A stretch of DNA of 64,000 nucleotides, taken from positions 124,250,001 through 124,314,000 of the forward strand of contig CM059431.1 in the NCBI GenBank assembly GCA_030390025.1, read 5' to 3'. Of the stretch, positions 1 through 64,000 are shown piece after piece. The DNA comes from Squalus acanthias. Lineage: Eukaryota. How positions within the stretch are numbered: the stretch's first letter is position 1; each line of letters starts with the position of its first letter. Under the pieces are notes generated by a model that searched no databases, had not been told where the DNA came from, and saw only the letters and a program-made list of their open reading frames with translations. The position numbers and the translations under genes were made by a program.

Positions 1-428
1 TTTAGCTTGACAGATCGTACGAAGCTGCAGGAAATGGACATTCGCTGGTGGAGAGTTGGGCAATTTGCCCAATTACTGCCTAGAGAATGCCCACAAAACT
101 CTTACACCTGGTAAAAGCAGGCGTAAGGCCTATTTTTACCAGTGTAAGTGTTTAAATAAATATTAAATTAACATTTTTAAAATCATTTAAACATTCGAAA
201 ACCTATAAAATTAGTTTAGGTTATTTTTGGCCCTTTAAAAAATGTTTAAATTTATTTTTAAAAAAATGAAATTTTTGTTTTAAATGTTTAATTAAATTGC
301 ATTTTAATTAATTTTTAACATAGGATGATTTATTTTTATTTAAGTGGGGTGAAAGAGTATTTTTTATGTGATTCCTATTAAACTTATGGGGATTTCGTAA
401 GTAAATGGAATCCCCATAACCTTAATGG
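1..428. mobile_element. Left part of a non-autonomous TIR element (MITE, probably PHIS/Harbinger-type) interrupted by provirus A
   Basis: AT-rich MITE-like body. The imperfect palindrome starting at ~370 (gattcctattaa...ttaatgg|gaatc) is completed across the provirus at 9669-9677. Confidence 0.6.
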
Positions 429-2029
429 TGTAGAATTCGCAATTATCGCGATTTCATTTTAATAAGGAGAAAACACAAGTTTCGTTCAAAACAGCTTTTA
501 TTTCAACGGAATGCTGTCAGGTTTAAATTAGACACAAGCAGCCTGTAAAATGGCCGCCGCACCGCGTGACAGAACATTCGAGACTTTTCGGCAGGCAGAC
601 AAGATGGCGTTCCAATAAACATTTTTGCAGGATCGATAACGATTCAGCACAGTGAAGACATTACACAGGACATTATGGGTTTACAGTATAAACATCGATA
701 CTGGAATCGGTCTCCCAGGTACAAAGGAAAGCCATCAAGGGCCCATCCAAAGGACATTAATATGTAAACTCCCAACGGCTCTACGATGAGAGAGCCGTTA
801 GCAGGTAGTTATACAGGACACTTGGAAGCCCCAAACCCCTCCAGGGGGAACACCGACCGATTTAACAATGGGAGAAGTATTAGCAGGTACTCAAACATTC
901 AGGAGTAGCCCCGAAACCCATTAAAGACAGAGATCACCCTTACAGGACTTTTTGGGCGCCAAACCTTAAACAAAAGAATGGACATTATAGTTGGGCGGGA
1001 AACGGAAGAACTGTGCACTATAATTGCAGGCCCAAACCGTCCATTCTGTCTCTTGACTCTTGATTCTTGCTCCTGCCTCGTGTTCGTGACTCTTGCCGCT
1101 TGCTGCTGTTATCATCGTGGCTGCTCCTGGGTAAAAGACTGTTGCAAAGACCTATGTTGGTAGCTGGCAGCGGAACCGAAGGCCCGGGATGAGATGAGAT
1201 GAGATGAGATGAGATGAGAGGAGAAGAGAAGAAGACCTTATCCATCGCCACGGTCAGTAAATCCCGACCGCGCCTGTAGGTCGATCAGCCAAGTCTTCTT
1301 GACAGGAAGTTCTCTTCTTTAACAAAACATATTGCATCGATGATAACTGGACTGTGCAAACACATCGTATCAGCGATATTGACAACGGTGCTCCACCATA
1401 CCCTGTATCCAACCAACAGAGGTCTTCACTACAGCGGACGGTCCAGCCGACTGACCGAGCAGCAGAAGCAGTAAACAAGTGGGACCAGGAGATCTCCTGA
1501 CCAACACGTGGGTGCTGCGGTGAAAAACATCCGATCAGCTATTCGGGATTTCTCCGAGTTATTACGAGTGGTGAGCATGAGTCTCGGGATCCTACGAAGC
1601 TAGTTTTAGGATAGTTATTGATAGGGGAGGGTTGAAAGTTTAAGGATATTTGTAATGTGTGCCCTATTTACGTTGTGCTGGTCGTTCCTCGTTTCCCTAA
1701 GAGTGATTATAACTGTTTGTAAGATTGTACTGTCATTCATCTGTGCATATGACATGTATTTCATAATTTTAAGTATCATGCAATAAAGATTTTCCATTTC
1801 GTACCGTTCAAACCAAGTCTACATGAGTTTTATCTCCATTACTGCTCTCGCATCTAAGTCCAGTGTCTAGAACCGTAAGGGAGAGTGATTCGAACCACTC
1901 ACAGGGGTGTCTAGTGTTCCCAGACTGGCTGGAGACCAGGCCTAGACCCGCACTGACATACAGGCTGCACAGAGCCGCGTGAACCTCACAGGCCACGAGA
2001 CACGCAGGGTCAGGAGAGTATCCCTTACA
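429..2029 (+). repeat. 5' LTR of provirus A (1601 bp)
   Basis: Starts TGTAGAATTCGC, ends TATCCCTTACA. Repeated at 8068-9668 (offset 7639) with identical ORF-track translations. AATAAA at 1782-1787; (GAGAT)n at ~1187-1217. Confidence 0.97.
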
Positions 2030-2033
2030 GAAA

Positions 2034-3845
2034 ATGGCGACCGCGGCACGAGACTGGCAGCGAGAGGGTAGTGTGTTAGATTTTGGAATGACTGTACGAA
2101 ATGTTATGCAGGAAAAGATAGCGGATTACGTGTTTGGAAAGGTTAATCTAACGAAAAAGTGGATAAGCGAACTGTTAGCGGATAAGAGCCCACTAGAGGC
2201 AGCTGAAAGGTGGACGGATAGTAAGGAGCATAAAAAGGCAGTTGAGAAAGCAGTCTGGCTTATGTGCTACAAAAGGCAGGTCCAGATTTCTAACCAGACC
2301 AATACAGCGCTAACCGCTCGAATCAAGCAGTTAGAGGAGGAAATGGAGGAGAAGGTTTCTGGAGGGGAGGTGCTCATTAAGAGTTTAAATGAGTTACGCC
2401 AGGAAAGCCAGGAAGTCTCCAGCTACCTTAAAACAAGGGTAGAGTATCTCGAGTGCCAGATCACTGAAGCAAAATTAAACGAGAATAGGATGAAGGAAAG
2501 ATGTAACCGTCAAGCTGCCCAGATAAGAACTCAAGAAGAGAGCTTAATGGGGGTTAGGTCGGCGTATAAGTTGGCCCTTGAGGATAAGTTTCAGGGAGCC
2601 GACCATAGCGCCTGCGAAAAAGAGATAGAGAGCCTCAAAAAGGCCGTGAATAATGCGAACGGCATGGTGTGCCTTATTAATCCGTCGGCACGCCAGCCGC
2701 TAGTAAATGAGAGATTTAGAAATTCCCCACCAAGTAAAGCAGAAGAGGTAGTAGCCACTGCGCCCTCCGCGCCACCCAGCTATTCAGAAACCTGGGTTAG
2801 GGAGGAAGCAACGGAAGAAGCGAAAGAGCCCGTTGAAAAAGAGGTAGAAAAGGGATCGTTGTATCCAGTAACGGGGATTAAAAGGGGCCCAAGCAGAAAC
2901 GGTGGGGAAGAACCGGGGGATCTCCTCGGACAGCTGGTGTTGCCTCACAGTTCACATCAGCTGAGGGCCATGATAAACCACGTAAGGAAGCTGACCGAGA
3001 TAGACGACCCTTCCGTACATTTTAGGGAAGTTGAGCAAGCCGCAGCCATCAACGGCTGCGATGATGGGGAGACAGCAAAAATGCTGCTGTTCTCGTTAGA
3101 TAGCTCGGTCCTTCAGTGTCTCTCAGGCGATAGCAAGAGGGGAAACAAAAGTTATGAGGAATTGAAAAATGAGGTCCTAGAAGTAGTGGGAGCGAACGAC
3201 GGAGGTCCGTTTGCTAGAGTGGGACAGACAGTGCAGATGGAGGGAGAACCCCCGAAGGTTTTTGCCGACAGGCTGTGGCCAGTATATGAGCGCAGCTGTC
3301 TAGGTGCGCCCGAGCGCGAAGATGTGGAAGGCGCCGCTTTAATTCATTGGCTTAGGTGCATAATAGCCAACAGTTTACCAGCCGTTAGAGAGCAGGCAAA
3401 AGCCTGGTTCGATCCCAATGACCTCAACCTTACGGAAGAGTCGGTCTTGAATCGACTCACGTTAGGTTACCGTAACATAAGGGGTATGGCAACACGTCCC
3501 TTTAAGGGAAGAGTACATGAGGTACGACCCGCAGCCCCGGCTCAAAGAGAGTGGCATCAGGAGGGTAATCGCGCCCCACCGGCAAGCAATGCCTGTTACG
3601 GGTGTGGGAAGACAGGGCACTGGCGCAAGCACTGCAGGAACCCTTGGAAGGATTCCAAGGATAAGAATCCCGCGGTCCGAGCCCAGGCGCCTGTCCCGGC
3701 TAAGGAAGCAAAGGTACCCACCTCTCCCGAAGACCTCGAAGCAGTGTTAGGAGTCATGCGCAAGATGGTTTTAAATGCGCGTGGACAGGTGGCGGTCGCA
3801 ACCGGCCCCGTAGGTGCCGCAGGACCGTCTAATAGTACCCAATGA
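2034..3845 (+). CDS. gag: Gag (603 aa): N-terminal coiled coil, PSAPPSY late domain, capsid-like region, CCHC zinc knuckle
   Basis: Intact ORF directly after the LTR; CYGCGKTGHWRKHC at 3594-3635; about 98% aa identity to 35401-37212. Confidence 0.93.
   Translation: MATAARDWQREGSVLDFGMTVRNVMQEKIADYVFGKVNLTKKWISELLADKSPLEAAERWTDSKEHKKAVEKAVWLMCYKRQVQISNQTNTALTARIKQLEEEMEEKVSGGEVLIKSLNELRQESQEVSSYLKTRVEYLECQITEAKLNENRMKERCNRQAAQIRTQEESLMGVRSAYKLALEDKFQGADHSACEKEIESLKKAVNNANGMVCLINPSARQPLVNERFRNSPPSKAEEVVATAPSAPPSYSETWVREEATEEAKEPVEKEVEKGSLYPVTGIKRGPSRNGGEEPGDLLGQLVLPHSSHQLRAMINHVRKLTEIDDPSVHFREVEQAAAINGCDDGETAKMLLFSLDSSVLQCLSGDSKRGNKSYEELKNEVLEVVGANDGGPFARVGQTVQMEGEPPKVFADRLWPVYERSCLGAPEREDVEGAALIHWLRCIIANSLPAVREQAKAWFDPNDLNLTEESVLNRLTLGYRNIRGMATRPFKGRVHEVRPAAPAQREWHQEGNRAPPASNACYGCGKTGHWRKHCRNPWKDSKDKNPAVRAQAPVPAKEAKVPTSPEDLEAVLGVMRKMVLNARGQVAVATGPVGAAGPSNSTQ
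2035..2052 (+). promoter_or_regulatory. Primer-binding site, probably tRNA-Arg(UCG), overlapping the gag start codon
   Basis: TGGCGACCGCGGCA begins after a 5-nt gap (GAAAA) following the LTR. The consensus with copy B (TGGCGACCGCGGCAGGAC) matches the complement of the vertebrate tRNA-Arg-TCG 3' end as I recall it; not checked by search. Confidence 0.75.
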
Positions 3846-5006
3846 CTAGAGCCCACGCAGCCTGCCTACCTGTGTCCTTTTAAAAGACACGCACAGGAGG
3901 GGGTCTGCGGTGAGGAGGCCAGGTTAAAAGAGCAGGCCTTGCGGGAGGAGAACGCCCGCTTAATAGAGAAAATAGATGGGCTGGAAGGGCAGCTTAGAGA
4001 GCAGACCCTGCGGGAGGAGAACGCCCGATCAATGGGAAAGTTAGACGTGCTCAGGCTAGAAGAGCAGCTTAGAGAGATAAAAGCAGCCTACAGGGTAGCC
4101 AAAAGCAGGGAGTATGAGTATTTAAAACAGGATAGAAATCTGCAGCCTCCAGCAGGTGAGATTTCACAGAAACAAGCAGGGGCGGTGGCCTGTCTTAAGG
4201 GAGGGGCCAGACCTGCGAGTGGGGAAGCACAGCCCCAGGTAGGACCACAAGGCACACAGGCAGGCATAGCAGCTTGCATCAGGGGAAGGGACATCCCGGA
4301 CGATCATGCAGCGTTTTTCTGGAGTTGGGGGTTAGATGACGAGGACCCCAGGGTACCCTGGTCAGATGAGGATAGTGCAGATGAGCATAGTGATGATGAC
4401 GGGTGGTTTCACAGGAACGGTCTGGAAGGATTGGGGCCGCTAGGTAGAGATCCATACGGGGTGGACACACAAGCTGCAGGTCCCGACAGCAGGAGGAAGG
4501 AGCTAGAGGAGGCCGGGCCAGCCGCTATGTGGTTCCCAGAGGTGTGGCCGCCCGCTTTGAACGTCCAGTCCTCGGGGGAGGCAGAGTTCGCGAGTGAAGG
4601 GCCGCCTGCTGGGCCGAGCAGGGCGGGGCCCCGAACTGCCAGCCCCGAGGTTAGGGAGGAGGAGTCAGCGGAGGCGGGGCTGGCGCCTGTGATGGAACCC
4701 CAGGTCATCCCGTTGAAGGTCTCGGGACCCGGTCCGTCCGTCACGGAGCCCCCGCCCATAGCAATTCCCCGTAGGTCAAGCAGAGTACCCCAGCCCAGGA
4801 AGACGTGGTCAGGTCCACAGGCTGCCCCAGGGCGTAAGTTTCAGGTTAAGATAACCCGGGTAGAGACAGGCCACATCGAGGCAGTAACAGGCTGCGGCAG
4901 ATCAGAGGAAAGGGTCAGCGCAGCAACAGGCTGCGGCAAATCAGAGGGAAGGGTCAGTGCCCTCCCACCGTCGGGAAGAGCTCGCAGCAGCCTTCTCAGG
5001 ATTTAA
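3846..5006 (+). CDS. ORF X: in-frame continuation past the gag UGA. First ~10 Pol residues, then a ~115-aa Gag-like coiled coil, then the Pol/IN C-terminal tail (predicted 990-aa Gag-X readthrough product)
   Basis: Open and in frame with gag (3939-2034 is divisible by 3; no stop in 3846-3938). The C-terminal ~260 aa align with the end of copy B Pol. No PR, RT, RH or IN motifs. Confidence 0.8.
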   Translation, partial: LEPTQPAYLCPFKRHAQEGVCGEEARLKEQALREENARLIEKIDGLEGQLREQTLREENARSMGKLDVLRLEEQLREIKAAYRVAKSREYEYLKQDRNLQPPAGEISQKQAGAVACLKGGARPASGEAQPQVGPQGTQAGIAACIRGRDIPDDHAAFFWSWGLDDEDPRVPWSDEDSADEHSDDDGWFHRNGLEGLGPLGRDPYGVDTQAAGPDSRRKELEEAGPAAMWFPEVWPPALNVQSSGEAEFASEGPPAGPSRAGPRTASPEVREEESAEAGLAPVMEPQVIPLKVSGPGPSVTEPPPIAIPRRSSRVPQPRKTWSGPQAAPGRKFQVKITRVETGHIEAVTGCGRSEERVSAATGCGKSEGRVSALPPSGRARSSLLRI

Positions 5007-5288
5007 AGGGGCCGCCCTGAGAACGGGCGGCATTGTAAAGTTATTAGTTTAAGGTTTTAAGTTTAGTTTAAAGTTTTAAGTAGTTTTAATAAGTTTAAGT
5101 TTGTAGTGGTTTTAACAGATAACGACAAATGATGGGAGTTTTAAGGCTAGGTTTAGAGGAAGTCTGTTCAGCAAACGTTGAAGTTTACGTGAGGCGAGGT
5201 CAGGGGACCCGCTCACCCTTCACAAAAGCCAGAGACTTTTTGCGAGGCTGGCTACCTCATTCTATCTGATCACAGGAACCAAGGAAGG

Positions 5289-7640
5289 ATGGAACGACTT
5301 CTAGTTTTGCTCGTGGCAATCGGATGTGGATTGGCCTATCGGGGCCTCACCAAGGATGTCGTGGTGTTTGGATGTTCCGGGGACACGGCCCCCATCGCGG
5401 TGGATGGGACCGGGAGACGGAAGGCAGAAGGGACCAGCACCTATTTCCACAAGGGAAGGTGGCCAGGATGGCTGGGAACGAACTCAACGGAGTATTCCAG
5501 CACATCGGGGTTCGCCTACAAAGAGACTTCTTTAATGTGCCCCAAAGTACGGATCATCGCACCCAGGATCAGCGTCACCGTCGGCAAACGGATTTGTTTG
5601 ACTTGCAGTGGGAATGTCCCATTGAGCCGATGGTGGTGGCTGCGAAAGCTGAGCAAAACTATGAGGAACTCTTCGGTCGAGTGGGAGCGACTGGGTAATA
5701 ATACCCATCGGACAATTACGGGGACAGATGGACAAGTGAAAGTCTGTTGGGACAAATGGTGGGAACCAGATGAGGGGATTTATGTTTGTATGTGGGGGTC
5801 AAAGTACGTTTGCCCCAAAGGCATCTCCATATTCTTTATTAACCAGTGGCAGGATAACGGACAGGGGATGAGGTGGGATGCGAGCACCAGGGGGTGCGGA
5901 GCCCCATTCTCCCCGATCCCAGTAAATGCCACTGAGCTCATTACGCGCCCACGCAAAGCCCCGCCCACGATTCCGGTAGTTCTAACTGAGGAAGAAGGGT
6001 GCCCTAAAACTAGTAAGGGACCCGGGAACGGTTTGGTACTGGTCCCCACAGACCAGATACTATTTCAGGGAGTGCATTACGCGGTGGCCTCGGTGATTTT
6101 AAATCTCACTGAGGTACGGTTACCAGAGTGGTGCCCCAAAAAGACGGAACAGTTGTACCAGGTCCTGTTGACCAAGATGTTCAGGCAGTTTTACGAGTTC
6201 GATTTCGCGGAAATTGATAAGACAAGTTTATACACCGCACCGCAGGAAGTTTTGGATCAAGTTGGGAGGCAAAGAAGGGGTTTGGTGAACGATGCGTTCA
6301 CTGCTTTTAACACAGGGACATCTGTGGTCAACGCTCTAGACAGTGTGGAGCTGCAGACCCAGATTAATGGTTTAAAAACACAGTTAAAGGATATTCTCAC
6401 GGATGAGAATAAAGTGGTAGGGTCGGGTCTGCACGAGGACCAAGCCATGACACTACACTTAAAAGAGATTATAGCAGAGCTGGAGAAACATGCGCGTACG
6501 GTAAATGCCCTGATTAGGGAAGATCGGAATGCATCCGATCAAGCTGCGCAGAACGAGGTGTGCGTGCTTTACGGGGCGTGGTTACTGGGCGAGGGCCGCA
6601 GTAATTTGGAGGATTTAAAACAAGGTTTGGTCCCGTCCTGGATAAGTAACAAACACCTGCGGGCGCTCCACCCTTTTCAGAATGCATTAAGTCCGTGCCA
6701 GCTCAGGCTAGCTTCAGAAGCTTACCCAGTCCCCGTGGACTGCGGACGTTCAAACCATACTATTATGGGAATAGTATTACGCATGCCGGTTTTGGGCAAC
6801 ACAGCAAAGCCCGCCCCGGTGTATCGGGTAGAGAACATTGGTGTCATTCAGGGGGGAGCCCACATTCGTTATGCAGCGGTTCCACCTTACGTCATCCGCT
6901 GGGAGCAAACGATGACAGGTACAGATCTCTCTGGTTGTCGTGGCAGGGGAGCACACATAATACTGTGCCCCCAGCACTTGAATGCCTTTTTAACACCACA
7001 GTGCGGGTTCAGAACGGCTGGCGCCAAGTCCATGAATTGCACCATGGAGGCAATGGCACAAGATCATGTGCCTCCGCAGGTAGCATACATCGGGGGTGGA
7101 ACATATTGTGTTACCACTGCAGCGCAACACTACCAGCATGGAAACCGTAGCCGGTGTCCGGTGAGTGACAGCAGTTTCTGTTTTAAACCCAGGGCTGAAG
7201 TTCAAGTAGCACAACAGCGAATTATCCCAATCCCTGAACCATCCACTGTTCACCTCACAGTAAAAGAGAATTTTACCGACTTGCAGCGTTTTGTCGCACA
7301 TTTTGGGTACCTCATTCCCCCTCTCCCCGAGCATTTAACCAAACTTCTGAAAGCCGTCGCGGTGTCACAAAAGCATTTCTATACTTTAGAACAGAAAACC
7401 GTCGAGATAGGTACAGACATTTTGGACATAGTGGTTCCACCGTGGTGGAATCTGTTCACGAATATTGAAGTGCCCTCATGGGTCAGAATAGCCTCCCACA
7501 TTTTAGTCGTCTGTCAAGTGTTTATTGTAGTATACCTTTTGTTTATACATTGTAAAAGAGACAAGCGCCTCACCAAGCATGAGAACACGGGAGAGTGGCG
7601 AGAACGTTACGTGCGCGTGCACGATGAGAGCGCAGTGTAA
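5289..7640 (+). CDS. env: Env-like class I fusion glycoprotein (783 aa): signal peptide, Ig-like domain, furin site RQRR, heptad repeat, Cys-rich region, TM, cytoplasmic tail
   Basis: Hydrophobic N-terminus; RQRR|GLVNDAFTAF at 6267-6278 followed by heptads; several NxS/T sites; TM ILVVCQVFIVVYLLFI; position before the 3' LTR; candidate acceptor ...tctgatcacag at 5275. Confidence 0.9.
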   Translation: MERLLVLLVAIGCGLAYRGLTKDVVVFGCSGDTAPIAVDGTGRRKAEGTSTYFHKGRWPGWLGTNSTEYSSTSGFAYKETSLMCPKVRIIAPRISVTVGKRICLTCSGNVPLSRWWWLRKLSKTMRNSSVEWERLGNNTHRTITGTDGQVKVCWDKWWEPDEGIYVCMWGSKYVCPKGISIFFINQWQDNGQGMRWDASTRGCGAPFSPIPVNATELITRPRKAPPTIPVVLTEEEGCPKTSKGPGNGLVLVPTDQILFQGVHYAVASVILNLTEVRLPEWCPKKTEQLYQVLLTKMFRQFYEFDFAEIDKTSLYTAPQEVLDQVGRQRRGLVNDAFTAFNTGTSVVNALDSVELQTQINGLKTQLKDILTDENKVVGSGLHEDQAMTLHLKEIIAELEKHARTVNALIREDRNASDQAAQNEVCVLYGAWLLGEGRSNLEDLKQGLVPSWISNKHLRALHPFQNALSPCQLRLASEAYPVPVDCGRSNHTIMGIVLRMPVLGNTAKPAPVYRVENIGVIQGGAHIRYAAVPPYVIRWEQTMTGTDLSGCRGRGAHIILCPQHLNAFLTPQCGFRTAGAKSMNCTMEAMAQDHVPPQVAYIGGGTYCVTTAAQHYQHGNRSRCPVSDSSFCFKPRAEVQVAQQRIIPIPEPSTVHLTVKENFTDLQRFVAHFGYLIPPLPEHLTKLLKAVAVSQKHFYTLEQKTVEIGTDILDIVVPPWWNLFTNIEVPSWVRIASHILVVCQVFIVVYLLFIHCKRDKRLTKHENTGEWRERYVRVHDESAV

Positions 7641-8055
7641 TGGGAAAACGGCGTCACTCCCGCTCGCCATGTGCGCCGCGGAAGTTTGTGCTCAGTGTAA
7701 ATACGTTGGAAACTCGACATGTTTAAGAGTCGGGATTTGTTTATTTTGGTGATGGTGTTGATTGTTTGGTTTTTTTTTGGGTTTTGTTTTTCCTTTCCCT
7801 GAATAAAAGATAAATATACAGGTGATGCGTGAGGTATCGGCCTGGTTACGCCGGGAAGGAAAACAAGTGGTGTAAGTTTAAGGGCAAATGATGCCTACGG
7901 TGATATAAAGTGTGATTTTCTTGGGAAATAAGGACGACACAGAGACCCTAGTGAAGTTAAAATTTTATGGGATTAATTTACTGGATTCGGAGTGAAATCG
8001 AGATAAGATTGCTCACCACTGAGTTTTTGATACGATAAGCGGAGTTATTCGCATC

Positions 8056-8067
8056 AACAGGAGGGAC
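8056..8067 (+). promoter_or_regulatory. Polypurine tract (short)
   Basis: AACAGGAGGGAC immediately before the 3' LTR; same sequence in copy B (27816-27827, minus strand). Confidence 0.75.
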
Positions 8068-9668
8068 TGTAGAATTCGCAATTATCGCGATTTCATTTTA
8101 ATAAGGAGAAAACACAAGTTTCGTTCAAAACAGCTTTTATTTCAACGGAATGCTGTCAGGTTTAAATTAGACACAAGCAGCCTGTAAAATGGCCGCCGCA
8201 CCGCGTGACAGAACATTCGAGACTTTTCGGCAGGCAGACAAGATGGCGTTCCAATAAACATTTTTGCAGGATCGATAACGATTCAGCACAGTGAAGACAT
8301 TACACAGGACATTATGGGTTTACAGTATAAACATCGATACTGGAATCGGTCTCCCAGGTACAAAGGAAAGCCATCAAGGGCCCATCCAAAGGACATTAAT
8401 ATGTAAACTCCCAACGGCTCTACGATGAGAGAGCCGTTAGCAGGTAGTTATACAGGACACTTGGAAGCCCCAAACCCCTCCAGGGGGAACACCGACCGAT
8501 TTAACAATGGGAGAAGTATTAGCAGGTACTCAAACATTCAGGAGTAGCCCCGAAACCCATTAAAGACAGAGATCACCCTTACAGGACTTTTTGGGCGCCA
8601 AACCTTAAACAAAAGAATGGACATTATAGTTGGGCGGGAAACGGAAGAACTGTGCACTATAATTGCAGGCCCAAACCGTCCATTCTGTCTCTTGACTCTT
8701 GATTCTTGCTCCTGCCTCGTGTTCGTGACTCTTGCCGCTTGCTGCTGTTATCATCGTGGCTGCTCCTGGGTAAAAGACTGTTGCAAAGACCTATGTTGGT
8801 AGCTGGCAGCGGAACCGAAGGCCCGGGATGAGATGAGATGAGATGAGATGAGATGAGAGGAGAAGAGAAGAAGACCTTATCCATCGCCACGGTCAGTAAA
8901 TCCCGACCGCGCCTGTAGGTCGATCAGCCAAGTCTTCTTGACAGGAAGTTCTCTTCTTTAACAAAACATATTGCATCGATGATAACTGGACTGTGCAAAC
9001 ACATCGTATCAGCGATATTGACAACGGTGCTCCACCATACCCTGTATCCAACCAACAGAGGTCTTCACTACAGCGGACGGTCCAGCCGACTGACCGAGCA
9101 GCAGAAGCAGTAAACAAGTGGGACCAGGAGATCTCCTGACCAACACGTGGGTGCTGCGGTGAAAAACATCCGATCAGCTATTCGGGATTTCTCCGAGTTA
9201 TTACGAGTGGTGAGCATGAGTCTCGGGATCCTACGAAGCTAGTTTTAGGATAGTTATTGATAGGGGAGGGTTGAAAGTTTAAGGATATTTGTAATGTGTG
9301 CCCTATTTACGTTGTGCTGGTCGTTCCTCGTTTCCCTAAGAGTGATTATAACTGTTTGTAAGATTGTACTGTCATTCATCTGTGCATATGACATGTATTT
9401 CATAATTTTAAGTATCATGCAATAAAGATTTTCCATTTCGTACCGTTCAAACCAAGTCTACATGAGTTTTATCTCCATTACTGCTCTCGCATCTAAGTCC
9501 AGTGTCTAGAACCGTAAGGGAGAGTGATTCGAACCACTCACAGGGGTGTCTAGTGTTCCCAGACTGGCTGGAGACCAGGCCTAGACCCGCACTGACATAC
9601 AGGCTGCACAGAGCCGCGTGAACCTCACAGGCCACGAGACACGCAGGGTCAGGAGAGTATCCCTTACA
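8068..9668 (+). repeat. 3' LTR of provirus A (1601 bp)
   Basis: Direct repeat of 429-2029, followed by TSD ATGG. Confidence 0.97.
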
Positions 9669-9888
9669 ATGGGAATCCCCTTTTTGATTGGTTGGACCGG
9701 CCCACGTGATCCCAGGGACGCTTCCGAACCGTGCGCGCCCCTGGGATACGTGGGCTTTACGCGGGCGTACGCCTGCAGGCCCAGGACCGCCAGAGTCCGA
9801 AGATATGGAGGCACCAGGTAGGTGTGTACTTTTTTTGTGGATTGGAGGCGTTCGCCCGCGGGAAGTCTCCGACCACAATTTCCAGTCC
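9669..9888. mobile_element. Right part of the MITE interrupted by provirus A
   Basis: Shares ggcccacgtgatcccagggacgctt with 16231-16256; ends with TIR-like ...caatttccagtcc followed by ATT. Confidence 0.65.
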
Positions 9889-11939
9889 ATTCTAAATATA
9901 CTAAATTTTTCAGAATAATAGTTAATTGTAATCATTTGTACATAGAAATTATGAAATCATACAGTTTTAAGGGGGCTCGATTGAAGCTCCTAAGCTGAAG
10001 TGTTAAATGACACAAATTAATAATATATAGATTGGAAATTACCTTTATCAGCCAGTCATGTAACTAGGGTGAGACACACTCTAACAATGGTTGAGGTGCA
10101 GAAAATTGGAAATGGCAAAGCTTTATGTTGACAGCATTTATCTCCTATCTCAGACCTAAGATATTTATCATGTCCTTTGTTTATGGCAGTGTGAAACTAC
10201 AGACATTTTTAAATCCATTAAACAAGATTGTTCCCTTAATAAATCATTCCTGTTTTTATCACAAGAGACAGTATTTAATCTTTAAAATCTCTCTCCTTAT
10301 CCATGCTGGAATAGATCTGAAAATGCAGTTTATGTCCTAGCCTATAGTACAGGATTTGTAGTTCTTAGCAGCAATGAAACATTGATTTGCTTCAGTTCAT
10401 ACAGCAAGCTTTTTTCATTATATACGAGCAGATCTCCTGTTGTACTGCTTACAGTGAGTTGGAAATTTTATAAGTACAGGAGTGTTATGCAAAATAGTTT
10501 TATTGGATCAGAGGCAGCTCTGGTATCTGGGAGCATGGGGAGGGAGTCCCAAGTCCTGCAGTATTTTGAAGGGCCTTAGGGTCTGAGAGTACTGGAAGTG
10601 GTGAGGAGGGGGGTTATAGGGCTCTTGAGAGCAAGGTCTGCAAATTCTAGAGCAGATCTTAGATTTGGGATATCTGGGTGACAGATCAAAGATCTGGAAG
10701 CAGTGGGAAGGAGACCTCCAAGGTCTGGGTGTATTGAAGGTGGTCCTGGGATCAGAGAGTACTGGGAATGCAGTCTAGGAGTTTGGCAGAACTAAGAGAT
10801 GGTCCTTGTATCCAAGAAGTTCCTGCAGAGTGGGGAACTTGGACCCAGTAGGACAGTAGAGTGGGCTTGGGAGCATTGAGAGGCCAGAGGCTGACAGCAT
10901 TTGGGGTTTATAGAGATCGGGCACTATGGGAGGAAACATAATCTATCAGCCTTGTCGGGAGGAGAACTTGGGTGTATGGGACCTGAACTACTCTTCAGAT
11001 CATAAACCACCATCTTCCCCACCACAGACCTGTCTGTCAGCCCCTTCTCCTGACACATCTATAGACCATTCTGCACCATAAATCACCAGCCAAATTGTGG
11101 CCCTAAAATTCTGTGGGAATTCTCCTGATCTGCAACTGTAAATTTGGTGAGAGTTTGGTGGAACACCAGGGAAACAGCGTGAGTTGTTGTTTTCAGCTAT
11201 TTACACTGTTTCTCCAGGGGAAATCAGAAAACTCCACAGAATTTCCAGGCTCCTGTCTTTATGTTCCTAATGTAAGTACCATGCCCGATTGGTGAGCTTG
11301 GTGAGTGTGCTGACTTATACAGTCATTAATAAACATACATAAACAAATATGACCTCATAAAATGCTCAGAAGTTAACCATGTGTGCAAGTTCCAAAGTTT
11401 TATATATACCCTTCAACCTCAAAAATGGTTCAGAAGAGAAAGATTTTTTTCACTGTATTTTCAACTGAAATAATAAAGGGGACATATGATTGACATGGAT
11501 AGCAGCCAACCAAAAGGAACAATAATTCAAACTCATAGTCCAGCTGGGTATAAACCAAGCTGAGTTTATCTTCAACCTTCAGATGAGAAAAAAAATGTTC
11601 TCAATAATAATCAATCTTTATTTTGTTTTCTGTCAAGAAAGAAACCAGAGATGCTGCTGCTAATCTCAAGTGTGTTAACTGTGAGACTTGCCTGAAATAA
11701 ATCTTTGAGAATTCAATGTGAAATTGCTTTCATGATAGGTCATTTAGCTTTCCTAGGGAGAAACTGGCAGGGGTTGGAGTAAGGCAAGGGCAGCAGCCGC
11801 CCAGAGGAGTCAATGGGACACCCACCCTATGTTCCGGGTCACACCGCATTAGAATCTTGATGGCGAGCTGCCAGCATGAAACACTCGCCACTTAGGCAGC
11901 TCACCAATTATTATTTTATTATTTTGAATGTTACTATTG

Positions 11940-13400
11940 GATCTCCTTCCACCAGCCTTTCAGACAGTGCATTCCAGATCATAATAACTCGCTGTGTGTA
12001 AAAAAAATCTCCTCATCTCCCCTCTGGTTATTTTGCCAATTACCTTAAATCTGTGTCCTCTGGTTAACAAACCTCCAGTCAATGGAAACAGTCTCTCCCT
12101 ATTTAATCTATCAAACCCCTCATGATTTTGAACACCTCTATTGAATCTCCCCTTAATCTTCTCTGTTCTAAGGAGAAAAATCTCAGCTTCTCTAGTCTCT
12201 CCACATAACTGAAGCCATTTATTCCCGGTTCCATGCTAGAATATCTCCTCTGCATCATCTCCAAGGCCTTGACATCCTTCCTAAAGTGTGATGCCCAGAA
12301 TTGGACACAATACTCTAGCTGAGGCCTAATCAGTGATTTATAAAGGTTTAGCATAACTTCCTTGTTTTTGTACTCTAAGGGTTGGATTTTCTCATTGGAG
12401 ACGAGTTGGAGGCAGAACCGCTGCTTTTCGTGTCAATGTCCCGTCTCCATCCTCGTCTGACCAACCAGCGGGATTTTCCCCTGATTGACCTTGTTAAGCT
12501 CACCCTGCGGGCTCAGCAGGCCAATTAGGGAGGAAGTCAATGACAGAGCACGTCAACGTCAGACGTGCTATCTGTCAAGACTTTTGGAAGAAGAAATGTC
12601 AGTATTTGACAGCTCTGTGAAGCTGTCAAACACTGACATTCTCTGTAGTTTGATGAGACCGTGTGTTCAGGACTCATCAAACCTTTCAACTTTGTCGATT
12701 TCAGATGACGGTTGGTTTGGAGGATCCAACAGCCAGTCTGTGAAATCGATAACGAGGATGTTGGGTCTCCCGATCTAGAGAGGCTGAAGGCTGTAGGAAG
12801 AAAACAAGGTAAGTGAACATTTTTTACACTTATCACTCACCTTACATGCTTACCACTCTACACTTCCACCCATCACTCATCTCTACATCTTACTTCCAGG
12901 TGCCTCCGACTGCCGCAGACCTCCTTCACGTCTCCTCCAACCCAACGGGGTTCTCCGAGGTCGGGAAGCCTTCACCTGTGAAGGTAAAATGGCTCTAATC
13001 CATTTTTCTGCCTGTTAGCTACCTGTTAACAGGCAGTTAAAAGTATTTAATGCCTTTCCCGCCTCCAGGAGATGGGACCCGAAGCAGCACATCTTCCCGC
13101 CTCCTGGCAAAAGGACACGGAGGCGGGATGGGGGCGGGTTTGCCATCTGTCCCCACTTTCTGCTACTTTACCAGCAGTCCCGCCTCCATGCCCGCCTCCT
13201 CGGGGCTTGGAAAATCCAGCCCTATGCCTCTACTTATAAAGCCAAGGATCCCATGTACTTTTTTGACAGCCTTCTCAACTTCTCCTGCCACCTTCAAAGA
13301 TTTGTGTACATAAACCCCCAGGTCTCTGTTCCTGCACCCCCTTTAAAATTGTACCATTTAGTTTATATTGCCTCTCCTCATTTTTCCTTCCAAAATGCAT
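11940..13400 (-). mobile_element. CR1-type LINE 3' fragment (RT C-terminus), interrupted by a MITE
   Basis: LYKSLIRPQLEYCVQFW...LEQRRLRGD; homologous to 53674-54234; continues at 13223-13400. Confidence 0.85.
12379..13222. mobile_element. Non-autonomous TIR element inserted into CR1
   Basis: TIRs gggttggattttc / gaaaatccagccc; interrupts the CR1 sequence tactcta|tgcctc; related in reverse orientation to 58645-59403. Confidence 0.7.
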
Positions 13401-13982
13401 CAGGTAGGAGGCAGAAATTGGGTGCTGTTGCAGGTTCCTAACAGCATTTGTTCTGTTAGCAAAAGAGAGAAGGAACATCTTGGAGTTGCAGGAAGATGTC
13501 TGTGGGTAGGGGCAGGGCTCTGAGGATTTCAGAGGAATCTCACTAGTAATAGCATCTCTCAGGAGTGCTCATACTAGAACAATAGAGAATCTGGCCTCAA
13601 CCACCTCCTCCACCTTGCACAGGCTGGGAGACTGACTGGGTAGGGGCTTCAATGGAATCATTGATCTCTCAGTGCTTGTTCTCCGTCACTGTACCAGGAC
13701 AGTGTAGTGCGAGTGGATCTCGACCCCTTTTTGCTCAGTACTGCACCTGGGGAACACCAATTTCCTCGGCACTTCTAAAAAGGGTACTTTAACAACTTAT
13801 GAACTGATTCCATTTCATTGTTTACAGGCATTGTGCTCTTTCAGTGTATTATTGTATTATTTTGTTGCTATGTGCTAATTTACCTGTAAATAAATCTGAT
13901 CAAGTGGTTTTAGACCACAGGCATTTGTCTGTCAGGGACAGGAGAATGCGATGGGCATCCCACTCGATCTCCAAATAATATT

Positions 13983-16420
13983 GGGCCAGAAATTTGGCTC
14001 TTGTCGGGTGAGTACGCGCTGTGTACTCACCCGTAAGGCCACCTGAAGTGCCGGTTTCACGCATGCACTGCGCATACGTGGGAAACCGGAACTTCCGTTC
14101 CCCTGAAGGAGGGGGTTCAGAAGTCGAACGTGTGCACGGTAGAGGCAGCGCGCACGCAGCGAACTTCGTTTTTTTTCAGGTTTCTCCGTGTAGCTAATTG
14201 TGGAGAAGCTGCACTTTTAAAAAGGAGGCGCAAGGCCTGTTTTTAACAAGGTAAGTGATTAATTAACTACAATTTAAACATGTTTTCAACAGGTTTATCT
14301 TTTTTACATACTTTAAAGAAAGGCAAGTTTATTTTTAGCACCGTTAAAAAGTATAATTAATTTTTTCACAAATTTACATTTTTGTTTAAAGTAGTTAATT
14401 TATGTAACTTATAGTGTAAAGTTTCGCAATTATCGCGATTCAAAATAACACAAGAGAAGCAGATTCGTTTTATCAGTTTTATTAAACGAAATGTTGTCCT
14501 GATAATAAAGGACACAGAAGCCTGTAAAATGGCCGCCGAGCATCGTGGCAGAAGCTTCCAGAAACACAGTGGGCAGACAAGATGGCGTTGAATATACATT
14601 TAGTATAAGATTGGATCATACTCGGTAAACACTGATAAAGACAGGATGCAACCCGTTTGCATTTGGAACAATAGCAAAGATATAAGTGCTGGAATCGTTT
14701 TCCTATGCACAGAAAGGATCATTGTACTGGGCAATCGAAGGCCCATCCAGACACATCAATACACAAATACCCCCCCGGCTCTACAATGAGAGAGACATTG
14801 ACGGGTGATCAAGCAAGTATTCGGGGGCCCCCAAAACCAGTCAGGGAGACGATTCATACACATCCTGGCTGGGTCAACAATGGGGAAAACATTAACGGAT
14901 AATTGGCCAGTTTCAGGTGCTACCGAAACCCGTTAAAGAGAAGACAACCGCCCCATGCTGGGAGTTTTGAGCGCCAAATATTACACAAAGGACAAACATT
15001 AAGATTTGGGCGGGAGATAAGAGGACACATCACTATAACTATAGAGAACAAATGTCCATCAGTCTCTTATTCTCCCAGCTGGCTCTTATCTCTGTTGACT
15101 CTTGACTCGGGCTCAACTCTTATCCTCTGGTACCGCTCTGCTGGACGAGCAGCCTCTTGATTTTCTCTCTGGACTTTGTTGACTCTTGACTCTTAGCCGT
15201 ACTGGTCGGTTATTCGAGTATTGGGTGGAACTCAATCGGTACGAGCCGCCCCGACAAGGGCAAGTAACAGGGTGCACCATCCCGAGTGTCGGTAAACGGT
15301 GTCTGGACCCGGAGGCCCGAAGAGACGAGACGAGAAGAAGACGAGAAGAAATTCCACGTGCCGCCACGGTCAGTAAACCCCGACCGCGCCCGAAAATATA
15401 AATACAGGACTCTTCTTTGAGTTCTACAGACTACAACCTGTGTCGAACACAGGAAGACTCTTCTTTGAATTTTACAAACGTTCCGAGTTCTGTCGAGTTC
15501 TTCATGACAACAGGGAGTCTGGCCTGCTTTTCGCAGCAGCGAAAGTAAACAAGTGGGGTGCAGAGACCTTTCCAAACACATGACAGTCAGGCGCTGCAGC
15601 GAAACGAGCCGAGTGCCTCACTTTAAAATCTCCGAAATTAAACGAGTGGTGAGCATGATTTCCGATCCTACAAATCTAGACGTAGTGTAGGTATTATTAA
15701 GGGAGGGTGTTTTAATAAGGTTAAGATATAATGTGTTCCCCTTTCTACGATGTGCCGTGTGTTCTTCATTTCCACAGACCAAGCTTTATGAATGTATGTA
15801 TACTTGTACTATCGTTGATTTGTGCCTATGACATGTATTTCATGATTTTAGACGCCATGCAATAAAGATTTCCATTTCGTACTATTCTACCGGGTCTATT
15901 TGAGTTTTTCTCTGCATTACTGCTCCCTGCACCTAAGTCCAGTGTTAGAACCGTAAGGGCGAGTGGGTCGAACCACTCACAGGTGCTTATTGCAATAAGG
16001 CTGGCCAGAGACCAGAGCAAGCAATAGTATTAGGCAACGAAGGCCGAACCTCGCACCAGCACCGTCTGAGACACATCCCCCTTACAATAGTTATTTTAAA
16101 AATGTGATTTAAAAAAAAAAATTTATTTGAAGTTTAAGTGTGGTTTTGGGGCCGATCTCTATTCATAGATTTGACAGGTCGTCCTGTCAAATCTATGAAT
16201 GAAAATGCCCTGCTCCGATTGGCTCTCCATGGCCCACGTGATCCCAGGGGACGCTTCGAACTATATGCGCCCCTGGGATACGCAAGCACTGCGCGCCAGC
16301 AGCTGCAGGAGGCCCAAGAGCCGAAGTCCTCGTGGGCCCGAAACACAACGGCAGGCGCGATAGGCAAGTACGTGCGCGATGCTTGCACCCGCAGGAAGCC
16401 GGAAAGCCGAATTTCTGGCC
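13983..16420. mobile_element. MITE (PHIS/Harbinger-type) interrupted by a solo LTR
   Basis: TIRs ggccagaaatt / aatttctggcc with ATT on both flanks; internal perfect 18-bp palindrome at 16161-16200. Confidence 0.75.
14415..16086 (+). mobile_element. Solo LTR (1672 bp) of a diverged subfamily of the lokiretrovirus-like element
   Basis: TGTAA...CCCTTACA; TSD ATAG (14411-14414 and 16087-16090); collinear blocks shared with LTR A (gcctgtaaaatggccgcc, caagatggcg, cgagtggtgagcatga, caataaagattt, ctaagtccagtg). Confidence 0.92.
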
Positions 16421-17706
16421 ATTTTATATTCTACAACTAAGGGTTAATTGTTAAACCTGGATGCTGATCCATACATGGTACGCACAAATGCACAGTTCGA
16501 TTCATAGAAGAATTGTGGATAGTGCCATCAGTGTTGGGTGACAAAGTCCAAACGTTAACATTCTGTTTCCAGAAGTACGAATATATCTACCAGAGTGCAT
16601 CTTTTTTGTTATAATTGTGCACAATTCATGGGTTTAATATCTTTGAATTTGGTACTATTATCATGAAAAGTAAAGCCAAACATGTTGTACAACATATAAG
16701 CTAAATGATTTACATTTTGACATATGTTAAAACTATCTCTGTGGAGACTGGATGATGTAGAGGATTACCACACTGTCCTTTTACATCTGATGCCAAATCC
16801 AGTTCAGACTGATGAGATGAAATTCTCCCCTCTATGTTTGCTACAAGAGCCCTATGTAAAATAAATTTGGACAATTCCCAGTTCTTAATTGGCACAAATC
16901 CACAGCAGAAATCTAATTCTGCCTTACTTGGCAAAAAATAGCAGTCTCATTTATAGAAGCCAAAGGGTAGTTAATCTGGGAAATAGAAATGTCATACTGG
17001 TACAGCTGGGTCTGGCCTTTTGAGGCTGGAATTAAGGTTCATTGTTGGATCAGCATGAAGCAAACTATATTCTGCATCTCACCAGTGCTATACTGAACCT
17101 TAGGAATTCTTTGATGCGAAAGATGCAAAAATGTTTATTTCACCAGCACTGATAACCCTCACTTTGGTGAAGACAAAAATCCCCTTCCCCAAAAGAAAAT
17201 TGATTACTCTGTCTTTTCAATAATGAGCAAGCAGAATTTAGTGTTCCATTTTGTGTAACTGTCAAAATTCACTTGAGGCATATTCTGAGAGATACAAATT
17301 AATAATGCTTATTACAATAAGAATATGCTATTTACCTGTTCAACTACTGAAATATCGATGCACATGAATTTAAAACTGTACATTAAATTCCAATATAAAA
17401 AGAGAAAATGAAATATTTCAATACTCTAGCTTCAGCACTTTGTTAAAATGTGTCCATATTTGCGTTGTTTACCAAAAGTCAGATGTTAAACAGTTCTAGC
17501 AATGCAATTATTTTACCATTCTTTTTTATGATGACTTGATTCTAAAACACTTCTGCTGCAATTTTTTTGTTCTGCATTGCCTAATTGGTATTAATTAACA
17601 ATTATCAATTCACTTTACTTCAAGAAGAAAATTGTCCTATTTAAACCAAAGACTTGTTACTGCAAAACTAATGTTCCTTAAATCATTAATTGTGCTGAAA
17701 AATATT

Positions 17707-18431
17707 GGCCCAGAAATTAAAGACGGAGCCTTCGTGCGGGGGTAAGGCTTCCCCGCGATATCTCACTGCGCGCCTGCCTTTTCATTCCGAGCTCGCACAA
17801 ACTTGAGTTTCTAGACAGCAGCTGTGCAGTGTGTGCGTATCCCACAGATGCAGTTAATTCGTGCGAGCTGTGGGATCACGTGATTCAGTTACAGCCAATG
17901 GCAGCACACCATCTTTCATTCATAGTTTTCAGAGCAAGGGCTGTGAAAGTTATGAATCTATACCCCCCAAAAGAACAGCTAAACCTCAATTAATTTTTTT
18001 TAAAAAACCATCACATTAATAAAATAAGTATAGTTAAATAAATTAACCACTTTAAACAAAAAATTAAATTTTTGAAAAAATTTTAAATCTTTTAAAAAGT
18101 TATAAAAATAAACTTACCTTTCTTTAAAGTCTCTAAAAAAGATATACCTGTTGAAAAAAATTCAAAATAATACTTAATTAACTACTTACCTTGTTAAAAG
18201 AGGGTCTTACGCCTCCTTTCTTTATGTGCAAAATCTTCCATGCTTACCTGCGCGTTCAAAACACTAAGTGCAGTGCGTGCGCGCAGCCTGTAGCGCGCAC
18301 GCGGTTCACTTAGGAACCACCCCCTTTTGAAATCACCAAGTGCCGGTTTTCAGCGCATGCGCAGTGCATGCAGAAAACCGGCAATTGGAGACAGAATACG
18401 CGAGAGTACACAGTGCGTACTCTTTGGGGCC
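17707..18431. mobile_element. MITE, near-identical to 45779-46519
   Basis: ggcccagaaattaaagacggagcc...ggggcc with ATT flanks; ~720-bp near-identical copy at 45779. Confidence 0.8.
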
Positions 18432-19096
18432 ATTGTATTTGTATCACAGGATCTCACTCAGCAACACTTATATAATCATCAAGTAAACAAGTTAAACATT
18501 GTCACTAAAAGTAATCTTTTTGGGGTTGTTTAAATCAGGGTCTAGTGCAGCCTAATGATAATTGAGAATGTCTTTGAACTCTAGAAAGCATCTATAAGAG
18601 CAGCGTAGCTTACATATCATAATTCTTTTCATTTACAAATAGTTTTGGTGGAACAAGCACATTTTATCTATTACTTATGGTGATTAGATAAATGTAAGTG
18701 TAACAATTGTTGATCATTTTTAAACTCCAAGTCAAGTGTACAAGATGACACAAAAAAGTCATACTGACAAGAAAGATAACTGATGTTAACACAGCAGGCG
18801 TGAATTTCCTCACAGTTTTCGGTGTACTTACTGTGCAGGAATGGCACAGGAAATTCTTTTAGCGAGGAAATTCAAGTGGAAGCCACTTCTGCCATTTGAG
18901 CGCCTTTAAAACACTTTCTCCAAGTTTTCTCAAACGAGATGTCCTGCGATCAGCCCACCAAGTTGCACATGTCAGATTGTGAGCCAATGGGGTTGCAGCT
19001 TCAAGTTTCTTGGCTTTACATTGTACTCTGGGTAATGTTGACTGAGATTGATGAGCTCCAGCAACTGCCAGGATCACCTGATCAAGGCAGAGATCA

Positions 19097-20863
19097 GGGG
19101 GGGAATTTTCCAGGGGGGAAATTTTCCATGGGGGTCAACGAGCGCGATTGGTGGCAGGTCAGGTGGGAAAATGGATGTTTTTGGCAGCGGATCGTGCTGC
19201 CACATGCCTTTCCCAAATGTCGAGTCTGTCAGCGCTGAGCAGACCTGACACGCAGCAGTGGGGGAGGCAATTAAGGTCATTATGACCTAGTTAACAGAGC
19301 ATTAAGAACTATTTTCAGCTCACCTTCAGAGTTTAGCTGGTCACCCACGGGGTCCACACTGCTCAGGGATCAAGTCAGGTAAGCAAGGCGAGAGTTGAAT
19401 GGCCATGGAATCATCTCATGACTTGACAGCTGCAAATGTGCTATAAAAGCTCCCATCTCACAGCTGTTCACTTTCCAAGCTCGGAAGCTGCAGCTTACTG
19501 CATTTGGAAGACCGATTGAGCTTTATGCAGCTTGCAAGTGTTTGGAGTAAACTCTCTATCCAGTGTCACCTCATTGGAACAACCCCTCTCACCATTGACA
19601 GATCGCTTCTGTCATCTCAAGTTCACCTGCCATCTATTCCATCAGCATCAGTGCCCTTGAAACTATCTCACCTTGGTCCTCAGAATCCCACCACGATCAG
19701 CCCCAACACCAGCAGCACCAGGCACACCAACAGTACCAACAACAACACCAACCTTCTCCGCAATCATCTCATGCTGCACAGAACAAAGGGCATCAGCACC
19801 CGACCACATTGCTGCCCGGGATGCCAGGGATGGCCTCACCATGGCCAGATTTACTTCACTTGACACTGTACACGCTGGCTGCCACATGATGTGCCAGGTT
19901 GGCACCACCCCACACCAACACCATAAAGCATCCCTACAATGCCCAAACCATTCCTTTCACACTCATCACTATTGTGGGGTTACTGTTATGTCTCACCATT
20001 CACTGCAACTCACTAAGCCACTTCCAAAGGTGCACATACATCTGTCCAAGAACAGAAAGTGTTGAAAATAAAGGTTTCAATGTTTGACAACATATTAACA
20101 GAAACTTTACATGAACATTGCATAAAACACCCAAGTGCCTACCCTTGTGTGTTGTTATTTGGTATGGTTGGACAGGATTAGGGTGAGTGTGATGGGTGGC
20201 TTGTGAGATGGGGAAGTGATAATGCAGCTAGAGAGGGATGGGTAGAGGTGCAAGGTAAGTTGGTATGAGTAAGGATGTGCAGGAGTAGGGTAGGGAAGGC
20301 AGAGTGATGGGGATGTGATGAGTGGCAAAGCAGGATGAGGTTGAGTGTGGCTTTGCAGTAACGTTTCGTGATCTACTGAGATAATTCAAAAGTTTGCGCC
20401 ACTGCAGCCAGGTCCTCCTGATGACATCCCTGCTTGTGTCCTCCTATGCAATGTGCAACCAGGCTGCATTGGTCTCCTGGGGAGGTCTCTTCCATCCATT
20501 GGAAGGGAAGAGAACCTCCCTGCGTGCTGTGACTCCCTCCATATGCATATGGAGGGAGTCATGGGAGAGCCTGGGTGCAGCCGTGCACCTCTGTGCAGTG
20601 ATTGTCGGTGTTTGCAGCACCTCAATGCTGTAGAACACTGACAGCACAACTGTCAAAATCAATTTGCGCATGGTCCCTTTAAGAAAACCGGCTGATGACG
20701 CTTCATCAAATGACGTCATCAGACTCGCTTCCTTCAATTGGGTGGGAAACGCGCTGGGTGGGCGTAACAAGCCCAATCAGGGGAAAATCATTTTGGACAG
20801 CAGGTTGGAGCCGGCAGCGATGTCGCCCGCCACGGACCCGCCGAGGTTGGTTAAATGCAGCCC
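19097..20863. mobile_element. Degenerate Harbinger-derived element with a Myb/SANT-like remnant (minus strand, ~20360-20560)
   Basis: Minus-strand remnant resembles the Myb exon at 25830-26060 and 50520-50700 (QWRK..N.L); boundaries approximate. Confidence 0.5.
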
Positions 20864-21279
20864 AAGGAATATGTGAGCTTGACGACTCTGGAGACTTTAT
20901 AGAGTGATATCTGCAGTTTGGAAAAAAGGTTTTTGATCCCTTGCCCCCCGCCCCCCCATTTTTCTCTACAAAGACCTGAACTTCATTCTGACTACCACTC
21001 ACAGGGTCAGCCCACTGGAAAATATTCTGACCACCCCACCCCACCCCCACCCTACCCCCACACCAACCCCACACCTTTAGCCAGGACATTTCAGCAGTAG
21101 GTACACCAGTATCATGGAGGAGAAGCAACAGCACAGGAAAAAACTACAAAATTAAATTATCATGGTACATATAAAGAAATAGTAAATTATTCTTCTGACA
21201 CATAAATAACAAAAGAAACATCAGGATAGGGACAGGGCCACTAAGGGATGCACAAGATAAACTCATAAGTAATGACAGC

Positions 21280-22050
21280 AAAATGGCTGGACTATTGAAC
21301 AGTTAATCTGCCGCAGTATTTACCAGTGAGACTAATGAGGTGGAAATGACATTAGAAGATGAGATCAAAAATAGATCTAAAGACATTTAAGATAGAAAGG
21401 GGGGAGATCATTGATAAACTAATCACCCCTGGTCTGGATGGATTGCATCCACATACATTAAAAAAAAGTTAGGGAAGAGATAGGAGAGGCACTATTACAT
21501 GTATGTAAAAATTAATTAGAAAAGTTAATGGTGCCAGAGGACTGGCGGACAGCTATTGGCCCGTAATTTGCAGTCAGCGGCGAAGCAAAGCTACTCGCCG
21601 CTGGCCCCGAAGAAAGCTGCCCATAGAGATCTCGGGAGGTTATACCTATCAGGAAAAATTGAACAGGCTGGGGCTCTTTTCTCTTGAGGTCTTTAAGATT
21701 CTGAAAGGTTTTGATAGGGTAGACATAGAGAACATTTTTCCACTTGTGGGGAGACCAAAACTAGGGGGCATAAATATATTATAGTCACTATAAATCCAAT
21801 AAGGAATTCAGGAGAAACTTTGCTACCCAAAGAGTGGTGAGAATGTGGAACTCGCTGCCACAAGGAGTAGTTGAGGCGAATAGTATAGATGCATTTATGG
21901 AGAAGCTAGATAAACACATGAGGGAGAAGGGAATAGAAGGTTATGCTGATAAGGTTAGATGAAGAGGGATGGGAGGAGTCTTGTGTGGAGAATAAACACT
22001 GGTATGGACTAGTTGGGCCGAATAGCCTGTTTCTGTGCTGTACTTTCTAT
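21280..22050 (+). mobile_element. CR1-type LINE fragments with a MITE end (21557-21630)
   Basis: PGxDGLHP-like and LERLGLFSL...RVVRMWNSLP-like degenerate segments; CR1 3' tail gggccgaatagcctgtttctgtgctgta. Confidence 0.7.
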
Positions 22051-22299
22051 ATATTTCTATATATAACTAAGGAGAGTCAGGCACCATTCAAGGAGTATAT
22101 AACCCACCAAGTATTATCCACCCCCCCCACCCCCTCCCACCCCTCCAAAGAATATAAAGGCAGCACAGGTCATATGAGGACCTCTCTAAGTGGGCAGCAG
22201 TGGTGTAACTCATTTTAAGGAAACTCTAAGCCAGCATCTTATTCAATTTGAACAAAAACAACTACTATCTGATTACTGTTGTTTATGAAAACAACAACA

Positions 22300-22710
22300 A
22301 CTGTCTGCATTTATATAGCACCTTTATAATAGAGAAATATCTCAAGGTGCTGCACAGTAGTGTTGGTAGGCAACAATTGATGCTGAGCCATTATTAGCCT
22401 ATATTAGGCTAACTAAAAGCTTTGTAAAGAGGTGGGTTTAAGGAGGGTGTTAAAGGAAGAGAGGGAAGTGGAGAGGCGGCGAGTTTTAGGGAGGGAATTC
22501 CAGAGTGTAGAGCCTAGATAGCTGAAGGCATGGCCGTTAATGGTGGGCGGCGGGAGCTGCGAATGCAGAAGAGGCACGAGTTGGAGGAATGTAGAGTTCC
22601 CAGAGAGTTGTCGGGCGGGAGAAGGTTGCAGAGATAGGGAGGGGCAAAGGCATGAAGGATTTTAAACAGAAGGATGACAATTTTAAATTGGAGGCATTGA
22701 GAAACCAGGG
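22300..22710 (-). mobile_element. L2-type LINE 3' fragment
   Basis: FKIVILLFKILHAFAPPYL-like ORF end; tail atttatatagcacctt also present at 59550. Confidence 0.65.
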
Positions 22711-24047
22711 ATGAGAATATGTTCAAAAATGCAGATTACCATAGGGAATGATAGAAAAGAAAAGTCTGAGCACACAGCAACAAAGAAAAGCAAAAATAAA
22801 TCACATTAATGTTCATGTAGCTGAACTCAAGTCTTGGCAGCTTTGTTGATTTGCACACAAATAAAAACAATAACAGGCAGTGACCTTTCATCTACGCCAT
22901 GCTAATGTGAAAATTTTGAAACTGATCTTTGTGCTTAGATCTTTTTGGAAATAAATTAGATTTTATTATAATGCAAGGATTTTACTATTATTATTATTGT
23001 AATTATTAATAATTATAGCAGGAAAATATGAACAAAAATCACCACCATTTGTGACTACAACATTAAGGTAACTCAAATAAATCAATAACTAGTCTACATC
23101 TGGAATCTCTAATAACCAAAAAGGACTGACATAACGAGCAAGCCAGCTTTGGCAAGGTCTAACTGAGGTAACATGTCAGATGATGTACCACGCCATATTA
23201 TGTCAATGCAATATTAACTGGCACTGTGACAGCACTGTCATTCTGTGGCACAGTACTATGAAGCACATTTCTTTCTGATAATGCAGTGGATTCTTCCATA
23301 TATGCCCCGCCATGCATTGTTCAGAGCAGGTTTCTTTCATGTTGATAAGACACTACCAGAAAACATCACTTCGGTGTTGTCAGTTGGACCCTATCATGTG
23401 ATGCAAAGATGTAATTAGAACTGAATTGAATACAGCTATTGAAGTCAAGGATGATTTTATGAATGTGCACTTCCAACACACAGCTTCACGCTACTCGAGT
23501 GCATAATAGCTGGAAAACCAAAGGGAGTGCATGCCTCTATTCCCAATAAGCACCCTTGACATTTTAAGCTGAGCTCCAAGAATGCTAAAGACAAAAATGT
23601 ACGCTTATTTTCCTCAAGCTATCAAACTCCAATGTGGACTATTAGTAACAATAGGGCTCATCCCTGATTGAACATTCCCAGTGAGGACCGGCATCCACAG
23701 GGAGTGTTACCCCAGGCATTATGGGGCCTGTTGGCTTAATTTTTGGTGGATGGAAAACCAGCCGCTGTGAATTCACAATTTCCAACCAGTCTTCCCTGTG
23801 TGTGTCATCAGGAGTGCCTGATGGGGAAATCAGGGTAAATGTTGGTACGGTGTTAAATACAGGACTACTGCATTTACTACTTCCTATAGTAAATTATGTT
23901 TTTGTAGGCAAACCCAAATTGTGTGGTATCAGACTACACAGACCTTCTAACTTTTGCTACGGTGACTTATATAAAGAAAAGAAACATTACAAGCAATGAA
24001 ATATTAGATTATGAACTTCTCAAAATCCTATTTGGTAAAAAGTAATT

Positions 24048-24810
24048 GTCCCGTAATTTGCAGTCAGCAGCGAAGCAAAGGCGTTCGCCGCTGGCCCCGA
24101 AGTAAGCTTCCCACAAAGATCTTGCGATCTATGTGGCGAGAAGTTTGACTTTTCCAATGTGCAGCTGAAATCAATGTAGTATACTGGGAATACCCTAGTG
24201 TGAGCTGCTGTGACGTCAACAAGCTGTCTAAGCAGCCAATCACATTGCAGAATTCTCATAGACTGAGAACCAGAAAATAGAAAGCACTATTAATCAATCA
24301 CTTTTTAAAAAATTTACAGAGAGCCAAATAAAGATTTTTACCTACACACTGGTTTAAGGTAAAGGCAGAAATATCATGAACAAACTTTTAAAAACATTTG
24401 AAATAATCTTTTTAAATTAATTTTAAAATCTAATAATGTTTAACTTAATGGTGAATTTTGACATTCCACCAATATAAAATTTGTTTTTCAGGGCCAGAAC
24501 GGTTGTTTATCAGTAGTTATTACTCAGATTGCCGTTGAAAACCCAGTTACACTTCATTTGAATGGGTCTAACTTTTTATGGGGTTTCTAACAGTGATATT
24601 TGTTCGGAAAAGGAGAAGTTCTCATCAGACTAGTGATTTCACTGATTGCCATCTCTGTGGGGTGGGGGGTCCACATTGCAGCCTGTGGAGGAGTAGTGAA
24701 TGGCAGACCGCGTTAGGCTGCACTAAATCCTGAAGTTGCGATCAGTTTCAAAGGCGAAATGACGGCGAACGCTGCCATTTTGCCGTCATCAGGACCACAA
24801 GTTCCGGGCC
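24048..24810. mobile_element. MITE, same family as 56477-57224
   Basis: g(g/t)cccgtaatttgcagtcagc...gaccacaagttccgggcc; ATT/AAT flanks; collinear with 56477-57224. Confidence 0.75.
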
Positions 24811-25184
24811 AATCACGGGCAAAGAACATGTTTTATCACTTCTCCTCCGCGATCCTAGCCAAAATTGGGTGGAATAACAGTACAAAATGACAGGAAATGT
24901 GGCCTGGGGACCACTGTCTCTCCAAGGTGGATGTCTGTCTCTCCAAGGTTTGAGATTTGAGCCCAGAGTCTACATCACAGTCATTTGAGCTTCCACCAAA
25001 GCTGCAAAAGCTATGAACATAGACTCCTGAGGGCCTAGCTGGAGGTGGCCACACTCTCCAAGTTAGCCTGCAGGGTGCTGATGCCCTGGGAGATGACACC
25101 ACAAGTGCTGGAAGCAGACTCCTCCACACTGGTGGTGAAATTCCTTGGCAGGCCTTTCAATACCTGATATAAAAATGTTTTAAT

Positions 25185-25430
25185 TCATTCCTAGGATGCG
25201 GGCATTGCTGGCACGACTAGCATTTATTGGCTATCTCAAGTTGCACTTGAGAAGATATTAGTGGGCCTTCTTCTTGAACCGCTGCTGTCCATATGGTGAA
25301 GGCGCTCCCACAATGCTGTTAGGTAGGGAGTTCCAGGATTTTGACCCAGCGATGATGGAAGAATTGCAACATATGCCCAAGTCAGGATGATGTGTGACTT
25401 GGAGGAGAATTTGGAGGTGATGGTGTTAGA
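25185..25430 (-). mobile_element. Non-LTR retrotransposon 3' fragment (same family as 61084-61700)
   Basis: Matches 61084-61320 (ggtagggagttccaggattttgacccag). Confidence 0.7.
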
Positions 25431-26170
25431 GGATAGGTATTCTTATTTATTATGTAATCCTCAAATCAGTAAGATTCTTATACATTGAATATCAGGTATC
25501 ATAGATTTATTAAATATACAGCACATGTATAATAGTACTTAAACATACACTGAAAATATAGACCTAGAAATTGGATATAGCCATGAAATGGACAGTGTTA
25601 AGGCCAAACGATGTTAAGCTGCACCACCTGAAAATGGTCTAGGTAGCCTGCAAAATTTGTGCTCACTCTTCATTAACATGTCATGATTTCAGCTTTAAAG
25701 CTGATGCTCATTGGCTTAACGCTCAACAGTTTAATTCAGTCATGTTTGCCGCAGGGCAGTTGGGTTTTCAGCTGCCCCAACAACCAGAAGTTCAAGGACA
25801 AGCAAGAGTTCTGTACACATAGCAGATTGTCGTACCAGAGAGAGAGCCAGGAGGTTCTCTGATGAAGCTCTAGAGGCACTCGTAGTGGCTGTGGAGAGGA
25901 GGTGGGATATCCTCTACCTGCAAAGTGGCAGAAAGCCCTCGCCCTATATGTCCCGTACCATGTGGTAGGAGATAGCGGACTATGTGACAGCCAGCACTGT
26001 GGTGACACAGTCCGCCATCCAGTGCAGGAAGAAGTTTAATGACCTCACAAGGTGGTCAAGGTGAGTGAAGGCTTCAGAAAATGCCATATCCCACCATCTG
26101 CACCACAAGCCTCACACACTGCTCAATGCACCACACCCCCAGCACTCACCTACCAACAATCTCTACCTTT

Positions 26171-27815
26171 TGTAAGGGATTCTCTCCTGACCCTGCGTGT
26201 CTCGTAGCCTGTGAGATTCACGCGGCTCTGTGCAGCCTGTATGTCAGTGCGGGTCTAGGCCTGGTCTCCAGCCAGTCTGGGAACACTAGACACACCTGTG
26301 AGTGGTTCGAATCACTCTCCCTTACGGTTCTAGACACTGGACTTAGATGCGAGAGCAGTAATGGAGATAAAACTCATGTAGACTTGGTTTGAACGGTACG
26401 AAATGGAAAATCTTTATTGCATGATACTTAAAATTATGAAATACATGTCATACGCACAGATTAATGACAGTACAATCTTACAAACGGTTATAATCACTCT
26501 TAGGGAAACGAGGAACGAACGGCACAACGTAAATAGGGCACACATTACCAATATCCTTAATCTTTACACCCTCCCCTATCAATATCTATCCTAAACTAGC
26601 TTCGTAGGATCTCGAGACTCATGCTCACCACTCGTAATAACTCGGAGAAATCCCGAATAGCTGATCGGATGTTTTTTACCGCAGCACCCACGTGTTGGTC
26701 AGGAGATCTCCTGGTCCCACTTGTTTACTGCTTCTGCTGCTCGGCCAGTCGGCTGGACCGTCCGCTGTAGTGAAGACCTCTGTTGGTTGACTTCACAGTT
26801 TAGTTGAGGAACACCGTTGTCAATATCACTGATACGATGTGTTTACACAGTCCAGTTATCATTGATGCAATATGTCTTGTTAAAGAAGAAAACTTCCTGT
26901 CGAGAAGACTTGGCTGATCGACCTACAGGCGCGGTCGGGATTTACTGACCGTGGCGATGGATAAGGTCTTCTTCTCTTCTCCTCTCATCTCATCTCATCT
27001 CATCTCGGGCCTTTGGTTCCGCTGCCAGTTACCAACATAGGTCTTCTTTACGCGACACGAGGTAGATCCGAACGGATCAGAAAGTTCAACAGTCTTTTAC
27101 ACAGGAGCAGCCACGAGGTTACGAATCGACCGGATAAAACACAGGAGCAGCCACGATGATAACAGCAGCAAGCGAGCAAGAGGCAAGAGTCAAGAGAGCG
27201 AATGGACGGTTTGGGGCCTGCAATTATAGTGCGAAAATCTTCCGTTTCCCGCCCAACTATAATGTCCATTCTTTTGTTTAAGGTTTGGCGCCCAAATGTC
27301 TTGTGTGGGTGATCTCCGTCCTTAATGGGTTTCGGGGCTACTCATGAATGTTTGAGTACCTGTTAATACTTCTCCCATTGTTAAATCGGTCGGTGTTCCC
27401 CCTGGAGGGGTTTGGGGCTTCCAAGTGTCCTGTATAACTACCTGCTAACGGCTCTCTCATCGTAGAGCCGTTGGGAGTTTGCATATTAATGTCCTTTGGA
27501 TGGGCCCTTGATGGCTTTCCTTTGTACCTGGGAGACCGATTCCAGTATCGATGTTTATACTGTAAACCCATAATATCTCGTGTATTATCTTCACTGTGCT
27601 GAATCGTTATCGATCCTGCAAAAATGTTTAATGGAACGCCATCTTGTCTGCCTGTTGAAAAGTCTAGAATGTTCTGTCACGAGGTGCGGCGGCCATTTTA
27701 CAGGCTGCTTGTGTCCAATTTAAACCTGACAGCATTCTGCTGAAATAAACGCTGTTTGAACGAAACTTTGTGTTTTCTCCTTATTAATCAAATCGTGATA
27801 ATTGCGAATTCTACA
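26171..27815 (-). repeat. 3' LTR of provirus B (1645 bp)
   Basis: Direct repeat of 37217-38861 (offset 11046); identical ORF-track translations. Confidence 0.97.
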
Positions 27816-28373
27816 GTCCCTCCTGTTGATGCGAATAACTCCGCTTATCGTATCAAAACTCTCAGTGGTGAGCAATCTTATCTCGATTTCACTCCGAATC
27901 CAGTAAATTAATCCCATAAATTTTAACTTAACTAGGGTCTCTGTGTCGTCCTTATTTCCCAAGAAAATCACATTTTATATCACCATAGGCATCATTTGCC
28001 CTTAAACTTACACCACTTGTTTTCCTTCCCGGCGTAACCAGGCCGATACCTCACGCATCACCTGTATATTTGTCTTTTATTCAGGGAAAGGAAAAACAAA
28101 ACCCAAAACCAAACAATCAACACCATCACCAAAATAAAACAAATCCCAACTCTTAAACATATCGAGTTTCCAACGTATTTACAATGAGTACAAACTTCCG
28201 CGGCGCACGTGGCGAGCGGGAGTGACGCCATTTTCCTATTACACGGTACTCTCGTCGTGCACGCGCACGTAACGTTCTCGCCACTCTCCCGTGTTCTCAT
28301 GCTTGGTGAGGCGCTTGTCTCTTTTACAATGTATGAACAATAGGTATACTACAATAAACACTTGACAGACGAC

Positions 28374-30590
28374 TCAAATGTGGGAGGCTATTCTGACCCA
28401 TGAGGGTACTTCAATATTAGTGAACAGATTCCACCACGGTGGAACCACTATGTCCAAAATGTCTGTTCCAATTTCGACGGTTTTCTGTTCTAATGTATAA
28501 AAATGCTTTTGTGACACCGCGACGGCTTTCAGAAGTTTGGTTAAATGCTCAGGGAGAGGGGGAATGAGGTATCCAAAATGCGCGACAAATCGCTGCAAGT
28601 CGGTGAAATTCTCTTTTACTGTGAGATGAACAGTGGATGGTTCAGGGATTGGGATAATTCGCTGTTGTGCTACTTGAACTTCAGCCCTGGGTTTAAAACA
28701 GAAACTGCTGTCACTCACCGGACACCGGCTACGGTTTCCATGCTGGTAGTGTTGCGCTGCAGTGGTAACACAATATGTTCCACCCCCGATGTATGCTACC
28801 TGCGGAGGCACATGATCTTGTGCCATTGCCTCCATGGTGCAATTCATGGACTTGGCGCCAGCCGTTCTGAACCCGCACTGTGGTGTTAAAAAGGCATTCA
28901 AGTGCTGGGGGCACAGTATTATGTGTGCTCCCCTGCCACGACAACCAGAGAGATCTGTACCTGTCATCGTTTGCTCCCAGCGGATGACGTAAGGTGGAAC
29001 CGCTGCATAACGAATGTGGGCTCCCCCCTGAATGACACCAATGTTCTCTACCCGATACACCGGGGCGGGCTTTGCTGTGTTGCCCAAAACCGGCATGCGT
29101 AATACTATTCCCATAATAGTATGGTTTGAACGTCCGCAGTCCACGGGGACTGGGTAAGCTTCTGAAGCTAGCCTGAGCTGGCACGGACTTAATGCGTTCT
29201 GAAAAGGGTGAAGCGCCCGTAGGTGTTTGTTACTTATCCAGGACGGAACCAAACCTTGTTTTAAATCCTCCAAATTACTGCGGCCCTCGCCCAGTAACCA
29301 CGCCCCGTAAAGCACGCACACCTCGTTCTGCGCAGCTTGATCGGATGCATTCCGATCTTCCCTGATCAGGGCATTTACCGTACGCGCATGTTTCTCCAGC
29401 TCTGCTATAATTTCCTTTAAATGGAGAGTCATGGCTTGGTCCTCATGCAGACCCGACCCTACCACTTTATTCTCATCTGTTAGAATGTCTTTTAACTGTG
29501 TTTTTAAACCATTAATCTGGGTCTGCAGCTCCACACTGTCTAGAGCGTTGACCACAGATGTCCCTGTGTTAAAAGCAGTGAACGCATCGTTCACCAAACC
29601 CCTTCTTTGCCTCCCTACTTGATCCAAAACTTCCTGCGGTGCGGTATACAAACTTGTCTTATCAATTTCTGCAAAATCAAACTCGTAAAATTGTCTGAAC
29701 ATCTTGGTCAACAGGACCTGATACAACTGTTCCGTCTTTTTGGGGCACCACTCTGGTAACCGTACCTCAGTGAGATTTAAAATCACCGAGGCCACCGCGT
29801 AATGTACCCCCTGAAATAGTATCTGGTCTGTGGGGACCAGTACCAAACCGTTCCCGGGTCCCTTACTAGTTTTAGGGCACCCTTCTTCCTCAGTTAGAAC
29901 CACCGGAATTGTGGGCGGGGCTTTGCGTGGGCGCGTAATGAGTTCAGTGGCATTTACTGGGATCGGGGAGAATGGGGCTCCGCACCCCCTGGTGCTCGCA
30001 TCCCACCTCATCCCCTGTCCGTTATCCTGCCACTGATTAATAAAAAATATGGAGATGCCTTTGGGGCAAACGTACTTTGACCCCCACATACAAACATAAA
30101 TCCCCTCATCCGGTTCCCACCATTTGTCCCAACAGACTTTCACTTGTCCGTTTGTCCCCGTAATTGTCCGATGGGTATTATTACCCAGTCGTTCCCACTC
30201 GACCGAAGAGTTCCTCATAGTTTTGCTCAGCTTTCGCAGCCACCACCATCGGCTCAATGGGACATCCCCACTACAGGTCAAACAAATCCGTTTGCCGACG
30301 GTGACGCTGATCCTGGGTGCGATGATCCGTACTTTGGGGCACATTAAAGAAGTCTCCTTGTAGGCGAACCCCGATGTGCTGGAATACTCCGTTGAGTTCG
30401 TTCCCAGCCATCCTGGCCACCTTCCCTTGTGGAAATAGGTGCTGGTCCCCTCTGCCTTCCGTCTTCCGGTCCCATCCACCGCGATGGGGGCCGTGTCCCC
30501 GGAACATCCAAACACCACGACATCCTTGGTGTGGCCTCGATAGGCCAATCCACATCCGATTGCCACGAGCAATACTAGAATTCGTTCCAT
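28374..30590 (-). CDS. env: Env (738 aa), truncated by TTA>TGA at the start of the TM helix; the downstream frame stays intact to ...RYVRVHDESTV*
   Basis: Differs from copy A Env at only 4 aa that I could find (L4I, L20H, N109D, D147N); CAC ATT TGA GTC here versus CAC ATT TTA GTC in A. Confidence 0.9.
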   Translation of the reverse strand: MERILVLLVAIGCGLAYRGHTKDVVVFGCSGDTAPIAVDGTGRRKAEGTSTYFHKGRWPGWLGTNSTEYSSTSGFAYKETSLMCPKVRIIAPRISVTVGKRICLTCSGDVPLSRWWWLRKLSKTMRNSSVEWERLGNNTHRTITGTNGQVKVCWDKWWEPDEGIYVCMWGSKYVCPKGISIFFINQWQDNGQGMRWDASTRGCGAPFSPIPVNATELITRPRKAPPTIPVVLTEEEGCPKTSKGPGNGLVLVPTDQILFQGVHYAVASVILNLTEVRLPEWCPKKTEQLYQVLLTKMFRQFYEFDFAEIDKTSLYTAPQEVLDQVGRQRRGLVNDAFTAFNTGTSVVNALDSVELQTQINGLKTQLKDILTDENKVVGSGLHEDQAMTLHLKEIIAELEKHARTVNALIREDRNASDQAAQNEVCVLYGAWLLGEGRSNLEDLKQGLVPSWISNKHLRALHPFQNALSPCQLRLASEAYPVPVDCGRSNHTIMGIVLRMPVLGNTAKPAPVYRVENIGVIQGGAHIRYAAVPPYVIRWEQTMTGTDLSGCRGRGAHIILCPQHLNAFLTPQCGFRTAGAKSMNCTMEAMAQDHVPPQVAYIGGGTYCVTTAAQHYQHGNRSRCPVSDSSFCFKPRAEVQVAQQRIIPIPEPSTVHLTVKENFTDLQRFVAHFGYLIPPLPEHLTKLLKAVAVSQKHFYTLEQKTVEIGTDILDIVVPPWWNLFTNIEVPSWVRIASHI

Positions 30591-30876
30591 CCTTCCTTGG
30601 TTCCTGTGATCAGATAGAATGAGGTAGCCAGCCTCGCAAAAAGGTCTCTGGCTGTTGTGAAGGGTGAGCGGGTCCCCTGACCTCGCCTCACGTAAACTTC
30701 AACGTTTGCTGAATAGACTTCCTCTAAACCTAGCCTTAAAACTCCCATCATTTTATCGTTTTCTGTTAAAAACACTACAAACTTAGCCTTATTAAAACTA
30801 CAAACTTAACCTTGAACTAAAACTTAAAACTTAAAACTAAAACTTTACAGTGCCGCCCGTTCTCAGGGCGGCCCCT

Positions 30877-33800
30877 TTAAATTCTGAGAAGGCTGCTGCG
30901 AGCTCTTCCCGACGGTGGGAGGGCACTGACCCTTCCCTCTGATCTGCCGCAGCCTGTTGCTGCGCTGACCCTTTCCTCTGATCTGCCGCAGCCTGTTACT
31001 GCTTCGATGTGGCCTGTCTCTACCCGGGTTATCTTAACCTGAAACTTACGCCTTGGGGCAGTCTGGGGACATGACCACATCCTCCTGGGCTGGGGTTCTC
31101 TACTAGACCTACGGGGAGTTGCTATGGGCGGGGGTTCCGTGACGGACGGACCGGGTTCCGAGACCTCCAACGGGACGACCTGGGGTTCCATCACAGTCGC
31201 CGACTCCGCCTCCGCTGACTCCGCCTCCCTAACCCCGGGGCTGGCATTTCGTGGCTCCGCCCTGCTCGGCCCAGCAGGCGGCCCTTCACTCGTGATCTCT
31301 GCCTCCCCTGAGGACTGGACGTTCAAAGCGGGCGGCCACACCTCTGGGAACCACATTGGTACTCTCTGTGCTCCTATAGCGGCTGGCCCCGCCTCCTCTA
31401 GCTCCTCCCTCCTGTACTCGGGACCTGCAGCTTGTGTGTCCACCCCGTGTGGATCTCTACCTATCGGCCCCAATCCTCCCAGACCGTTCCTCCGGAACCA
31501 CCCGTCATCATCACTATGCTCATCTGCACTATCCTCATCTGACCAGGGTACCCTGGGTTCTTCGTCATCTAACCCCCAACTCCAGAAAAACGCTGCATGA
31601 TCGTCCGGGATGTCCCTTCCCCTGATGCAAGCTGCTACGCCTGCCTGTGTGCCTTGTGGTCCTACCTGGGGCTGTGTTTTCCCATTGGCGGGATTTACCC
31701 CTGTAGTTTTCCCCTGCGCACCCGGCTGGTACAGTTTGCATTGGTTTATGTGGAACCACTTAGTGCGCCGAGGTACTTTTACGGCGTAAACCATGGGACT
31801 CGCCTTGTCTACAATGTTGTAGGGTCCCATATACAGTGGTTCCAGACTCCCTACTCTGGCGTAGTTTCTGACCATGACCTGGTCTCCTACTTCCCACTCC
31901 CGCGTTTTGCGGGGTTCCAGCAACAAGCGATTGCCCTGATGCTGCCTTCCCATGTTCCCAGCCGCCTGCTCATAAACTTGCTTCAGGCGCTCCAAGAGAG
32001 TTTGGGCGAACTTGTCCCTGCTGATCTCTTGAAGCTGACCCTCAGTGAGCACCGGGGCTAGCACATGGGTGGGGGTTCGCATGAGCCTGCCGGTCATTAC
32101 CTCGTGCGGGGAGTACCCCGTACTTTTTGACTGACTGGCCCGGACCCCCATGAGGACTAAAGGCAGAACTTCCGCCCATTTTTGGGGCGAGTTCCTAGTC
32201 TCTTTCCTCAATTTCTCCTTCAGGGTCCGGTTCATACGTTCAACAATCCCGGATGACTGGGGATTGTGTGCTACGTGCCACTTCCCTTCAATGCCCAAAA
32301 GCATGAGGGTGTTCTGCATCACCTGGCCGGTGAAATGACTCCCTTGGTCTGACTCCACGAAACGGGGGAGTCCCCACCGCGAGAACACTTCCCGGACCAA
32401 GATTTTTGCTGTACCCAGTGCCGTAGCTGTTCGACAAGGGAAGGCTTCCACCCACTTGGAAAACACATCCACCAGGACGAGGCAGTACTTATAACCTCCC
32501 TGGGTGGTGGGCAGGGGTCCTATATAGTCGATCTGTATCGACTGCCATGGTCCCTCTACCCTTCTTACGTGTCCCATGGGCACCTTCCTTTTCTGGGGGT
32601 CTGGGTTGTTTGCAGCGCACACAAGACAGTTAGCGCAGAACTCGCGGACTTGTTCCCTGAGCCCTGGCCACCATCCCGCTTGCTCTACCCGTTGCCAGGT
32701 AACCTCGGGCCCGGGGTGCCCTGCCCCTGGTCCCTCGTGAGCCAACTGGAGGAATTCCCTCCTGTGCTGCTGCGGCACAACCCACTGCTCCCCGCGGAAC
32801 AGCATGCCTTCCTTAACTGAGAGGGTTGCCGTACTGTACGGACCTTCTACCTGCCTCCCCTCAGCAATCGTTTTTAGGACTGCTTTTAGGGCGGGATCCT
32901 GGGCTTGGACGGTCTTAAGGTCTAGGGGCAATGCTACCCTGGTGTTCCCGGTATTCCCGTCCCCACCTCGGACCGCTGCTATGGGTCCGGTCCTATAGGG
33001 GTTCCAGAAAATACCGTCTCGGGCACCCTCCCTGGCTAGCGCATCCGCCTGCCGGTTGCCCTCCCCACGGGGCTCTGTGGAGGAGTGAGCTTTCACCTTA
33101 TGGATGAAAATCTCCCCTTCCTCCCCTACTGCTGCTGCTAAGATCTTTTCCAGCAAGGGCTTCACCGTTAAAGGTCGCCCGTCCGCGGAGGTGTATCCGC
33201 GGCGGGACCAAATGGCCAGGTATTCCGTACACGAATTGCAGGTGAACATACTGTCCGAGCAAATCGTGTATGGGGTTGGGAAAATGTCTGGGTGGGTCAC
33301 CACGTACACCACGGCAGACAGCTCAGCTTGCTGCGCGCTCATGGTGCTAGGGAGCTTGATCGCCAGGGCAAGGTCTGCCGCAGGGTCATAAACTCCACAC
33401 CCTGTGAGTCGCTCGCCAGCAGACACTGTGCTAGACCCATCAACATAAATCTCGCGCCCAGTGGGATGTATCCCGGCCCGTAAACCTATGTTGACGTCCC
33501 ACACCCCTTCCACCGAACACCGGTGGGCTGTACCGGGGTATACCAAATTGGCCGCAAGCCTGGGCTCGCAAAGACCTTTTACTCTAAGATCCAACTGGGA
33601 GAGAAGAAGGGTCCAACGCGCAATGCGTGCGCTGCTTACGGTCCCATCTTTAATCCTCCCATCCAGAAGCATCTTAGTTGGTGTGTGATGTGTGAGGAGA
33701 GTGATGGGAGAGAGCCCTGTGAAGATCGCTGATCTTTTCACAGCCCAATGCGTGGCTAAAAGGTGCCTTTCGCAATTGGAGAAACTTCTCTCCACATCCG

Positions 33801-35400
33801 CTAATACCCTGGATGAATAGACAACCGGCCTCAGCTTGCCGTGACGCTCTTGGAGCAGCACGGCGCTTAAGCTGTCTCCGCTGGCAGCTACCTCCAGGAA
33901 AAACTCCTTCCCCCCATCTATGGCCCCTAAGGCTGGCGCGGTCTGCAGATCCCTTTTTAACTTCTCGAAGGCTGCTTGGCAGCCCTCGTCCCAAAGCCAC
34001 TCCACCCCCTTATGGAGGAGTCGGAGGAGCGGCGCCGCTGTGGCCGCATAATCTTCGATAAAATCCCTGCAGTAACCGGTCAGTCCCAAGAAGGACCTCA
34101 CACCCCTTACGTTGTTGGGAATCGGTAATTCTTGCACCGACTCCCTCCTTGCTTTGTCTATGGCTCTTTCCCCAGCGCGTAGGGTCAGTCCCAGGAATTT
34201 TACTTCCTGCTGACCGATACGTGCTTTCTTTGGGTTTACTTTAAAACCCTTTCTCGCTAACAGCTCCAATAACTCGTCCAGTAGTGGTCCGTGCTCCTCC
34301 CTTGAGTCCGTAAATAGGAGCAAATCATCCACATACTGTACTATCTGATTGGGCTGACTAAACTCCTTTAAACTTCCTGCCATACACTGATGAAAAATAC
34401 TGGGGCTATTGTGGAAACCCTGTGGCAAACAGTTCCACGTGTACTGTTGCCCTTTAAACGTAAAGGCAAACTTGTACTGGTCCTCTCGCCGCAGCGGGAT
34501 GGACCAAAAACCGTTCGAGATATCCAGCACCGTGAACGTGGTCGCGGACGCTGGGATGCTCCCTATTAGGTCAGCAACTGCTGCTACTGTGGGCGCGCAG
34601 GCGGGAATGTTACTGTTAAGGACTCTGTAGTCCACCGTGGCTCTCCACGAATTATCCGGCTTCCTAACCGGCCATAATGGGGAGTTCACGTGTGTGGCTA
34701 TCGGCCTCAACACGCCCTGCTGCACCAAGGAAGACATTGCTGCCTCCATATCGGGTTCTGCTTCTTTGGGGAAGTTATACTGCTTTTGGGGTCGGGTCAT
34801 GGGGTCCCCATCTACGCTGACCTCAAACCCGACCACCCTCCCACAATCGTGCTTGTGGGTTGCAAACGCGTGCATATTATCTGTCACGTACGTTTGCATG
34901 TCCGTTGGGACATCTGCGACCATAAGCCTGAGGTCGTAGCCTCCGGATGGCTGTACGGTACACAGGACCCCTGTTTCTTCCTCCCCTTGAATTACCATTA
35001 CCTCGCCTTTTTCACCTTTAGCCCCCCAGAGACAGTGATTTCTGAGGTCCACGAGGATCCCGTGTCCCGCTAGGAGATCGGACCCGAGAATACCTCTTCC
35101 ACCCCCCTTTTGCCATGCCATCAGGATACACTTCCACTTAAGGCGAAGTGTCCCTAAACGAATGGATAGCGGGAGGGAAAACGTGCCAGCCTGTTCTTTC
35201 CCTGTGAACCCTGCTAGCGTGAATGGGACCTTGGTAGATAGCGGCGAGTCAAAAGGGTCATCTGTATGGATTATGGTGCAAGAAGCTCCCGTGTCCAACA
35301 AATAACTGCCCTTCTGTTTCTCTACCTCCATCTCCACCACAGGTCGCCTCCACGCATCATAGCTAAGCGGACACAGGTAGACGGGCTGTGCTGGTTCTAG
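30877..35400 (-). CDS. pol: Pol: protease, RT, degenerate RNase H (tether), active RNase H, integrase, long low-complexity tail; in frame with gag after a single UGA
   Basis: LLDTGA (~35290); LPQGF and YVDD (~34330); FFLEVAAS...RPVVYSSR; IYVDGS/AQQAEL/CSDS/HKVKAH/GNRQAD; HHCC; QIDYIG/SDQG/VERMN; GPY. Confidence 0.96.
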   Translation of the reverse strand, partial: LEPAQPVYLCPLSYDAWRRPVVEMEVEKQKGSYLLDTGASCTIIHTDDPFDSPLSTKVPFTLAGFTGKEQAGTFSLPLSIRLGTLRLKWKCILMAWQKGGGRGILGSDLLAGHGILVDLRNHCLWGAKGEKGEVMVIQGEEETGVLCTVQPSGGYDLRLMVADVPTDMQTYVTDNMHAFATHKHDCGRVVGFEVSVDGDPMTRPQKQYNFPKEAEPDMEAAMSSLVQQGVLRPIATHVNSPLWPVRKPDNSWRATVDYRVLNSNIPACAPTVAAVADLIGSIPASATTFTVLDISNGFWSIPLRREDQYKFAFTFKGQQYTWNCLPQGFHNSPSIFHQCMAGSLKEFSQPNQIVQYVDDLLLFTDSREEHGPLLDELLELLARKGFKVNPKKARIGQQEVKFLGLTLRAGERAIDKARRESVQELPIPNNVRGVRSFLGLTGYCRDFIEDYAATAAPLLRLLHKGVEWLWDEGCQAAFEKLKRDLQTAPALGAIDGGKEFFLEVAASGDSLSAVLLQERHGKLRPVVYSSRVLADVERSFSNCERHLLATHWAVKRSAIFTGLSPITLLTHHTPTKMLLDGRIKDGTVSSARIARWTLLLSQLDLRVKGLCEPRLAANLVYPGTAHRCSVEGVWDVNIGLRAGIHPTGREIYVDGSSTVSAGERLTGCGVYDPAADLALAIKLPSTMSAQQAELSAVVYVVTHPDIFPTPYTICSDSMFTCNSCTEYLAIWSRRGYTSADGRPLTVKPLLEKILAAAVGEEGEIFIHKVKAHSSTEPRGEGNRQADALAREGARDGIFWNPYRTGPIAAVRGGDGNTGNTRVALPLDLKTVQAQDPALKAVLKTIAEGRQVEGPYSTATLSVKEGMLFRGEQWVVPQQHRREFLQLAHEGPGAGHPGPEVTWQRVEQAGWWPGLREQVREFCANCLVCAANNPDPQKRKVPMGHVRRVEGPWQSIQIDYIGPLPTTQGGYKYCLVLVDVFSKWVEAFPCRTATALGTAKILVREVFSRWGLPRFVESDQGSHFTGQVMQNTLMLLGIEGKWHVAHNPQSSGIVERMNRTLKEKLRKETRNSPQKWAEVLPLVLMGVRASQSKSTGYSPHEVMTGRLMRTPTHVLAPVLTEGQLQEISRDKFAQTLLERLKQVYEQAAGNMGRQHQGNRLLLEPRKTREWEVGDQVMVRNYARVGSLEPLYMGPYNIVDKASPMVYAVKVPRRTKWFHINQCKLYQPGAQGKTTGVNPANGKTQPQVGPQGTQAGVAACIRGRDIPDDHAAFFWSWGLDDEEPRVPWSDEDSADEHSDDDGWFRRNGLGGLGPIGRDPHGVDTQAAGPEYRREELEEAGPAAIGAQRVPMWFPEVWPPALNVQSSGEAEITSEGPPAGPSRAEPRNASPGVREAESAEAESATVMEPQVVPLEVSEPGPSVTEPPPIATPRRSSREPQPRRMWSCPQTAPRRKFQVKITRVETGHIEAVTGCGRSEERVSAATGCGRSEGRVSALPPSGRARSSLLRI

Positions 35401-37212
35401 TCATGGGGCACTATTAGACGGTCCTGCGGCACCTACGGGGCCGGTTGCGACCGCCACCTGTCCACGCGCATTCAAAACCATCTTGCGCATGACTCCTAAC
35501 ACTGCTTCGAGGTCGTCGGGAGAGGTGGGTGCCTTTGCTTCCTTAGGCGGGACAGGCGCCTGGGCTCGGACCGCGGGATTTTTATCCTTGGAATCCTTCC
35601 AAGGGTTCCTGCAGTGCTTGCGCCAGTGCCCTGTCTTCCCACACCCGTAACAGGCATTACTTGCCTGTGGGGCGCGATTACCCTCCTGATGCCACTCTCT
35701 TTGAGCTGGGGCTGCGGGTCGTACCTCATGTACTCTTCCCTTAAAGGGACGTGTCGTCATACCCCTTATGTTACGGTAACCTAACGTGAGTCGATTCAAG
35801 ACCGACTCTTCCGTAAGGTTGAGGTCATTGGGATCGAACCAGGCTTTTGCCTGCTCTCTAACGGCTGGTAAACTGTTGGCTATTATGCACCTAAGCCAAT
35901 GAATTAAAGCGGCGCCTTCCACATCTTCGCGCTCGGGCGCACCTAGACAGCTGCGCTCATATACTGGCCACAGCCTGTCGGCAAAAACCTTCGGGGGTTC
36001 TCCCTCCATCTGCACTGTCTGTCCTACTCTAGCAAACGGACCTCCGTCGTTCGCCCCCACTACTTCTAGGACCTCATTTTTCAATTCCTCATAACTTTTG
36101 TTTCCCCTCTTGCTCTCGCCTGAGAGACACTGAAGGACCGAGCTATCTAACGAGAACAGCAGCATTTTTGCTGTCTCCCCATCATCGCAGCCGTTGATGG
36201 CTGCGGCTTGCTCAACTTCCCTGAAATGTACGGAAGGGTCGTCTATCTCGGTCAGCTTCCTTACGTGGTTTATCATGGCTCTCAGCTGATGTGAACTGTG
36301 AGGCAACACCAGCTGTCCGAGGAGATCCCCCGGTTCTTCCCCACCGTTTCTGCTTGGGCCCCTTTTAATCCCCGTTACTGGATACAACGATCCCTTTTCT
36401 ACTTCCTTTTCAACGGGCTCTTTTGTTTCTTCCGTTGCTTCCTCCCTAACCCAGGTTTCTGAATAGCTGGGTGGCGCGGAGGGCGCAGTGGCTACTACTT
36501 CTTCTGCTTTACTTGGTGGGGAATTTCTAAATCTCTCATTTACTAGCGGCTGGCGCGCCGACGGATTAATAAGGCACACCATGCCGTTCGCATTATTCAC
36601 GGCCTTTTTGAGGCTCTCTATCTCTTTTTGGCAGGCGCTATGGTCGGCTCCCTGAAACTTATCCTCAAGGGCCAACTTATACGCCGACCTAACCCCCATT
36701 AAGCTCTCTTCTTGAGTTCTTATCTGGGCAGCTTGGCGGTTACATCTTTCCTTCATCCTACTCTCGTTCAATTTTGCTTCAGTGATCTGGCACTCGAGAT
36801 ACTCTACCCTTGTTTTAAGGTAACTGGAGACTTCCTGGCTTTCCTGGCGTAACTCATTTAAACTCTTAATGAGCACCTCCCCTCCAGAAACCTTCTCCTC
36901 CATTTCCTCCTCTAAATGCTTGATTCGAGCTGTTAGCGCTGTATTGGTCTGGTTTGAAATCTGAACCTGCCTTTTGTAGCACATAAGCCAGACTGCTTTC
37001 TCAACTGCCTTTTTATGCTCCTTACTATCAGTCCACCTTTCAGCTGCCTCTAATGGGCTCTTATCCGCTAACAATTCGCTTATCCACTTTTTAGTTAGAT
37101 TAACCTTTCCAAACACGTAATCCGCTATCTTTTCCTGCATCACATTTCGTACAGTCATTCCAAAATCTAACACACTACCCTCTCGCTGCCAGTGTCCTGC
37201 CGCGGTTGCCAT
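35401..37212 (-). CDS. gag: Gag (603 aa)
   Basis: Intact; CCHC knuckle; PSAPPSY; near-identical to 2034-3845. Confidence 0.94.
   Translation of the reverse strand: MATAAGHWQREGSVLDFGMTVRNVMQEKIADYVFGKVNLTKKWISELLADKSPLEAAERWTDSKEHKKAVEKAVWLMCYKRQVQISNQTNTALTARIKHLEEEMEEKVSGGEVLIKSLNELRQESQEVSSYLKTRVEYLECQITEAKLNESRMKERCNRQAAQIRTQEESLMGVRSAYKLALEDKFQGADHSACQKEIESLKKAVNNANGMVCLINPSARQPLVNERFRNSPPSKAEEVVATAPSAPPSYSETWVREEATEETKEPVEKEVEKGSLYPVTGIKRGPSRNGGEEPGDLLGQLVLPHSSHQLRAMINHVRKLTEIDDPSVHFREVEQAAAINGCDDGETAKMLLFSLDSSVLQCLSGESKRGNKSYEELKNEVLEVVGANDGGPFARVGQTVQMEGEPPKVFADRLWPVYERSCLGAPEREDVEGAALIHWLRCIIANSLPAVREQAKAWFDPNDLNLTEESVLNRLTLGYRNIRGMTTRPFKGRVHEVRPAAPAQREWHQEGNRAPQASNACYGCGKTGHWRKHCRNPWKDSKDKNPAVRAQAPVPPKEAKAPTSPDDLEAVLGVMRKMVLNARGQVAVATGPVGAAGPSNSAP
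37194..37211 (-). promoter_or_regulatory. Primer-binding site (tRNA-Arg-like) overlapping the gag ATG
   Basis: TGGCAACCGCGGCAGGAC after a 5-nt gap downstream of the 5' LTR end. Confidence 0.78.
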
Positions 37213-37216
37213 TTTC

Positions 37217-38861
37217 TGTAAGGGATTCTCTCCTGACCCTGCGTGTCTCGTAGCCTGTGAGATTCACGCGGCTCTGTGCAGCCTGTATGTCAGTGCGGGT
37301 CTAGGCCTGGTCTCCAGCCAGTCTGGGAACACTAGACACACCTGTGAGTGGTTCGAATCACTCTCCCTTACGGTTCTAGACACTGGACTTAGATGCGAGA
37401 GCAGTAATGGAGATAAAACTCATGTAGACTTGGTTTGAACGGTACGAAATGGAAAATCTTTATTGCATGATACTTAAAATTATGAAATACATGTCATACG
37501 CACAGATTAATGACAGTACAATCTTACAAACGGTTATAATCACTCTTAGGGAAACGAGGAACGAACGGCACAACGTAAATAGGGCACACATTACCAATAT
37601 CCTTAATCTTTACACCCTCCCCTATCAATATCTATCCTAAACTAGCTTCGTAGGATCTCGAGACTCATGCTCACCACTCGTAATAACTCGGAGAAATCCC
37701 GAATAGCTGATCGGATGTTTTTTACCGCAGCACCCACGTGTTGGTCAGGAGATCTCCTGGTCCCACTTGTTTACTGCTTCTGCTGCTCGGCCAGTCGGCT
37801 GGACCGTCCGCTGTAGTGAAGACCTCTGTTGGTTGACTTCACAGTTTAGTTGAGGAACACCGTTGTCAATATCACTGATACGATGTGTTTACACAGTCCA
37901 GTTATCATTGATGCAATATGTCTTGTTAAAGAAGAAAACTTCCTGTCGAGAAGACTTGGCTGATCGACCTACAGGCGCGGTCGGGATTTACTGACCGTGG
38001 CGATGGATAAGGTCTTCTTCTCTTCTCCTCTCATCTCATCTCATCTCATCTCGGGCCTTTGGTTCCGCTGCCAGTTACCAACATAGGTCTTCTTTACGCG
38101 ACACGAGGTAGATCCGAACGGATCAGAAAGTTCAACAGTCTTTTACACAGGAGCAGCCACGAGGTTACGAATCGACCGGATAAAACACAGGAGCAGCCAC
38201 GATGATAACAGCAGCAAGCGAGCAAGAGGCAAGAGTCAAGAGAGCGAATGGACGGTTTGGGGCCTGCAATTATAGTGCGAAAATCTTCCGTTTCCCGCCC
38301 AACTATAATGTCCATTCTTTTGTTTAAGGTTTGGCGCCCAAATGTCTTGTGTGGGTGATCTCCGTCCTTAATGGGTTTCGGGGCTACTCATGAATGTTTG
38401 AGTACCTGTTAATACTTCTCCCATTGTTAAATCGGTCGGTGTTCCCCCTGGAGGGGTTTGGGGCTTCCAAGTGTCCTGTATAACTACCTGCTAACGGCTC
38501 TCTCATCGTAGAGCCGTTGGGAGTTTGCATATTAATGTCCTTTGGATGGGCCCTTGATGGCTTTCCTTTGTACCTGGGAGACCGATTCCAGTATCGATGT
38601 TTATACTGTAAACCCATAATATCTCGTGTATTATCTTCACTGTGCTGAATCGTTATCGATCCTGCAAAAATGTTTAATGGAACGCCATCTTGTCTGCCTG
38701 TTGAAAAGTCTAGAATGTTCTGTCACGAGGTGCGGCGGCCATTTTACAGGCTGCTTGTGTCCAATTTAAACCTGACAGCATTCTGCTGAAATAAACGCTG
38801 TTTGAACGAAACTTTGTGTTTTCTCCTTATTAATCAAATCGTGATAATTGCGAATTCTACA
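37217..38861 (-). repeat. 5' LTR of provirus B (1645 bp)
   Basis: Reverse complement of TGTAGAATTCGC...ATCCCTTACA; followed by TSD CTTT. Confidence 0.97.
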
Positions 38862-39039
38862 CTTTCACCACTCACACCTCACAATCAGAGCTTCACTTCA
38901 CCCTCACAACCTTGCCACTGCTGCACCATTCACACCCACATCTCACACCTTGCACACACTGACAGCTATTCAACTATGGCAGGCACATCACCCAACACAT
39001 TGTACCACACTCACTCACACACTTCTTTTTCTCTTGCAG

Positions 39040-40650
39040 GCCAAGCTGGCACATAATCGCCGGGAGCAGCAGCAGACAGGCGGGGGCCAGGCGAACACGC
39101 GGCACTTCAGCCAGCTGGAGGAGTGAGTACTCCAGCTAATTGGGTGGCAAGTGGTAGAGGCCATGGCAACCAGCGAGGTTCAACCCCTTGGGGACAACAA
39201 CGGTATGTTTATTCATAATCCTCCTTCTCGCATTCCACTTCCCCTCCGCCCACAATCTTTTCTCACTTTCAAGCTACTCGTGCTGTATGCATGCATTTCT
39301 GGCCTCCCTCTGCCTCCCCTCACCATACCACAATTCTTGTGCCTTTCTGCTTTCTGATGATAAACAAGCACCCGAGCAGCCTGTCCCCAATGTCATCAAT
39401 GAGAGCAAGGGGGGAGAAGAAAAGGAGGAACTAGACACCATGTCACTGCATCTCTCACTCGCAGACACCAGCTCAGAAACTGGCACAACGCGAACTTTAG
39501 AGGCTGCTGTAGTAGCAGGATCTGCACTGGGCATGAGCGGGTTGCAGAAAGGCCAGAGGGAAAGGGTAGCTCGAGGGCCAGCTGCCTGTAGGGCGAGTTC
39601 GCGCGTGAGTTCTGCTGTACAGATGAGGACCTTGACGCAGAGGCCTTCAGAAGAAGGATGATGGGCATGCACACCAAGTTAATGGATGCAATGGCAAGCC
39701 TGCCAGAGAGAATCTTGCCAATCTCAAGGAGCGTGGAGGAATCCACCTCCAACATTGCACGGGGCTCTACGCAGAGCATGGAGCCCATGATTTCCAGCCT
39801 GGAAAAGATGGTACACTCCCAAAAAGACCATGTCGACCCAGACATGATGGCGAGCATGATGGGCAATGTCACAGCTTCCATTGCAGCACAGGCGGAAGCG
39901 ACCCAATGTCATAGTGCTGCAGCAGCTGGTCCGACTGCTCTCATGCAGTCTTTGCTTGGTGCCATCGAAACGCAGACTGCTCTCATACAGTCTCGGCATG
40001 ATGCCTCCCAAGCTCAGACCGCAGTCGTGCAGTTTCAGCTTGAGGCCACCCACGCTTAGACCGCTCTCGTGCAGTTTCAGCTTGAGGCCACCCACGCTTA
40101 GACCGCTCTCGTGCAGTTTCAGCTTGAGGCCACCCACGCTTAGACTGCTCTCGTGCAGTTTCAGCTTGAGGCCACCCACGCTTAGACTGCTCTCGTGCAG
40201 TTTCAGCTTGAAGCCACCCAAGCTCTTACTGCTGCTATTGTGGCAGGGTTTACGAGTGTCAAATAGGGCTTGCAGGGTGTCGCAGCAGGCCAGCAATCTG
40301 TGCTCCAACGGATTGCTAGGAATGCTGAGGTGCCGCCCCAGGGGAGTGGCAGTGATTCAGTGGAGCAGGAACCTGCTGCCCCGTCTCAAGATGACAGTAT
40401 TCCTGTTCCCACCTCTGCCATTGCCCTTGCCGGTGCCAGAGTGGCAATCAGCCAGCCAGCCCAGACTGCTGCCGCCCATGCCGAGGTGGTGCAGTCTACA
40501 GCCGGGCCTTCTAGAGCCAGAGCTGCTCGAGGTTGTCCTGCAAGACCATCTGAAGTCTCCCGCACAGAAACTCAGCGGCCTTCCACCAGCCCTGCTGCAG
40601 CCACTGGGGGAGTACTTCGTAGGAGCACTAGATTAGGAAAAGTCACATGA
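39040..40650 (+). pseudogene. Downstream exons of the Harbinger Myb/SANT-like accessory gene (disrupted)
   Basis: Fragmented ORFs (39188, 39658, 40270) homologous to the minus-strand fragments at 48977-50253; in-frame stops. Confidence 0.65.
40012..40221 (+). repeat. Tandem repeat, 5 x 42 bp
   Basis: Unit gct(c/t)agac(c/t)gctctcgtgcagtttcagcttgaggccacccac. Confidence 0.9.
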
Positions 40651-40899
40651 CAGGCAGACACTAAGGGATTGCACAAGGGTGATTAGTTAATATTTTTCAT
40701 GTAAATATGTGTGAATTGATTTGTGATAAATTTATTAATGTTGTTTGGAATCTTTTGTGGTGTCTCTCATTTCAGCTTTTGCACAGGAGCATGCTGTGAT
40801 ATTCCGTGAGACAGGGATGGTATGATGGAGATGTGGTGAGCAATGGGGATCTGGATTTTCATTCATTAGAATCGGAGTCTGATGGGTCGTTCACTGAGT

Positions 40900-41990
40900 G
40901 TCTGTCCAGAAGGACGATTGGCTGCCTGCCTCCTCCCTCCCTCTCTTCCTCTTGCTCCTCATCTTCATCCTCCCTCATCCTCATCCTGAGGTGGTGCCAC
41001 AATCCCTGGTTGGAAGAGCTGCGCCCTCATGATGGCCAAGTTGTGAAGCGTGCAGCAGACCACCACGAAATGGGACAGCCGCTCCGCTGAGTACTAGAGG
41101 GCTGTTCCCGAGCGGTCAAGGCAGCGGAACTGTTGCTTCAGTAGCCTGATGGTCTGCTCGATGGTGTTCCTGGTGGAAGCAATGCTCTCATTATATGAGT
41201 GCTGGGCACAAGTGTTGGGGTTGCAGAGGGCAGTAATGAGCCAGCTGGAGAGCAGATTCCCCTTGTCTCCGAGCAGCCACCCTCTAGTTTGCTGTGGTGG
41301 CTGGAAGATTGCTGGCACACTGGACTGATGCAAGATGAAGGCATCATGGCTGCTGCCAGGATGGCGGGCATTCACATTGAGGAATCGCTGTGTGTGGTTG
41401 TACACCACCTGCACATTAAGTGAGTGGTAGCCTTTGCGATTACGAAAGATCTCAAGATTGTTATGCGCCACCCATGTGTGTGCAGTCGCTGGCGCCCTGC
41501 AGCATGGGAAAGCCCGCTATCCTGGCAAAGCCACATGCGCGCATCCTGCTTCTCTCTGCTCAGAGAGAAGAGAACGTAGTCCCTTCCTTCTCCTGGTGTA
41601 GAGAGCCTCTGTGACCTCCCAGATGCAGCGATGGATGGCGAACTGTGAGATGTTAGCTATGTCTCCTGCTGCAGACTGGAAGGATCCGCTGGTGAAGAAA
41701 ATGAGGGCCATGGTGACCTTGACTGCCACTGAGGCTGCAGGTCTAGTTGCTGGAGGCGGCAGAGTTCTGTGACCACCTCCTTGGTGAAGCAGGGCCTCCG
41801 AATACACTGCTCCTCGCTTAAGTGGAGATAGGAACAGTGCTGTTGGAAGACCCTAGGTGGGTAAGGTCTCCTGTTGAGAGCCCTCCTGGTCCTCCTCCTC
41901 CTCCCTCTGCGCGCATGTTCCCGTCTTCCTCACTGCCTCCGCTCCCTCTTCCAAAGATCCTGGAACGCGAGGTCTACTAGTACAGCCCCC
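40900..41990 (-). pseudogene. Harbinger (HARBI1-like, DDE_Tnp_4) transposase pseudogene
   Basis: ALIFFTSGSFQ; FRNRKGYHSLNVQVV; ARHPGSSHDAFIL; WLLGDKG; RNTIEQTIRLLKQQFRCL; frameshifted. Confidence 0.88.
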
Positions 41991-42689
41991 ATGACTGTGA
42001 GCAAGTGTTGTGAGCAGAAGCCTTTAAAAAATACTGAAGGAGTTCTGCACTTGCAACAACACTCCCTTTTATCTTAGGCCTTTATGAATCCAAACACCCA
42101 TTTTTTATACATTTCTCTTACTCCCTCCACATGACAATTCTCTCAATTCTGCATTACATAATTAGATGAAATTTAAAATACAACTCCATATAAAGATAAT
42201 TTAATTGATTTATCCCTTATCAACAACTTCTGTTTTAACAAGTTTTTTCCGTAGACCAGTACAACTTCCAACTTTGTTACCTTATCGATAGTTTCACGCT
42301 TGTTACATATAATTGCTATTCCACCAAGTGAAGCTTTAATTATAAGTCTGTCTTTAATTCAGTACCCTTTTGTACCAGTCAACCCAGATGTTTTCCTTCG
42401 CAGAACTAACTGTTTTTTTCCTGCACTTGTTATCAACTGATTTAAATTCTCTGAAATATATGAATCAGTATGCTCTGAAATGTCTTCTAATTAGGTTTAC
42501 TAAAGTGACTAAACTGACCATTGCTTTAAGGACAGCCTTGGATCAATAGCCAGTGATACTTTAAATTGACTTAAACGTCCCTGCTTAACAGGCAAAGGCT
42601 AAAGGTTACCATTACTACAATATAAAAAGAAATCAATAGCAGTATAACATTAGAAGACTTCAGGATAGTCTGATTAACCCTTTCCTTCA

Positions 42690-44820
42690 AGTGTTCCCAT
42701 GCACCTGCTGCCTTTGTCCTTCTAGGTGATGGAAGTCGTGGGTTTGGGAAGTGCTGCCGAAGAAGCCTTGGTGAGTTGCTGTAGTGCATCCATTTTTGGG
42801 AGCACACACTGCAGCCACGGTACGCCGATGGTGGAAAGAGTGGATGCTTAATCCAATGGATGGGGTGGCGATCAAACGGATTGCTTTGTCCTGGATAGTG
42901 TCAAGCTTCTTGAATGTTGTTGGAGCTGCACTCAACCGAGCAAATAGTGAGTAGTCTATCACACTCCTGACTTGTGCTTTGTAGGTGGTAGAGAGACTTT
43001 GGAGAATCAGGAATTGAGCCATTCGCCACAGAATACCTAGCCTCTGACCTCTTCACATAGTCATGGCATTTACGTGGCTTGTCCCATTCAGTTTCTGGTC
43101 AAAGATGAGCCCCAGGATGTTAATGGTGGAGGACTTGGCGATGGTAATGCCATTGCATGTCAAGGGGAAGTAGTTAGACTTGTGAAGGAATAAACCATAT
43201 AACCTATTCAGAAAAATACACCATTCTATGAAAGAATTCTGGCCTTATTAAAACATGACAAACTGGGTCTGGAAATCTAGAAACCTAACTATGAAAAAGC
43301 TGTGAAAGCATTCTGGCTATAGAGATGATAGTTGTTGACACTGAATCAATAACCTTATTGAAACAGAAGGTTAAAGGCTCCGGTAGGCTGAACCTTTTGG
43401 AATGAGACAATGGTTCACCCTGGACAAGGTGTTCTAATTTACACTTCGTAAAGAAGCACATAAAAGTAAGAAACATCTGCATTCGTAAAAATGACATCAA
43501 GTAAAACGCACCTGCCGTTACACTGTTTTTTGTGGTAAACTTAGAACACCTAGAGAAGAGACATAATTCTGTCATGCTACCAGCTGAGGTGACTAAGAAT
43601 TGCAGGGCTCAGCAGAAAAATGACTAGAGATAATTAGCTTGCATCAGCAGAAAACCTTAAAGGAAATAACACTGGAAAAGGATATAAATATTGAACTCTC
43701 AACTGGGATAGTAGACGCGCTTTAAAGGGGCAAAGCGATTCTCGTCTTCAAAGGCGGCTCTGTAAGTCTCCAACTCTTTGTACCTCGGGGATCAAAGGTA
43801 TTTGATTTTGGTGGATATCCTGTAGAAAACTAAGAACTGTAAAACTATAGTGAAGTTGAGATTTGAGAGTAAGGTTCTCTAATAATAGAATTGTAAAGCT
43901 TTCTCTTTTTGGAACTGTTAATGTTGCGATTGACTCACCAACTGTAAATTACATATCGGTTCTTTAATGAATCTATATATTTTTAGAATTGTCTCTCATA
44001 AGACTTCTGTATCAAAAACTCACAAACTCAATCTCTGTACACTCTTTGGTGAGGAGTTGTAGAATTCTGGGGGAGTTTTCCGTACTCTCATAATATCCGG
44101 AACGTTACAGTCTAGCTAAACTTATTAAAAGTGCTATCTGGAGGACAGTAACATTTTCAGGTTGTTCCTTTCCTTTAGGGAGAGATAGTCCGGACCTTTA
44201 GACCCAATTAAGCGTCTTTAGGATTCAGCTACCTCAAACTTTAGTTGAAAGTGAACGTCTGAGGAATACAACTGATTTGGGGTAGCCCTAAAGGGGCTAG
44301 GACTAGTAATTATCCCTTCAGACTCTCTCTTGTTGGACATAGTCATTGCTTAACAGTTGTGTGGCGTGTATGTTACTTGCCACTTATGCCCAAGCCTGAA
44401 TGTTGTCTAGGTCTTGCTGCATGCGGACATGGACTGCTTCACTAGCTAGGGAAATGTGAATGGAGCTGAACACTGTGCAATCATCAGCAAACTGCTGCTC
44501 TTCTGACCTTATGATGGAGAGAAGGTCATTGATGAAGCAGCTGAAGATAGTTGGGCCTCGGACGCTACCGTGAGGAACTCCTGCAGTGATATCCTGGGGC
44601 TGAGATGATTGGCCTCCAACAAACACAACCATCTTCCTTTGTGCTAGGTTTGACTCCAGTCACTGGAGAGTTTTCCCCCTGATCCCCATTGACTTCAGTT
44701 TTACTAGGGCTCCTTGGTGCCACCCTCAGTCGAATGCTACCTTGATGACTAGGGCACTCTCACTTCACCTCTGGAATTCAGCTCTTGTGTGAATGTTTGT
44801 ACCAAGGTTATAATGAGGTC
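42690..44820 (-). mobile_element. Non-LTR retrotransposon RT fragment interrupted by a solo LTR
   Basis: AGVPHGSVRGPTIFSCFINDL...FADD (44384-44632); YKAQVRSVIDYS...TIQDKA (42687-43022). Confidence 0.8.
43181..44320 (+). mobile_element. Solo LTR of a different family (1140 bp)
   Basis: TGTGAAGG...TATCCCTTCA; 4-bp TSD GACT (43177-43180 and 44321-44324) splitting the LINE; TATAAA at ~43683; strand inferred. Confidence 0.75.
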
Positions 44821-45702
44821 TACAGCCAAGTGAACAATGATCAGCAGGAATCAGTTGCACATTCAGGTTTTTGTGACTATTTTGAACCCTTCTAACCTTG
44901 ATTAATAGATAGAAATGACTGAGAGTCTGAACTTCATTAGTTACAAATAAAATATTTAATTCAATGTCACTGACACCACTGATTGGATGAATTTTACATT
45001 TATGGGCTGCTAGTAACTGAAGGGTTGTACAAAGTTATTTTAGACACATTTACAGCAGTAACTGCAAACACTTGGGGCTGATTCTCTCCTGAAGTACTGA
45101 AGATAAGCACATCTCATGGTAAGGGTAAGTGGAGGGGATAATTTCTGCTCATTTAGCCAAGTGCTGAAACACTGAAGGCCAGTGAATGTGGGGACAAGAT
45201 ATCTGGAGCAGCAATAAAATTCTGCTGCTGCATCTTAGAGATACCTTCAGTTAGTGTGCTTTTGAAGGGAATTGTTTGTCATCTCTTCTTTGCGGATTCT
45301 TGAAGATGTCAGGGTGGTCTACAGTCACAGTCCTCGAATTTATTTTCAGATCGGTGAAGCAACTGATGGTTTTATATGGAGCAACACTTATCTCAGAAGG
45401 CAACTGCACGGAAAGAGGTGACAGAGGAGGTAAACGCAGACAGACCAGTGGCAGGTCTCAAGGACTTTGTAGGGCCAGAGTGAGTATTCATTTAAAAAAC
45501 AGAAATTTACCTGGCTTTGGAGCAATGTACAGCAGTCTCTTTGGGTAGGCTGCTCCACGTCTGGTACAATTGCATACCTCAAAATTGTGTTGGGGTCGTA
45601 TGTATGTCATGGTTGATCTTCTGTTAGGTCAGCAAAATAAGATAATGGGAGTGAAGAAGGACTGAGATTAAGTCGAAGGGTGGGTCAGTTTAAGGAGATC
45701 TT

Positions 45703-46631
45703 GGGGCAATTTTAACCTAACCGCCCGGCGGGAAACTGACGGGATGGGGCGGAGCGCCAGTTTTATACCCCACCCATTGGCCCAGAAATTAAAGACGGAG
45801 CCTTCCTGCGGGGATAAGGCTTCCCCGCGATATCTCACTGCGCGCCTGCCTTTTCCTTCCGAGCTCGCACGAACTTGAGTTTCTAGACAGCAGCTGTGCA
45901 GTGTGTGCGTATCCCACAGACGCAGTTAATTCGTGTGAGCTGTGGGATCACGTGATTCAGTTACAGCCAATGGCAGCACACCATCTTTCATTCATAGTTT
46001 TCACAGCAAGGGCTGTGAAAGCTATGAATACTATACCCCACAAAAGAACAGCTAAACCTCAATTAAACTTTTTTTTAAAAATCACATTAATAAAATAAGT
46101 ATAGTTAAATAAATTAACCACTTTAAACAAAAAATTAAATTTTTGAAAACATTTAAAATCTTTTTAAAAGTTATAAAAATAAACTTACCTTTCTTTAAAG
46201 TCTCTAAAAAAGATATACCTGTTGAAAAAATTCAAAATAATACTTAATTAACTACTTACCTTGTTAAAAGAGGGTCTTACGCCTCCTTTCTTTATGTGCA
46301 AAATCTTCCATGCTTACCTGCGCGTTCAAAGCACTAACTGCACTGCGTGCGCGCAGCCTGTAGCGCGCACGCGGTTCACTTAGGAACCGCCCCCTTTTGA
46401 AATCACCAAGTGCCGGTTTTCAGCGCATGCGCAGTGCATGCAGAAAACTGGCAATTGGAGACAGAATACGCGAGAGTACACAGTGCGTACTCTCGCGTAG
46501 TGAGACTTATTTTTGGGCCAATATTACTCTCCACTGACTTTAATGGAGAGTAAAATCAGGCGGCGTGTAAAACCAGCATCACTCCCGATCCCATCAATTT
46601 CCCAACGAGTGGCTTAGGCTAAAATAGCCCC
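45703..46631. mobile_element. Small MITE containing a nested MITE (45779-46519)
   Basis: Outer TIRs ggggcaattttaaccta / taggctaaaatagcccc; the inner element is a copy of 17707-18431. Confidence 0.7.
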
Positions 46632-46919
46632 CAAGCTTCTGTGGAAACTGAATCTGAATGTATGAATTGCAACCACAAATGCTGGAAGGCTGCATAACAT
46701 AGAAGATGGACTACAGAAGCTAAGAACCTATACTCAAAAGTTCACAACAAGAACCTTAACAGGAGCAAGATAAGGAGTTGGAACCTAGTAACTGAAGCCT
46801 CCAAGAGGATTCAGTGACCTGTATTGCAATCTAATTCACAGATGGTGGAGAAGCGAGGGAGGATTTCTAGGCAAAACTGGACTTCTTGTTGGCTCCAGCT
46901 TTTGATGAAATTGTACCAC

Positions 46920-47390
46920 ATTACATAAGAACATAAACATTCGGCCCCTCGAGCCTGCTCCGCCATTCAATAAGGTCATGGCTGATCTAATCTTGGCCTC
47001 AACTCCACTTTTCTGCCTGTTCCCCATAACCCTTGACTCCCCTGTAGTTCAAATATCTGTCTATCTCCACCTTGAATATATTCACTGACTCAGCCTCCAC
47101 AGCTCTCTGGGGTAGAGAATTCTAGAGATTCATGACCGTCTGAGAGAAGAAATTCCTCCTCATCTCTGTCTTAAATAGGCAACCCCTTATCCTGAAACTA
47201 TGCCCCCTAGTTCTAGATTCCCCCAACATCCTCTCAGCATCTACCCTGTCAAGCCCCATCAGAATCTTATACATTTCAATAAGATAACCTCTCATTCTTT
47301 TAAACTCCAATGAGTATAGGCCCAACCTGCTCAACCTTTCCTCATAAGAAAACCCTTTCATCTCCGGAATCAACCTAGTGAACCTCGAGG
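46920..47390 (-). mobile_element. CR1-type LINE 3' end
   Basis: SYEERLSRLGLYSLE...RTRGHS...RRNFFSQ; 3' tail (ttcttatg-like). Confidence 0.85.
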
Positions 47391-47409
47391 GGCTGAATGG
47401 CCTACTCCT

Positions 47410-50400
47410 GTGCCTATGTCTTCTCCAAGTGGGTGAGGTGAAGCTAGGAATGGAAGGTGTGCCTCGTGATTGGTTCAGATTGTTGGTAGGTCAGTGATTG
47501 TCGGGGGCAGTCGTGCATTGAGAATTCTGTGAGGTTGTTGATGCAGTTGGTAGGAGACGGCTTTTGAAGATACATTCACTGTACTTGATCACTGGTCTGA
47601 GGTCATGAAGCTTCTTTGGGCATTGGAGCCAGGTGGTGGGGCAACACTGCTGGCAGTGATGGCCTCTCTGATGAGGTCCCACATCGTTCTTTCTGGAGGG
47701 CCTTCAGGCCCCTGTGTGTAGAGGACCTCTCTTGCAGTTTTGACCCCCTGCACAAAGCTGGAGTGCTGCGTGCGAGACCCTGGGGGCCCCTTCCCTGGCT
47801 TGCTAAGCCATTTCTGTTAGTGCTGAAGCACTTTTCCCAATTTTTTAGATGCGGAAGAATCACATTTTGGAATTCTTTTTAATAATTTTTACATGTTTTT
47901 TTTCATTTAAGAGACAGAGACTGTTTTCTGAAATGACAGCCTCGCTTTCAGAGCAGGCTGTTCGTGCTGCAATGACACTATGGCCACGGCCTCCTGCTGG
48001 GACGACCTCCACCAGGAGGCCGTTGCACAGTATGTTTAGCACTGGGCTAATGTTAATTTGTTGCCAGTGCCAATTTTTCAGTCCTGCCAGCGCCACCATT
48101 TTTGGCGGCTGTTAACACTGTCCCGCAGTGACACCGGCAGGTTTTTGCGGCTGTTAACACTGTCCCGCAGTGACACCGGCAGGTTTTGGCGGCTGTTGCA
48201 TTTTTAGCCCAAAAATTCCACATCAGAATAAGTTATGTAGTTCCGCGCTCAGTTGATCAGTTCAGTTGGTGTGCGACCTCGCCCAGCACATCATGATGGT
48301 GAATGTCCGCTATTCTAGCAGCATTAATGATGCCTTCATCCTGCACCAGTCCGGTGTGCCAGCACTCTTCCAGCCACCACGTCAAACCCGAAAGTGGCTG
48401 CTCGGGGACAAGGGCTACCTGCTCTTCACCTGGCTGATGACTCTCCTCCGCAACCCCACCACTCGTGGCCAGGACTCATGTAATGAGAGCCATGGTGCCA
48501 TGAAGAACCTCATCGAGCACACCATCGGTTCCACTGCCTTGACCTCTCGGGAGGAGCCCTCAGTACATGACGGAGCGGGTGCTCCATTTTGTGGTGGTCT
48601 GCGGCATCCTCCACAACTTGGCCATCATGAGGGCACAGCCCTTGCCACCATGGGTTCTGCTACCAACTCAGGAGGAGGAAGGGAGGAAGAGGAGGAAGGG
48701 AGGAGGCAGGCAACAGATCCCCATTCCAGACAGCCTGTCTGTGAGCATCTCATCAGAATCTGGTTCCCCTGAATGAAACCCCAGATCCCCGTTGCTCATC
48801 TCTTCCCCACTTATCATCCCTCTGTTACTGAACATCACAGCATTTTCTTGATCACAAAGCTTAAATGAGAGCCACCACAAAACAAACATTCCAAACATAA
48901 TTTATAAATTAATCGATCCAAAACTACATAACAAAGTCAACTAATCATCCTTGTACGTTCCCTTAGAGTTTGTCTTTCATGTTCCTTTGTCTACCCTAGT
49001 GCTCCTATGTAATGCTACCCCAATGGCTGTAGCATGGCTAGTTGAAGGCGGCTGACTTTCCATGGGGGCATTGCAGATGGCCTGCAGGACGACCTCGAGC
49101 AGCTGTGGGCCTGAGAAGGCCCAGCTGTAGTCTGCACTACCTCCGCATGGGCGGCAGCAGACTGGGCTGGCTGACAGGCAGCAGCAAGGGCACTGGTGGA
49201 GTGGCAGAGGTGAGAGTACGAATGCTGTAATCTTGAGAGAGGTCAGCAGGTACTTGCTCCACACTGCCATTTCCCTGGGGCAGCGCCATCTGCTGGAGCA
49301 CAGATTGCTGGAGTGCTGTGAGACCCTGCAAGCCCCTTTCCACACTTGGGCATCAGTCTGAGTTGCGTGGCAGCAAACTGAGCCTGTATGCGAGCAGACT
49401 GAGCTTCCAGACATCTCCCATCACAACCAGAATCATGGTTGGATCCACAAGTGCTCTAATGGAGTTGCCCCTCACTTCCATTCTGGAAATCATGGGCTCC
49501 AAGCTCCGCACAAAGCCCCATGCAATTTTGGAGCCGGACTCATCCATGCTCCTTGACACTGACAAGAGGCTCTCTGGCAGGCCTGCCACTTCACCAAGCA
49601 TTTCCATGTGCATGCCCATCTCCATTCTTCTGAAGGCCGCCCCATTGAATTCATCATCTGAATCCTGTACAGCAGATCTCGTGCGCGACCTCACCTTCCG
49701 GGGATCTGGCACCTGAGCTACCCTTTCCCCCTAGCCTGGCTGCAGCCCACTTGTGCCCGGTGACTCACCACGGGCAGATCCCACCTCTATACTACCCTCT
49801 AAAGTACGCACAGTGCCATTTTCTGAGCTGGTGCTTGGAAGTGTCGGATCGTGTGACAGTGCCTCCTCTTCTCCTTCACTCTCCTTTTCTACTATGTCGG
49901 TAACAGGCTGGGCTGCTGGCAGTTCTTGGGTATCTGAAAGGAGAAAGGCACAAGGGTAGGGTTGTGGTGAGGGTAGGGGGGGAAAGCAAGATGTGCAAGC
50001 CTTCACCGTCAGCAGCTTGTAAGTGAGAAGAGATTGTGCCATGAGGGGGAAGTGGGATATGAGAAGAAGGATTATGTATGAGCATACCGTCATCAGCAAT
50101 GCTTTCAACCTCCCTGCTCGCCACGGCCTCGGTGAGGGCCCCTCCAATTATCTCCAGCACTGTCTCCTCCAGCTCAGTCAGGTTCTGAAGACGTGCTTCC
50201 CCTCTGCCTATCTGCTGCTGCTCATGTCTGTTAAGCACCACCTTGGCCTGCAAGAGTAAGGGAAGTGAGTCAGTGAGTGTGGTGCAATGTGTTTGGGTGA
50301 TGTGCCTGTCATGGTTAAATAGCTGGCAGTGTGTGAAAGGTGTGAGATGTGGGTGTGAGGCTTGTAGCAGTGGTAAGTGTGTGAGGGTGAGGTGAAGCTA

Positions 50401-51018
50401 TGATTGAGTCATGATTGCTAGAGATTGTTGGTAGGTGAGTGATGGGAGTGTAATGCCTTAAGCAGTGTGTGAGGCTAGTGGTGCAGTTGGTGGGATATGA
50501 CATTTGAAGATGCAGTCACTCATCTTGACCACTCATGTGAGGTCAGTAAGCTTCTTACGGCACTGGATCCAGGTTCTGGGGGCAACCAACGTGGCACTGA
50601 TGGTTTCTGCTATCTCCTCCCACTGCCTACTAGCAGGCTGCCTGGAAGGCCTGCTGCCCCCTACGGGTAGAAGACCTGTTTTCTTTTGTGCACCCCCAGG
50701 ACCAAGGGCTTCAGTGCTGCATCAGAGAATCTCCTTGCCCTTTCTCTTCCTTGTTGAGCCATGGCTGCATGCAGAGTGACATTGAGTTGCTTCTGCAACA
50801 AAGCACCTCCACTTTAAGAAGTGCAGAGAGCCTAGGCAAAATTTTATTGGCCAGTATACTGCACCCGATATTGATCCGCCGCTTGAGTGCTAAGCCAACC
50901 AGCAGCATTTTTAATGCTGAGCATTTTGCGTGCTGCCTGTACCACTTTGAATGGATGCAGGCAGATCGCGCTTCCCGCTCTCTGCGCCTGTTTTCGGACC
51001 TAATTGAATTTCGCCCCC
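47410..51018. mobile_element. Degenerate Harbinger element(s): transposase fragment (+, 48266-48776) and Myb/SANT-like gene remnants (-, 47410-47800 and 48977-50700)
   Basis: NDAFILHQSGVP...WLLGDKGY...CGILHNLA; AKVVLNRHEQQQIGRG; QCRKK-like remnant at ~50545-50565. Confidence 0.78.
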
Positions 51019-52208
51019 AGAATTTTTTATTTTAGTATTTTGACTTTATAAACTGGTGCTGGTGGATGGGTTAAGAAATAATTTATGAATGATGCTTATA
51101 CAATACTATTATATAGAAAGAGAACTGCATTTCATGCTTATCACGCAGGTTTAAGGAGGCACTCTCTCTCTCTCTCTCTCAGGTGGTTTGTTATCCTTTG
51201 GAGATCATTGATCAATTGATCTTGTGCACTTTATAGAATTTTTGAAGCTTTGACTTTATGTACAATCACTGTCCAGAAGTTACGATTCTATGAAAAGCAA
51301 TATGATATACCAATCCTAGATGCAGTTGTTGCAGAGCTAAATGGATTGTGTGTGTTCTCCAAGTTAGATCTGAAATCAGTTTAACTCTGGATGAAACCAA
51401 CCCACACAGCGATCACATCGTGACCTTCTCCACTCACACCAGTCTCAAATAGGATAAAGAATTGTACTTCAAGATTTCATCTGTGGCAGCCAACCTCCCC
51501 TAGCCGTCTGGACTTAGATAAGTGAATTATATCCTACATGAAGAGAGTTAGCGCTCCATACCATCCAAATAAAAACCCTACATTTGTGCATTTTTCAGTA
51601 GCTTGTCTTGTTGATTGTGAGGTATGGTAATGGCTTTCTGTGTCTGCTAAACACCAAGCTGGCCAAATAAAAAATGATATCTACCTTCAGAAATCCCACA
51701 TTGCAGTTTATTTTTCTCTGAGTGTTAAATGAATATTAAAGACAAATACATTTAGGAGGCATTACAAAGTAATGAAAACTAATTTTACAGGACAGAAGCT
51801 GCAAACCCTTCTGCAAGAACTCGGAGAAGAGCCACACAATTTAAGCAATTGATGGCCATATCTGCCAAGCTTAACCCCTGGTTAGCTTAACCTATCACTC
51901 TTTGGCACCAATCTCCTCTGCCCATTCCTCACCCATGATCAGTATCTCACCCAAATGCTGTCTTCAACGTACTGTTATTCTCTGAAGTACTTATTGTTGG
52001 GTTGACAGCTGCTTGGAGTGATGTGAATTATACATTATGCTGTGGTGAAAGTTGCAATCATGGGATTGATCTTGTGGATCTTTCCTTTGAGAAAAAAAAA
52101 TCATGATCAGCACACAGTCATGATAAAACACATTGCTGTTGCAATAATAGTATACCCTCTGGAGTCGATTCCGTGAATGTGCAAGCCCAATGCAGGGTTA
52201 CATGCACT

Positions 52209-52851
52209 GGGGGAAGGGAAGGGGGAAGGGAAAGGGGAAGGGAAGGGGGGTGGGGAAAGGGAAGGTGGGGGGGAGAAAGGGTGGGGTGGGGGGGGGAGAA
52301 AGGGTGGGGTGGGGGGGGGAGAAAGGGTGGGGTGGGGGGGGGAGAAAGGGTGGGGTGGGGGGGGGGAAAGGGAGGGGGGGGGAAAGGGAAGGTGGGGGGG
52401 GAAGGGAAGGGGTGGGGGGAAGGAGGGGGAGAGAGGGGTGAGGGGGAGGAAGGGGAGAGGGGGAGGAAGGAGTGGGAAGGGGAGGGAGGAGAGGGGGGAG
52501 GAAGGGGGGAGGAAGGAGTGGAAGGGGGGAGGAGGGAGAGGGGAGGGAAGGGGTGAGGGGAAGGGGGGAGAGGAGGGAGGGTGGGGGGGGAAGGGAAGGT
52601 GGGGGGGAAGGGAAGGGGTGGGGGGAAGGAGGGGGAGAGAGGGGTGAGGGGGAGGAAGGGGAGAGGGGGAGGAAGGAGTGGGGAAGGGGAGGGAGGAGAG
52701 GGGGGAGGAAGGGGAGAGGGGGAGGAAGGAGTGGGGAGGGGGGGAGGAGGGAGAGGGGAGGGAAGGGGTGAGGGGAAGGGGGGAGAGGAGGGAGGGGGGA
52801 AGGGGAGGGGAGAGGGAAGGGGAGAGGGAAGGGGAGGGTGCTAAGGGGGGG
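52209..52851 (+). repeat. G-rich polypurine low-complexity tract
   Basis: About 640 nt of almost pure G/A with many G3-G9 runs and internal duplications. Confidence 0.92.
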
Positions 52852-53569
52852 CTGCTATTAGGAATTCGAGCATGGAGGCTAGTGTGGCCTGCAGGATTTT
52901 CCATAAATTAAAATTAATGGATAGAAAATGCTTGCTGACCTGCACGCACAATGCTCCATACTGGAGGCACAGATTGATAAACACCTGCCCTAAGGTGTAT
53001 GTGAAAGGCAGGAGCATTGCTTTTCACATGATTCAAGTGATATTTATTGACATATTGAACAAATGCAATTAGTACAAAACAAACCTTGAATGTTAAGCAT
53101 CTGTAAACAACTGCATAATTTAAGTTATGTGCTGTCTTCTATTCAATGATTGTTCTGCCACACTCACAAAGGAGGGAGTTTAATGTTTCATGGTGCTCCA
53201 CTAATTATTACAAATTCTTACCTGTTGAATGTTGCCTGTTCCTACAATGAAAGTTAGACATTGAATAAGATAAAATTTTACAGCGAGAAGTGTAGGCCGC
53301 ACCACATACACATAGATAGATAGACACCGTGAAATACCTTAATAACTGCAAATACTGAAAGAAAAAGGCTCCTTTCAGATAGAGAATAAGATGTCTGAGT
53401 TATTTCTTGACATTCATGTTTTTACAGCCAGTATTTCTCATTATCCAATATCCATATTAATTGTGCTTCCTGCTGCACTTGCATCACTTTAATGAATAAA
53501 TTCAGGTTAGCAATATTGTTTCATGAACTTTTTCACTAAACTAAGACTGAGAATTACCCTCCCTTTTAA

Positions 53570-56082
53570 TTCATAGAATGGTTACAGCAGGAAAGAAGGC
53601 CATTCGGCCCATCGAGCCCGTGCCGACTCTCAGCTAGTCCCACTCCCCTGCCCTTTCCCTGTAGCCCTGCAATTTATTTTTCCTTCAGATACTTATCCAA
53701 CTCCCTTTTGAAAGATAAGATTGAGTCTGCCTCCACCACCCTTTCAGGCAGTGCATTCCAGATCTTAACAACTCGCTGTGTAAAAAAGAGTTTTCTAACG
53801 TCGCCTTTGGTTCTTTTGTCAATCACTTTAAATCTGTGTCCTCTGGTTCTCGACCCTTCTGCCAATGGGAACAGTTTCTCTCTATCTACTCTGTCCAGAC
53901 CTCTCATGATTTTGAACACCTCTATCAAATCTCCTCTCAATCTTTTCTGCTCCAAGGAGAACAACTCCAGATTCTCCAATCTATCCACGTAACTGAAGTC
54001 CCTCATTCCTGGAAACATTCTCCTAAATCTTTTCTTCACCTTCTCTATGGCCTTCACATCCTTCCTAAAGTGTGGTGCCCAAAATTGGACACAGTACTTG
54101 TGTTGGGGCCGAACCAGTGTTTTATACAGGTTCATCATAATTTCCACACTTTTGTGCTCTACACCTCTATTTATGAAGCCCAGGATCCCGTAAGCCTTTT
54201 TAATTGCTTTCTCAACCTGCCCTGCCATCTTCAACGATTGTACACATATAACCTTAGGTCTCTCTGTTCATGCACCCACTTTAGGATTGCACCATTTAGT
54301 TTGTATATCCTCTCCTCATTCTTTCTACCAAAATGTATCACTTCACACTTTTCTGCATTAAATTTTGTCTGTCCATTTCACCAGCCTGCTTATGTCTTCC
54401 TGAAGTCTCTCACTCTCCTCCTCACTGTTCACTATATTTCCAAGTTTTGTGTCATCTACAAATTTTGAAATTGTGCCCTGTACATCCACGTCCAAGTCAT
54501 TAATATATATCAAGAAAAGCAGTGGTCCTAGAACCGACCCCTGGGGAACACCACTGTATACCTTCCTCCAGTCCGAAAAACAACCGTTCACCACTACTCT
54601 CTGTTTCCTGTCACTTAGCCAATTCCGTATCCATGCTGCCACTGTCCCTTTCCATGGGTTTCAACTTTGCTGGCAAACCTATTATGTGGCACTTTGTCGA
54701 AGTCCTTTTGGAAATCCATGTACACCACATCAACCGCATTACCCTCATCAACCCTCTCTGTTACCTCATTAAAAAACTCGATCAAGTTGGTTAAACATGA
54801 TTTGCCTTTAACAAATCCAAGCTGGCTTTCTTTAATTAATCTACACCTGTTCAAGTGACTGTTAATTTTGTCCCTGATTACTGTTTCTAATAGTTTCCCC
54901 ACTACCGAGGTCAAACTGACTGACCTGTAGTTGCTGGGTTTATCTTTACACCCTTTTTTTGAACAATGGTGTAACATTTGCAATTCCCCAGTCCTCTGGC
55001 ACCTCCCCTGTATCTATGGAGGATTGGAATATTATGGCCAGTACCTCCACGATTTCCACCCTCAATTCCCTCAGCATCCTGGGATGTATCCCATCTGCTC
55101 CTGGTGACTTATCTACTTTAAGTACAGCCAACCTTTCTAATACCTCTTCTTTATCAATTTTTATACTATCAAGTGTCTCCACTACCTCCTCCTTCACTAT
55201 GTCTATGGCAGCATCATCTTCCTTGGTGAAGACAGATGCAAAGTACTCGTTTAGTACCTCTGCCATACCCTCTGCCTCCATGCATAGGTCTCCTTTTTTG
55301 GTCCCTAATTGGCCCCACCCCTCCGCTTACTACCCTTTTACTATTTATATGCCTATAGAAGACTTTTCGATTACCTTTTATGTTGGCTGCCATTCTATTC
55401 TCATACCCTCTCTTTGCCCCTCTTATTTTCTTTTTCACTTCTCCTCTGACCTTTCTGTATATAGCCAGATTCTCTGATTCTCAGATCTATTTGCCACCTG
55501 ACAACTATCATACACGCTCTTTTTCTGCTTCATCATATTGGCTATCAGTTTCGTCATCCAGGGAGTTCTGACTTTAGTTCCCCTACCTTTCCCCCTCGTG
55601 GGAATGTACCTTGACTGTACCCAAACTATTTCCTCTTTAAAGGTAGCCCATTGTTCCACTACAGTTTTGCCTGCCAATCTTTGATTCCAGTTTACCCGGG
55701 CCAGATCTGTTCTCATCCCACTGATATTAGAGTTCCCCCAGTTAAACATTCTTACTCTAGATTGCTCCCTGTCCTTTTCCATAGCTAATCTAAACCTTAT
55801 GATACTATGATCACTGTTCCCTAAATGTTCACCTACTGACACTTGCTCCACTTCACCTACCTCATTCCCCAGAACCAGATCCAGCAATGCCTCCTCCCTC
55901 GTCAGGCCAGAAACATACTGATAAAGAGTGTTCTCCTGAACACATTTCAGAAATTCTTCCCCTTCTCTGCTCTTTACACTATTACAATCCCAGTCTATAT
56001 GAGGATAGTTGAAGTCCCTCATTATAGTACTCTATAGTTCTTGCACCTCTCTGTAATTTCCCTGCAAATTTGCTCCTCCATA
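53570..56082 (-). pseudogene. CR1-type LINE ORF2 (endonuclease C-terminus + RT), frameshifted, with 3' tail
   Basis: DFNYPHIDW; LLDLVL; SDH; KSPGADGIHPR; NYRSVSLTS; GVPQGSVLGP; KFVDDTKL. Confidence 0.92.
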
Positions 56083-56476
56083 TATTGAAATCACTAGAAG
56101 GCAAATACAGTACGTGTAAATGTTATGTAAGATAATAACAAATTAGATTTATAGATTGCAAGTGCAGAAAATTGTCATTCAGACCCACGTATAGTAGTGT
56201 AAAATGGTTGCCAGGTAGCCATCTTACTTTGGCACTTTAAATTAGGCATCTTCTTCTTTATATATTGCCCTGTATGGTGGCAGCAAGAATCCATATTGAC
56301 CCTGGTGGTGAATGACTCCCATAGCACCTGGATCTACTATTTATTTATTGTATGCCTTCAGACCCATAAAGAGCTTCTTTACTCCATCATGCTGTCAAGT
56401 ATAATCTGGTCTTTTGGCACCTTGCTCTCTCCATAGTGTTTCACACTTATTGAAGCCGTGGCATTATTCACCCATT

Positions 56477-57224
56477 GGCCTGGAATTTGCGGTCAGCGGC
56501 GAAGCAAAGGCGTTCGCCACAGGCCCCAAAGATCCGTGTGTCGAGAACTTCGGGTTTTCCAACCTTCAATTCAAATCAACAAAGTATATTGGGGATCCTC
56601 TTGTGCGAGCTGCTGTGACGTCAACAGGCTGTCTAAGCAGCCAATCAAAAGGCAGAATTCTCACAGACAGCAAACAAGGACGTGAGTAAGCTCTTAAAAT
56701 TCTAACTTTTGAAAAGTGTTAGAGAGAGCAAAACAAAGATTGGGGCTTTCACATGGGGAAAAGGCAAACCTGAAATAAAGATGGACAAACTTAAAAAAAA
56801 TGAACAAAACATTTTTTGGAAAAGTTTCTTAAAAATTTAAATTTTTATTAAAATGGACAGATTTCACACTATACAAAATGTAAATTAGTTTTTCAGGCCC
56901 TTAACATTTGTTGAGCAGTAATAACACTGTTAAAACCCCAGTTACACCTAATCCCTTTGGGTCTAACTTTTAGTGGAAAATTGAACAACGTAATTACTGC
57001 GGAAGAGCTGAAGTTTTCGTCAGTTTCAATGACTTGGCTGATTACACAGATTGCCGGCTCTGTGGCGGGGGGAGGGAGGCACAGCAGAGCCTGTTTCGGA
57101 GCTGTCAATGACAGACCGCTATTTCAGGATTTCCGTACAAATCCCGAAGTTGCGGGCAGTTTCAAAGGCGGAATGACGGCGAACGCTGCCAGTTCGCCAT
57201 CATCCCGACCGCAAATTCCGGGCC
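56477..57224. mobile_element. MITE (PHIS/Harbinger-type)
   Basis: TIRs ggcctggaatttgcggtc / gaccgcaaattccgggcc; ATT/AAT flanks. Confidence 0.8.
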
Positions 57225-58644
57225 AATGGTGTATTATTTTTAACCTGTAAGTTCCAACTGTGTTTGTTAAAGAATTATTAAATAATTTCCACATCAAATG
57301 TTATCAGATTAGCTGGCCTGTTGTGTGTTAGTATTAACACATCAGAGCTCAAAGATTGTCCACTGAATAAAGTTGTGTGGAATAGATAGTGCACTAAAAA
57401 TGGAACGTACAATTAACTTTCATTTAATGCCCACTCAGTGCACTAACAGTAAATTAGATCCCACTGCATCTTTTATTCTGGATCCAGAAGGAGCATTTGG
57501 AATGGCAATCTTATAATGTGATTGCAGAGTATTATGTAGCAAAATCTGTCAAATTGCATTTCACATTACCCAAACCGACACTTTGCTGGGAACTGCTCTT
57601 CAAAATTGGGCCTAAGAATTCATCAGCTTCATTCCACTGTATGCAGCTTCAGAAGAGCTCATTTTTGATGAAGTCATACAAGAAATAATGGGCAGGAGGA
57701 AATGCCCCAGACATGGTGAGATATGATTCATTGTCGCTGTGGCCGCGGTAATATCCCCCTGAGCCTAGGACCTACCACTGAGCGGCCAGAGAGCACCCCC
57801 GAGTCAGCTGGCAGGACCATTTCAAATGCAAATCGGGACACCGATTGCCATTTTAAGAGAGAGCTGATCGGGACATGCACCATACGCCTTCCGATCAGCT
57901 TCACTGGCCATTGAGCCGAAGGAAAGATTAAGTGTCACATTATTTCTGTGGAGCCAAGAGGAAGAGGACTGCTCCTTCCGAGCCTCACAAAAGTACTGCA
58001 AGCCACCGCTGGCCCAGGCTCACCCTCTGCAGCCTGGCCTCCCCCACCCGAGGACCTGCCTACAGCTTGCCAACAGTGCTGTGGCCTAGAACCGGTGTGC
58101 TGCCTCAGAGGCCGTTGGGTGCCCACTGCACGCCGATCAGATTCAAATGAGGACCGAGCCTCTAATTGTGAGTGCCTCTTTGCTGCCCGAATGGACAGCC
58201 ACTGGCCAGCTGCCTGAAATTCCAAATCTGCCCCAAAGATACTGCCCTTCGCCATCAGTATAGGTAAATGATGTAAGATAAAAGTGACACTCAAAACACC
58301 GTGGAATGAAAGAGGAGAAATATCAGACACTGATGATGGAGTTGGTCTCAGAGAATATAGGATCATCTTCCCCAGTGCACATCTCATATAATGATCATCA
58401 AACGATCGTGAAACCATAGCTGTTACTGTTAGTGTGGTTCCCTGGCCACAGGAAGAAAGCTGGGGAAGTTGTGAAGTCCTACATTTATTTTCCAGGCAAC
58501 ACAAGTTGAAAATAAGGGACAGCCCTTTCTGACGTCCAAACTCCCCTTTGCAGAAAGTAAGTGTTGATTGTTGTGGACTCTTTCCATCTTCAGTCATCAC
58601 AGAGATTGCTTGAGATATCCCAAAATTGAAATTGCGATATCTAT

Positions 58645-59403
58645 GGGCGCGATCTTGCCAGCCCTGGGGAGGCGGGTATGGAGGCGGGACTGCCAGGAAA
58701 ATGGCAGAATTTGGGGGCGGGTGCCCAACCCCATCTTGCCAGGAGGCGGGTAGCTGACCCGCGCCGGGTCCCGTCTCCTTGGAGGTGGGAAGGGGATTAC
58801 AGCCACTTAACTGCCATTTTGCCCACACAAGTGCGGGTTTCCTGAAGGCTGCAAACCCCGCCAGGGTCACCGAGGCGAGTAGTGGGTCTGCGGGGGTCTG
58901 CGGGGTACAAAAGTGTGCTGTGGAGGTGAGTGATGGGTGCAAGTGTGGAGAGGTGAGTATGTGAGGTAAGTGGAAAGTGTTAGAAAAAGTTTACTTACCT
59001 TTGTTTCTTCCTGCAGGCTTCAAGAGTTGGGTATGCGGAGAGTCTCGCACCTCCGCGGCAGAGATGACAGATGGCTGCTGCATTCTCCAATGCAGCAACC
59101 AGCTAATTTCTGCAAAAGAAAGAGGTTTGATGAGTCTTGAATTCAAGAACTCATCAAACTGCAGAGAATGTCACTGTTTGACAGCTTCACAGAGCTGTCA
59201 AACGATGACAGTTCATCTGTCAAAAATTGACGTTCTCTGTAACCAGCTTTCCCTTAATTGGCCTGCTAAGCCTGCTGGGTGAGCTTAACAAGGTCAATCA
59301 AGGGAAAATAGCGTGGGTTGGCCACAAATCGATGGAGGCGGGACATTGACCTGACAAGCAGCAGTCCCGCCTCCAACACGCCCCCATTGACAAAATCACA
59401 CCC
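58645..59403. mobile_element. Non-autonomous TIR element, related to 12379-13222
   Basis: Reverse-complement similarity (tttgacagct...agctgtcaaa palindrome; tgagcttaacaaggtcaatca). Confidence 0.65.
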
Positions 59404-59529
59404 AATGCAAGCTTGAGCCACAAAACTGTACCTGAACAAGATCCTGCAGTTCATGGAAAACTGGAAGTTAATAACACTGTGAATGGTCTACCATTTAACA
59501 GTACAGAATTTCAACAATTCCTGGGATAT

Positions 59530-59950
59530 AGAACAACAACAACAACTTGTATTTATATAGCACCTTTAACGTAGTAAAACGTCCCAAGGCGCTGCACAGG
59601 AGTATTTTAAGACAATTTGACACTGATCCACATAAGGATAAATCAGGGCAGGTGACCAAAAGCTTGGCCAAAGAGGTAGGTTTTAAGGTTTTAATATTGT
59701 TATAAAAGGATTACACCAGTTTGATCAGAAGCTAGTAGAGAAGGTGAAATGAGGATACTTGAAAAGATCATCCACACAGCCCAAGTTATAGAATCATAGA
59801 ACCTTACAGCCCAGAAGGAGGCCATTCAGCCCATCGTACCTGTGCCGGCTCTTTGAAAGAGCTATCCCATTAGTTCCATTTCCTCGTTCTTTTCCCATAG
59901 CCCTGCAAATGTTTTCCTTTTCAAGTATATATTCAGTTCCCTTTTGAAGG
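59530..59950 (-). mobile_element. LINE 3' tail fragments (L2-like 59530-59690; CR1-like 59790-59950)
   Basis: (caa)n plus atttatatagcacctt; ggccattcagcccatcg as at 53598. Confidence 0.6.
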
Positions 59951-61083
59951 CAAAGTATGAAGTTGAAGGAAAACAAAGGAAGCAATTCTTGTGGAAATTT
60001 ATAAGAAACTACTCGGCCCCTCCACCAATGAGCCGAGGTACGGTAAAGCACTTGTTAACGATTGGTCTGCAGGGGGTTTTGTGAAATCCAATTTGATTAA
60101 GTGGGAGTGGTAAAAAATTGTTCAATCATATTGCAGCTACATGTATCCTACTTTCATATTTTGCAGGCCACAAGCAACCTGCTTTAAAAGGTCTATATGG
60201 TGAAAATATGGCTAATTCAGCTGAATACATTACAAGTGACAGAATAGTAAGGCCTGATTAGCTGCCTGGGTCATGGACGCACTAACAGATGGCACAATAG
60301 ATGGAGATGCTGTTCTTACACAAAAGAATAACTGAATGAACTTCCATGACTGACAAATAACCCACCTGTCTTCATATAGAAATAATAGAAATACATAAGA
60401 CTTTACTAGTCCTTTCTAAGATTAGGAGATAAATGAATTAATTTCTGTGAGTACCAAATGACCCTTCTGTCTTCATATTAAGATGAAGAAACATATACCT
60501 GAATTGCTAAACATTTTATATGAAAAGTACACGTGAACATTGCGCGTGTGTTTGTGTGTGTAAAGTTAATCTATGCAAAGTATGATTTAAATTACATCAT
60601 CCCTATTTCATTTTTTTGACAATTGCACTGATTGTACTAGTCGATGGACTGAAATGTGCAGTTCTTTATATACAGTGAACTGTTGCAATATGTAGCAGAT
60701 ACTATACAATAGTCGCAGTTATGAAGATTTTATATTTAGATTAATACTAACACATACGTGTGTAAAGAATTTAAACATAGATAACATTATAGGTCCTTTG
60801 TTGATCTATGAAAAATCCTCCATTAGAAAACCTTCACAACCTGTCCGCAAACAGTGTTTCATGGGGTTAGAAATTCATCTTCACCGCCTGGGGTGTGGAT
60901 CACCCATGTCTTGTAGAACCTTCCTGAGTTTTATTCAATAACGCTAAGACTAATGATTCTTTAATTGCCTGTGTCTGTCTTCTCATTCATTTTGAATAGG
61001 GGCACTATTCCAACTGTTTGAAATCTACTGGTACTTCCTTGGAGTCCATTTCTTCCCTCATAATGCTTGTATTTTTTATTTGT

Positions 61084-61700
61084 TCATGGGATGTGGGCAT
61101 CGCTGGCAAGGCCAGCATTTATTGCCCATCCAAAATAACCCTTGAGAAGGTGGTGGTGAGCTGCCTTCTTGAACCGCTGCAGTCCATGTGGTGAAGGTAC
61201 TCCCACAGTGCTCTTAGGTAGGGAGTTCCAGGATTTTGACCCAGTGATGATGAAGGAACAGCGATATATTTCCAAGTCAGGATGGTGTGTGAGTTGGAGA
61301 GAAACTTGGAGGTGATGGTGTTCCCATGCGCCTGCTGCTCTTGCCCTTCTAGGTGGTAGAGGTCGCAGGTTTGGGAGGTGCTGTCGAAGAAGCCTTGGCG
61401 AGTTGCTACAGTACATCTTGTAAATGGTACACACTGCAGTCACGGTGTGCCGGTGGTGGAGGGAGTGAATGTTTAAGGTGCCGATCAAGCGGGCTGCTTT
61501 ATCCTTGTTGGTGTTGAGTTTCTTGAGTGTTGTCGGAGCTGCACTCATCCAGGCAAGTGGGGAGTATTCCATCACACTCCTGACTTGAACCTTGTAGATG
61601 GTGGAATGGCTTTGGGCAGTCAGGAGGGGAGACACTCGCTGCAGAATACCCAGCCTCTAACCTGCTCTTGTAGCCACAGTATTTATGTGGCTGGCCCAGT
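61084..61700 (-). mobile_element. Non-LTR retrotransposon ORF2 C-terminus and 3' end
   Basis: IYKVQVRSVMEYSPLAWMSAAPTTLKKL...SLHHRHTV...WNSLP; same family as 42690. Confidence 0.8.
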
Positions 61701-62710
61701 GGCTCACATTTCTCTTCTATAGCTTCTGTCAGCATTCTGGGATAAATACTGTGGGGATATATTTGTTTTGAGCCCTTTTAGCCTTTCTCGGATTTCAACC
61801 TTATTTATAAAAAGTCATTGGCATCTAAATTTAATTATGTTGCACCCATTTTATGGGAGTAAAATGGATGCAGCGACAACCAATTTAGCAGTGCCGAGAC
61901 CTGCGCCTGATCTGTTTGAGCATTCGGGCTACTGGTAAATTGTTCAGGGGCTTTTTTTTATGGCAGCCCTGGTGGCCACATGAAATGAGCGTAGGCCTCT
62001 GCAATATTGAAGTGAGGCTTGCATGTTTATTTCACACCTGGACTCCTAAATCTGTTTGTCCTAGTCGGATCTTGCAATGTGTAAGCTCTGACTGGCATTT
62101 CTGGGTCTTGAGAAGACTTAAAGAGTCCACTCCATGCTGCTCAAAAAAGGCCCAAATCCCCCCCCCCCCCCCCCCTTACTTCTAAGCCTTGGCGTTGGCC
62201 GAAATTAGTAAGAGCCCGACAGGTGAGCTGCATCAGAGTGCTTGTTTCTCATGGGATTTATACTGATCAGGCCCAAGGATGGATTTACTTCTGTCGTCGG
62301 GCCTTTTCATTTCATCACGCTGTCACTGCTCGCTGCCAGAATAACGTGTGGTTTGAGGCGTTAAGAAATTTAGGCCCCCGTTAGTGATTTTTCTTGGGAT
62401 ATCAATTTGGGTAAGGCCTATTTCACAGGGTGCCTAGTCATGGAGGGAATGCTTTCATTCACTGGATAAGCTTTTGGCTGAGTGCAGGCGGCCAGATTGT
62501 GCTGCAGAATAAATGAAGGGAAAGGGAGAAAACTTGTGAAAGGTGTGGTCTCTCTTGAGTTTTATTCAGGATGCAGTTCCGTATATAGCAGTGGGAAAAT
62601 TCAGGCCACAAATATTGATACAATCACCATAGTACTGCTCTGTAATGTGCCAATAGAAGGCATGCTTATAGCTAGAGGAGCATGCTTGCAAATTGTTCCA
62701 CTTCCTAAAG

Positions 62711-62788
62711 TGGAATACACTGCTATGAAGAGCAATGCTCAGTAGTCTGACTGAAATGGAACATTGCTCTTCATAGCAGTGTATTCCA
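62711..62788. repeat. Perfect 27-bp inverted repeat with a 24-nt spacer
   Basis: tggaatacactgctatgaagagcaatg (62711-62737) and cattgctcttcatagcagtgtattcca (62762-62788). Confidence 0.9.
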
Positions 62789-64000
62789 TTGTGATATTGT
62801 GATGCCAGACAATCTAGGGGCCTCAGGAATATGGCCTGTGGGTGACCAATTCTCCCATTGGACTTTTAAATCAATACATGCTGATGTGGCGGATCGCCAC
62901 CTAAACGGGCGCAATCCACTTTTCCGTCAGTGGACAATAAATCGGGCACCTTGCCTTTAAGGCATGCTGCCTTTAAGGCAGGAGAAAAGGAGTGGGCGTG
63001 GCCTCAGAGTTTTCAGATCAGTTGGTTAGCAGCCATTTTACCAGGCAGATGTAATTAAAAGCTTTGTGTTCCACACATGGACTCGGCCTTAATTCGTGTT
63101 TCGCGGCAGCCACAACACTAAAGTCTTATTTCTTCCTGCACTGAGCCATTGAGTCAGCTGTTACAAGATCTCAGAGACTAGCTAAAATTAGTGCCAAAGC
63201 ACAAGTACGTTGAACATATTTATATTGGCCATAGAAGTGTTGACATTTATGAATGTCTAGCAGCTAATTAGGCAGTCTGAGTAAAGAGCATCTAAATCTA
63301 CATGATTAAGCGTTTTTTTGTCTACAGTGCATCCGTAAGACATAACTGTCCACAGGGTGATAGAAATGCCCATAAGGTGCGAAGCAGCTGATCGATTGAT
63401 TGTTAGTGAATGGGAGATTTAAGTCAATCCAAACCCCTGGTGCCTAACTGCTTCAAATGTTACAGTGATTAAATGCTGATCAATCAAAAGAATATTATTG
63501 TAAAACTAATCACTAAATCTGTTGATAAAGTTTTCTAGTCACTAAAAAACAAACAATAAGCAAGCAGCACAAGAACAGCTAATGAAATCTCTGAAAAAAA
63601 TTCCAACTTACTTTGAACCTCAAGGCCCCCATCTCACTATATACTCCTGAAATTAAACCTTGTACCCCAATAAACACATTAAAAAAGTTGAACAATTATG
63701 AAAACAAATCCCGAAACTGCTCCATAAGCTTATTCATTCCATGTACAGATTCCTCCAAAAAAAACTTCTGCATATCATTAGCCTTCCCTCAGGTCCTTTA
63801 GACTTACCTTCTGTTCCACCTCCACACCCTAGACTCTGCCATTCCTACAGGTTAAACCCTGTTCCCCTTTCCCCAAGTGCCACGTGATCCCCCATCTCTC
63901 TGAGTGCTGCCAGACCCCAAACTTCCCCATAAATCCGACCAGTCCCAAACCCGTGTAGCTTGCCCCCAACCATGTGCTCCATTCTCAAGCACCAGCCGGA

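What the first reader, a model, noticed from the sequence alone, without database searches (positions are those of the whole stretch)
429..38861. Complementary pair of young enveloped retroelements: a Gag+Env satellite lacking pol (A) and a Gag+Pol helper with anchorless Env (B)
Seen: A has intact gag and a full-length TM-anchored env but no enzymes. B has intact PR/RT/RH/IN but a stop at the start of the Env TM. Each copy has LTRs that look identical by eye and a perfect 4-bp TSD. A's pol replacement is in frame. Inference: A was reverse-transcribed and integrated in its present form using Pol supplied in trans. The family would then behave as a two-component helper/satellite virus, with A-type copies supplying membrane-anchored Env and B-type copies supplying enzymes. 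I know of no such description for lokiretrovirus-like elements.
Basis: partly seen in the sequence, partly recalled or inferred. Interest (0 to 1): 0.9.

Follow-up and report, generated by a model that had tools for sequence, protein, structure and literature searches.

The report
Pol-less retrovirus parasite beside its helper
Two very young proviruses of one fish-type retrovirus family sit here, a complete one and a shortened one that keeps its coat and envelope genes but has lost all enzymes and spreads with borrowed enzymes; they are not the mutually dependent pair first proposed.

Summary
The anatomy is as described. A (429-9668, +) has gag, an in-frame enzyme-less stretch and a full env. 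B (26171-38861, -) has gag, PR-RT-RH-IN and an env stopped at the start of its membrane anchor. Each has 100% identical LTRs and a perfect 4-bp duplication.

The A form is not a one-off. Its left junction occurs 1085 times in the 3.7-Gb assembly, against 1719 for the B form. Seven of 10 other A copies examined show distinct perfect 4-bp duplications, and 4 of those 7 have identical LTR pairs. So A is copied in its pol-less form with Pol supplied in trans.

The "anchorless Env helper" does not hold. B's stop is unique in the assembly: 1 place against 917 for the sense version. It is absent from 23 of 23 other B copies. Env is open in 10 of 10 other B copies and 10 of 10 A copies.

Env is under strong purifying selection (dN/dS about 0.05). 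A and B env sequences intermix on a tree, which indicates recombination.

Verdict: a helper-dependent parasite of an autonomous, F-type-Env (lokiretrovirus-like) retrovirus. It is a new variant of a known kind.

The parts
429..2029 (+). A, 5' LTR (1601 bp, TG..CA), preceded by a 4-bp target duplication
   Evidence: 100% identical to 8068-9668
1983..3845 (+). A, gag frame. First ATG at 2034, right after the LTR. N-terminal coiled coil and a CCHC zinc knuckle. Ends in a stop followed by a context I recall as favouring read-through.
   Evidence: Against B: 16 non-synonymous and 27 synonymous differences
3846..5006 (+). A, read-through frame without enzymes: 10 codons of the PR start, the A-specific insert, then the C-terminal tail of the pol frame
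   Evidence: Open in 29 of 30 A copies. Evolves nearly neutrally.
3878..4220 (+). A-specific 343-nt insert that replaces PR-RT-RH-IN. Coiled-coil-like, with an internal imperfect repeat of about 70 nt. Origin unknown.
   Evidence: Left junction found 1085 times in the assembly.
5289..7640 (+). A, env (783 aa): signal peptide, basic cleavage site, fusion peptide and long helices, C-terminal membrane anchor and tail
   Evidence: Fold matches paramyxovirus and pneumovirus F proteins.
8068..9668 (+). A, 3' LTR, preceded by a purine-rich tract and followed by the same 4-bp duplication
26171..27815 (-). B, 3' LTR (1645 bp)
   Evidence: 100% identical to 37217-38861, with a perfect 4-bp duplication outside
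28251..30590 (-). B, env region (ATG at 30590). Homologous to A env codon for codon.
   Evidence: 4 non-synonymous and 57 synonymous differences from A
28374..28376 (-). B, premature stop at env codon 739, at the start of the membrane anchor. A single-base change private to this copy.
   Evidence: 1 place in the assembly against 917 for the sense version; 0 of 37 other copies
30877..35400 (-). B, pol frame (1507 aa) in frame behind the gag stop: PR, RT, tether RNase H-like domain, RNase H, integrase, and a tail of about 290 aa with no family
35401..37263 (-). B, gag frame (620 codons)
37217..38861 (-). B, 5' LTR

Best explanation
A and B are two recent integrations of one very abundant, very young retrovirus family. 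Its Env is of the paramyxovirus-F type, so it is lokiretrovirus-like. The nearest named env relatives are from a skate and a sawshark.

B is the autonomous form (gag, read-through pol, env). This copy carries one private stop in env.

A is a non-autonomous derivative in which PR-RT-RH-IN was replaced once by 343 nt of unknown origin. It keeps the LTRs, the primer and polypurine sites, gag and env.

Proposed mechanism:
- A RNA is packaged into particles made in cells that also express B-type copies.
- It is reverse-transcribed and integrated by B's Pol.
- It often recombines with co-packaged B RNA, so its gag and env are drawn from the same pool as B's.

A is therefore a parasite of B, or at most an optional extra source of Gag and Env. 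It is not an obligate partner.

Shown here: the structures, the copy numbers, independent integrations, the private nature of the stop, selection on env, and the mixing of A and B env lineages.

Inferred: packaging, use of B's Pol, co-packaging as the route of recombination, and Env-dependent (cell-to-cell or infectious) copying.
For: - Structures and enzyme domains.
- Copy numbers: A left junction 1085 places, B gag-PR junction 1719 places, reversed-pattern controls 0.
- The 541-nt probe across both A junctions matches full length at 99-100% in 40 of 40 scored places.
- Independent integration: 7 of 10 other A copies showed both ends, each with a different perfect 4-bp duplication.
- Youth: LTR pairs are identical in 4 of those 7.
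- The stop is private: 0 of 23 other B copies and 0 of 14 other copies carry it. The exact 31-mer occurs once, against 917 for the sense version. In this copy's env, the codons seen in no other of 21 copies are 3 synonymous, 0 non-synonymous and the stop.
- Env is open in 10 of 10 B and 10 of 10 A copies.
- Env dN/dS is 0.050 (A-A), 0.057 (B-B) and 0.051 (A-B).
- Recombination, tree: the A/B label needs 7 changes on the env tree, against a shuffled mean of 7.6. One A-B sister pair has 99/93 support.
- Recombination, nearest relatives: the 39 closest relatives of A's tail plus env are 11 A-type and 28 non-A. Ten of 10 of the latter that I checked carry B's integrase end.
- Recombination, diversity: copies with near-identical inserts (pS 0.011) differ by pS 0.057 in gag.
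- The A-specific insert shows no protein-level constraint (pN/pS 1.15).
- A close published precedent exists: bovine ERVK C/D types (PMC10924933, passages read).
Against: - No direct evidence of transcription, packaging or use of B's Pol. No RNA run was on record.
- A keeps gag open in 27 of 30 copies and env in 10 of 10. A-A env comparisons are as constrained as B-B. This window's A env has 14 private synonymous and 0 private non-synonymous codons. Pure parasitism does not require this. I explain it by recombination and youth, but direct selection on A's own Gag and Env is not excluded.
- The sampled copies were the best matches to the window's sequences, not a random sample.
- Only the junction and the env C-terminus were tied together directly for 3 of the 10 'A' env copies. 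The others are called A because their match begins at the A/B boundary.
Confidence: 0.8

Rival explanations
1. One reading: an obligate two-part system in which A-type copies supply anchored Env and B-type copies supply enzymes, each lacking what the other gives.
For: In this window alone, B's env stops at the anchor and A has no enzymes.
Against: The stop occurs once in the assembly against 917 sense matches. It is absent from 23 of 23 other B copies. Ten of 10 other B copies have env open.
Confidence: 0.03
2. A is kept by selection on its own products. Either it is a cooperative partner that raises Gag and Env supply for mixed particles (division of labour), or it is an interfering form whose Gag, enzyme-less read-through protein or Env modulates the helper.
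For: - Gag is open in 27 of 30 A copies and the read-through frame in 29 of 30.
- Env is open in 10 of 10, with dN/dS 0.05 among A copies.
- A makes up 1085 of 2804 junction-bearing copies.
Against: - The only A-specific coding DNA evolves neutrally (pN/pS 1.15), as does the shared tail (0.86).
- A and B env lineages are interchangeable, so constraint in A can be inherited from B.
- B needs nothing from A.
Confidence: 0.12
3. A is a post-integration rearrangement, assembly artefact or segmental duplication, not a mobile form.
Against: - There are 1085 junction places on many contigs.
- There are 7 distinct perfect target duplications.
- LTR pairs are identical.
- Contigs of other public runs bridge both junctions.
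Confidence: 0.01

Closest known systems
Bovine ERVK[2-1-LTR] C-type (competent) and D-type (defective) elements (PMC10924933; abstract and passages read)
   Same: - An autonomous form and a shorter form whose central part is replaced by unalignable DNA.
- Shared flanks in gag and env.
- Many young copies, and recombination between the two forms ascribed to co-packaging.
- The defective form is very successful ('parasite of parasite').
   Different: - The bovine D-type has no intact genes. Here the defective form keeps complete gag and env frames (27 of 30 and 10 of 10 open) and loses only the enzymes.
- Copy numbers here are in the thousands rather than tens to hundreds.
- The retroviral lineage (F-type Env) and the host differ.
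MusD/ETn, IAP I-delta-1, KoRV/recKoRV (named in a passage of PMC10924933; details recalled)
   Same: Internally deleted or replaced proviruses that are mobilised by proteins of an intact relative.
   Different: As I recall, those lose most or all coding capacity, or keep gag-pol parts. None is described as a gag-plus-env, pol-less form.
Lokiretroviruses (PMC7947760; abstract and section 5 read)
   Same: - LTR-gag-pol-env layout.
- PR-RT-tether-RH-IN.
- Env with signal peptide, basic cleavage site, fusion peptide, coiled coil and membrane anchor, and likeness to paramyxovirus F.
- Coiled-coil-rich extra coding DNA (the paper reports an smc-like gene in some).
   Different: - No Pfam F0 match by sequence here; the likeness is seen only in the predicted fold.
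- RT phylogeny was not tested.
[quoted passage not shown] It has no occurrence of 'cartilaginous', 'shark', 'defective' or 'non-autonomous'.
Replication-defective retroviruses with helper virus, and defective interfering genomes (recalled, no call)
   Same: A genome that lacks pol, has foreign DNA fused in frame behind gag, and depends on a helper's enzymes.
   Different: - The inserted DNA here has no recognisable gene origin and no sign of selection.
- Env is retained.
- The form is fixed as more than a thousand germline copies.
Satellite or multipartite viruses with reciprocal dependence (recalled, no call)
   Same: Two genome types that travel together.
   Different: Reciprocity fails, because the helper type carries all genes.

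Membership tests
Lokiretrovirus (Wang & Han 2020) | LTR-gag-pol-env provirus with PR, RT, a degraded RNase H 'tether', RNase H and IN | tested here: met
   in B pol: RVP 17-111, RVT_1 245-407, RT_RNaseH_2/RT_RNaseH 470-602, RNase_H 650-793, Integrase_H2C2 875-933, rve 951-1047
Lokiretrovirus (Wang & Han 2020) | Env detectably similar in sequence to Mononegavirales fusion glycoprotein F0 (PF00523) | tested here: not met
   - No PF00523 match at E up to 10.
- No PDB sequence match.
- One distant homologue has a weak Baculo_F match, E 0.0011.
Lokiretrovirus (Wang & Han 2020) | Env with the fold and layout of a paramyxovirus-type F protein (cleavage site, fusion peptide, long helices, C-terminal anchor) | tested here: met
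   - AlphaFold2 model on 28 sequences: mean pLDDT 58.9, but 75-93 over about residues 235-310 and 400-650.
- Foldseek against PDB: every one of the 39 listed rows (ranks to 49) is a paramyxovirus or pneumovirus F. The best is hPIV3 F, E 1.2e-11, TM 0.50 on the target.
- The layout was read.
Lokiretrovirus (Wang & Han 2020) | RT branches as sister to all other retroviruses | not tested
   No reference sequences could be brought in. only shows near-equal similarity to Ty3 (1.7e-71), XMRV/MLV RT (9e-70) and foamy virus PR-RT (2e-63), with IN nearest to foamy virus IN (1e-33). This fits a deep branch but does not place it.
Non-autonomous, trans-complemented ERV derivative | Lacks the replication enzymes but shares LTRs and flanking internal sequence with an autonomous relative in the same genome | tested here: met
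   94-97% identity outside the replaced 3685 nt
Non-autonomous, trans-complemented ERV derivative | Many independent integrations in the deleted form | tested here: met
   - 1085 junction places.
- 7 of 10 examined copies with distinct perfect 4-bp duplications.
- 4 of those 7 have identical LTR pairs.
Non-autonomous, trans-complemented ERV derivative | Mobilised by the partner's proteins | not testable with these tools
   Inferred from the lack of any enzyme in A and from recombination with B
Reciprocal two-component (helper plus satellite, each defective) virus | Each partner class lacks a function that only the other supplies | tested here: not met
   B's env defect is private: 1 against 917 places, 0 of 23, and 10 of 10 B env open

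The most novel reading that the evidence does not exclude
The family is a currently active, Env-dependent, F-type-Env retrovirus of a cartilaginous fish. In it, a pol-less gag-plus-env genome is maintained as a regular second genome type, at about 39% of copies. It travels with and recombines with the full genome, and it is kept because its Gag and Env output, or its shorter RNA, raises the joint output of mixed particles. That would be a facultative bipartite retrovirus rather than a simple parasite.
Probability: 0.12. Interest if true: 0.8.

Novelty: new variant of a known kind. Interest (0 to 1): 0.5.

Why it matters
- It gives a clean natural example of a retroviral 'parasite of a parasite', with more than a thousand copies. 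The defective form has lost only the enzymes and keeps both structural genes.
- The family breaks the usual pattern in which high-copy endogenous retroviruses have lost env. About 2800 junction-bearing copies coexist with an env at dN/dS of about 0.05. This argues that copying goes through Env.
- It extends F-type-Env (lokiretrovirus-like) elements to what is probably a cartilaginous fish, with many proviruses whose LTR pairs are identical.
- It shows how a reading from one window can mislead: one private stop codon suggested a reciprocity that the rest of the genome rules out.

Tried and rejected
I used short stretches instead.
- Expression: no RNA holder listed. The four runs laid were contigs whose kind is a guess. 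They showed no splice-like joint that recurs across runs. Nothing follows for or against transcription.
- Origin of the 343-nt insert, with no source found:
  - no other match in the window by blastn or tblastx beyond its own internal repeat, plus chance hits to a low-complexity tract near 52.2-52.7 kb;
  - not significantly like gag (E 1.9);
  - only a sub-threshold Rab11-FIP3 coiled-coil hit;
  - no protein homologue among longer proteins;
  - genome searches with it return only A copies among the 40 scored.
- Env by sequence: no Pfam family, no PDB sequence match, and the protein atlas gave only an unnamed chordate cluster at 0.84.
- 'In-frame replacement means a functional fusion protein': rejected as unsupported. 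The insert and the tail evolve nearly neutrally (pN/pS 1.15 and 0.86). Part of the in-frame length variation fits copy-number change of a 39-nt repeat.
- Earlier notes of this scan: none for this genome.
- First-look candidate counts were not used as copy numbers. The pattern counts were used instead.
- No age in years is given, because I have no calibrated rate for this host.
Full report
**1. What is in the window**

Element A lies at 429-9668 on the plus strand.
- It has two 1601-bp LTRs that are 100% identical, begin TG, end CA, and are flanked by a perfect 4-bp duplication.
- The gag frame (1983-3845, first ATG at 2034) has a coiled-coil N-terminal half and a CCHC knuckle, and ends in a stop.
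- The same frame continues for 386 codons (3846-5006) without any enzyme domain.
- Env (ATG 5289 to 7640, 783 aa) ends in a hydrophobic anchor and a basic tail.

Element B lies at 26171-38861 on the minus strand.
- It has two 1645-bp LTRs, also 100% identical, with a different perfect 4-bp duplication.
- It has a 620-codon gag.
- Its 1507-codon pol frame follows the gag stop in frame. It holds protease, RT, an RNase H-like tether, RNase H and integrase.
- Its env stops at codon 739, where A's anchor begins.

A and B are 94-97% identical in DNA. The exception is that 343 nt of A (3878-4220) stand in place of 3685 nt of B, and both junctions are in frame.

**2. Is the A form mobile?**

- A probe across both A junctions matched full length at 99-100% in 40 of 40 scored places.
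- A 40-nt pattern across the left junction, allowing 2 mismatches, occurs 1085 times in the 3.7-Gb assembly. The matching pattern across B's intact gag-PR boundary occurs 1719 times. Both reversed-pattern controls gave 0.
- I fetched 501-nt windows at the expected ends of 10 other A copies. In 7, both ends lay inside the windows, and each had its own perfect 4-bp duplication. In 3, the ends lay outside what I fetched.
- The LTR pairs of those 7 are identical in 4, differ by 2 mismatches in 2, and differ by 4 mismatches plus 3 gaps in 1.

The pol-less form has therefore been reverse-transcribed and integrated again and again, and recently. As it has no enzymes, Pol must come in trans.

**3. Is B as a class 'anchorless'?**

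No.
- I took the 23 other copies that match the window's B best over 4 kb from integrase to the end of env. None has the stop. Nor do 14 further copies that lack the B-specific start of that probe.
- The exact 31-mer around the stop occurs once in the assembly, in this window. The sense version occurs 917 times.
- Env is open over all 780 sampled codons (of 783) in 10 of 10 other B copies and in 10 of 10 A-type copies.
- In this B copy's env, the codons seen in none of 21 other copies are 3 synonymous, 0 non-synonymous and the stop.

The stop is thus a single late lesion. It arose in the last replication cycle or after integration.

**4. Selection and exchange**

Pairwise Nei-Gojobori estimates on 22 env sequences:

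| Comparison | dN/dS |
|---|---|
| A-A | 0.050 |
| B-B | 0.057 |
| A-B | 0.051 |

- The window's A and B differ by 4 non-synonymous and 57 synonymous changes in env.
- Gag is also constrained: 16 non-synonymous against 27 synonymous between the window's copies, and pN/pS 0.23 among 30 A copies.
- The A-specific insert (pN/pS 1.15) and the shared tail of the pol frame (0.86 to 0.87) are nearly neutral. Being 'in frame' therefore carries no sign of a useful fusion protein. The frame is nonetheless open in 29 of 30 A copies, and gag in 27 of 30.

Three results point to recombination between A and B.
- On a maximum-likelihood env tree the A and B labels are fully mixed. They need 7 changes, against a shuffled mean of 7.6, and one A-B sister pair has 99/93 support.
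- The 39 nearest relatives of the window's A tail plus env are 11 A-type and 28 non-A copies, all at 99-100%. Ten of 10 of the latter that I checked have B's integrase end at the junction.
- A copies whose inserts are nearly identical differ by pS 0.057 in gag.

I read all this as frequent recombination, most simply through co-packaging of the two RNAs. That route is inferred, not shown.

The sampling was not random. Copies were the best matches to the window's sequences. This favours finding shared features, so it strengthens point 3. It lowers insert diversity.

**5. What kind of retrovirus**

- Pol is about equally close to Ty3, gammaretroviral and foamy-virus RTs. Its integrase is closest to foamy-virus integrase.
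- Env has no Pfam or PDB match by sequence. It has only 49 relatives at E up to 0.001 among 1.84 billion representatives.
- The named relatives are gene models from a skate and a sawshark. The host is therefore probably a cartilaginous fish. I did not try to identify it.
- An AlphaFold2 model built on 28 sequences has a mean pLDDT of 58.9, but 75-93 over roughly residues 235-310 and 400-650.
- In Foldseek that model finds only paramyxovirus and pneumovirus F proteins among the 39 listed rows (ranks to 49). The best is hPIV3 F at E 1.2e-11.
- An F-like Env is the hallmark given for lokiretroviruses (PMC7947760, abstract and section 5).

'Lokiretrovirus-like' is thus supported by architecture and Env fold. 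The sequence-level F0 match is not met, and the RT phylogeny was not tested. That paper's text has no occurrence of cartilaginous fishes or of defective or non-autonomous forms.

**6. Comparison with what is known**

- It has competent C-type and defective D-type elements with replaced centres.
- C and D recombine, which is ascribed to co-packaging, and the defective form dominates (PMC10924933, passages).
- That paper also lists MusD/ETn, IAP I-delta-1 and KoRV recombinants as parallels.
- 'Complementation in trans' is a standard third copying mode of ERVs (PMC10435555, introduction passage).

What differs here:
- The defective form keeps complete gag and env and loses only the enzymes.
- Both forms number above a thousand.
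- Env stays under strong constraint at that copy number. From memory, this runs against the usual link between env loss and high copy number.

My searches for 'lokiretrovirus' (15 papers held, 10 listed), for trans-complementation with env and for ERVs of cartilaginous fishes turned up no description of such a form. Supplements were not read.

**7. Verdict**

- The trans-mobilised pol-less form is real and abundant.
- The reciprocal helper/satellite idea is refuted.

This is a new variant of a known kind (a helper-dependent ERV derivative) in a little-known retroviral lineage. A cooperative role for A's Gag and Env is not excluded, and I give it about 12%.

Noticed in passing
assembly places listed (e.g. 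three A junctions on contig C1 spaced about 7.72 kb apart, same strand; B junctions spaced about 11.1 kb apart): Several same-strand junction hits are spaced by almost exactly one LTR-to-LTR period (7639 nt for A, 11046 nt for B). This suggests tandem proviruses that share an LTR.
   Followed up: no
window 2030-2055 and 37216-37190: The first ATG of the gag frame lies 5 nt after the 5' LTR and overlaps the putative primer-binding site (it starts TGG at 2035). There is therefore almost no leader between the LTR and gag. A and B differ at three positions of this site.
   Followed up: no
window 30880-31752 (-) and 4221-5003 (+): The pol frame runs about 290 codons beyond the integrase. This tail has no Pfam family and is nearly neutral between A and B (33 non-synonymous, 12 synonymous). 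It contains a 39-nt tandem repeat, yet it stays open in 29 of 30 A copies.
   Followed up: partly
window 41097-41516 (-) and 48257-48769 (+): Two degraded Harbinger/PIF-type transposase fragments (DDE_Tnp_4, E 1e-22 and 3e-9) with neighbouring overlapping frames. They show no DNA similarity to each other by blastn.
   Followed up: partly
window 53677-56031 (-): A degraded non-LTR retrotransposon: endonuclease (Exo_endo_phos_2, E 1e-8) and RT (RVT_1, E 2e-10) in broken frames.
   Followed up: partly
window 52107-52907: A low-complexity G/A-rich (C/T-rich on the other strand) tract that is open in several frames on both strands. It is the source of the chance tblastx hits to the A insert.
   Followed up: no
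public runs X1, X3, X10, X11: Contigs from runs under other organism codes bridge the A junctions (X3 and X10 the left one, X10 the right one). They also carry B-form ends at the same places (X1, X10, X11). So both forms occur together beyond this assembly. Whether the codes are different species is not known to me.
   Followed up: partly

Follow-up and report, generated by a model that had tools for sequence, protein, structure and literature searches.

The IAP I-delta-1 elements of mice carry an internal in-frame deletion that makes a fusion frame, in which gag is joined to the remaining pol by frameshifting, and the form with the deletion has the higher activity; acutely transforming retroviruses carry gag-onc fusions. 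The name I-delta-1 is tied to cis effects in PMC10924933, which also describes non-autonomous endogenous retroviruses with a swapped centre, namely the cattle ERVK[2-1-LTR] D-type with the C-type, ETn with MusD, and recKoRV with KoRV-A. A UGA stop followed by CUA(G), with a stem 7–12 nt downstream, is described as a readthrough signal (PMC4132726, PMC3159437); the motif with a 3′ stem occurs in alphaviruses and several plant viruses (PMC3159437), and UGA-CUA(G) readthrough is reported for the vertebrate genes OPRL1, OPRK1, AQP4 and MAPK10 (PMC4132726).

The window, by which we mean the whole 64-kb stretch of Squalus acanthias DNA analysed here, appears to place an autonomous retrovirus next to a parasite of it; the two are very young, and each is present in very many copies. 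Provirus A, the putative parasite, and provirus B, its full-length relative, comprise the following features in window coordinates.

26168–38862, minus strand: provirus B, full-length relative with gag, pol, env and LTRs, from self-BLAST and domain search
429–9668, plus strand: provirus A, ordered LTR-gag-ORF X-env-LTR, from its self-BLAST match to provirus B
425–428, plus strand: 5′ copy of the target-site duplication ATGG (flanks TAATGG and ATGGGA; 3′ copy at 9669–9672)
429–2029, plus strand: 5′ LTR of A, 1601 bp, with TG...CA ends and 0 mismatches to the 3′ LTR
2034–3845, plus strand: gag, 603 codons with a TGA stop, one CCHC knuckle and an N-terminal helical region
3843–3849, plus strand: leaky-stop context UGA-CUAG, read from the sequence
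3846–5006, plus strand: ORF X, a frame of 386 codons and a stop that follows the gag TGA without a gap and shares its frame
3856–3909, plus strand: hairpin of 17 bp, candidate readthrough stimulator, also in B
3916–4195, plus strand: orphan segment, X residues 20–97, without match in B, a predicted helical hairpin
3930–4073, plus strand: in-frame tandem duplication with units of 69 nt (3930–3998) and 75 nt (3999–4073)
4212–5006, plus strand: retained C-terminal Pol tail, 265 codons, equivalent to the last ~265 codons of B pol, predicted disordered
4269–4409, plus strand: acidic/aromatic patch, X codons 142–188, with reduced diversity
5289–7640, plus strand: env, 783 codons, with an RQRR cleavage motif and a C-terminal membrane anchor
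8068–9668, plus strand: 3′ LTR of A, identical to the 5′ LTR over 1601 bp

Self-BLAST aligned positions 428–3877 of A with 38862–35369 of B and positions 4212–9669 with 31692–26170, such that ~0.3 kb in A stands where B has a 3.7-kb protease-RT-integrase region. The pol frame of B (35400–30877, 1507 codons) is open and contains protease, RT, RNase H and integrase domains, all of which are absent from A by domain search. The sequence-only reading of this locus had described an in-frame replacement of pol that creates a Gag-X readthrough frame, and the alignment together with the 386-codon frame bears this out, with Gag and X making up 990 residues in one frame across the TGA. It had also placed the left edge of the insert at 3877, and here we differ. 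The 334 nt at 3878–4211 match neither B nor the rest of the 64-kb window by self-BLAST, but the first ~35 nt after 3877 belong, as the 3′ arm, to a hairpin also present in B, and the true left edge of the unalignable segment lies at ~3913–3917, with residual B similarity returning on the right side from ~4196. The stop of X is exactly the native pol stop of B, and the 21-nt in-frame difference in the tail that had been noted earlier (IGAQRVP) is present between A and B. The LTRs of the two proviruses are ~90.5% identical, gag and env are ~98% identical, and dS between A and B is 0.07; omega is 0.14 in gag, 0.02 in env and 0.81 in the tail.

This architecture best fits a central-swap non-autonomous retrovirus of the kind represented by ETn/MusD, recKoRV and the bovine ERVK D-type. 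Specifically, A has its LTRs and flanking parts in common with B, lacks the enzymes, contains a centre that is unrelated to B, and was inserted by retroviral integration; like the known examples, it is recent and occurs in many copies in a genome that also holds an autonomous form. For the bovine D-type, PMC10924933 reports a lack of functional genes, whereas gag and env of A are complete and constrained. Further differences from the described central-swap elements are that the swap in A is in frame, that it keeps the recoding signal and the C-terminus of pol and with them a Gag-X frame, and that the replacing segment is not traceable to an old retroelement; mobilisation of A in trans would be implied by the lack of pol in A together with the open pol frames of B-type copies. 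A stands apart from ETn, recKoRV and the bovine D-type in its strongly constrained gag and env, its retained readthrough cassette and the open frame in the place of pol. It resembles IAP I-delta-1 as a deleted form with a fusion frame, and differs in that it has lost nearly the whole of pol, has gained an orphan helical segment and would be expressed by readthrough.

A-type copies are numerous in the genome. With the DNA of the X junction, 1495 first-look candidates were found, and the best 40 that were scored are 98–100% identical; with the 111-aa insert there were 2704 candidates, of which the best-scoring 150 are 94–100% identical and all lie at distinct sites. The copies sampled here come from these best-scoring 150. 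A fragment of B pol gave 1451 genome candidates. Among 11 A-type copies measured, the two LTRs are identical in 7 and within 0.43% of each other in all, and 7 of 11 have a perfect 4-bp target duplication. A-type insertions are therefore recent and were made by true retroviral integration, as the 0–0.43% divergence of LTR pairs and the 4-bp target duplications indicate. The env frame is uninterrupted from end to end at 13 of 20 full-length A-type loci. Four sequence runs inspected for signs of expression consist of DNA-like contigs in which no joints of the splice type occur.

Among A-type copies, 58 of 59 retain the UGA-CUAG context, in agreement with the sequence-only reading, and in all 16 recovered B-type junctions. 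The hairpin begins 10 nt past the stop and consists of 17 pairs closed by a 15-nt loop. Comparing A and B, one of the 17 pairs changes from GC to AU on both sides and four change on one side but stay paired (wobble-compatible), while two are broken in B and a third is broken only in two A-type variants. Chimeras in which the arms of A and B are swapped still fold. The stability of the hairpin, −26.1 kcal/mol, exceeds that of 98.8% of random 3′ partners (equalled by 23 of 2000) and is reached by 33 of 1010 partners derived from X. With effectively only two sequence types, A and B, covariation offers thin evidence. The argument that A and B share a hairpin is structural; an alignment-versus-shuffle test of sequence homology to B, covering the 3′ arm and the right junction zone, was not significant. 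The UGA-CUAG motif and the hairpin together form a candidate readthrough signal, with the stem within the 7–12 nt spacing. As in the established UGA-CUA(G) signals, A has a UGA followed by CUAG and a stem, here 10 nt past the stop, with a compensatory change between A and B. The A/B hairpin is compact and local (17 bp, 15-nt loop), unlike the extended stem with a loop of at least 100 nt in alphaviruses, and it is a hairpin and not a pseudoknot as in murine leukaemia virus.

Of 48 copies taken without regard to frame status, 45 have an uninterrupted X, and the open-frame column of the genome search gave an X frame of at least 373 aa in 140 of the 150 best-scoring copies. The claim that this frame is under selection to make a Gag-X protein is not supported. 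Across 59 copies, X contains 109 missense and 49 synonymous variants, compared with 107.2 and 45.7 expected from the mutation spectrum, a missense/synonymous ratio 0.95 of expectation, and the tail has an omega of 0.81 between A and B. In the 39 copies for which codon statistics were compiled for gag, X and env alike (the 59 copies being for X alone), the ratio of non-synonymous to synonymous variants is 58/78 in the 3′ part of gag, 14/24 in the 5′ part of env and 91/36 in X (Fisher p = 2e-7). The dN/dS across A-type copies is therefore near 1 in X, an outcome that the sequence-only reading had itself named as refuting its claim, with omega among copies at 0.13–0.25 for gag and env (~0.2 for gag). 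Taken separately, the helical segment with 23 N and 7 S and the mid-tail with 57 N and 24 S each lie at the neutral ratio, and the N/S of X resembles that of the non-coding frames of the same stretch. By these codon counts, the amino-acid sequence of X evolves as would be expected without selection. Gag and env of A-type copies appear to be constrained, and their low omega could partly reflect recombination with B-type copies.

Several features of X hint that its frame is more than a remnant. All indels common to at least two copies are multiples of three (21 nt, and gain or loss of a 39-nt unit), and the sole private multi-base indel is a 15-nt deletion that is likewise in frame, while the adjoining 282-nt spacer has ~29 indel events, mostly not multiples of three. 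Frameshifts in X are all +1 or −1 and fall at a few hot spots. No amplifying lineage with a broken X came to light, as copies that have a frameshift in common do not group together in the tree. True nonsense variants number 1 compared with 6.1 expected (Poisson 0.016), or 2 compared with 6.1 when counted by reference context (0.059), but the depletion is just as strong in one of five control frames (0 vs 3.5), which weakens nonsense depletion as proof of selection on the frame. A second constrained frame in the X region was also rejected, the other five frames having 5–22 stops each and N/S ratios of 0.64–0.87. The acidic/aromatic patch at 4269–4409 contains 9 variants compared with 19.4 expected (Poisson 0.007, with boundaries picked after seeing the data), and its N:S of 4:5 compares with 57:24 in the mid-tail (Fisher 0.14).

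The orphan segment contains the duplicated EQxLREENAR units, and the duplication of LREENAR reported earlier is indeed an in-frame tandem pair of 69 nt and 75 nt at 3930–4073. The two units differ by 7 non-synonymous and 6 synonymous changes (pN 0.13, pS 0.39), an apparent pN/pS of 0.34. Because this pS is far greater than the A–B dS of 0.07, the segment must have existed long before the A family arose, as would fit its capture from some earlier sequence. AlphaFold2 places helices at X residues 20–60 and 65–97 with pLDDT 81–98, a predicted helical hairpin, and gives the tail a pLDDT below 50. The proposal that the insert is Gag-like is not supported. The lowest E in BLASTP against the element’s own Gag was 2.0. 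With hhalign, a Gag profile built with a 52%-identical homologue among its members gave a probability of 0.4% and an E of 0.15, in an alignment that covers only the 15-residue motif that had been quoted for the resemblance. A phmmer search of the segment against 1.84 billion protein representatives returned 0 matches, a word-indexed search of longer proteins found no relative, the best score in the ESM Atlas was 0.86 (below the meaningful level), and BLAST, tblastn and tblastx found nothing in the rest of the window. In Pfam, ORF X has a single coiled-coil match below threshold, to Rab11-FIP3 (17.3 bits, cut-off 31.9), and the Pol tail has no homologue among pol-length proteins. DNA and protein searches of the shark’s own genome with the insert recovered only A-type copies among the best candidates scored; since only these were scored, a diverged donor may exist elsewhere in the genome. 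Of the earlier suggestion that the segment was captured from a related element, an origin in a pre-existing sequence fits the repeat divergence; no donor, Gag or other, was found in these searches.

Taken together, A is probably a non-autonomous central-swap derivative that is mobilised by its full-length siblings, with Gag-X as a tolerated by-product. It looks like a parasite of the full-length sibling, and not like the carrier of a new selected protein, because the sequence of X drifts freely. In this proposal, A would have retained its LTRs, a constrained gag and a constrained env while the enzyme-coding pol was swapped for ~0.3 kb of orphan sequence, and, lacking enzymes, would have its new copies made with those of full-length siblings. 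The swap would by chance have fallen in frame, leaving intact the recoding cassette, the last 265 pol codons and the pol stop, and ribosomes reading through the intact cassette would yield the 990-residue Gag-X at a low, Gag-Pol-like rate. The predicted product would consist of Gag, ~23 codons of the old pol start, a ~75-residue helical hairpin and a ~270-residue disordered tail. Judging from the sequences, the likeliest reading of Gag-X is that a successful deletion-replacement yields it as a tolerated by-product and that it was not selected for a sequence-specific role, and the success of the family most likely stems from a shorter genome that has all cis signals plus Gag and Env. The in-frame shared indels of X, the low-diversity patch in the tail and the weak nonsense deficit speak against a mere by-product. 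A reading that accommodates the first and last of these, which we regard as unlikely, is that the frame is kept open for the passage of ribosomes and not for its product, with readthrough stripping UPF1 and so keeping nonsense-mediated decay off the unspliced genomic RNA, much as readthrough protects reporter mRNAs. According to PMC5360307, UPF1 behind a suppressed stop can be displaced by readthrough and decay blocked, an effect that weakens with a longer 3′ UTR. Free missense change (0.95 of expectation) beside 1 nonsense variant for 6.1 expected, shared indels in frame with frameshifts that are all terminal, a conserved cassette whose hairpin has a compensatory change, and an X that ends at the pol stop of B, 1.16 kb on, are all as this would predict. 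Yet the nonsense deficit is weak (0.016–0.059, with 0 vs 3.5 in one control frame), most of the in-frame indels are copy-number changes of the 39-nt unit and so in frame by construction, and the RNA continues for more than 3 kb past the X stop. If it were true, part of the role of Gag-Pol readthrough in retroviruses would be independent of Pol.

An adaptive Gag-X, acting as a particle-incorporated accessory or interfering factor with a coiled coil captured from a related Gag, is in our view quite improbable. The frame open in 45 of 48 copies, the kept cassette and the confidently predicted helical hairpin would be expected of such a factor, as would the pN/pS of 0.34 between repeat units, which predates the family expansion, and the low-diversity acidic/aromatic patch; in this virus group the N-terminal part of Gag is helical, which makes a Gag-type coiled coil a plausible source. 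The comparison with its own Gag (E 2.0, profile probability 0.4%) and the 0 relatives among 1.84 billion representatives argue against that source, and the neutral counts in the helical segment (23 N/7 S) and mid-tail (57 N/24 S), like those of non-coding frames, argue against selection on the product. We give very little weight to the orphan segment being a transduced piece of a host gene, as in gag-onc retroviruses. Pol has been lost and a foreign, coding-like segment lies in the gag frame, and the repeat units are so far apart at synonymous sites that the segment seems to have been coding for a long time, but no host or other protein matches the segment in the searches above, Pfam giving only the sub-threshold Rab11-FIP3. 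As the own-genome searches covered only the best-scoring candidates, all of them A-type copies, a diverged host donor may lie beyond their reach. For annotation, it follows that the 990-residue Gag-X should not be named a new viral protein from its open frame alone. As a probable hitch-hiker, A offers a natural experiment on which parts of a genome must stay in cis for success, and on whether readthrough has a role beyond making Pol.

In the window, the env frame of B has one stop directly before the membrane anchor. A bipartite system, in which A would supply env and B would supply pol, was considered and rejected, as the stop is private to this copy. Twenty stretches were fetched for the B-type env check, 2 of them without a match; none of the 18 other B-type copies obtained has the stop at this site, and in 17 the frame runs on across the anchor while 1 breaks earlier elsewhere.

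Lokiretroviruses are described with an N-terminal coiled-coil region in Gag and an Env similar to the paramyxovirus fusion protein, PF00523, and an ‘smc-gag-pol gene’ is named for them (PMC7947760); their RT is expected to branch as sister to that of all other retroviruses. The A/B family is similar in being an endogenous retrovirus of a non-mammalian vertebrate with an N-terminal helical or coiled-coil Gag, and with a Gag and an Env that have no Pfam family. Its Env differs in showing no similarity to PF00523 at E up to 10, and it had no sequence match in the PDB. A weak zf-CCHC match covers Gag residues 520–535 of A, and the closest and sole Gag homologue found in the database, at 49% identity, is named by NCBI as a skate protein. 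Set beside the lokiretroviruses, the A/B family has an RT that, in comparison with solved structures, lies at much the same distance from Ty3 as from gammaretroviral RTs: the top PDB matches score 244 bits for Ty3, 238 bits for murine gammaretrovirus RT and 217 bits for foamy virus.

Self-comparison of the window identified two related proviruses, A and B, the second of which retains an open pol of 1507 codons behind the gag stop that encodes protease, reverse transcriptase (RT), RNase H and integrase domains followed by a tail of ~270 residues. BLAST aligns A with B in two blocks (A 428–3877 and 4212–9669), and the 334 nt between these blocks have no match in B or in the rest of the window; A is therefore without 3.7 kb of pol, which is replaced by ORF X, a frame behind the gag stop that holds an insert and ends with the retained Pol tail. 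The sequence-only reading described this correctly, as ORF X, the TGA-CTAG, a duplicated EQxLREENAR and a 21-nt in-frame difference in the tail are all present, and its interpretation, that the Gag-X fusion is under selection and that the insert is a captured Gag-like coiled coil, holds only in part.

Features of the two proviruses
429–9668, + strand: provirus A, with two identical LTRs of 1601 bp each and a 4-bp duplication, ATGG, on both flanks
38862–26168, minus strand: provirus B, with gag, pol and env frames
3846–5006, + strand: ORF X of A, 386 codons, directly behind the gag TGA-CTAG in the gag frame, occupying the place of the lost pol
3856–3909, + strand: 17-bp hairpin, which folds in both A and B, 10 nt past the gag stop
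~3916–4195, + strand: orphan segment proper, unalignable to B

The left edge of the unalignable segment lies further 3′ than the BLAST block suggests, with the 3′ arm of the A hairpin falling within the BLAST-defined insert. Comparing the 17 pairs between A and B, one GC has become AU on both sides and four are altered on one side with pairing kept; B fails to form two, and one more is disrupted only in two A-type variants. Folding energies are −26.1 kcal/mol for A and −24.2 kcal/mol for B. Among random 3′ partners, only 23 of the 2000 taken from the element and 33 of the 1010 taken from X itself match the value for A, and chimeras with A and B arms swapped still fold. Because the plain sequence similarity of the 3′ arm to B is not significant, the argument that the hairpin is shared is a structural one. 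Of the 59 A-type copies, 58 keep the UGA-CUAG context, which was shown to cause efficient stop-codon readthrough in vertebrate cells (PMC4132726), and the stem 10 nt past the stop resembles the UGA-CUA class of readthrough signals as presented in PMC3159437. Since the swap is in frame with a recognizable readthrough signal, Gag-X, a fusion of 990 residues, is probably made at a low rate.

Searches of the 3.7-Gb genome returned 1495 first-look candidates for the junction DNA (best 40 scored, 98–100% identical), 2704 for the 111-aa insert (best 150 scored, all 94–100% identical) and 1451 for a B pol fragment. The 59 A-type copies that we compared comprise the window's own, 18 junction-search loci (one further locus was dropped as a duplicate of a later one), 20 full-length loci and 20 X-only loci; 11 of the full-length loci were picked for a short or interrupted frame in the search table, and the other 48 copies were selected independently of frame status. 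None of the 11 measurable LTR pairs diverges by more than 0.43%, and seven show no difference; a perfect 4-bp target duplication flanks 7 of the 11 A-type copies measured: these insertions are recent and integrase-made. Gag is open over its entire length in 18 of the 20 full-length loci, and env in 13. Some A-type internal regions lie one provirus minus one LTR apart on the same strand, including a pair on C6 (7,659 bp apart, identical in the tree of copies) and further same-strand pairs 7.6–7.8 kb apart on C2109, C1116 and C4, a spacing that suggests tandem proviruses with a common middle LTR.

Of the 48 unselected copies, 45 have ORF X open (17/19, 9/9 and 19/20); the 3′ 1500 nt of gag are open in 24 of 28. 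The open-frame column of the search tool gave at least 373 aa for 140 of the best 150 of the 2704 insert candidates, one of these 140 being frameshifted on reading. Apart from a single TAG, all breaks in X are +1 or −1 changes at a few hot spots, and carriers of the same frameshift are scattered on the tree with no clustering. Indels common to several copies either span 21 nt or add or remove a 39-nt unit, all in frame (the latter by construction), and one copy has an in-frame 15-nt deletion; the 282-nt spacer behind X, which is AT-rich and slippage-prone, has ~29 indel events, mostly non-multiples of three.

The amino-acid sequence itself is free to change. Omega between A and B is 0.14 for gag, 0.02 for env and 0.81 for the tail; X differs from gag plus env among 39 copies (Fisher p = 2e-7), and its ratio of non-synonymous to synonymous variants is the same as in five non-coding frames over that stretch and as the mutation spectrum predicts. 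The protein is thus not conserved, and the proposal that X is selected as a protein is not supported.

Non-synonymous (N) and synonymous (S) variants among A-type copies
gag 3′ part, 39 copies: 58 N, 78 S
env 5′ part, 39 copies: 14 N, 24 S
X, 39 copies: 91 N, 36 S
X observed, 59 copies: 109 N, 49 S, 1 true stop
X expected from a spectrum fitted to X itself, 59 copies: 107.2 N, 45.7 S, 6.1 stops

Gag variants sampled once also show low omega, so most of them are lineage variants common to unsampled copies rather than post-insertion decay. Diversity along X is uneven: an acidic/aromatic patch at codons 142–188, whose boundaries were drawn after the data were seen, has 9 variants vs 19.4 expected (N:S 4:5), and the middle of the tail has an N:S of 57:24. 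Codons 96–141 (window 4131–4268, spanning the last part of the orphan segment plus the junction zone) carry 14 variants in the 59 copies vs 18.9 expected, and CAGGTGAGA at 4153–4161 resembles a consensus splice donor; 4131–4268 might act in cis at the RNA level.

The best-supported reading is that A would be a non-autonomous retrovirus mobilized by the enzymes of its full-length siblings. Its architecture is that of the bovine ERVK D-type, ETn/MusD and recKoRV elements, described as having a central swap with LTRs and gag and env flanks kept (PMC10924933), and A would be a variant of these defective, hitch-hiking retroviruses. Its interest lies in the gag–pol readthrough signal that the in-frame swap left in place, and in a frame that is open yet unconstrained. 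As the sequence of Gag-X can change freely, we tend to regard it as a tolerated by-product. Selection might instead act on frame continuity, with readthrough ribosomes clearing UPF1 from the RNA 3′ of the gag stop (PMC5360307). The shortage of nonsense changes in X (1 vs 6.1 expected, Poisson 0.016) is only suggestive as a signal of selection on the frame: reference-context counting gives 2 vs 6.1 (0.059), and one control frame of the five is depleted to the same degree (0 vs 3.5). We hold selection on frame continuity to be unlikely. An adaptive accessory protein, as the sequence-only reading proposed, would fit the openness of X and conflict with its unconstrained residues, and appears somewhat less probable again. 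Transduction of a host gene as the source of the insert seems very improbable. Own-genome searches for a donor reported only best-scoring matches, all of them A-type copies, and would miss a diverged one.

A Gag-like origin of the insert is not borne out. BLASTP against the element's own Gag gave E 2.0, and hhalign of a Gag profile (A Gag, B Gag and their single database homologue, aligned) against the insert gave a probability of 0.4% and E 0.15 and aligned exactly the 15-residue motif quoted in the sequence-only reading. We found no relatives of the insert among longer proteins, 1.84 billion representatives or the ESM Atlas, and no detectable homologue of the pol tail; the insert is covered by contigs of four public runs with four different coded organism labels. 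Two units of 69 and 75 nt lie in tandem and in frame within the orphan segment and differ at pS 0.39 and pN 0.13 (6 synonymous and 7 non-synonymous changes), far above the A–B divergence (dS about 0.07); the duplication is therefore older than the family and evolved like coding sequence for a period. One contig (run X5, another organism label) skips 93 nt of the repeat region within window 3963–4057 and has 9 other letters there, making it 84 nt shorter on balance, in frame; it possibly represents a version that has just one repeat unit. Run with no alignment, AlphaFold2 confidently predicts helices over residues 20–60 and 65–97 of X, and low confidence (pLDDT < 50) from residue 111 onward suggests disorder there.

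The database homologue of Gag (P0001), an uncharacterized protein of a skate by its NCBI name, has 588 aa, with an identity of 49% in the N-terminal 260 residues and of 52% across Gag as a whole, which hints that the virus group inhabits cartilaginous fishes. Compared with solved structures, the RT lies at similar distances from those of Ty3, gammaretroviruses and foamy viruses, and the integrase is nearest to that of foamy virus. Gag and Env match no Pfam family. Gag resembles the N-terminal ‘smc’ coiled-coil region fused to gag described for some lokiretroviruses (PMC7947760); a Pfam search of Env did not find the lokiretrovirus signature PF00523.

The gag ATG lies 4 nt past the end of the 5′ LTR (window 2029–2050), so the primer-binding site has to share sequence with the first codons of gag, and a leader or packaging signal, if present, must be contained in the long LTR or in gag. 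The env frame of B has a single stop just ahead of the membrane anchor (28374–28376, minus), which is missing at that site in 18 of 18 other B-type copies recovered and is therefore private to this provirus. Antisense frames are open over the pol tail for 116 codons in A (4409–4759, minus) and 185 codons in B (31043–31600, plus); only 5 stops interrupt the antisense frame along X, and no new one arose in 59 copies (0 vs 3.5 expected), an openness that most likely reflects the purine-rich sense strand. The stretch at 14423–15983 is 72–78% identical to parts of the A and B LTRs; homology to gag, pol or env is absent around it, and it probably represents a solo LTR from an older, related family. 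Just outside the B 5′ LTR (39933–40233), ~6 units of 42 nt are repeated in tandem, and a 600-nt G-rich low-complexity block at 52209–52838 accounts for the strong GC-skew swing at 52–56 kb.

Follow-up and report, generated by a model that had tools for sequence, protein, structure and literature searches.

The env gene at positions 5289..7640 (+ strand) of the analysed window, a 64,000-nt stretch of the Squalus acanthias genome, belongs, in our judgement likely, to an endogenous retrovirus (ERV) that is very young and present in many copies, and whose reverse transcriptase (RT) is likely of snakehead retrovirus (SnRV) grade and not that of a lokiretrovirus (Loki). Its envelope protein has the predicted structure of a class I fusogen of the paramyxovirus F type, placed behind a likely Ig-like domain. 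The gene forms part of provirus A, which lies between a 5' LTR of 1601 bp with TG...CA ends (429..2029, + strand) and an identical 3' LTR (8068..9668, + strand; 0 differences in 1601 positions), the latter preceded by a short purine-rich tract and the whole flanked by a 4-bp target-site duplication (ATGG; 425-428 and 9669-9672). Its PBS (2035..2052, + strand) can pair with host tRNA-Arg(TCG) at 16/18 bases. The gag frame (2034..3845, + strand), whose first ATG the PBS overlaps, encodes a coiled coil and a weak zinc-knuckle match; it ends in TGA-CTAG, and the pol slot (3846..5006, + strand) continues in the same frame. This slot has lost almost the whole of pol, RT, RH and IN among it, and comprises a coiled-coil-coding segment of ~340 bp (about 3878-4219), the mark of a pol-less subfamily, and then a non-enzymatic pol tail. 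A second copy, provirus B, occupies the - strand, with a 5' LTR (37217..38861), a PBS matching tRNA-Arg(TCG) at 17/18 bases (37194-37211), gag (35401..37212), a pol gene for PR, an SnRV-like RT, tether, RNase H, integrase and the non-enzymatic tail (30877..35400), env (28239..30590) and a 3' LTR (26171..27815); its LTRs of 1645 bp are likewise identical (0/1645), and its target-site duplication is CTTT. TG..CA LTRs, target-site duplication, tRNA-type PBS and the order gag-pol-env are those of a Retroviridae provirus. The identity of both LTR pairs indicates that the family is young. It is very young and present in thousands of candidate copies, a first look at the genome having returned 3936 env, 2152 RT and 1483 A-specific, pol-less segment matches, which are candidates and not copy numbers.

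The original prediction described env as intact, and it is indeed a 783-aa frame with a stop-free translation. Hydropathy suggests a signal peptide at aa 1-16 (5289..5336), followed by an extension of ~220 aa (residues ~17-236) ahead of the F core. Within this extension lie a probable Ig-like domain at aa ~85-178 (5541..5822; C106, W115-117 and DEGIYVC at 161-167), each line of support for which is weak, and a Pro/Thr-rich linker (5901..5996). The F2-like portion of the N-subunit (5997..6278) closes with the predicted furin-type site RQRR, which is present in the translation at aa 327-330. The F1-like subunit (6279..7547) begins at the position of the fusion peptide (331-349) and continues with the HRA helices (349-444), Cys-rich beta domains to ~650, HRB (681-715) and a TM segment (~734-753), all these features lying on the + strand. 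The stretch downstream of the cleavage site measures 453 aa, close to the ~450 aa that had been estimated, and the protein contains 23 Cys and 10 N-glycan sequons in total. The anticipated long heptad region and second heptad before the TM correspond to long helices at 349-444 and 681-715 in the structure model, with the expected Cys-rich block between them. As for the proposed small-residue, fusion-peptide-like segment, its position directly after RQRR holds, but its hydrophobicity is mild (KD 0.51, rank 76 among 708 ectodomain windows), the hydrophobic peaks of Env being confined to the signal peptide and the TM. The reported absence of CKS-17/CX6CC was borne out by a motif search of the Env sequence, which found neither CX6CC nor an ISD-like QNR..LD motif; the protein thus lacks the ISD and the CX6CC within a short TM subunit that characterize gamma-type Env. 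Downstream of env, as far as the 3' LTR extends, the + strand contains no ATG-initiated frame longer than 61 aa, and no separate attachment gene of the HN/H/G type is evident in provirus A.

Comparisons of the predicted structure place the core of this protein among the F proteins of the Mononegavirales and not in the retroviral SU/TM architecture, as the original prediction had proposed. An AF2 model of Env residues 231-730, built on a 33-row alignment, reached a pLDDT of 71, although its confidence was low in the region of the cleavage loop and fusion peptide. All 44 PDB matches listed by Foldseek are paramyxo- or pneumovirus F proteins, the best being hPIV3 F (E 5.7e-12; TM 0.40-0.46), and VIA-align likewise returned F in all 50 rows, its best alignment (Z 13.1, rmsd 8.6, 336 residues aligned) superposing Env ~245-650 on hPIV3 F 26-432. 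The TM-scores of the F matches lie between 0.40 and 0.49, with large rmsd values. ESM features of Env point to PF00523 with a score of 0.93. Among the 50 BFVD matches listed, most are F-type proteins of negative-strand viruses and baculoviruses; the Envs of WEHV1 (E 3.4e-8) and feline foamy virus (5.5e-4) are included, and none of the named matches (three are nameless) is a gamma- or beta-type Env. The proposed check against the PDB therefore succeeded by structure, every match listed being an F protein, but not by sequence profile, as neither Env nor its profile found an F match in Pfam or the PDB. Env residues ~245-650 are thus predicted to adopt the F fold, and the model shows domains I-III together with HRA and HRB, as in an F-type class I fusogen.

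The same core can be traced to other retroviruses at the profile level. The Env-core profile matched the Env of SnRV (HH 90-93%, E about 1e-6) and that of a walleye-epsilon-type locus (L106; HH 94-97%), with scores of 62-65 vs 16-28 for shuffled targets, and it matched two foamy Envs weakly (34% and 78%). None of the six gamma, beta, delta and lenti Envs compared, including all three gamma representatives, matched it (at most 2.1%). Pairwise BLAST of Env vs SnRV Env was not significant; it is at the profile level that the shark Env shows the homology to SnRV Env that marks SnRV-related retroviruses. An F-like character has previously been described for the Envs of lokiretroviruses (PMC7947760) and foamy viruses (PMC11468914). 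Epsilon Env has been characterized as neither gamma- nor beta-type (10.1101/2021.11.23.469661), and its SU resisted modelling (10.1101/2021.11.05.467493); the present results would classify this protein, left unclassified or unmodelled in these two papers, as F-type. We found no publication that calls the SnRV or epsilon Env F-like within the literature covered, outside which lie Calcraft et al. 2024, Han 2015 (CmiERV), Chong 2014 (ERV4) and the bioRxiv supplements, which may anticipate part of this result.

These matches bear on the unsettled origin of retroviral env. Wang and Han (PMC9040795) preferred independent env acquisition by Loki and canonical retroviruses, since only Loki Env had looked F-like; the F-like nature of foamy Env was shown later. 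The occurrence of an F-like Env in SnRV, in walleye epsilonretroviruses and in the shark lineage situates the fold within viruses of Orthoretrovirinae grade, which in turn favours an F-type ancestral Env, so that the F-like protein may represent the ancestral envelope type of retroviruses. It is tempting to speculate further that an F-type Env was ancestral to all Retroviridae and survives in Loki, foamy, epsilon and SnRV viruses and in a still-amplifying shark-amphibian lineage, that the gamma and beta SU/TM proteins are later replacements, and that the F protein of this lineage is made self-sufficient by an exchangeable N-terminal Ig-like attachment domain; taken as a whole, we put forward this scenario tentatively, as one that may well fail in some part. 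The shark-amphibian lineage could instead have acquired its F-like Env separately, the donor being, for instance, a Loki element or a negative-strand virus. Such an event would accord with the Env-pol incongruence described as common in anamniote ERVs (10.1101/2021.11.23.469661) and with the higher ranking of lispivirus-type and baculovirus F proteins over WEHV1 Env in BFVD. It is nevertheless somewhat unlikely, given that the Env-core profile finds the Envs of SnRV and epsilon viruses yet no F protein in the PDB, and that F-like Envs recur in Loki, foamy, SnRV and epsilon viruses as well as in the shark lineage.

The pol gene speaks against the lokiretrovirus identity that the original prediction had implied. 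RT scored 187 bits against MLV-type Gag-Pol, 182 against foamy and 127 against Ty3. Its identity amounts to 47-54% with frog, coelacanth and Logan 'NYNRIN-like' RTs, 44% with SnRV, 37-41% with gamma, 34-37% with foamy and 36% with epsilon RTs vs 34-35% with each of three Loki-type RTs. Its motifs are of the SnRV type, and the Loki/Odin motifs displayed in the published alignments that we used (PMC7947760 supplement part 74; PMC9040795 supplement 2 part 1) are missing. The SnRV reference was obtained by scanning viral contigs with RT, which identified a single locus, L046. We take this locus to be SnRV, given the agreement of its RT with the printed SnRV row and of its length of 10,688 nt with that given in PMC12193657; no locus emerged from a corresponding scan that used an epsilon-like Pol from a shark. 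As Loki references, we used the metagenome loci L077-L079, whose RTs agree by eye with the printed Loki rows, and the remaining reference labels were assigned from motifs, lengths and tree position.

In a tree of 43 of the 68 extracted RTs (the 25 omitted being mostly near-duplicates), which did not include Odin, ERV-L, ERV4, CmiERV or fish foamy-like (FLERV) references, the element joined the frog/coelacanth set with a support of 94/92, a branch with a support of 99/92 parted Loki and Gypsy from the set containing the element, and the element and SnRV formed a polytomy. A forced clade with the three Loki-type RTs was rejected (p-AU 0.0047); one with SnRV and three fish rows, whose members were partly picked after viewing the tree, was not (p 0.18). 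RT is thus likely that of a canonical retrovirus of snakehead-retrovirus grade, as judged from its sequence, and may fall within clade Huo; motifs, identities and the topology test together led us to reject lokiretrovirus identity. Provirus B pol contains a dual RNase H (PF17917/PF17919, then PF00075), an arrangement of tether plus RH that is, to our knowledge, common to all retroviruses. The closest Pol homologues carry the name 'NYNRIN-like', and the integrase of lokiretroviruses is closest to CGIN1/NYNRIN. These two features and an F-like Env are also Loki traits (PMC7947760), and the F cores of Loki Envs open with a similar P-x-G motif, so that one could regard the element as the first lokiretrovirus in cartilaginous fish and its Env as the known Loki Env. 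Against this reading, which we consider very improbable, stand not only the RT data but also the architecture of the Loki Envs themselves: of the eight examined among 23, the six that start at the signal peptide enter the F core directly, without a 220-aa extension, whereas Loki-Ofa has a stretch upstream of its signal peptide and the Loki-Lch sequence is incomplete. An exact-match search of the S. acanthias genome found no copy of a Loki RT motif, which, for exact matching, does not imply absence, and six cartilaginous-fish assemblies in Table S2 of PMC7947760 carry no asterisk, which we read as no Loki having been found in them.

Among known systems, SnRV (PMC12193657, PMC8922424), represented by L046 and standing for the SnRV-related, clade Huo or class III ERVs, resembles the shark element in its RT motifs and RT identity and in its Env core, which is homologous by profile. 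The SnRV PBS corresponds to tRNA-Arg, and the element likewise has a PBS of the tRNA-Arg type. Further likenesses are the gag-pol frame split by a stop and the Gag coiled coil. By contrast, SnRV has an Env frame of 1134 aa, whose N-terminal part and tail greatly exceed those of the 783-aa protein described here, its stop context is TAG-GGC instead of TGA-CTAG, and no accessory ORF is evident in the shark element; moreover, SnRV is not a resolved sister in the RT tree, the closest RTs being the uncharacterised frog and coelacanth 'NYNRIN-like' sequences. Loki Env, as portrayed in PMC7947760, shares the signal peptide, furin-type site, fusion peptide, coiled coil, TM and F-like core, along with the dual RNase H in pol, but the shark element differs by an RT outside Loki, the ~220-aa extension with its probable Ig domain and a more polar fusion peptide. 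Foamy Env also combines a paramyxo/pneumovirus F core with an added binding module in its N-subunit (PMC11468914), and it was recovered both in BFVD and, weakly, by the profile. However, foamy Env has a leader peptide and accommodates its RBD immediately ahead of the furin site (PMC11468914), whereas in the shark Env the extra module comes before the F core; the shark RT, too, is not of the foamy type. The walleye epsilonretroviruses (WEHV1 and the WDSV-type locus L106) have a homologous F-like Env core but a much longer Env, a class I pol and a complex genome. The paramyxo- and pneumovirus F proteins themselves (PF00523; hPIV3 1ztm, RSV 3rki, NDV 3maw) share the predicted fold over residues ~245-650, the F2/F1 division, HRA and HRB and a cleavage site ahead of the fusion peptide, although identity is only 7-16% and the shark protein has an extra N-terminal domain, is encoded by a retrovirus and is accompanied by no evident HN/H/G gene.

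The N-terminal extension probably contains an Ig fold at residues ~85-178, where the Ig-type motifs, a B-strand Cys, a C-strand Trp and D-x-G-x-Y-x-C, are found. The Pfam Ig_3 model matched provirus A Env weakly (E 0.43) and relatives at E 0.0085 (P0010) and 0.012, and a V-set match at 0.045 was also obtained among relatives. A PDB sequence search gave JAM and antibody VL as its top three matches, at E about 1. The best ten family-bearing ESM matches of the segment all fall into the same family or clan, those listed being Ig (0.84-0.85), and all 49 Foldseek matches listed for a model of the N-terminal region (pLDDT 38) are Ig-chain-like, none at E 0.001 or better. Ig profile searches of the PDB returned nothing significant; one of the profiles, A3, had taken in zinc fingers from a gene model that is chimeric. 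When the Ig-like N-terminal segments of distant relatives were compared with one another, their scores mostly did not exceed those of shuffled sequences.

Paramyxovirus F works as a furin-activated class I fusogen, and the shark Env would most likely operate along similar lines. Translated from a spliced mRNA, it would trimerise and be cut at RQRR into an N-subunit and an F1-like subunit linked by disulfides; HRA would then extend, inserting the peptide 331-349 into the target membrane, and HRB would fold back to form a six-helix bundle. Since no separate attachment gene is evident, the Ig-like extension would likely bind the target cell and thus provide attachment in cis. We advance this attachment role of the extension as a possibility that stands close to, but somewhat below, an even call. 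A probable Ig-like tip would nevertheless offer a testable answer to the question of how an F protein can work without an HN/H/G partner.

Selection on env is evident from a comparison of the two copies. Provirus B env is 97% identical to that of provirus A, and the 65 nucleotide changes per 2352 positions comprise 59 synonymous, 5 non-synonymous and a single nonsense change, which truncates the B frame prematurely at codon 739, where the TM begins. The original prediction had overlooked this stop and the missing pol enzymes of provirus A, and had not mentioned the N-terminal extension. The resulting dS of 0.11 and dN of 0.003 give a dN/dS of 0.025 (Fisher p 3e-31), compared with 0.15 for gag. 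The many synonymous and very few amino acid changes noted at the outset are thus real, including the codon pair quoted as an example (ATG ACA CTA... vs ATG ACT CTC...), which occurs at aa 387 in both copies, and the inferred purifying selection agrees with a ratio far below the value of ~1 expected without it. Among the 30 loci nearest to A env (the best 30 of 40 scored matches, picked for closeness to the intact gene, which inflates the intact count), 28 contain an intact frame, one a stop and one an indel. Distinct variants across these loci are 36 synonymous vs 11 non-synonymous or stop (ratio ~0.10), and 24 of the loci are pol-bearing and six pol-less. This mixture, together with a 570-bp identical run shared by the A and B env genes (0 of 20000 random draws were as long), indicates that env moves between subfamilies, probably by template switching.

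Particle-mediated spread is the usual reading of env selection in the ERV literature, and recent infectious spread of this env family is a reasonable inference. The pol-less copies would likely be copied by the enzymes of pol-bearing relatives and exchange env with them through template switching, and the selection on env would most likely reflect reinfection by particles, either from cell to cell or of the germline. Alternatively, the target of selection could have been a helper or exogenous lineage, from which recombination then distributed env. Taken to its extreme, the low dN/dS would be a legacy of an exogenous phase or of a few helpers, and the thousands of copies would have spread within germ cells without Env. 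Several observations agree with such a process, namely the lack of pol enzymes in copy A, the env stop in copy B, the exchange of env between subfamilies and the identical LTRs, which leave little time for decay. We regard it as rather unlikely, because variants even of near-identical young copies are mostly synonymous, all six sampled pol-less loci retain a full env and env candidates outnumber RT candidates. An intact ORF and a low dN/dS would also be expected of a host-domesticated, syncytin-like env under host selection; an origin of this kind is extremely improbable for a gene that belongs to a provirus flanked by a target-site duplication, has identical LTRs on either side and is matched by thousands of near-identical candidates. 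This young, intact and strongly selected env provides a natural protein for structural studies and fusion assays.

At least half of the env words are present in 14 sequencing runs from eight studies and seven organisms, none of them listed as RNA. No env splice joint was seen in four of these runs, all of which consist of contigs, and depth in them cannot rank genes. The nearest named homologues, from skate (74%) and sawshark (53-59%), point to a cartilaginous-fish host; frogs and further sharks have remoter ones, and in the shark relative P0012 the N-terminus is of another, Cys-rich kind.

The profile built from the core of the predicted paramyxovirus-F-like Env matches the Env of a walleye-epsilon-type locus (L106) and that of a locus taken as snakehead retrovirus (SnRV; L046); the N-terminal region of the SnRV Env additionally bears an Ig-like motif. 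Sequences belonging to this Env family are further contained in three shark gene models, annotated as Niban1-like, ZFP2-like and fbxo15 (P0003, P0004 and P0039, respectively), chimeras that are probably either annotation artefacts or exonised proviruses. In addition, near-identical env words are present in sequencing runs from 7 coded organisms, a distribution that could reflect the presence of close relatives or spread across species.

Both proviruses contain a TGA followed by CTAG at the end of gag, with pol continuing in the same frame (3843-3849 on the plus strand; 35397-35403 on the minus strand). TGA-CTAG is a strong readthrough context. SnRV displays TAG-GGC at the position of the gag stop. 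Beyond this junction, the pol enzymes are replaced in the pol-less provirus A by a segment (~3878-4219, plus strand) that encodes a coiled coil, contains an internal repeat of ~90 bp, marks a large pol-less subfamily and shows weak similarity to P0040, a Gag-like protein from a related element (E 1.5e-4). The acidic, Pro-rich Pol tail, which extends about 270 aa beyond the integrase in the pol-bearing provirus B (30877-31690, minus strand), is retained in pol-less copies.

At the opposite end of gag, the first ATG of the reading frame in provirus A, a putative start, overlaps the PBS only 4 bases past the LTR (2030-2052). The PBS of both proviruses matches host tRNA-Arg(TCG), whose pattern yielded 424 matches across the whole genome; large tandem arrays of this tRNA, with a period of ~1.62 kb, are located at ~39.0-42.2 Mb of host contig C26 (G000; L032-L035).

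Elsewhere, the window harbors an older LTR remnant (~14500-15990), about 77-81% similar to the LTR of the provirus A/B family, and a DDE_Tnp_4 transposase fragment (48257-48772; E 3e-9).

Follow-up and report, generated by a model that had tools for sequence, protein, structure and literature searches.

Type-C gamma retroviral envelope proteins (Env) have a standard layout in which an N-terminal IgV-like receptor-binding domain (RBD) precedes a proline-rich region, and capture of a host IgV domain (SIRP) by an Env has already been published (bioRxiv 2024.03.17.585361). A different arrangement is described for foamy-virus Env gp130 (PDB 8RM0/8RM1), which combines an F-like scaffold with its own RBD, a separate attachment protein being absent; class Ib scaffolds are reported to accept RBDs at the N-terminus or by insertion (PMC11468914). 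Lokiretroviruses also carry an F-like Env, and the survey that described them scored 0 of 3 chondrichthyan genomes as positive; the word "immunoglobulin" is absent from the main text of that study (PMC7947760). Endogenous retroviruses (ERVs) resembling snakehead retrovirus (SnRV) are known from a chondrichthyan, as lineage I of the elephant-shark CmiERVs (PMC4422223; PMC12193657). A literature search for an Ig head on an F-type Env did not find one.

We analysed a window of 64,000 nucleotides from Squalus acanthias, which contains two proviruses:

429 to 9668, plus strand: provirus 1, composed of LTR, gag, deleted pol, env and LTR (self-BLAST; ends and duplication checked)
429 to 2029, plus strand: 5' LTR of provirus 1 (self-BLAST)
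2035 to 2052, plus strand: primer-binding site for tRNA-Arg(TCG), overlapping the gag start codon
2034 to 3845, plus strand: gag of provirus 1, 603 aa, its N-terminal half coiled-coil, with one CCHC knuckle
3846 to 5006, plus strand: pol remnant of provirus 1, with a large internal deletion judged against copy 2
8068 to 9668, plus strand: 3' LTR of provirus 1 (self-BLAST)
26168 to 38861, minus strand: provirus 2, with LTRs at 26168-27815 and 37213-38861 that are 99.94% identical
28374 to 30590, minus strand: env of provirus 2, terminating at an in-frame stop (codon 739) within the TM-coding stretch
30039 to 30341, minus strand: second copy of the Ig domain (provirus 2), with 2 amino-acid and 6 synonymous differences
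30877 to 35400, minus strand: pol of provirus 2 (protease, RT, tether, RNase H, integrase)
35401 to 37212, minus strand: gag of provirus 2

Provirus 1 has TG...CA ends and a 4-bp target-site duplication (425-428 and 9669-9672), and its LTRs are 100% identical over 1601 nt by self-BLAST. The Env belongs to a young, abundant retrovirus of a cartilaginous-fish genome. Four contig runs cover the provirus; runs of this kind are silent on transcription and splicing.

SnRV uses a tRNA-Arg primer and gag-pol readthrough. In the element, a tRNA-Arg primer and an in-frame gag-pol behind one stop are both present, and in provirus 2 pol lies in the same frame as gag with one stop codon between them. A pattern made from the reverse complement of the primer-binding site had 431 genomic matches, and the single one examined was a tRNA-Arg(TCG) by ARAGORN. 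By eye, the RT and RNase H motifs of the window fit the SnRV rows of the Wang and Han supplement. The likeness to SnRV was judged on these motifs, the primer and the gag-pol layout. In SnRV the Env tail measures 136 aa and accessory ORFs are present, whereas the window Env has a tail of about 26 aa and no ORF of at least 100 aa follows env up to the 3' LTR end.

The sequence-only reading had called the element a lokiretrovirus, a label that is not borne out. Because its pol groups with retroviruses proper and carries snakehead-retrovirus-like motifs, the element is probably not a lokiretrovirus, as judged from sequence comparison. In the pol tree the window joins the retroviral rows at 98/98, with the Loki-motif row P0076 outside and a forced union at p-AU 0.033; this tree represents Loki by one proxy, P0076, identified by motif against the supplement, and contains no named references, SnRV included. 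A quick RT tree concurs in placing the window RT outside the Loki proxy, and the smc ORF is absent from the element. Lokiretrovirus Env is, like that of the window, F-like with a signal peptide, furin site, fusion peptide, coiled coil and TM, and dual RNase H is described there too (PMC7947760). Dual RNase H (tether plus RH) is present here as Pfam RT_RNaseH and RNase_H. However, it is common to all retroviruses and so is not diagnostic of lokiretroviruses, and neither is an F-like Env with RX[K/R]R, since foamy Env and, by model matches, walleye retrovirus Env share it. Lokiretrovirus integrase is related to CGIN1/NYNRIN; some matches of the window pol are named NYNRIN-like, non-Loki rows among them.

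The env gene of provirus 1 is open and is divided as follows:

5289 to 7640, plus strand: env of provirus 1, an open ORF of 783 aa
5289 to 5339, plus strand: signal peptide, about aa 1-17 (by inspection)
5349 to 5537, plus strand: N-terminal segment, aa 21-83 (model pLDDT mostly <50)
5538 to 5840, plus strand: predicted Ig-superfamily domain, aa 84-184 (HMM, language-model features, predicted fold, conserved residues)
5841 to 5999, plus strand: linker, aa 185-237 (pLDDT <50; among the fastest-changing Env regions)
6000 to 6278, plus strand: F2-like part, aa 238-330, ending in the furin site RQRR
6267 to 6278, plus strand: furin site RQRR, aa 327-330
6279 to 7475, plus strand: F1-like ectodomain, aa 331 to about 729 (fusion peptide, heptad helices, beta domains)
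7476 to 7559, plus strand: transmembrane anchor, about aa 730-757 (hydropathy scan), followed by a tail of about 26 aa

The predicted structure, modelled as a monomer, confirms the Env core as a class Ib (F-type) fusion protein. Foldseek matched the core model to hPIV3 F (E 2.6e-11), with 236 matches at E<=0.001, and VIA matched it to RSV F (Z 11.3, rmsd 5.7 over 282 residues); BFVD matches were to lispivirus, baculovirus F and walleye retrovirus Env. With a family profile, the best PDB match was foamy Env (E 0.002), to which VIA gave Z 7.7-7.8. The hallmarks of an F-type protein are present: the furin site at 327-330, long helices behind it in the model, and a hydrophobic stretch at 730-757. 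Pfam Fusion_gly (PF00523) gave no match on the window Env (P0001) or 48 relatives, phmmer of the F core against PDB gave 3 matches, all unrelated, and one relative had a weak Baculo_F Pfam match (E 0.0011). Paramyxovirus and pneumovirus F thus resemble the window Env in the fold of aa 245-652. They differ in that an N-terminal head is absent and a separate attachment protein is needed; the Ig-like domain II found inside their core is a different domain from the one described here.

In front of this core, the sequence-only reading had placed an Ig-like domain at 5541-5840 (aa 85-184), and its coordinates and motifs are right: ICLTC ends at C106, WWW occupies 115-117 and DEGIYVC ends at C167. 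It had likewise correctly described a Pro-rich linker (6 Pro within aa 207-230) followed by an F2/F1-like region, of which the F-like core agrees with the predicted structure. The B-strand Cys, C-strand Trp and F-strand DxGxYxC of an Ig domain are all present, C106 and C167 being spaced by 61, and C84, C103, C153 and C175 are additional conserved cysteines, which may form the pairs C103-C153 and C84-C175. The pattern C..W..[DE]xGxYxC occurs once in Env and in 3 of 20,000 shuffles, an optimistic figure, as the pattern was written after the motif was seen.

Every sequence score for the Ig domain lies under curated cut-offs. Pfam Ig_3 reached 16.5 bits on the window Env against a cut-off of 30, and matched 5 of 6 family members (best E 3.9e-4). 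A family profile searched against PDB found the CRTAM IgV at E 0.0027, with 7 of 8 PDB matches being IgSF adhesion molecules, and 12 of the 13 matches in a single-sequence PDB search were Ig. An 8-sequence profile of the whole N-terminal alignment gave one unrelated PDB match and no Ig. By language-model features (Atlas), the top score was 0.90, to Ig clusters, although the first match shares 151 features where 170 is typical of true family matches. In the ectodomain model, the domain has pLDDT 56-76 with strands in Ig order, and C106 and C167 are placed on the predicted B and F strands. The model has a short C' and no C'' strand; its best fold matches are mostly I-set, whereas the best profile match is a V-set. 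VIA aligned 37 of the 50 listed matches to this region, mostly Dscam, DIP, NCAM, titin and basigin (Z 6.9-7.4; rmsd 2.2-3.7 A, and 2.2-2.7 A over 78-81 residues), a Z of about 7 being within the range that the tool calls a common arrangement.

AlphaFold2 on aa 18-235 alone (8 sequences) gave pLDDT 35. In this structural check, suggested with the sequence-only reading, Ig chains filled almost all Foldseek rows, but the best E was 0.055 and none lay at E<=0.001. With VIA, the same stand-alone model matched generic beta-sandwiches of pilins, adhesins and phage tails at Z of 5.7 or less, and we regard it as uninformative on the Ig fold. The poor model, its generic matches and the sub-threshold Pfam scores would fit a virus-specific Trp/Cys-rich beta-sandwich with a convergent motif outside the IgSF, as would the presence of CxxC in the non-Ig-looking heads of three relatives (P0012, P0023 and L019). 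We consider this very improbable, as the HMM, language-model features, predicted fold and motif statistics all indicate IgSF, frog relatives have the canonical C-15-W-42-C spacing, and a bamboo-shark relative carries the UniRef name "Ig-like domain-containing protein". Each test is weak or middling, yet the tests agree: Pfam Ig_3, the CRTAM profile match and the I/V-set model matches concur, and the identification of aa 84-184 as an Ig-superfamily domain is confirmed in substance by model and profile evidence.

An Ig head with a Pro-rich linker is known in other retroviruses; here it sits on a different, F-type scaffold. The sequence-only reading had denied classical retroviral SU any V-set Ig domain at the N-terminus, which is wrong, because type-C gamma Env has an IgV-like RBD (bioRxiv 2024.03.17.585361), and the concept of an Ig-headed retroviral Env is not new. 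As that preprint describes RBD-C (MLV, FeLV, Env-Pb1), an IgV-like domain lies N-terminal to the fusion machinery with a proline-rich linker, as here. However, the gamma core is made of gamma-type SU and TM, whereas the window Env core is of F-type class Ib without the gamma-type SU C-domain and TM. In RBD-C the B-F disulfide is missing and loops are expanded, unlike the Cys pair of the Ig domain here; the SIRP-like RBD of Env-Dbi is described as keeping the canonical B-F disulfide, and the Cys pair here suggests the same. Its donor is nameable and mammalian, whereas no donor is detectable for the Ig domain in the window. RBD-C structures were not among the 50 VIA matches listed, where absence is no exclusion.

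Foamy Env and the window Env are alike in having a paramyxovirus/pneumovirus F-like scaffold with a built-in module and no attachment protein (PMC11468914). The foamy RBD is described there as about 330 aa with its own fold, inserted just before the furin site, whereas here a 100-aa Ig domain lies at the N-terminus, a position that is coronavirus-like. A CCHC knuckle in gag and a pol that follows in frame after a stop codon also set the element apart from foamy viruses.

The heads of relatives from shark, ray, frog and coelacanth vary, being Ig, a Cys-less V-set, Cys-rich, or absent, whereas the F core opens with the same CP motif. Two relatives, P0037 and P0048 (coelacanth), have no head. CxxC (103-106) is kept in the P0012, P0023 and L019 heads, where the rest of the signature is missing. 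Pfam V-set matched P0035 at E 0.045 over the whole protein and, on 8 isolated modules, reached a best E of 0.0015; because phmmer of P0035 against PDB gave 0 matches, its V-set call rests on Pfam and motif inspection. With hhalign on 7 head groups, the window aligned to P0013/L012 at E 0.001 over 79 columns (probability 22%), none of the other 20 pairs did better than E 0.01, and A4 against whole P0013 reached a probability of 1.5%. The A4 profile found P0013 (E 0.0036) and P0019 (E 0.0079) in a 14-sequence set, compared to 0.12 for the best reversed control. Because the hhalign scores are poor, homology among the heads is weakly shown.

Among 49 phmmer matches, 0 cellular proteins matched through the Ig domain alone. 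Thus, no donor gene can be named, and the domain probably derives by capture from an ancient host Ig gene, too diverged to name. Gamma RBDs are reported to have been gained, lost and swapped among lineages (bioRxiv 2024.03.17.585361), as in the relatives here. We suggest tentatively, as a scenario with less than an even chance, that in SnRV-like retroviruses from sharks, rays and amphibians a host Ig domain was captured a second time, independently and very long ago, by a class Ib fusogen. The head would have been gained near the base of the group, lost repeatedly (coelacanth P0048, P0037), eroded or replaced (P0012/P0023, L019, L017), and replaced at least once by a fresh Cys-less V-set (P0035). 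If so, host adhesion domains that set tropism would have a permanent place at the N-terminus of the F scaffold, observed here in a family whose copy number has very recently become very high.

The origin of Env RBDs is still debated. Gamma RBD-C resembles an Ig domain but has changed too much to be traced, and a single clear capture from a host (SIRP) is on record. The present lineage combines the gamma-like solution of an Ig head and a Pro-rich linker with an F-type scaffold that is unrelated to the gamma core; the IgSF signature of the head can still be recognised, and head-less and head-swapped relatives occur naturally. This favours seeing class Ib fusogens as a minimal scaffold open to added modules, and provides a small soluble domain for a receptor search in a basal fish retrovirus.

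We consider it probable that the Env of this snakehead-retrovirus-like ERV is a class Ib fusion protein whose Ig domain, near the N-terminus, serves as its attachment or receptor-binding module. Cleavage by furin at RQRR would leave the Ig head with the F2-like surface subunit. Three heads on flexible linkers could then project from the trimer and engage a protein on the cell surface, for which a further adhesion molecule of the Ig superfamily is plausible. This contact would tether the particle and, as has been proposed for the RBDs of foamy viruses and gamma-type Env, help the F core to refold. Purifying selection, modular heads on a shared F core, the gamma/SIRP precedent and the lack of a separate attachment ORF count toward such a role. 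In provirus 1 no separate attachment ORF was found: the only ORFs wholly within 7641-9669 are of 62 and 76 aa, and no ORF of at least 100 aa is fully contained in the stretch from env to the 3' LTR end. The suggestion that the domain replaces a separate G/HN protein holds as a functional analogy and nothing more, as foamy Env is already F-like with an RBD (PMC11468914). Against an attachment role, the Ig domain is only modestly more variable than the core, below expectation for an RBD in host conflict. Moreover, P0037 and P0048 do without a head, so cell binding may be within the reach of the core alone.

The Ig domain is under purifying selection, with a dN/dS of about 0.1: 0.09 between the window copies and 0.08-0.14 against an older subfamily, the latter ratios being rough as dS is near saturation. 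Of 15 key residues in the domain, 14 are retained in 19-20 of 20 older copies; C106, W115-117, G163 and C167 are present in all 20, Y165 in 19 and D161 in 1. The dN of the Ig domain is 0.25, compared to 0.11-0.16 for F1 and 0.21 for F2, with aa 21-83 and the linker at about 0.4. Strong constraint on an invariant Cys/Trp set, and slower divergence than in the flanking segments, would also be expected if the domain were real but structural or accessory, capping or shielding the prefusion trimer or aiding folding, with receptor contact in the F core or aa 21-83. The existence of head-less relatives fits this as well, as does the position of the domain between C29 and C203, which suggests nesting in another small module; both cysteines are present in all 20 older copies and may pair with each other. 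Nevertheless, a head that is lost or swapped among relatives is unlikely to be needed to fold a conserved core, and the Pro-rich linker points to a mobile domain that folds on its own, as described for gamma Env. We therefore think a structural role unlikely, though worth weighing.

Immune modulation, which the sequence-only reading had raised beside attachment, found no support in this analysis. It is conceivable, but quite unlikely, that the Ig domain is a mimic engaging a host immune receptor or ligand and not an entry receptor. Ig-domain mimics are common in large DNA viruses, and the best profile match, CRTAM (E 0.0027), is an IgV protein of lymphocytes; in the Hotzel preprint, RBDs of host origin are speculated to be immunologically silent. 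However, the matches are scattered over CRTAM, DIP, IgLONs, JAM-A and light chains, so that none marks a donor or ligand, and the domain is fused to a fusogen and bears no close resemblance to any host protein, as a maintained mimic would.

Between the two Env copies, substitutions lie at codons 4, 20, 109 and 147. The four expected in the first 150 aa, two of them in the Ig domain, are thus present, but they are not all of the differences: copy 2 also has the in-frame stop at codon 739 in the TM-coding stretch and a further change at codon 782 behind it. The ratio of nonsynonymous to synonymous differences is 2:6 in the Ig domain and 0:46 in the remaining mature regions (p about 0.02 in a post hoc Fisher test, for which 44 was used). 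Positive selection on the Ig domain was rejected (dN/dS 0.09); with a domain dN/dS of about 0.1, the clustering of amino-acid changes is no sign of it. We conclude that the copy comparison shows, at most, relaxed constraint in the Ig domain.

The window contains two copies of one endogenous retrovirus, whose Env carries a probable immunoglobulin (Ig) head on an F-type fusion core. This combination is a real feature of the Env.

429-9668, + strand: provirus 1, with identical 1.6-kb LTRs, open gag and a pol that has lost a large internal part
5289-7640, + strand: env of provirus 1, open, 783 aa
5538-5840, + strand: probable Ig domain of this Env, aa 84-184 (second copy at 30039-30341, - strand)
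26168-38861, - strand: provirus 2, with LTRs 99.94% alike

In provirus 2, gag and pol are open with a single in-frame stop between them, and env has a stop at codon 739.

As judged from structural models, the Env behind the Ig head is F-type, confirming what a sequence-only reading had claimed. Foldseek matched the Env core to the F proteins of hPIV3, RSV, PIV5 and henipavirus (best E 2.6e-11), VIA aligned RSV F across model residues 227-635 with a Z of 11.3, and matches in BFVD included lispivirus, baculovirus F and walleye retrovirus Env. The best PDB match of the family profile was foamy-virus Env (E 0.002), and Pfam Fusion_gly matched neither the Env nor the relatives scanned. A furin site, RQRR, lies at Env aa 327-330. 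Since the walleye matches are models of an epsilonretrovirus Env (Q9WHI8 and A4GTG3; E 5e-12 and 7e-10), an F-type Env is no marker of lokiretroviruses.

The same reading had described a V/I-set Ig domain in the head. C106, W115-117 and DEGIYVC167 are located where it placed them, and the Pro-rich linker it noted is present as six prolines within aa 207-230. A generic Ig-type pattern, composed after the fact, occurred in 3 of 20,000 shuffles. Pfam Ig_3 was the sole family found on the stretch (E 0.012; 16.5 bits versus a cut-off of 30), and it matched 5/6 family members (best E 3.9e-4). A single-sequence PDB search returned Ig chains in 12 of 13 matches, all weak (E 0.17 or worse), while a 6-sequence domain profile matched the CRTAM IgV at E 0.0027, with IgSF adhesion molecules accounting for 7/8 of its matches. 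In the Atlas feature search, Ig clusters scored 0.90 with only 151 features shared. The AlphaFold2 ectodomain model, made with 39 sequences, shows Ig strand order in the domain at pLDDT 56-76. VIA-align of this model placed 37 of 50 rows on the Ig range, mostly Dscam, DIP, NCAM2, titin, myomesin, obscurin, basigin and antibody chains, together with a few other sandwiches; the best Z was 7.4 (rmsd 2.2-2.7 Å, 78-81 residues), and at Z below 8 a match may reflect a common arrangement. As to set type, most of the leading fold matches were I-set, the leading profile match was a V-set, and the model has a short C' strand and no C'' strand. Folded by itself, the N-terminal region gave a poor model (pLDDT 35) with no significant Foldseek match and only generic sandwiches by VIA, and a broader N-terminal profile had no Ig match. 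From the HMM, profile, feature-search and ectodomain-model matches, each modest, we conclude that the head is very probably an Ig domain; a non-Ig fold is highly improbable.

The two env copies have 65 nucleotide differences. Four residue changes do fall in the first 150 codons, as previously stated for all the differences, but it had been overlooked that codon 739 is a stop and that 782 is changed too. In the Ig domain the window copies differ by 2 nonsynonymous and 6 synonymous changes (dN/dS 0.09), against 0 and 46 in the remaining mature Env regions. Relative to an older subfamily (20 loci fetched of 123 matches, with the longest open frame spanning the Ig domain in 15 of the 20), dN was ~0.25 for the Ig domain, 0.21 for F2, 0.11-0.16 for fully covered F1, and ~0.4 both in aa 21-83 and in the linker. 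The dN/dS of the Ig domain in this comparison was 0.08-0.14, where dS was computable. Among 15 key residues, 14 are retained in 19 or 20 of the 20 older copies, and D161 is retained in one. Identity of the domain across species is 73/100, 64/98, 55/101 and 61/101, and there was no sign of positive selection on it in the window copies and the 20 older loci. The low dN/dS and the retained key residues argue that the Ig domain is functional within Env and under constraint, if somewhat less tightly than the F core. Separately, env codons 466-654 (~6684-7250 and the counterpart in copy 2) have zero nucleotide differences across 189 codons, with dS of 0.07-0.19 outside them; this is likely a recombination tract between subfamilies.

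The lokiretrovirus label given earlier does not hold on present evidence from pol sequences. In trees of RT (30 rows, three matches without the motif having been dropped) and of RT plus tether (19 rows, with 18 of 32 pol matches selected), the window lies outside the Loki proxy, and it groups instead with frog and coelacanth elements and with bird and snake ERV rows (98/98). The single proxy, the pol match P0076, which bears the Loki RT motif shown in the Wang and Han supplement (PMC7947760), falls outside that group; forcing it in gives a p-AU of 0.033. The same source, as consulted, lists 0/3 chondrichthyan genomes as positive for Loki. By eye, the RT and RNase H motifs of the window match the snakehead retrovirus (SnRV) rows of that supplement, which suggests an SnRV-like lineage. 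PMC4422223, in the section seen, reports ERVs of the SnRV-like kind in elephant shark. SnRV itself has a long Env tail and accessory ORFs (PMC12193657, in part), neither of which is seen in the window provirus. The primer-binding site matches tRNA-Arg(TCG). The tRNA-Arg-type motif has 431 matches in the genome; the one examined, on C23, is a tRNA-Arg(TCG) gene by ARAGORN. The motif also occurs in long tandem arrays that repeat every ~1.62 kb, at ~39-42 Mb of C26.

A phmmer search of 1.84 billion representatives gave 49 Env matches, and the named relatives (20 of the 49 were looked up) are proteins of sharks, a skate, frogs and coelacanth. The F core of the relatives starts at a common CP motif, and the part preceding it varies. 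Ig-like heads are found on bamboo-shark P0013 (UniRef name 'Ig-like domain-containing protein'), on L012, another locus of this genome, and on frog P0019 and P0047, which have C-15-W-42-C spacing; the Atlas score of P0019 to Ig clusters (0.86) is a lead only. P0035 has a V-set-like head without the Cys pair, and P0012, P0023, L017 and L019 have Cys-rich or degenerate heads. In P0037 and coelacanth P0048 the head is absent and a signal-peptide-like start leads directly into the core. In a core tree of 16 rows, six of which fill less than half of the columns and two of which are long-branched, the midpoint split (84/83; rooted for display only) has Ig-like heads on either side, and head-less P0037 forms a sister pair with P0035 (97/95). 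Typed from its motifs, the P0035 head resembles a Cys-less V-set of the CD2/CEACAM type, and it is the strongest candidate for an independent Ig capture of later date. The heads of different relatives align weakly to each other. Either a single old gain with losses and replacements or several gains would fit. No donor gene for the Ig domain was found among the 49 matches; a host origin is likely. That the N-terminus serves as a lasting site at which host Ig domains are captured and repeatedly replaced is possible, if doubtful.

Some details of these relatives stand apart. L012:1189-3540 (+) is a second Env family, with a 784-codon open frame and the same F core at 30% identity; its degenerate Ig-like head has Trp at the F-strand Cys position, and the family is related to P0013. 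The P0035 head spans aa 15-130 of a protein from Logan. L015-L020 of this genome are further, mostly broken Env families with an F core and other heads; in L019 a CxxC strand is still present, as is a Pro/Thr-rich linker, and L017 appears unrelated.

Gamma-type Env likewise has an Ig head and a Pro-rich linker, but the window Env differs in its class Ib scaffold. In the consulted portion of Hotzel (bioRxiv 2024.03.17.585361), the gamma receptor-binding domain RBD-C is a modified IgV attached by a proline-rich region, RBDs have been transferred between lineages, a SIRP-derived canonical IgV RBD is on record, and the words 'loki', 'shark' and 'fish' are absent. PMC11468914, in part, describes foamy Env as F-like with an inserted RBD, as well as a minimal scaffold accepting binding modules. 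The main text of Wang and Han (PMC7947760), as far as consulted, leaves immunoglobulin unmentioned, and the word is absent from the parts seen of bioRxiv 2023.10.26.564294, PMC13709493, PMC12440569, PMC10435555 and PMC12193657. In a literature covering few subscription journals, we found no paper describing an F-type retroviral Env with an Ig head. What appears new is the gamma-type design built onto a class Ib scaffold, in a lineage resembling SnRV whose natural relatives include head-less and head-swapped forms.

With the layout, constraint and modularity of this Env established, together with its predicted folds, we lean towards the Ig head being a receptor-binding module. Env would be cut at RQRR, and in the surface subunit (aa 18-330) the Pro-rich stretch would act as a flexible tether for the Ig head. 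By binding a cell-surface molecule, the head would hold the particle to the cell, and it would help free the F core to refold. This reading draws on the provirus, in which no second glycoprotein gene was found, and, by analogy, on gamma-type Env, whose Ig domains in a like position are receptor-binding, and on the class Ib scaffolds of foamy viruses and coronaviruses, which carry RBDs. A head that is structural or shielding, which the constraint on the domain would also suit, is unlikely, and immune mimicry by the Ig head is somewhat less likely still.

A search with the Env N-terminus in the 3.7-Gb genome gave 6,019 first-look candidates, which are not copy numbers; each of the 150 scored had a rounded identity of 100%, the majority within open frames of ~815 codons. 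The retrovirus family is young and very large, and its closest named relatives are from one skate and sharks, which makes a cartilaginous fish very likely the host. The pol remnant of provirus 1 is 3846-5006; because pol is mostly gone, yet the LTRs are identical and env is open, this provirus is probably a very recent product of copying in trans. The gag ATG, 4 nt past the LTR, overlaps the tRNA-Arg primer-binding site (2030-2052, +; 37194-37216, -), so an untranslated leader 3' of this site is absent and the packaging signal must be in the LTR or within gag. Behind integrase, pol has a ~250-aa acidic, Pro-rich extension (30877-31700, -) with no Pfam match. Finally, 39866-40224 and 52202-52850 are a 42-nt tandem array and a low-complexity array, and the ORFs there are spurious and unconnected with the Ig head.
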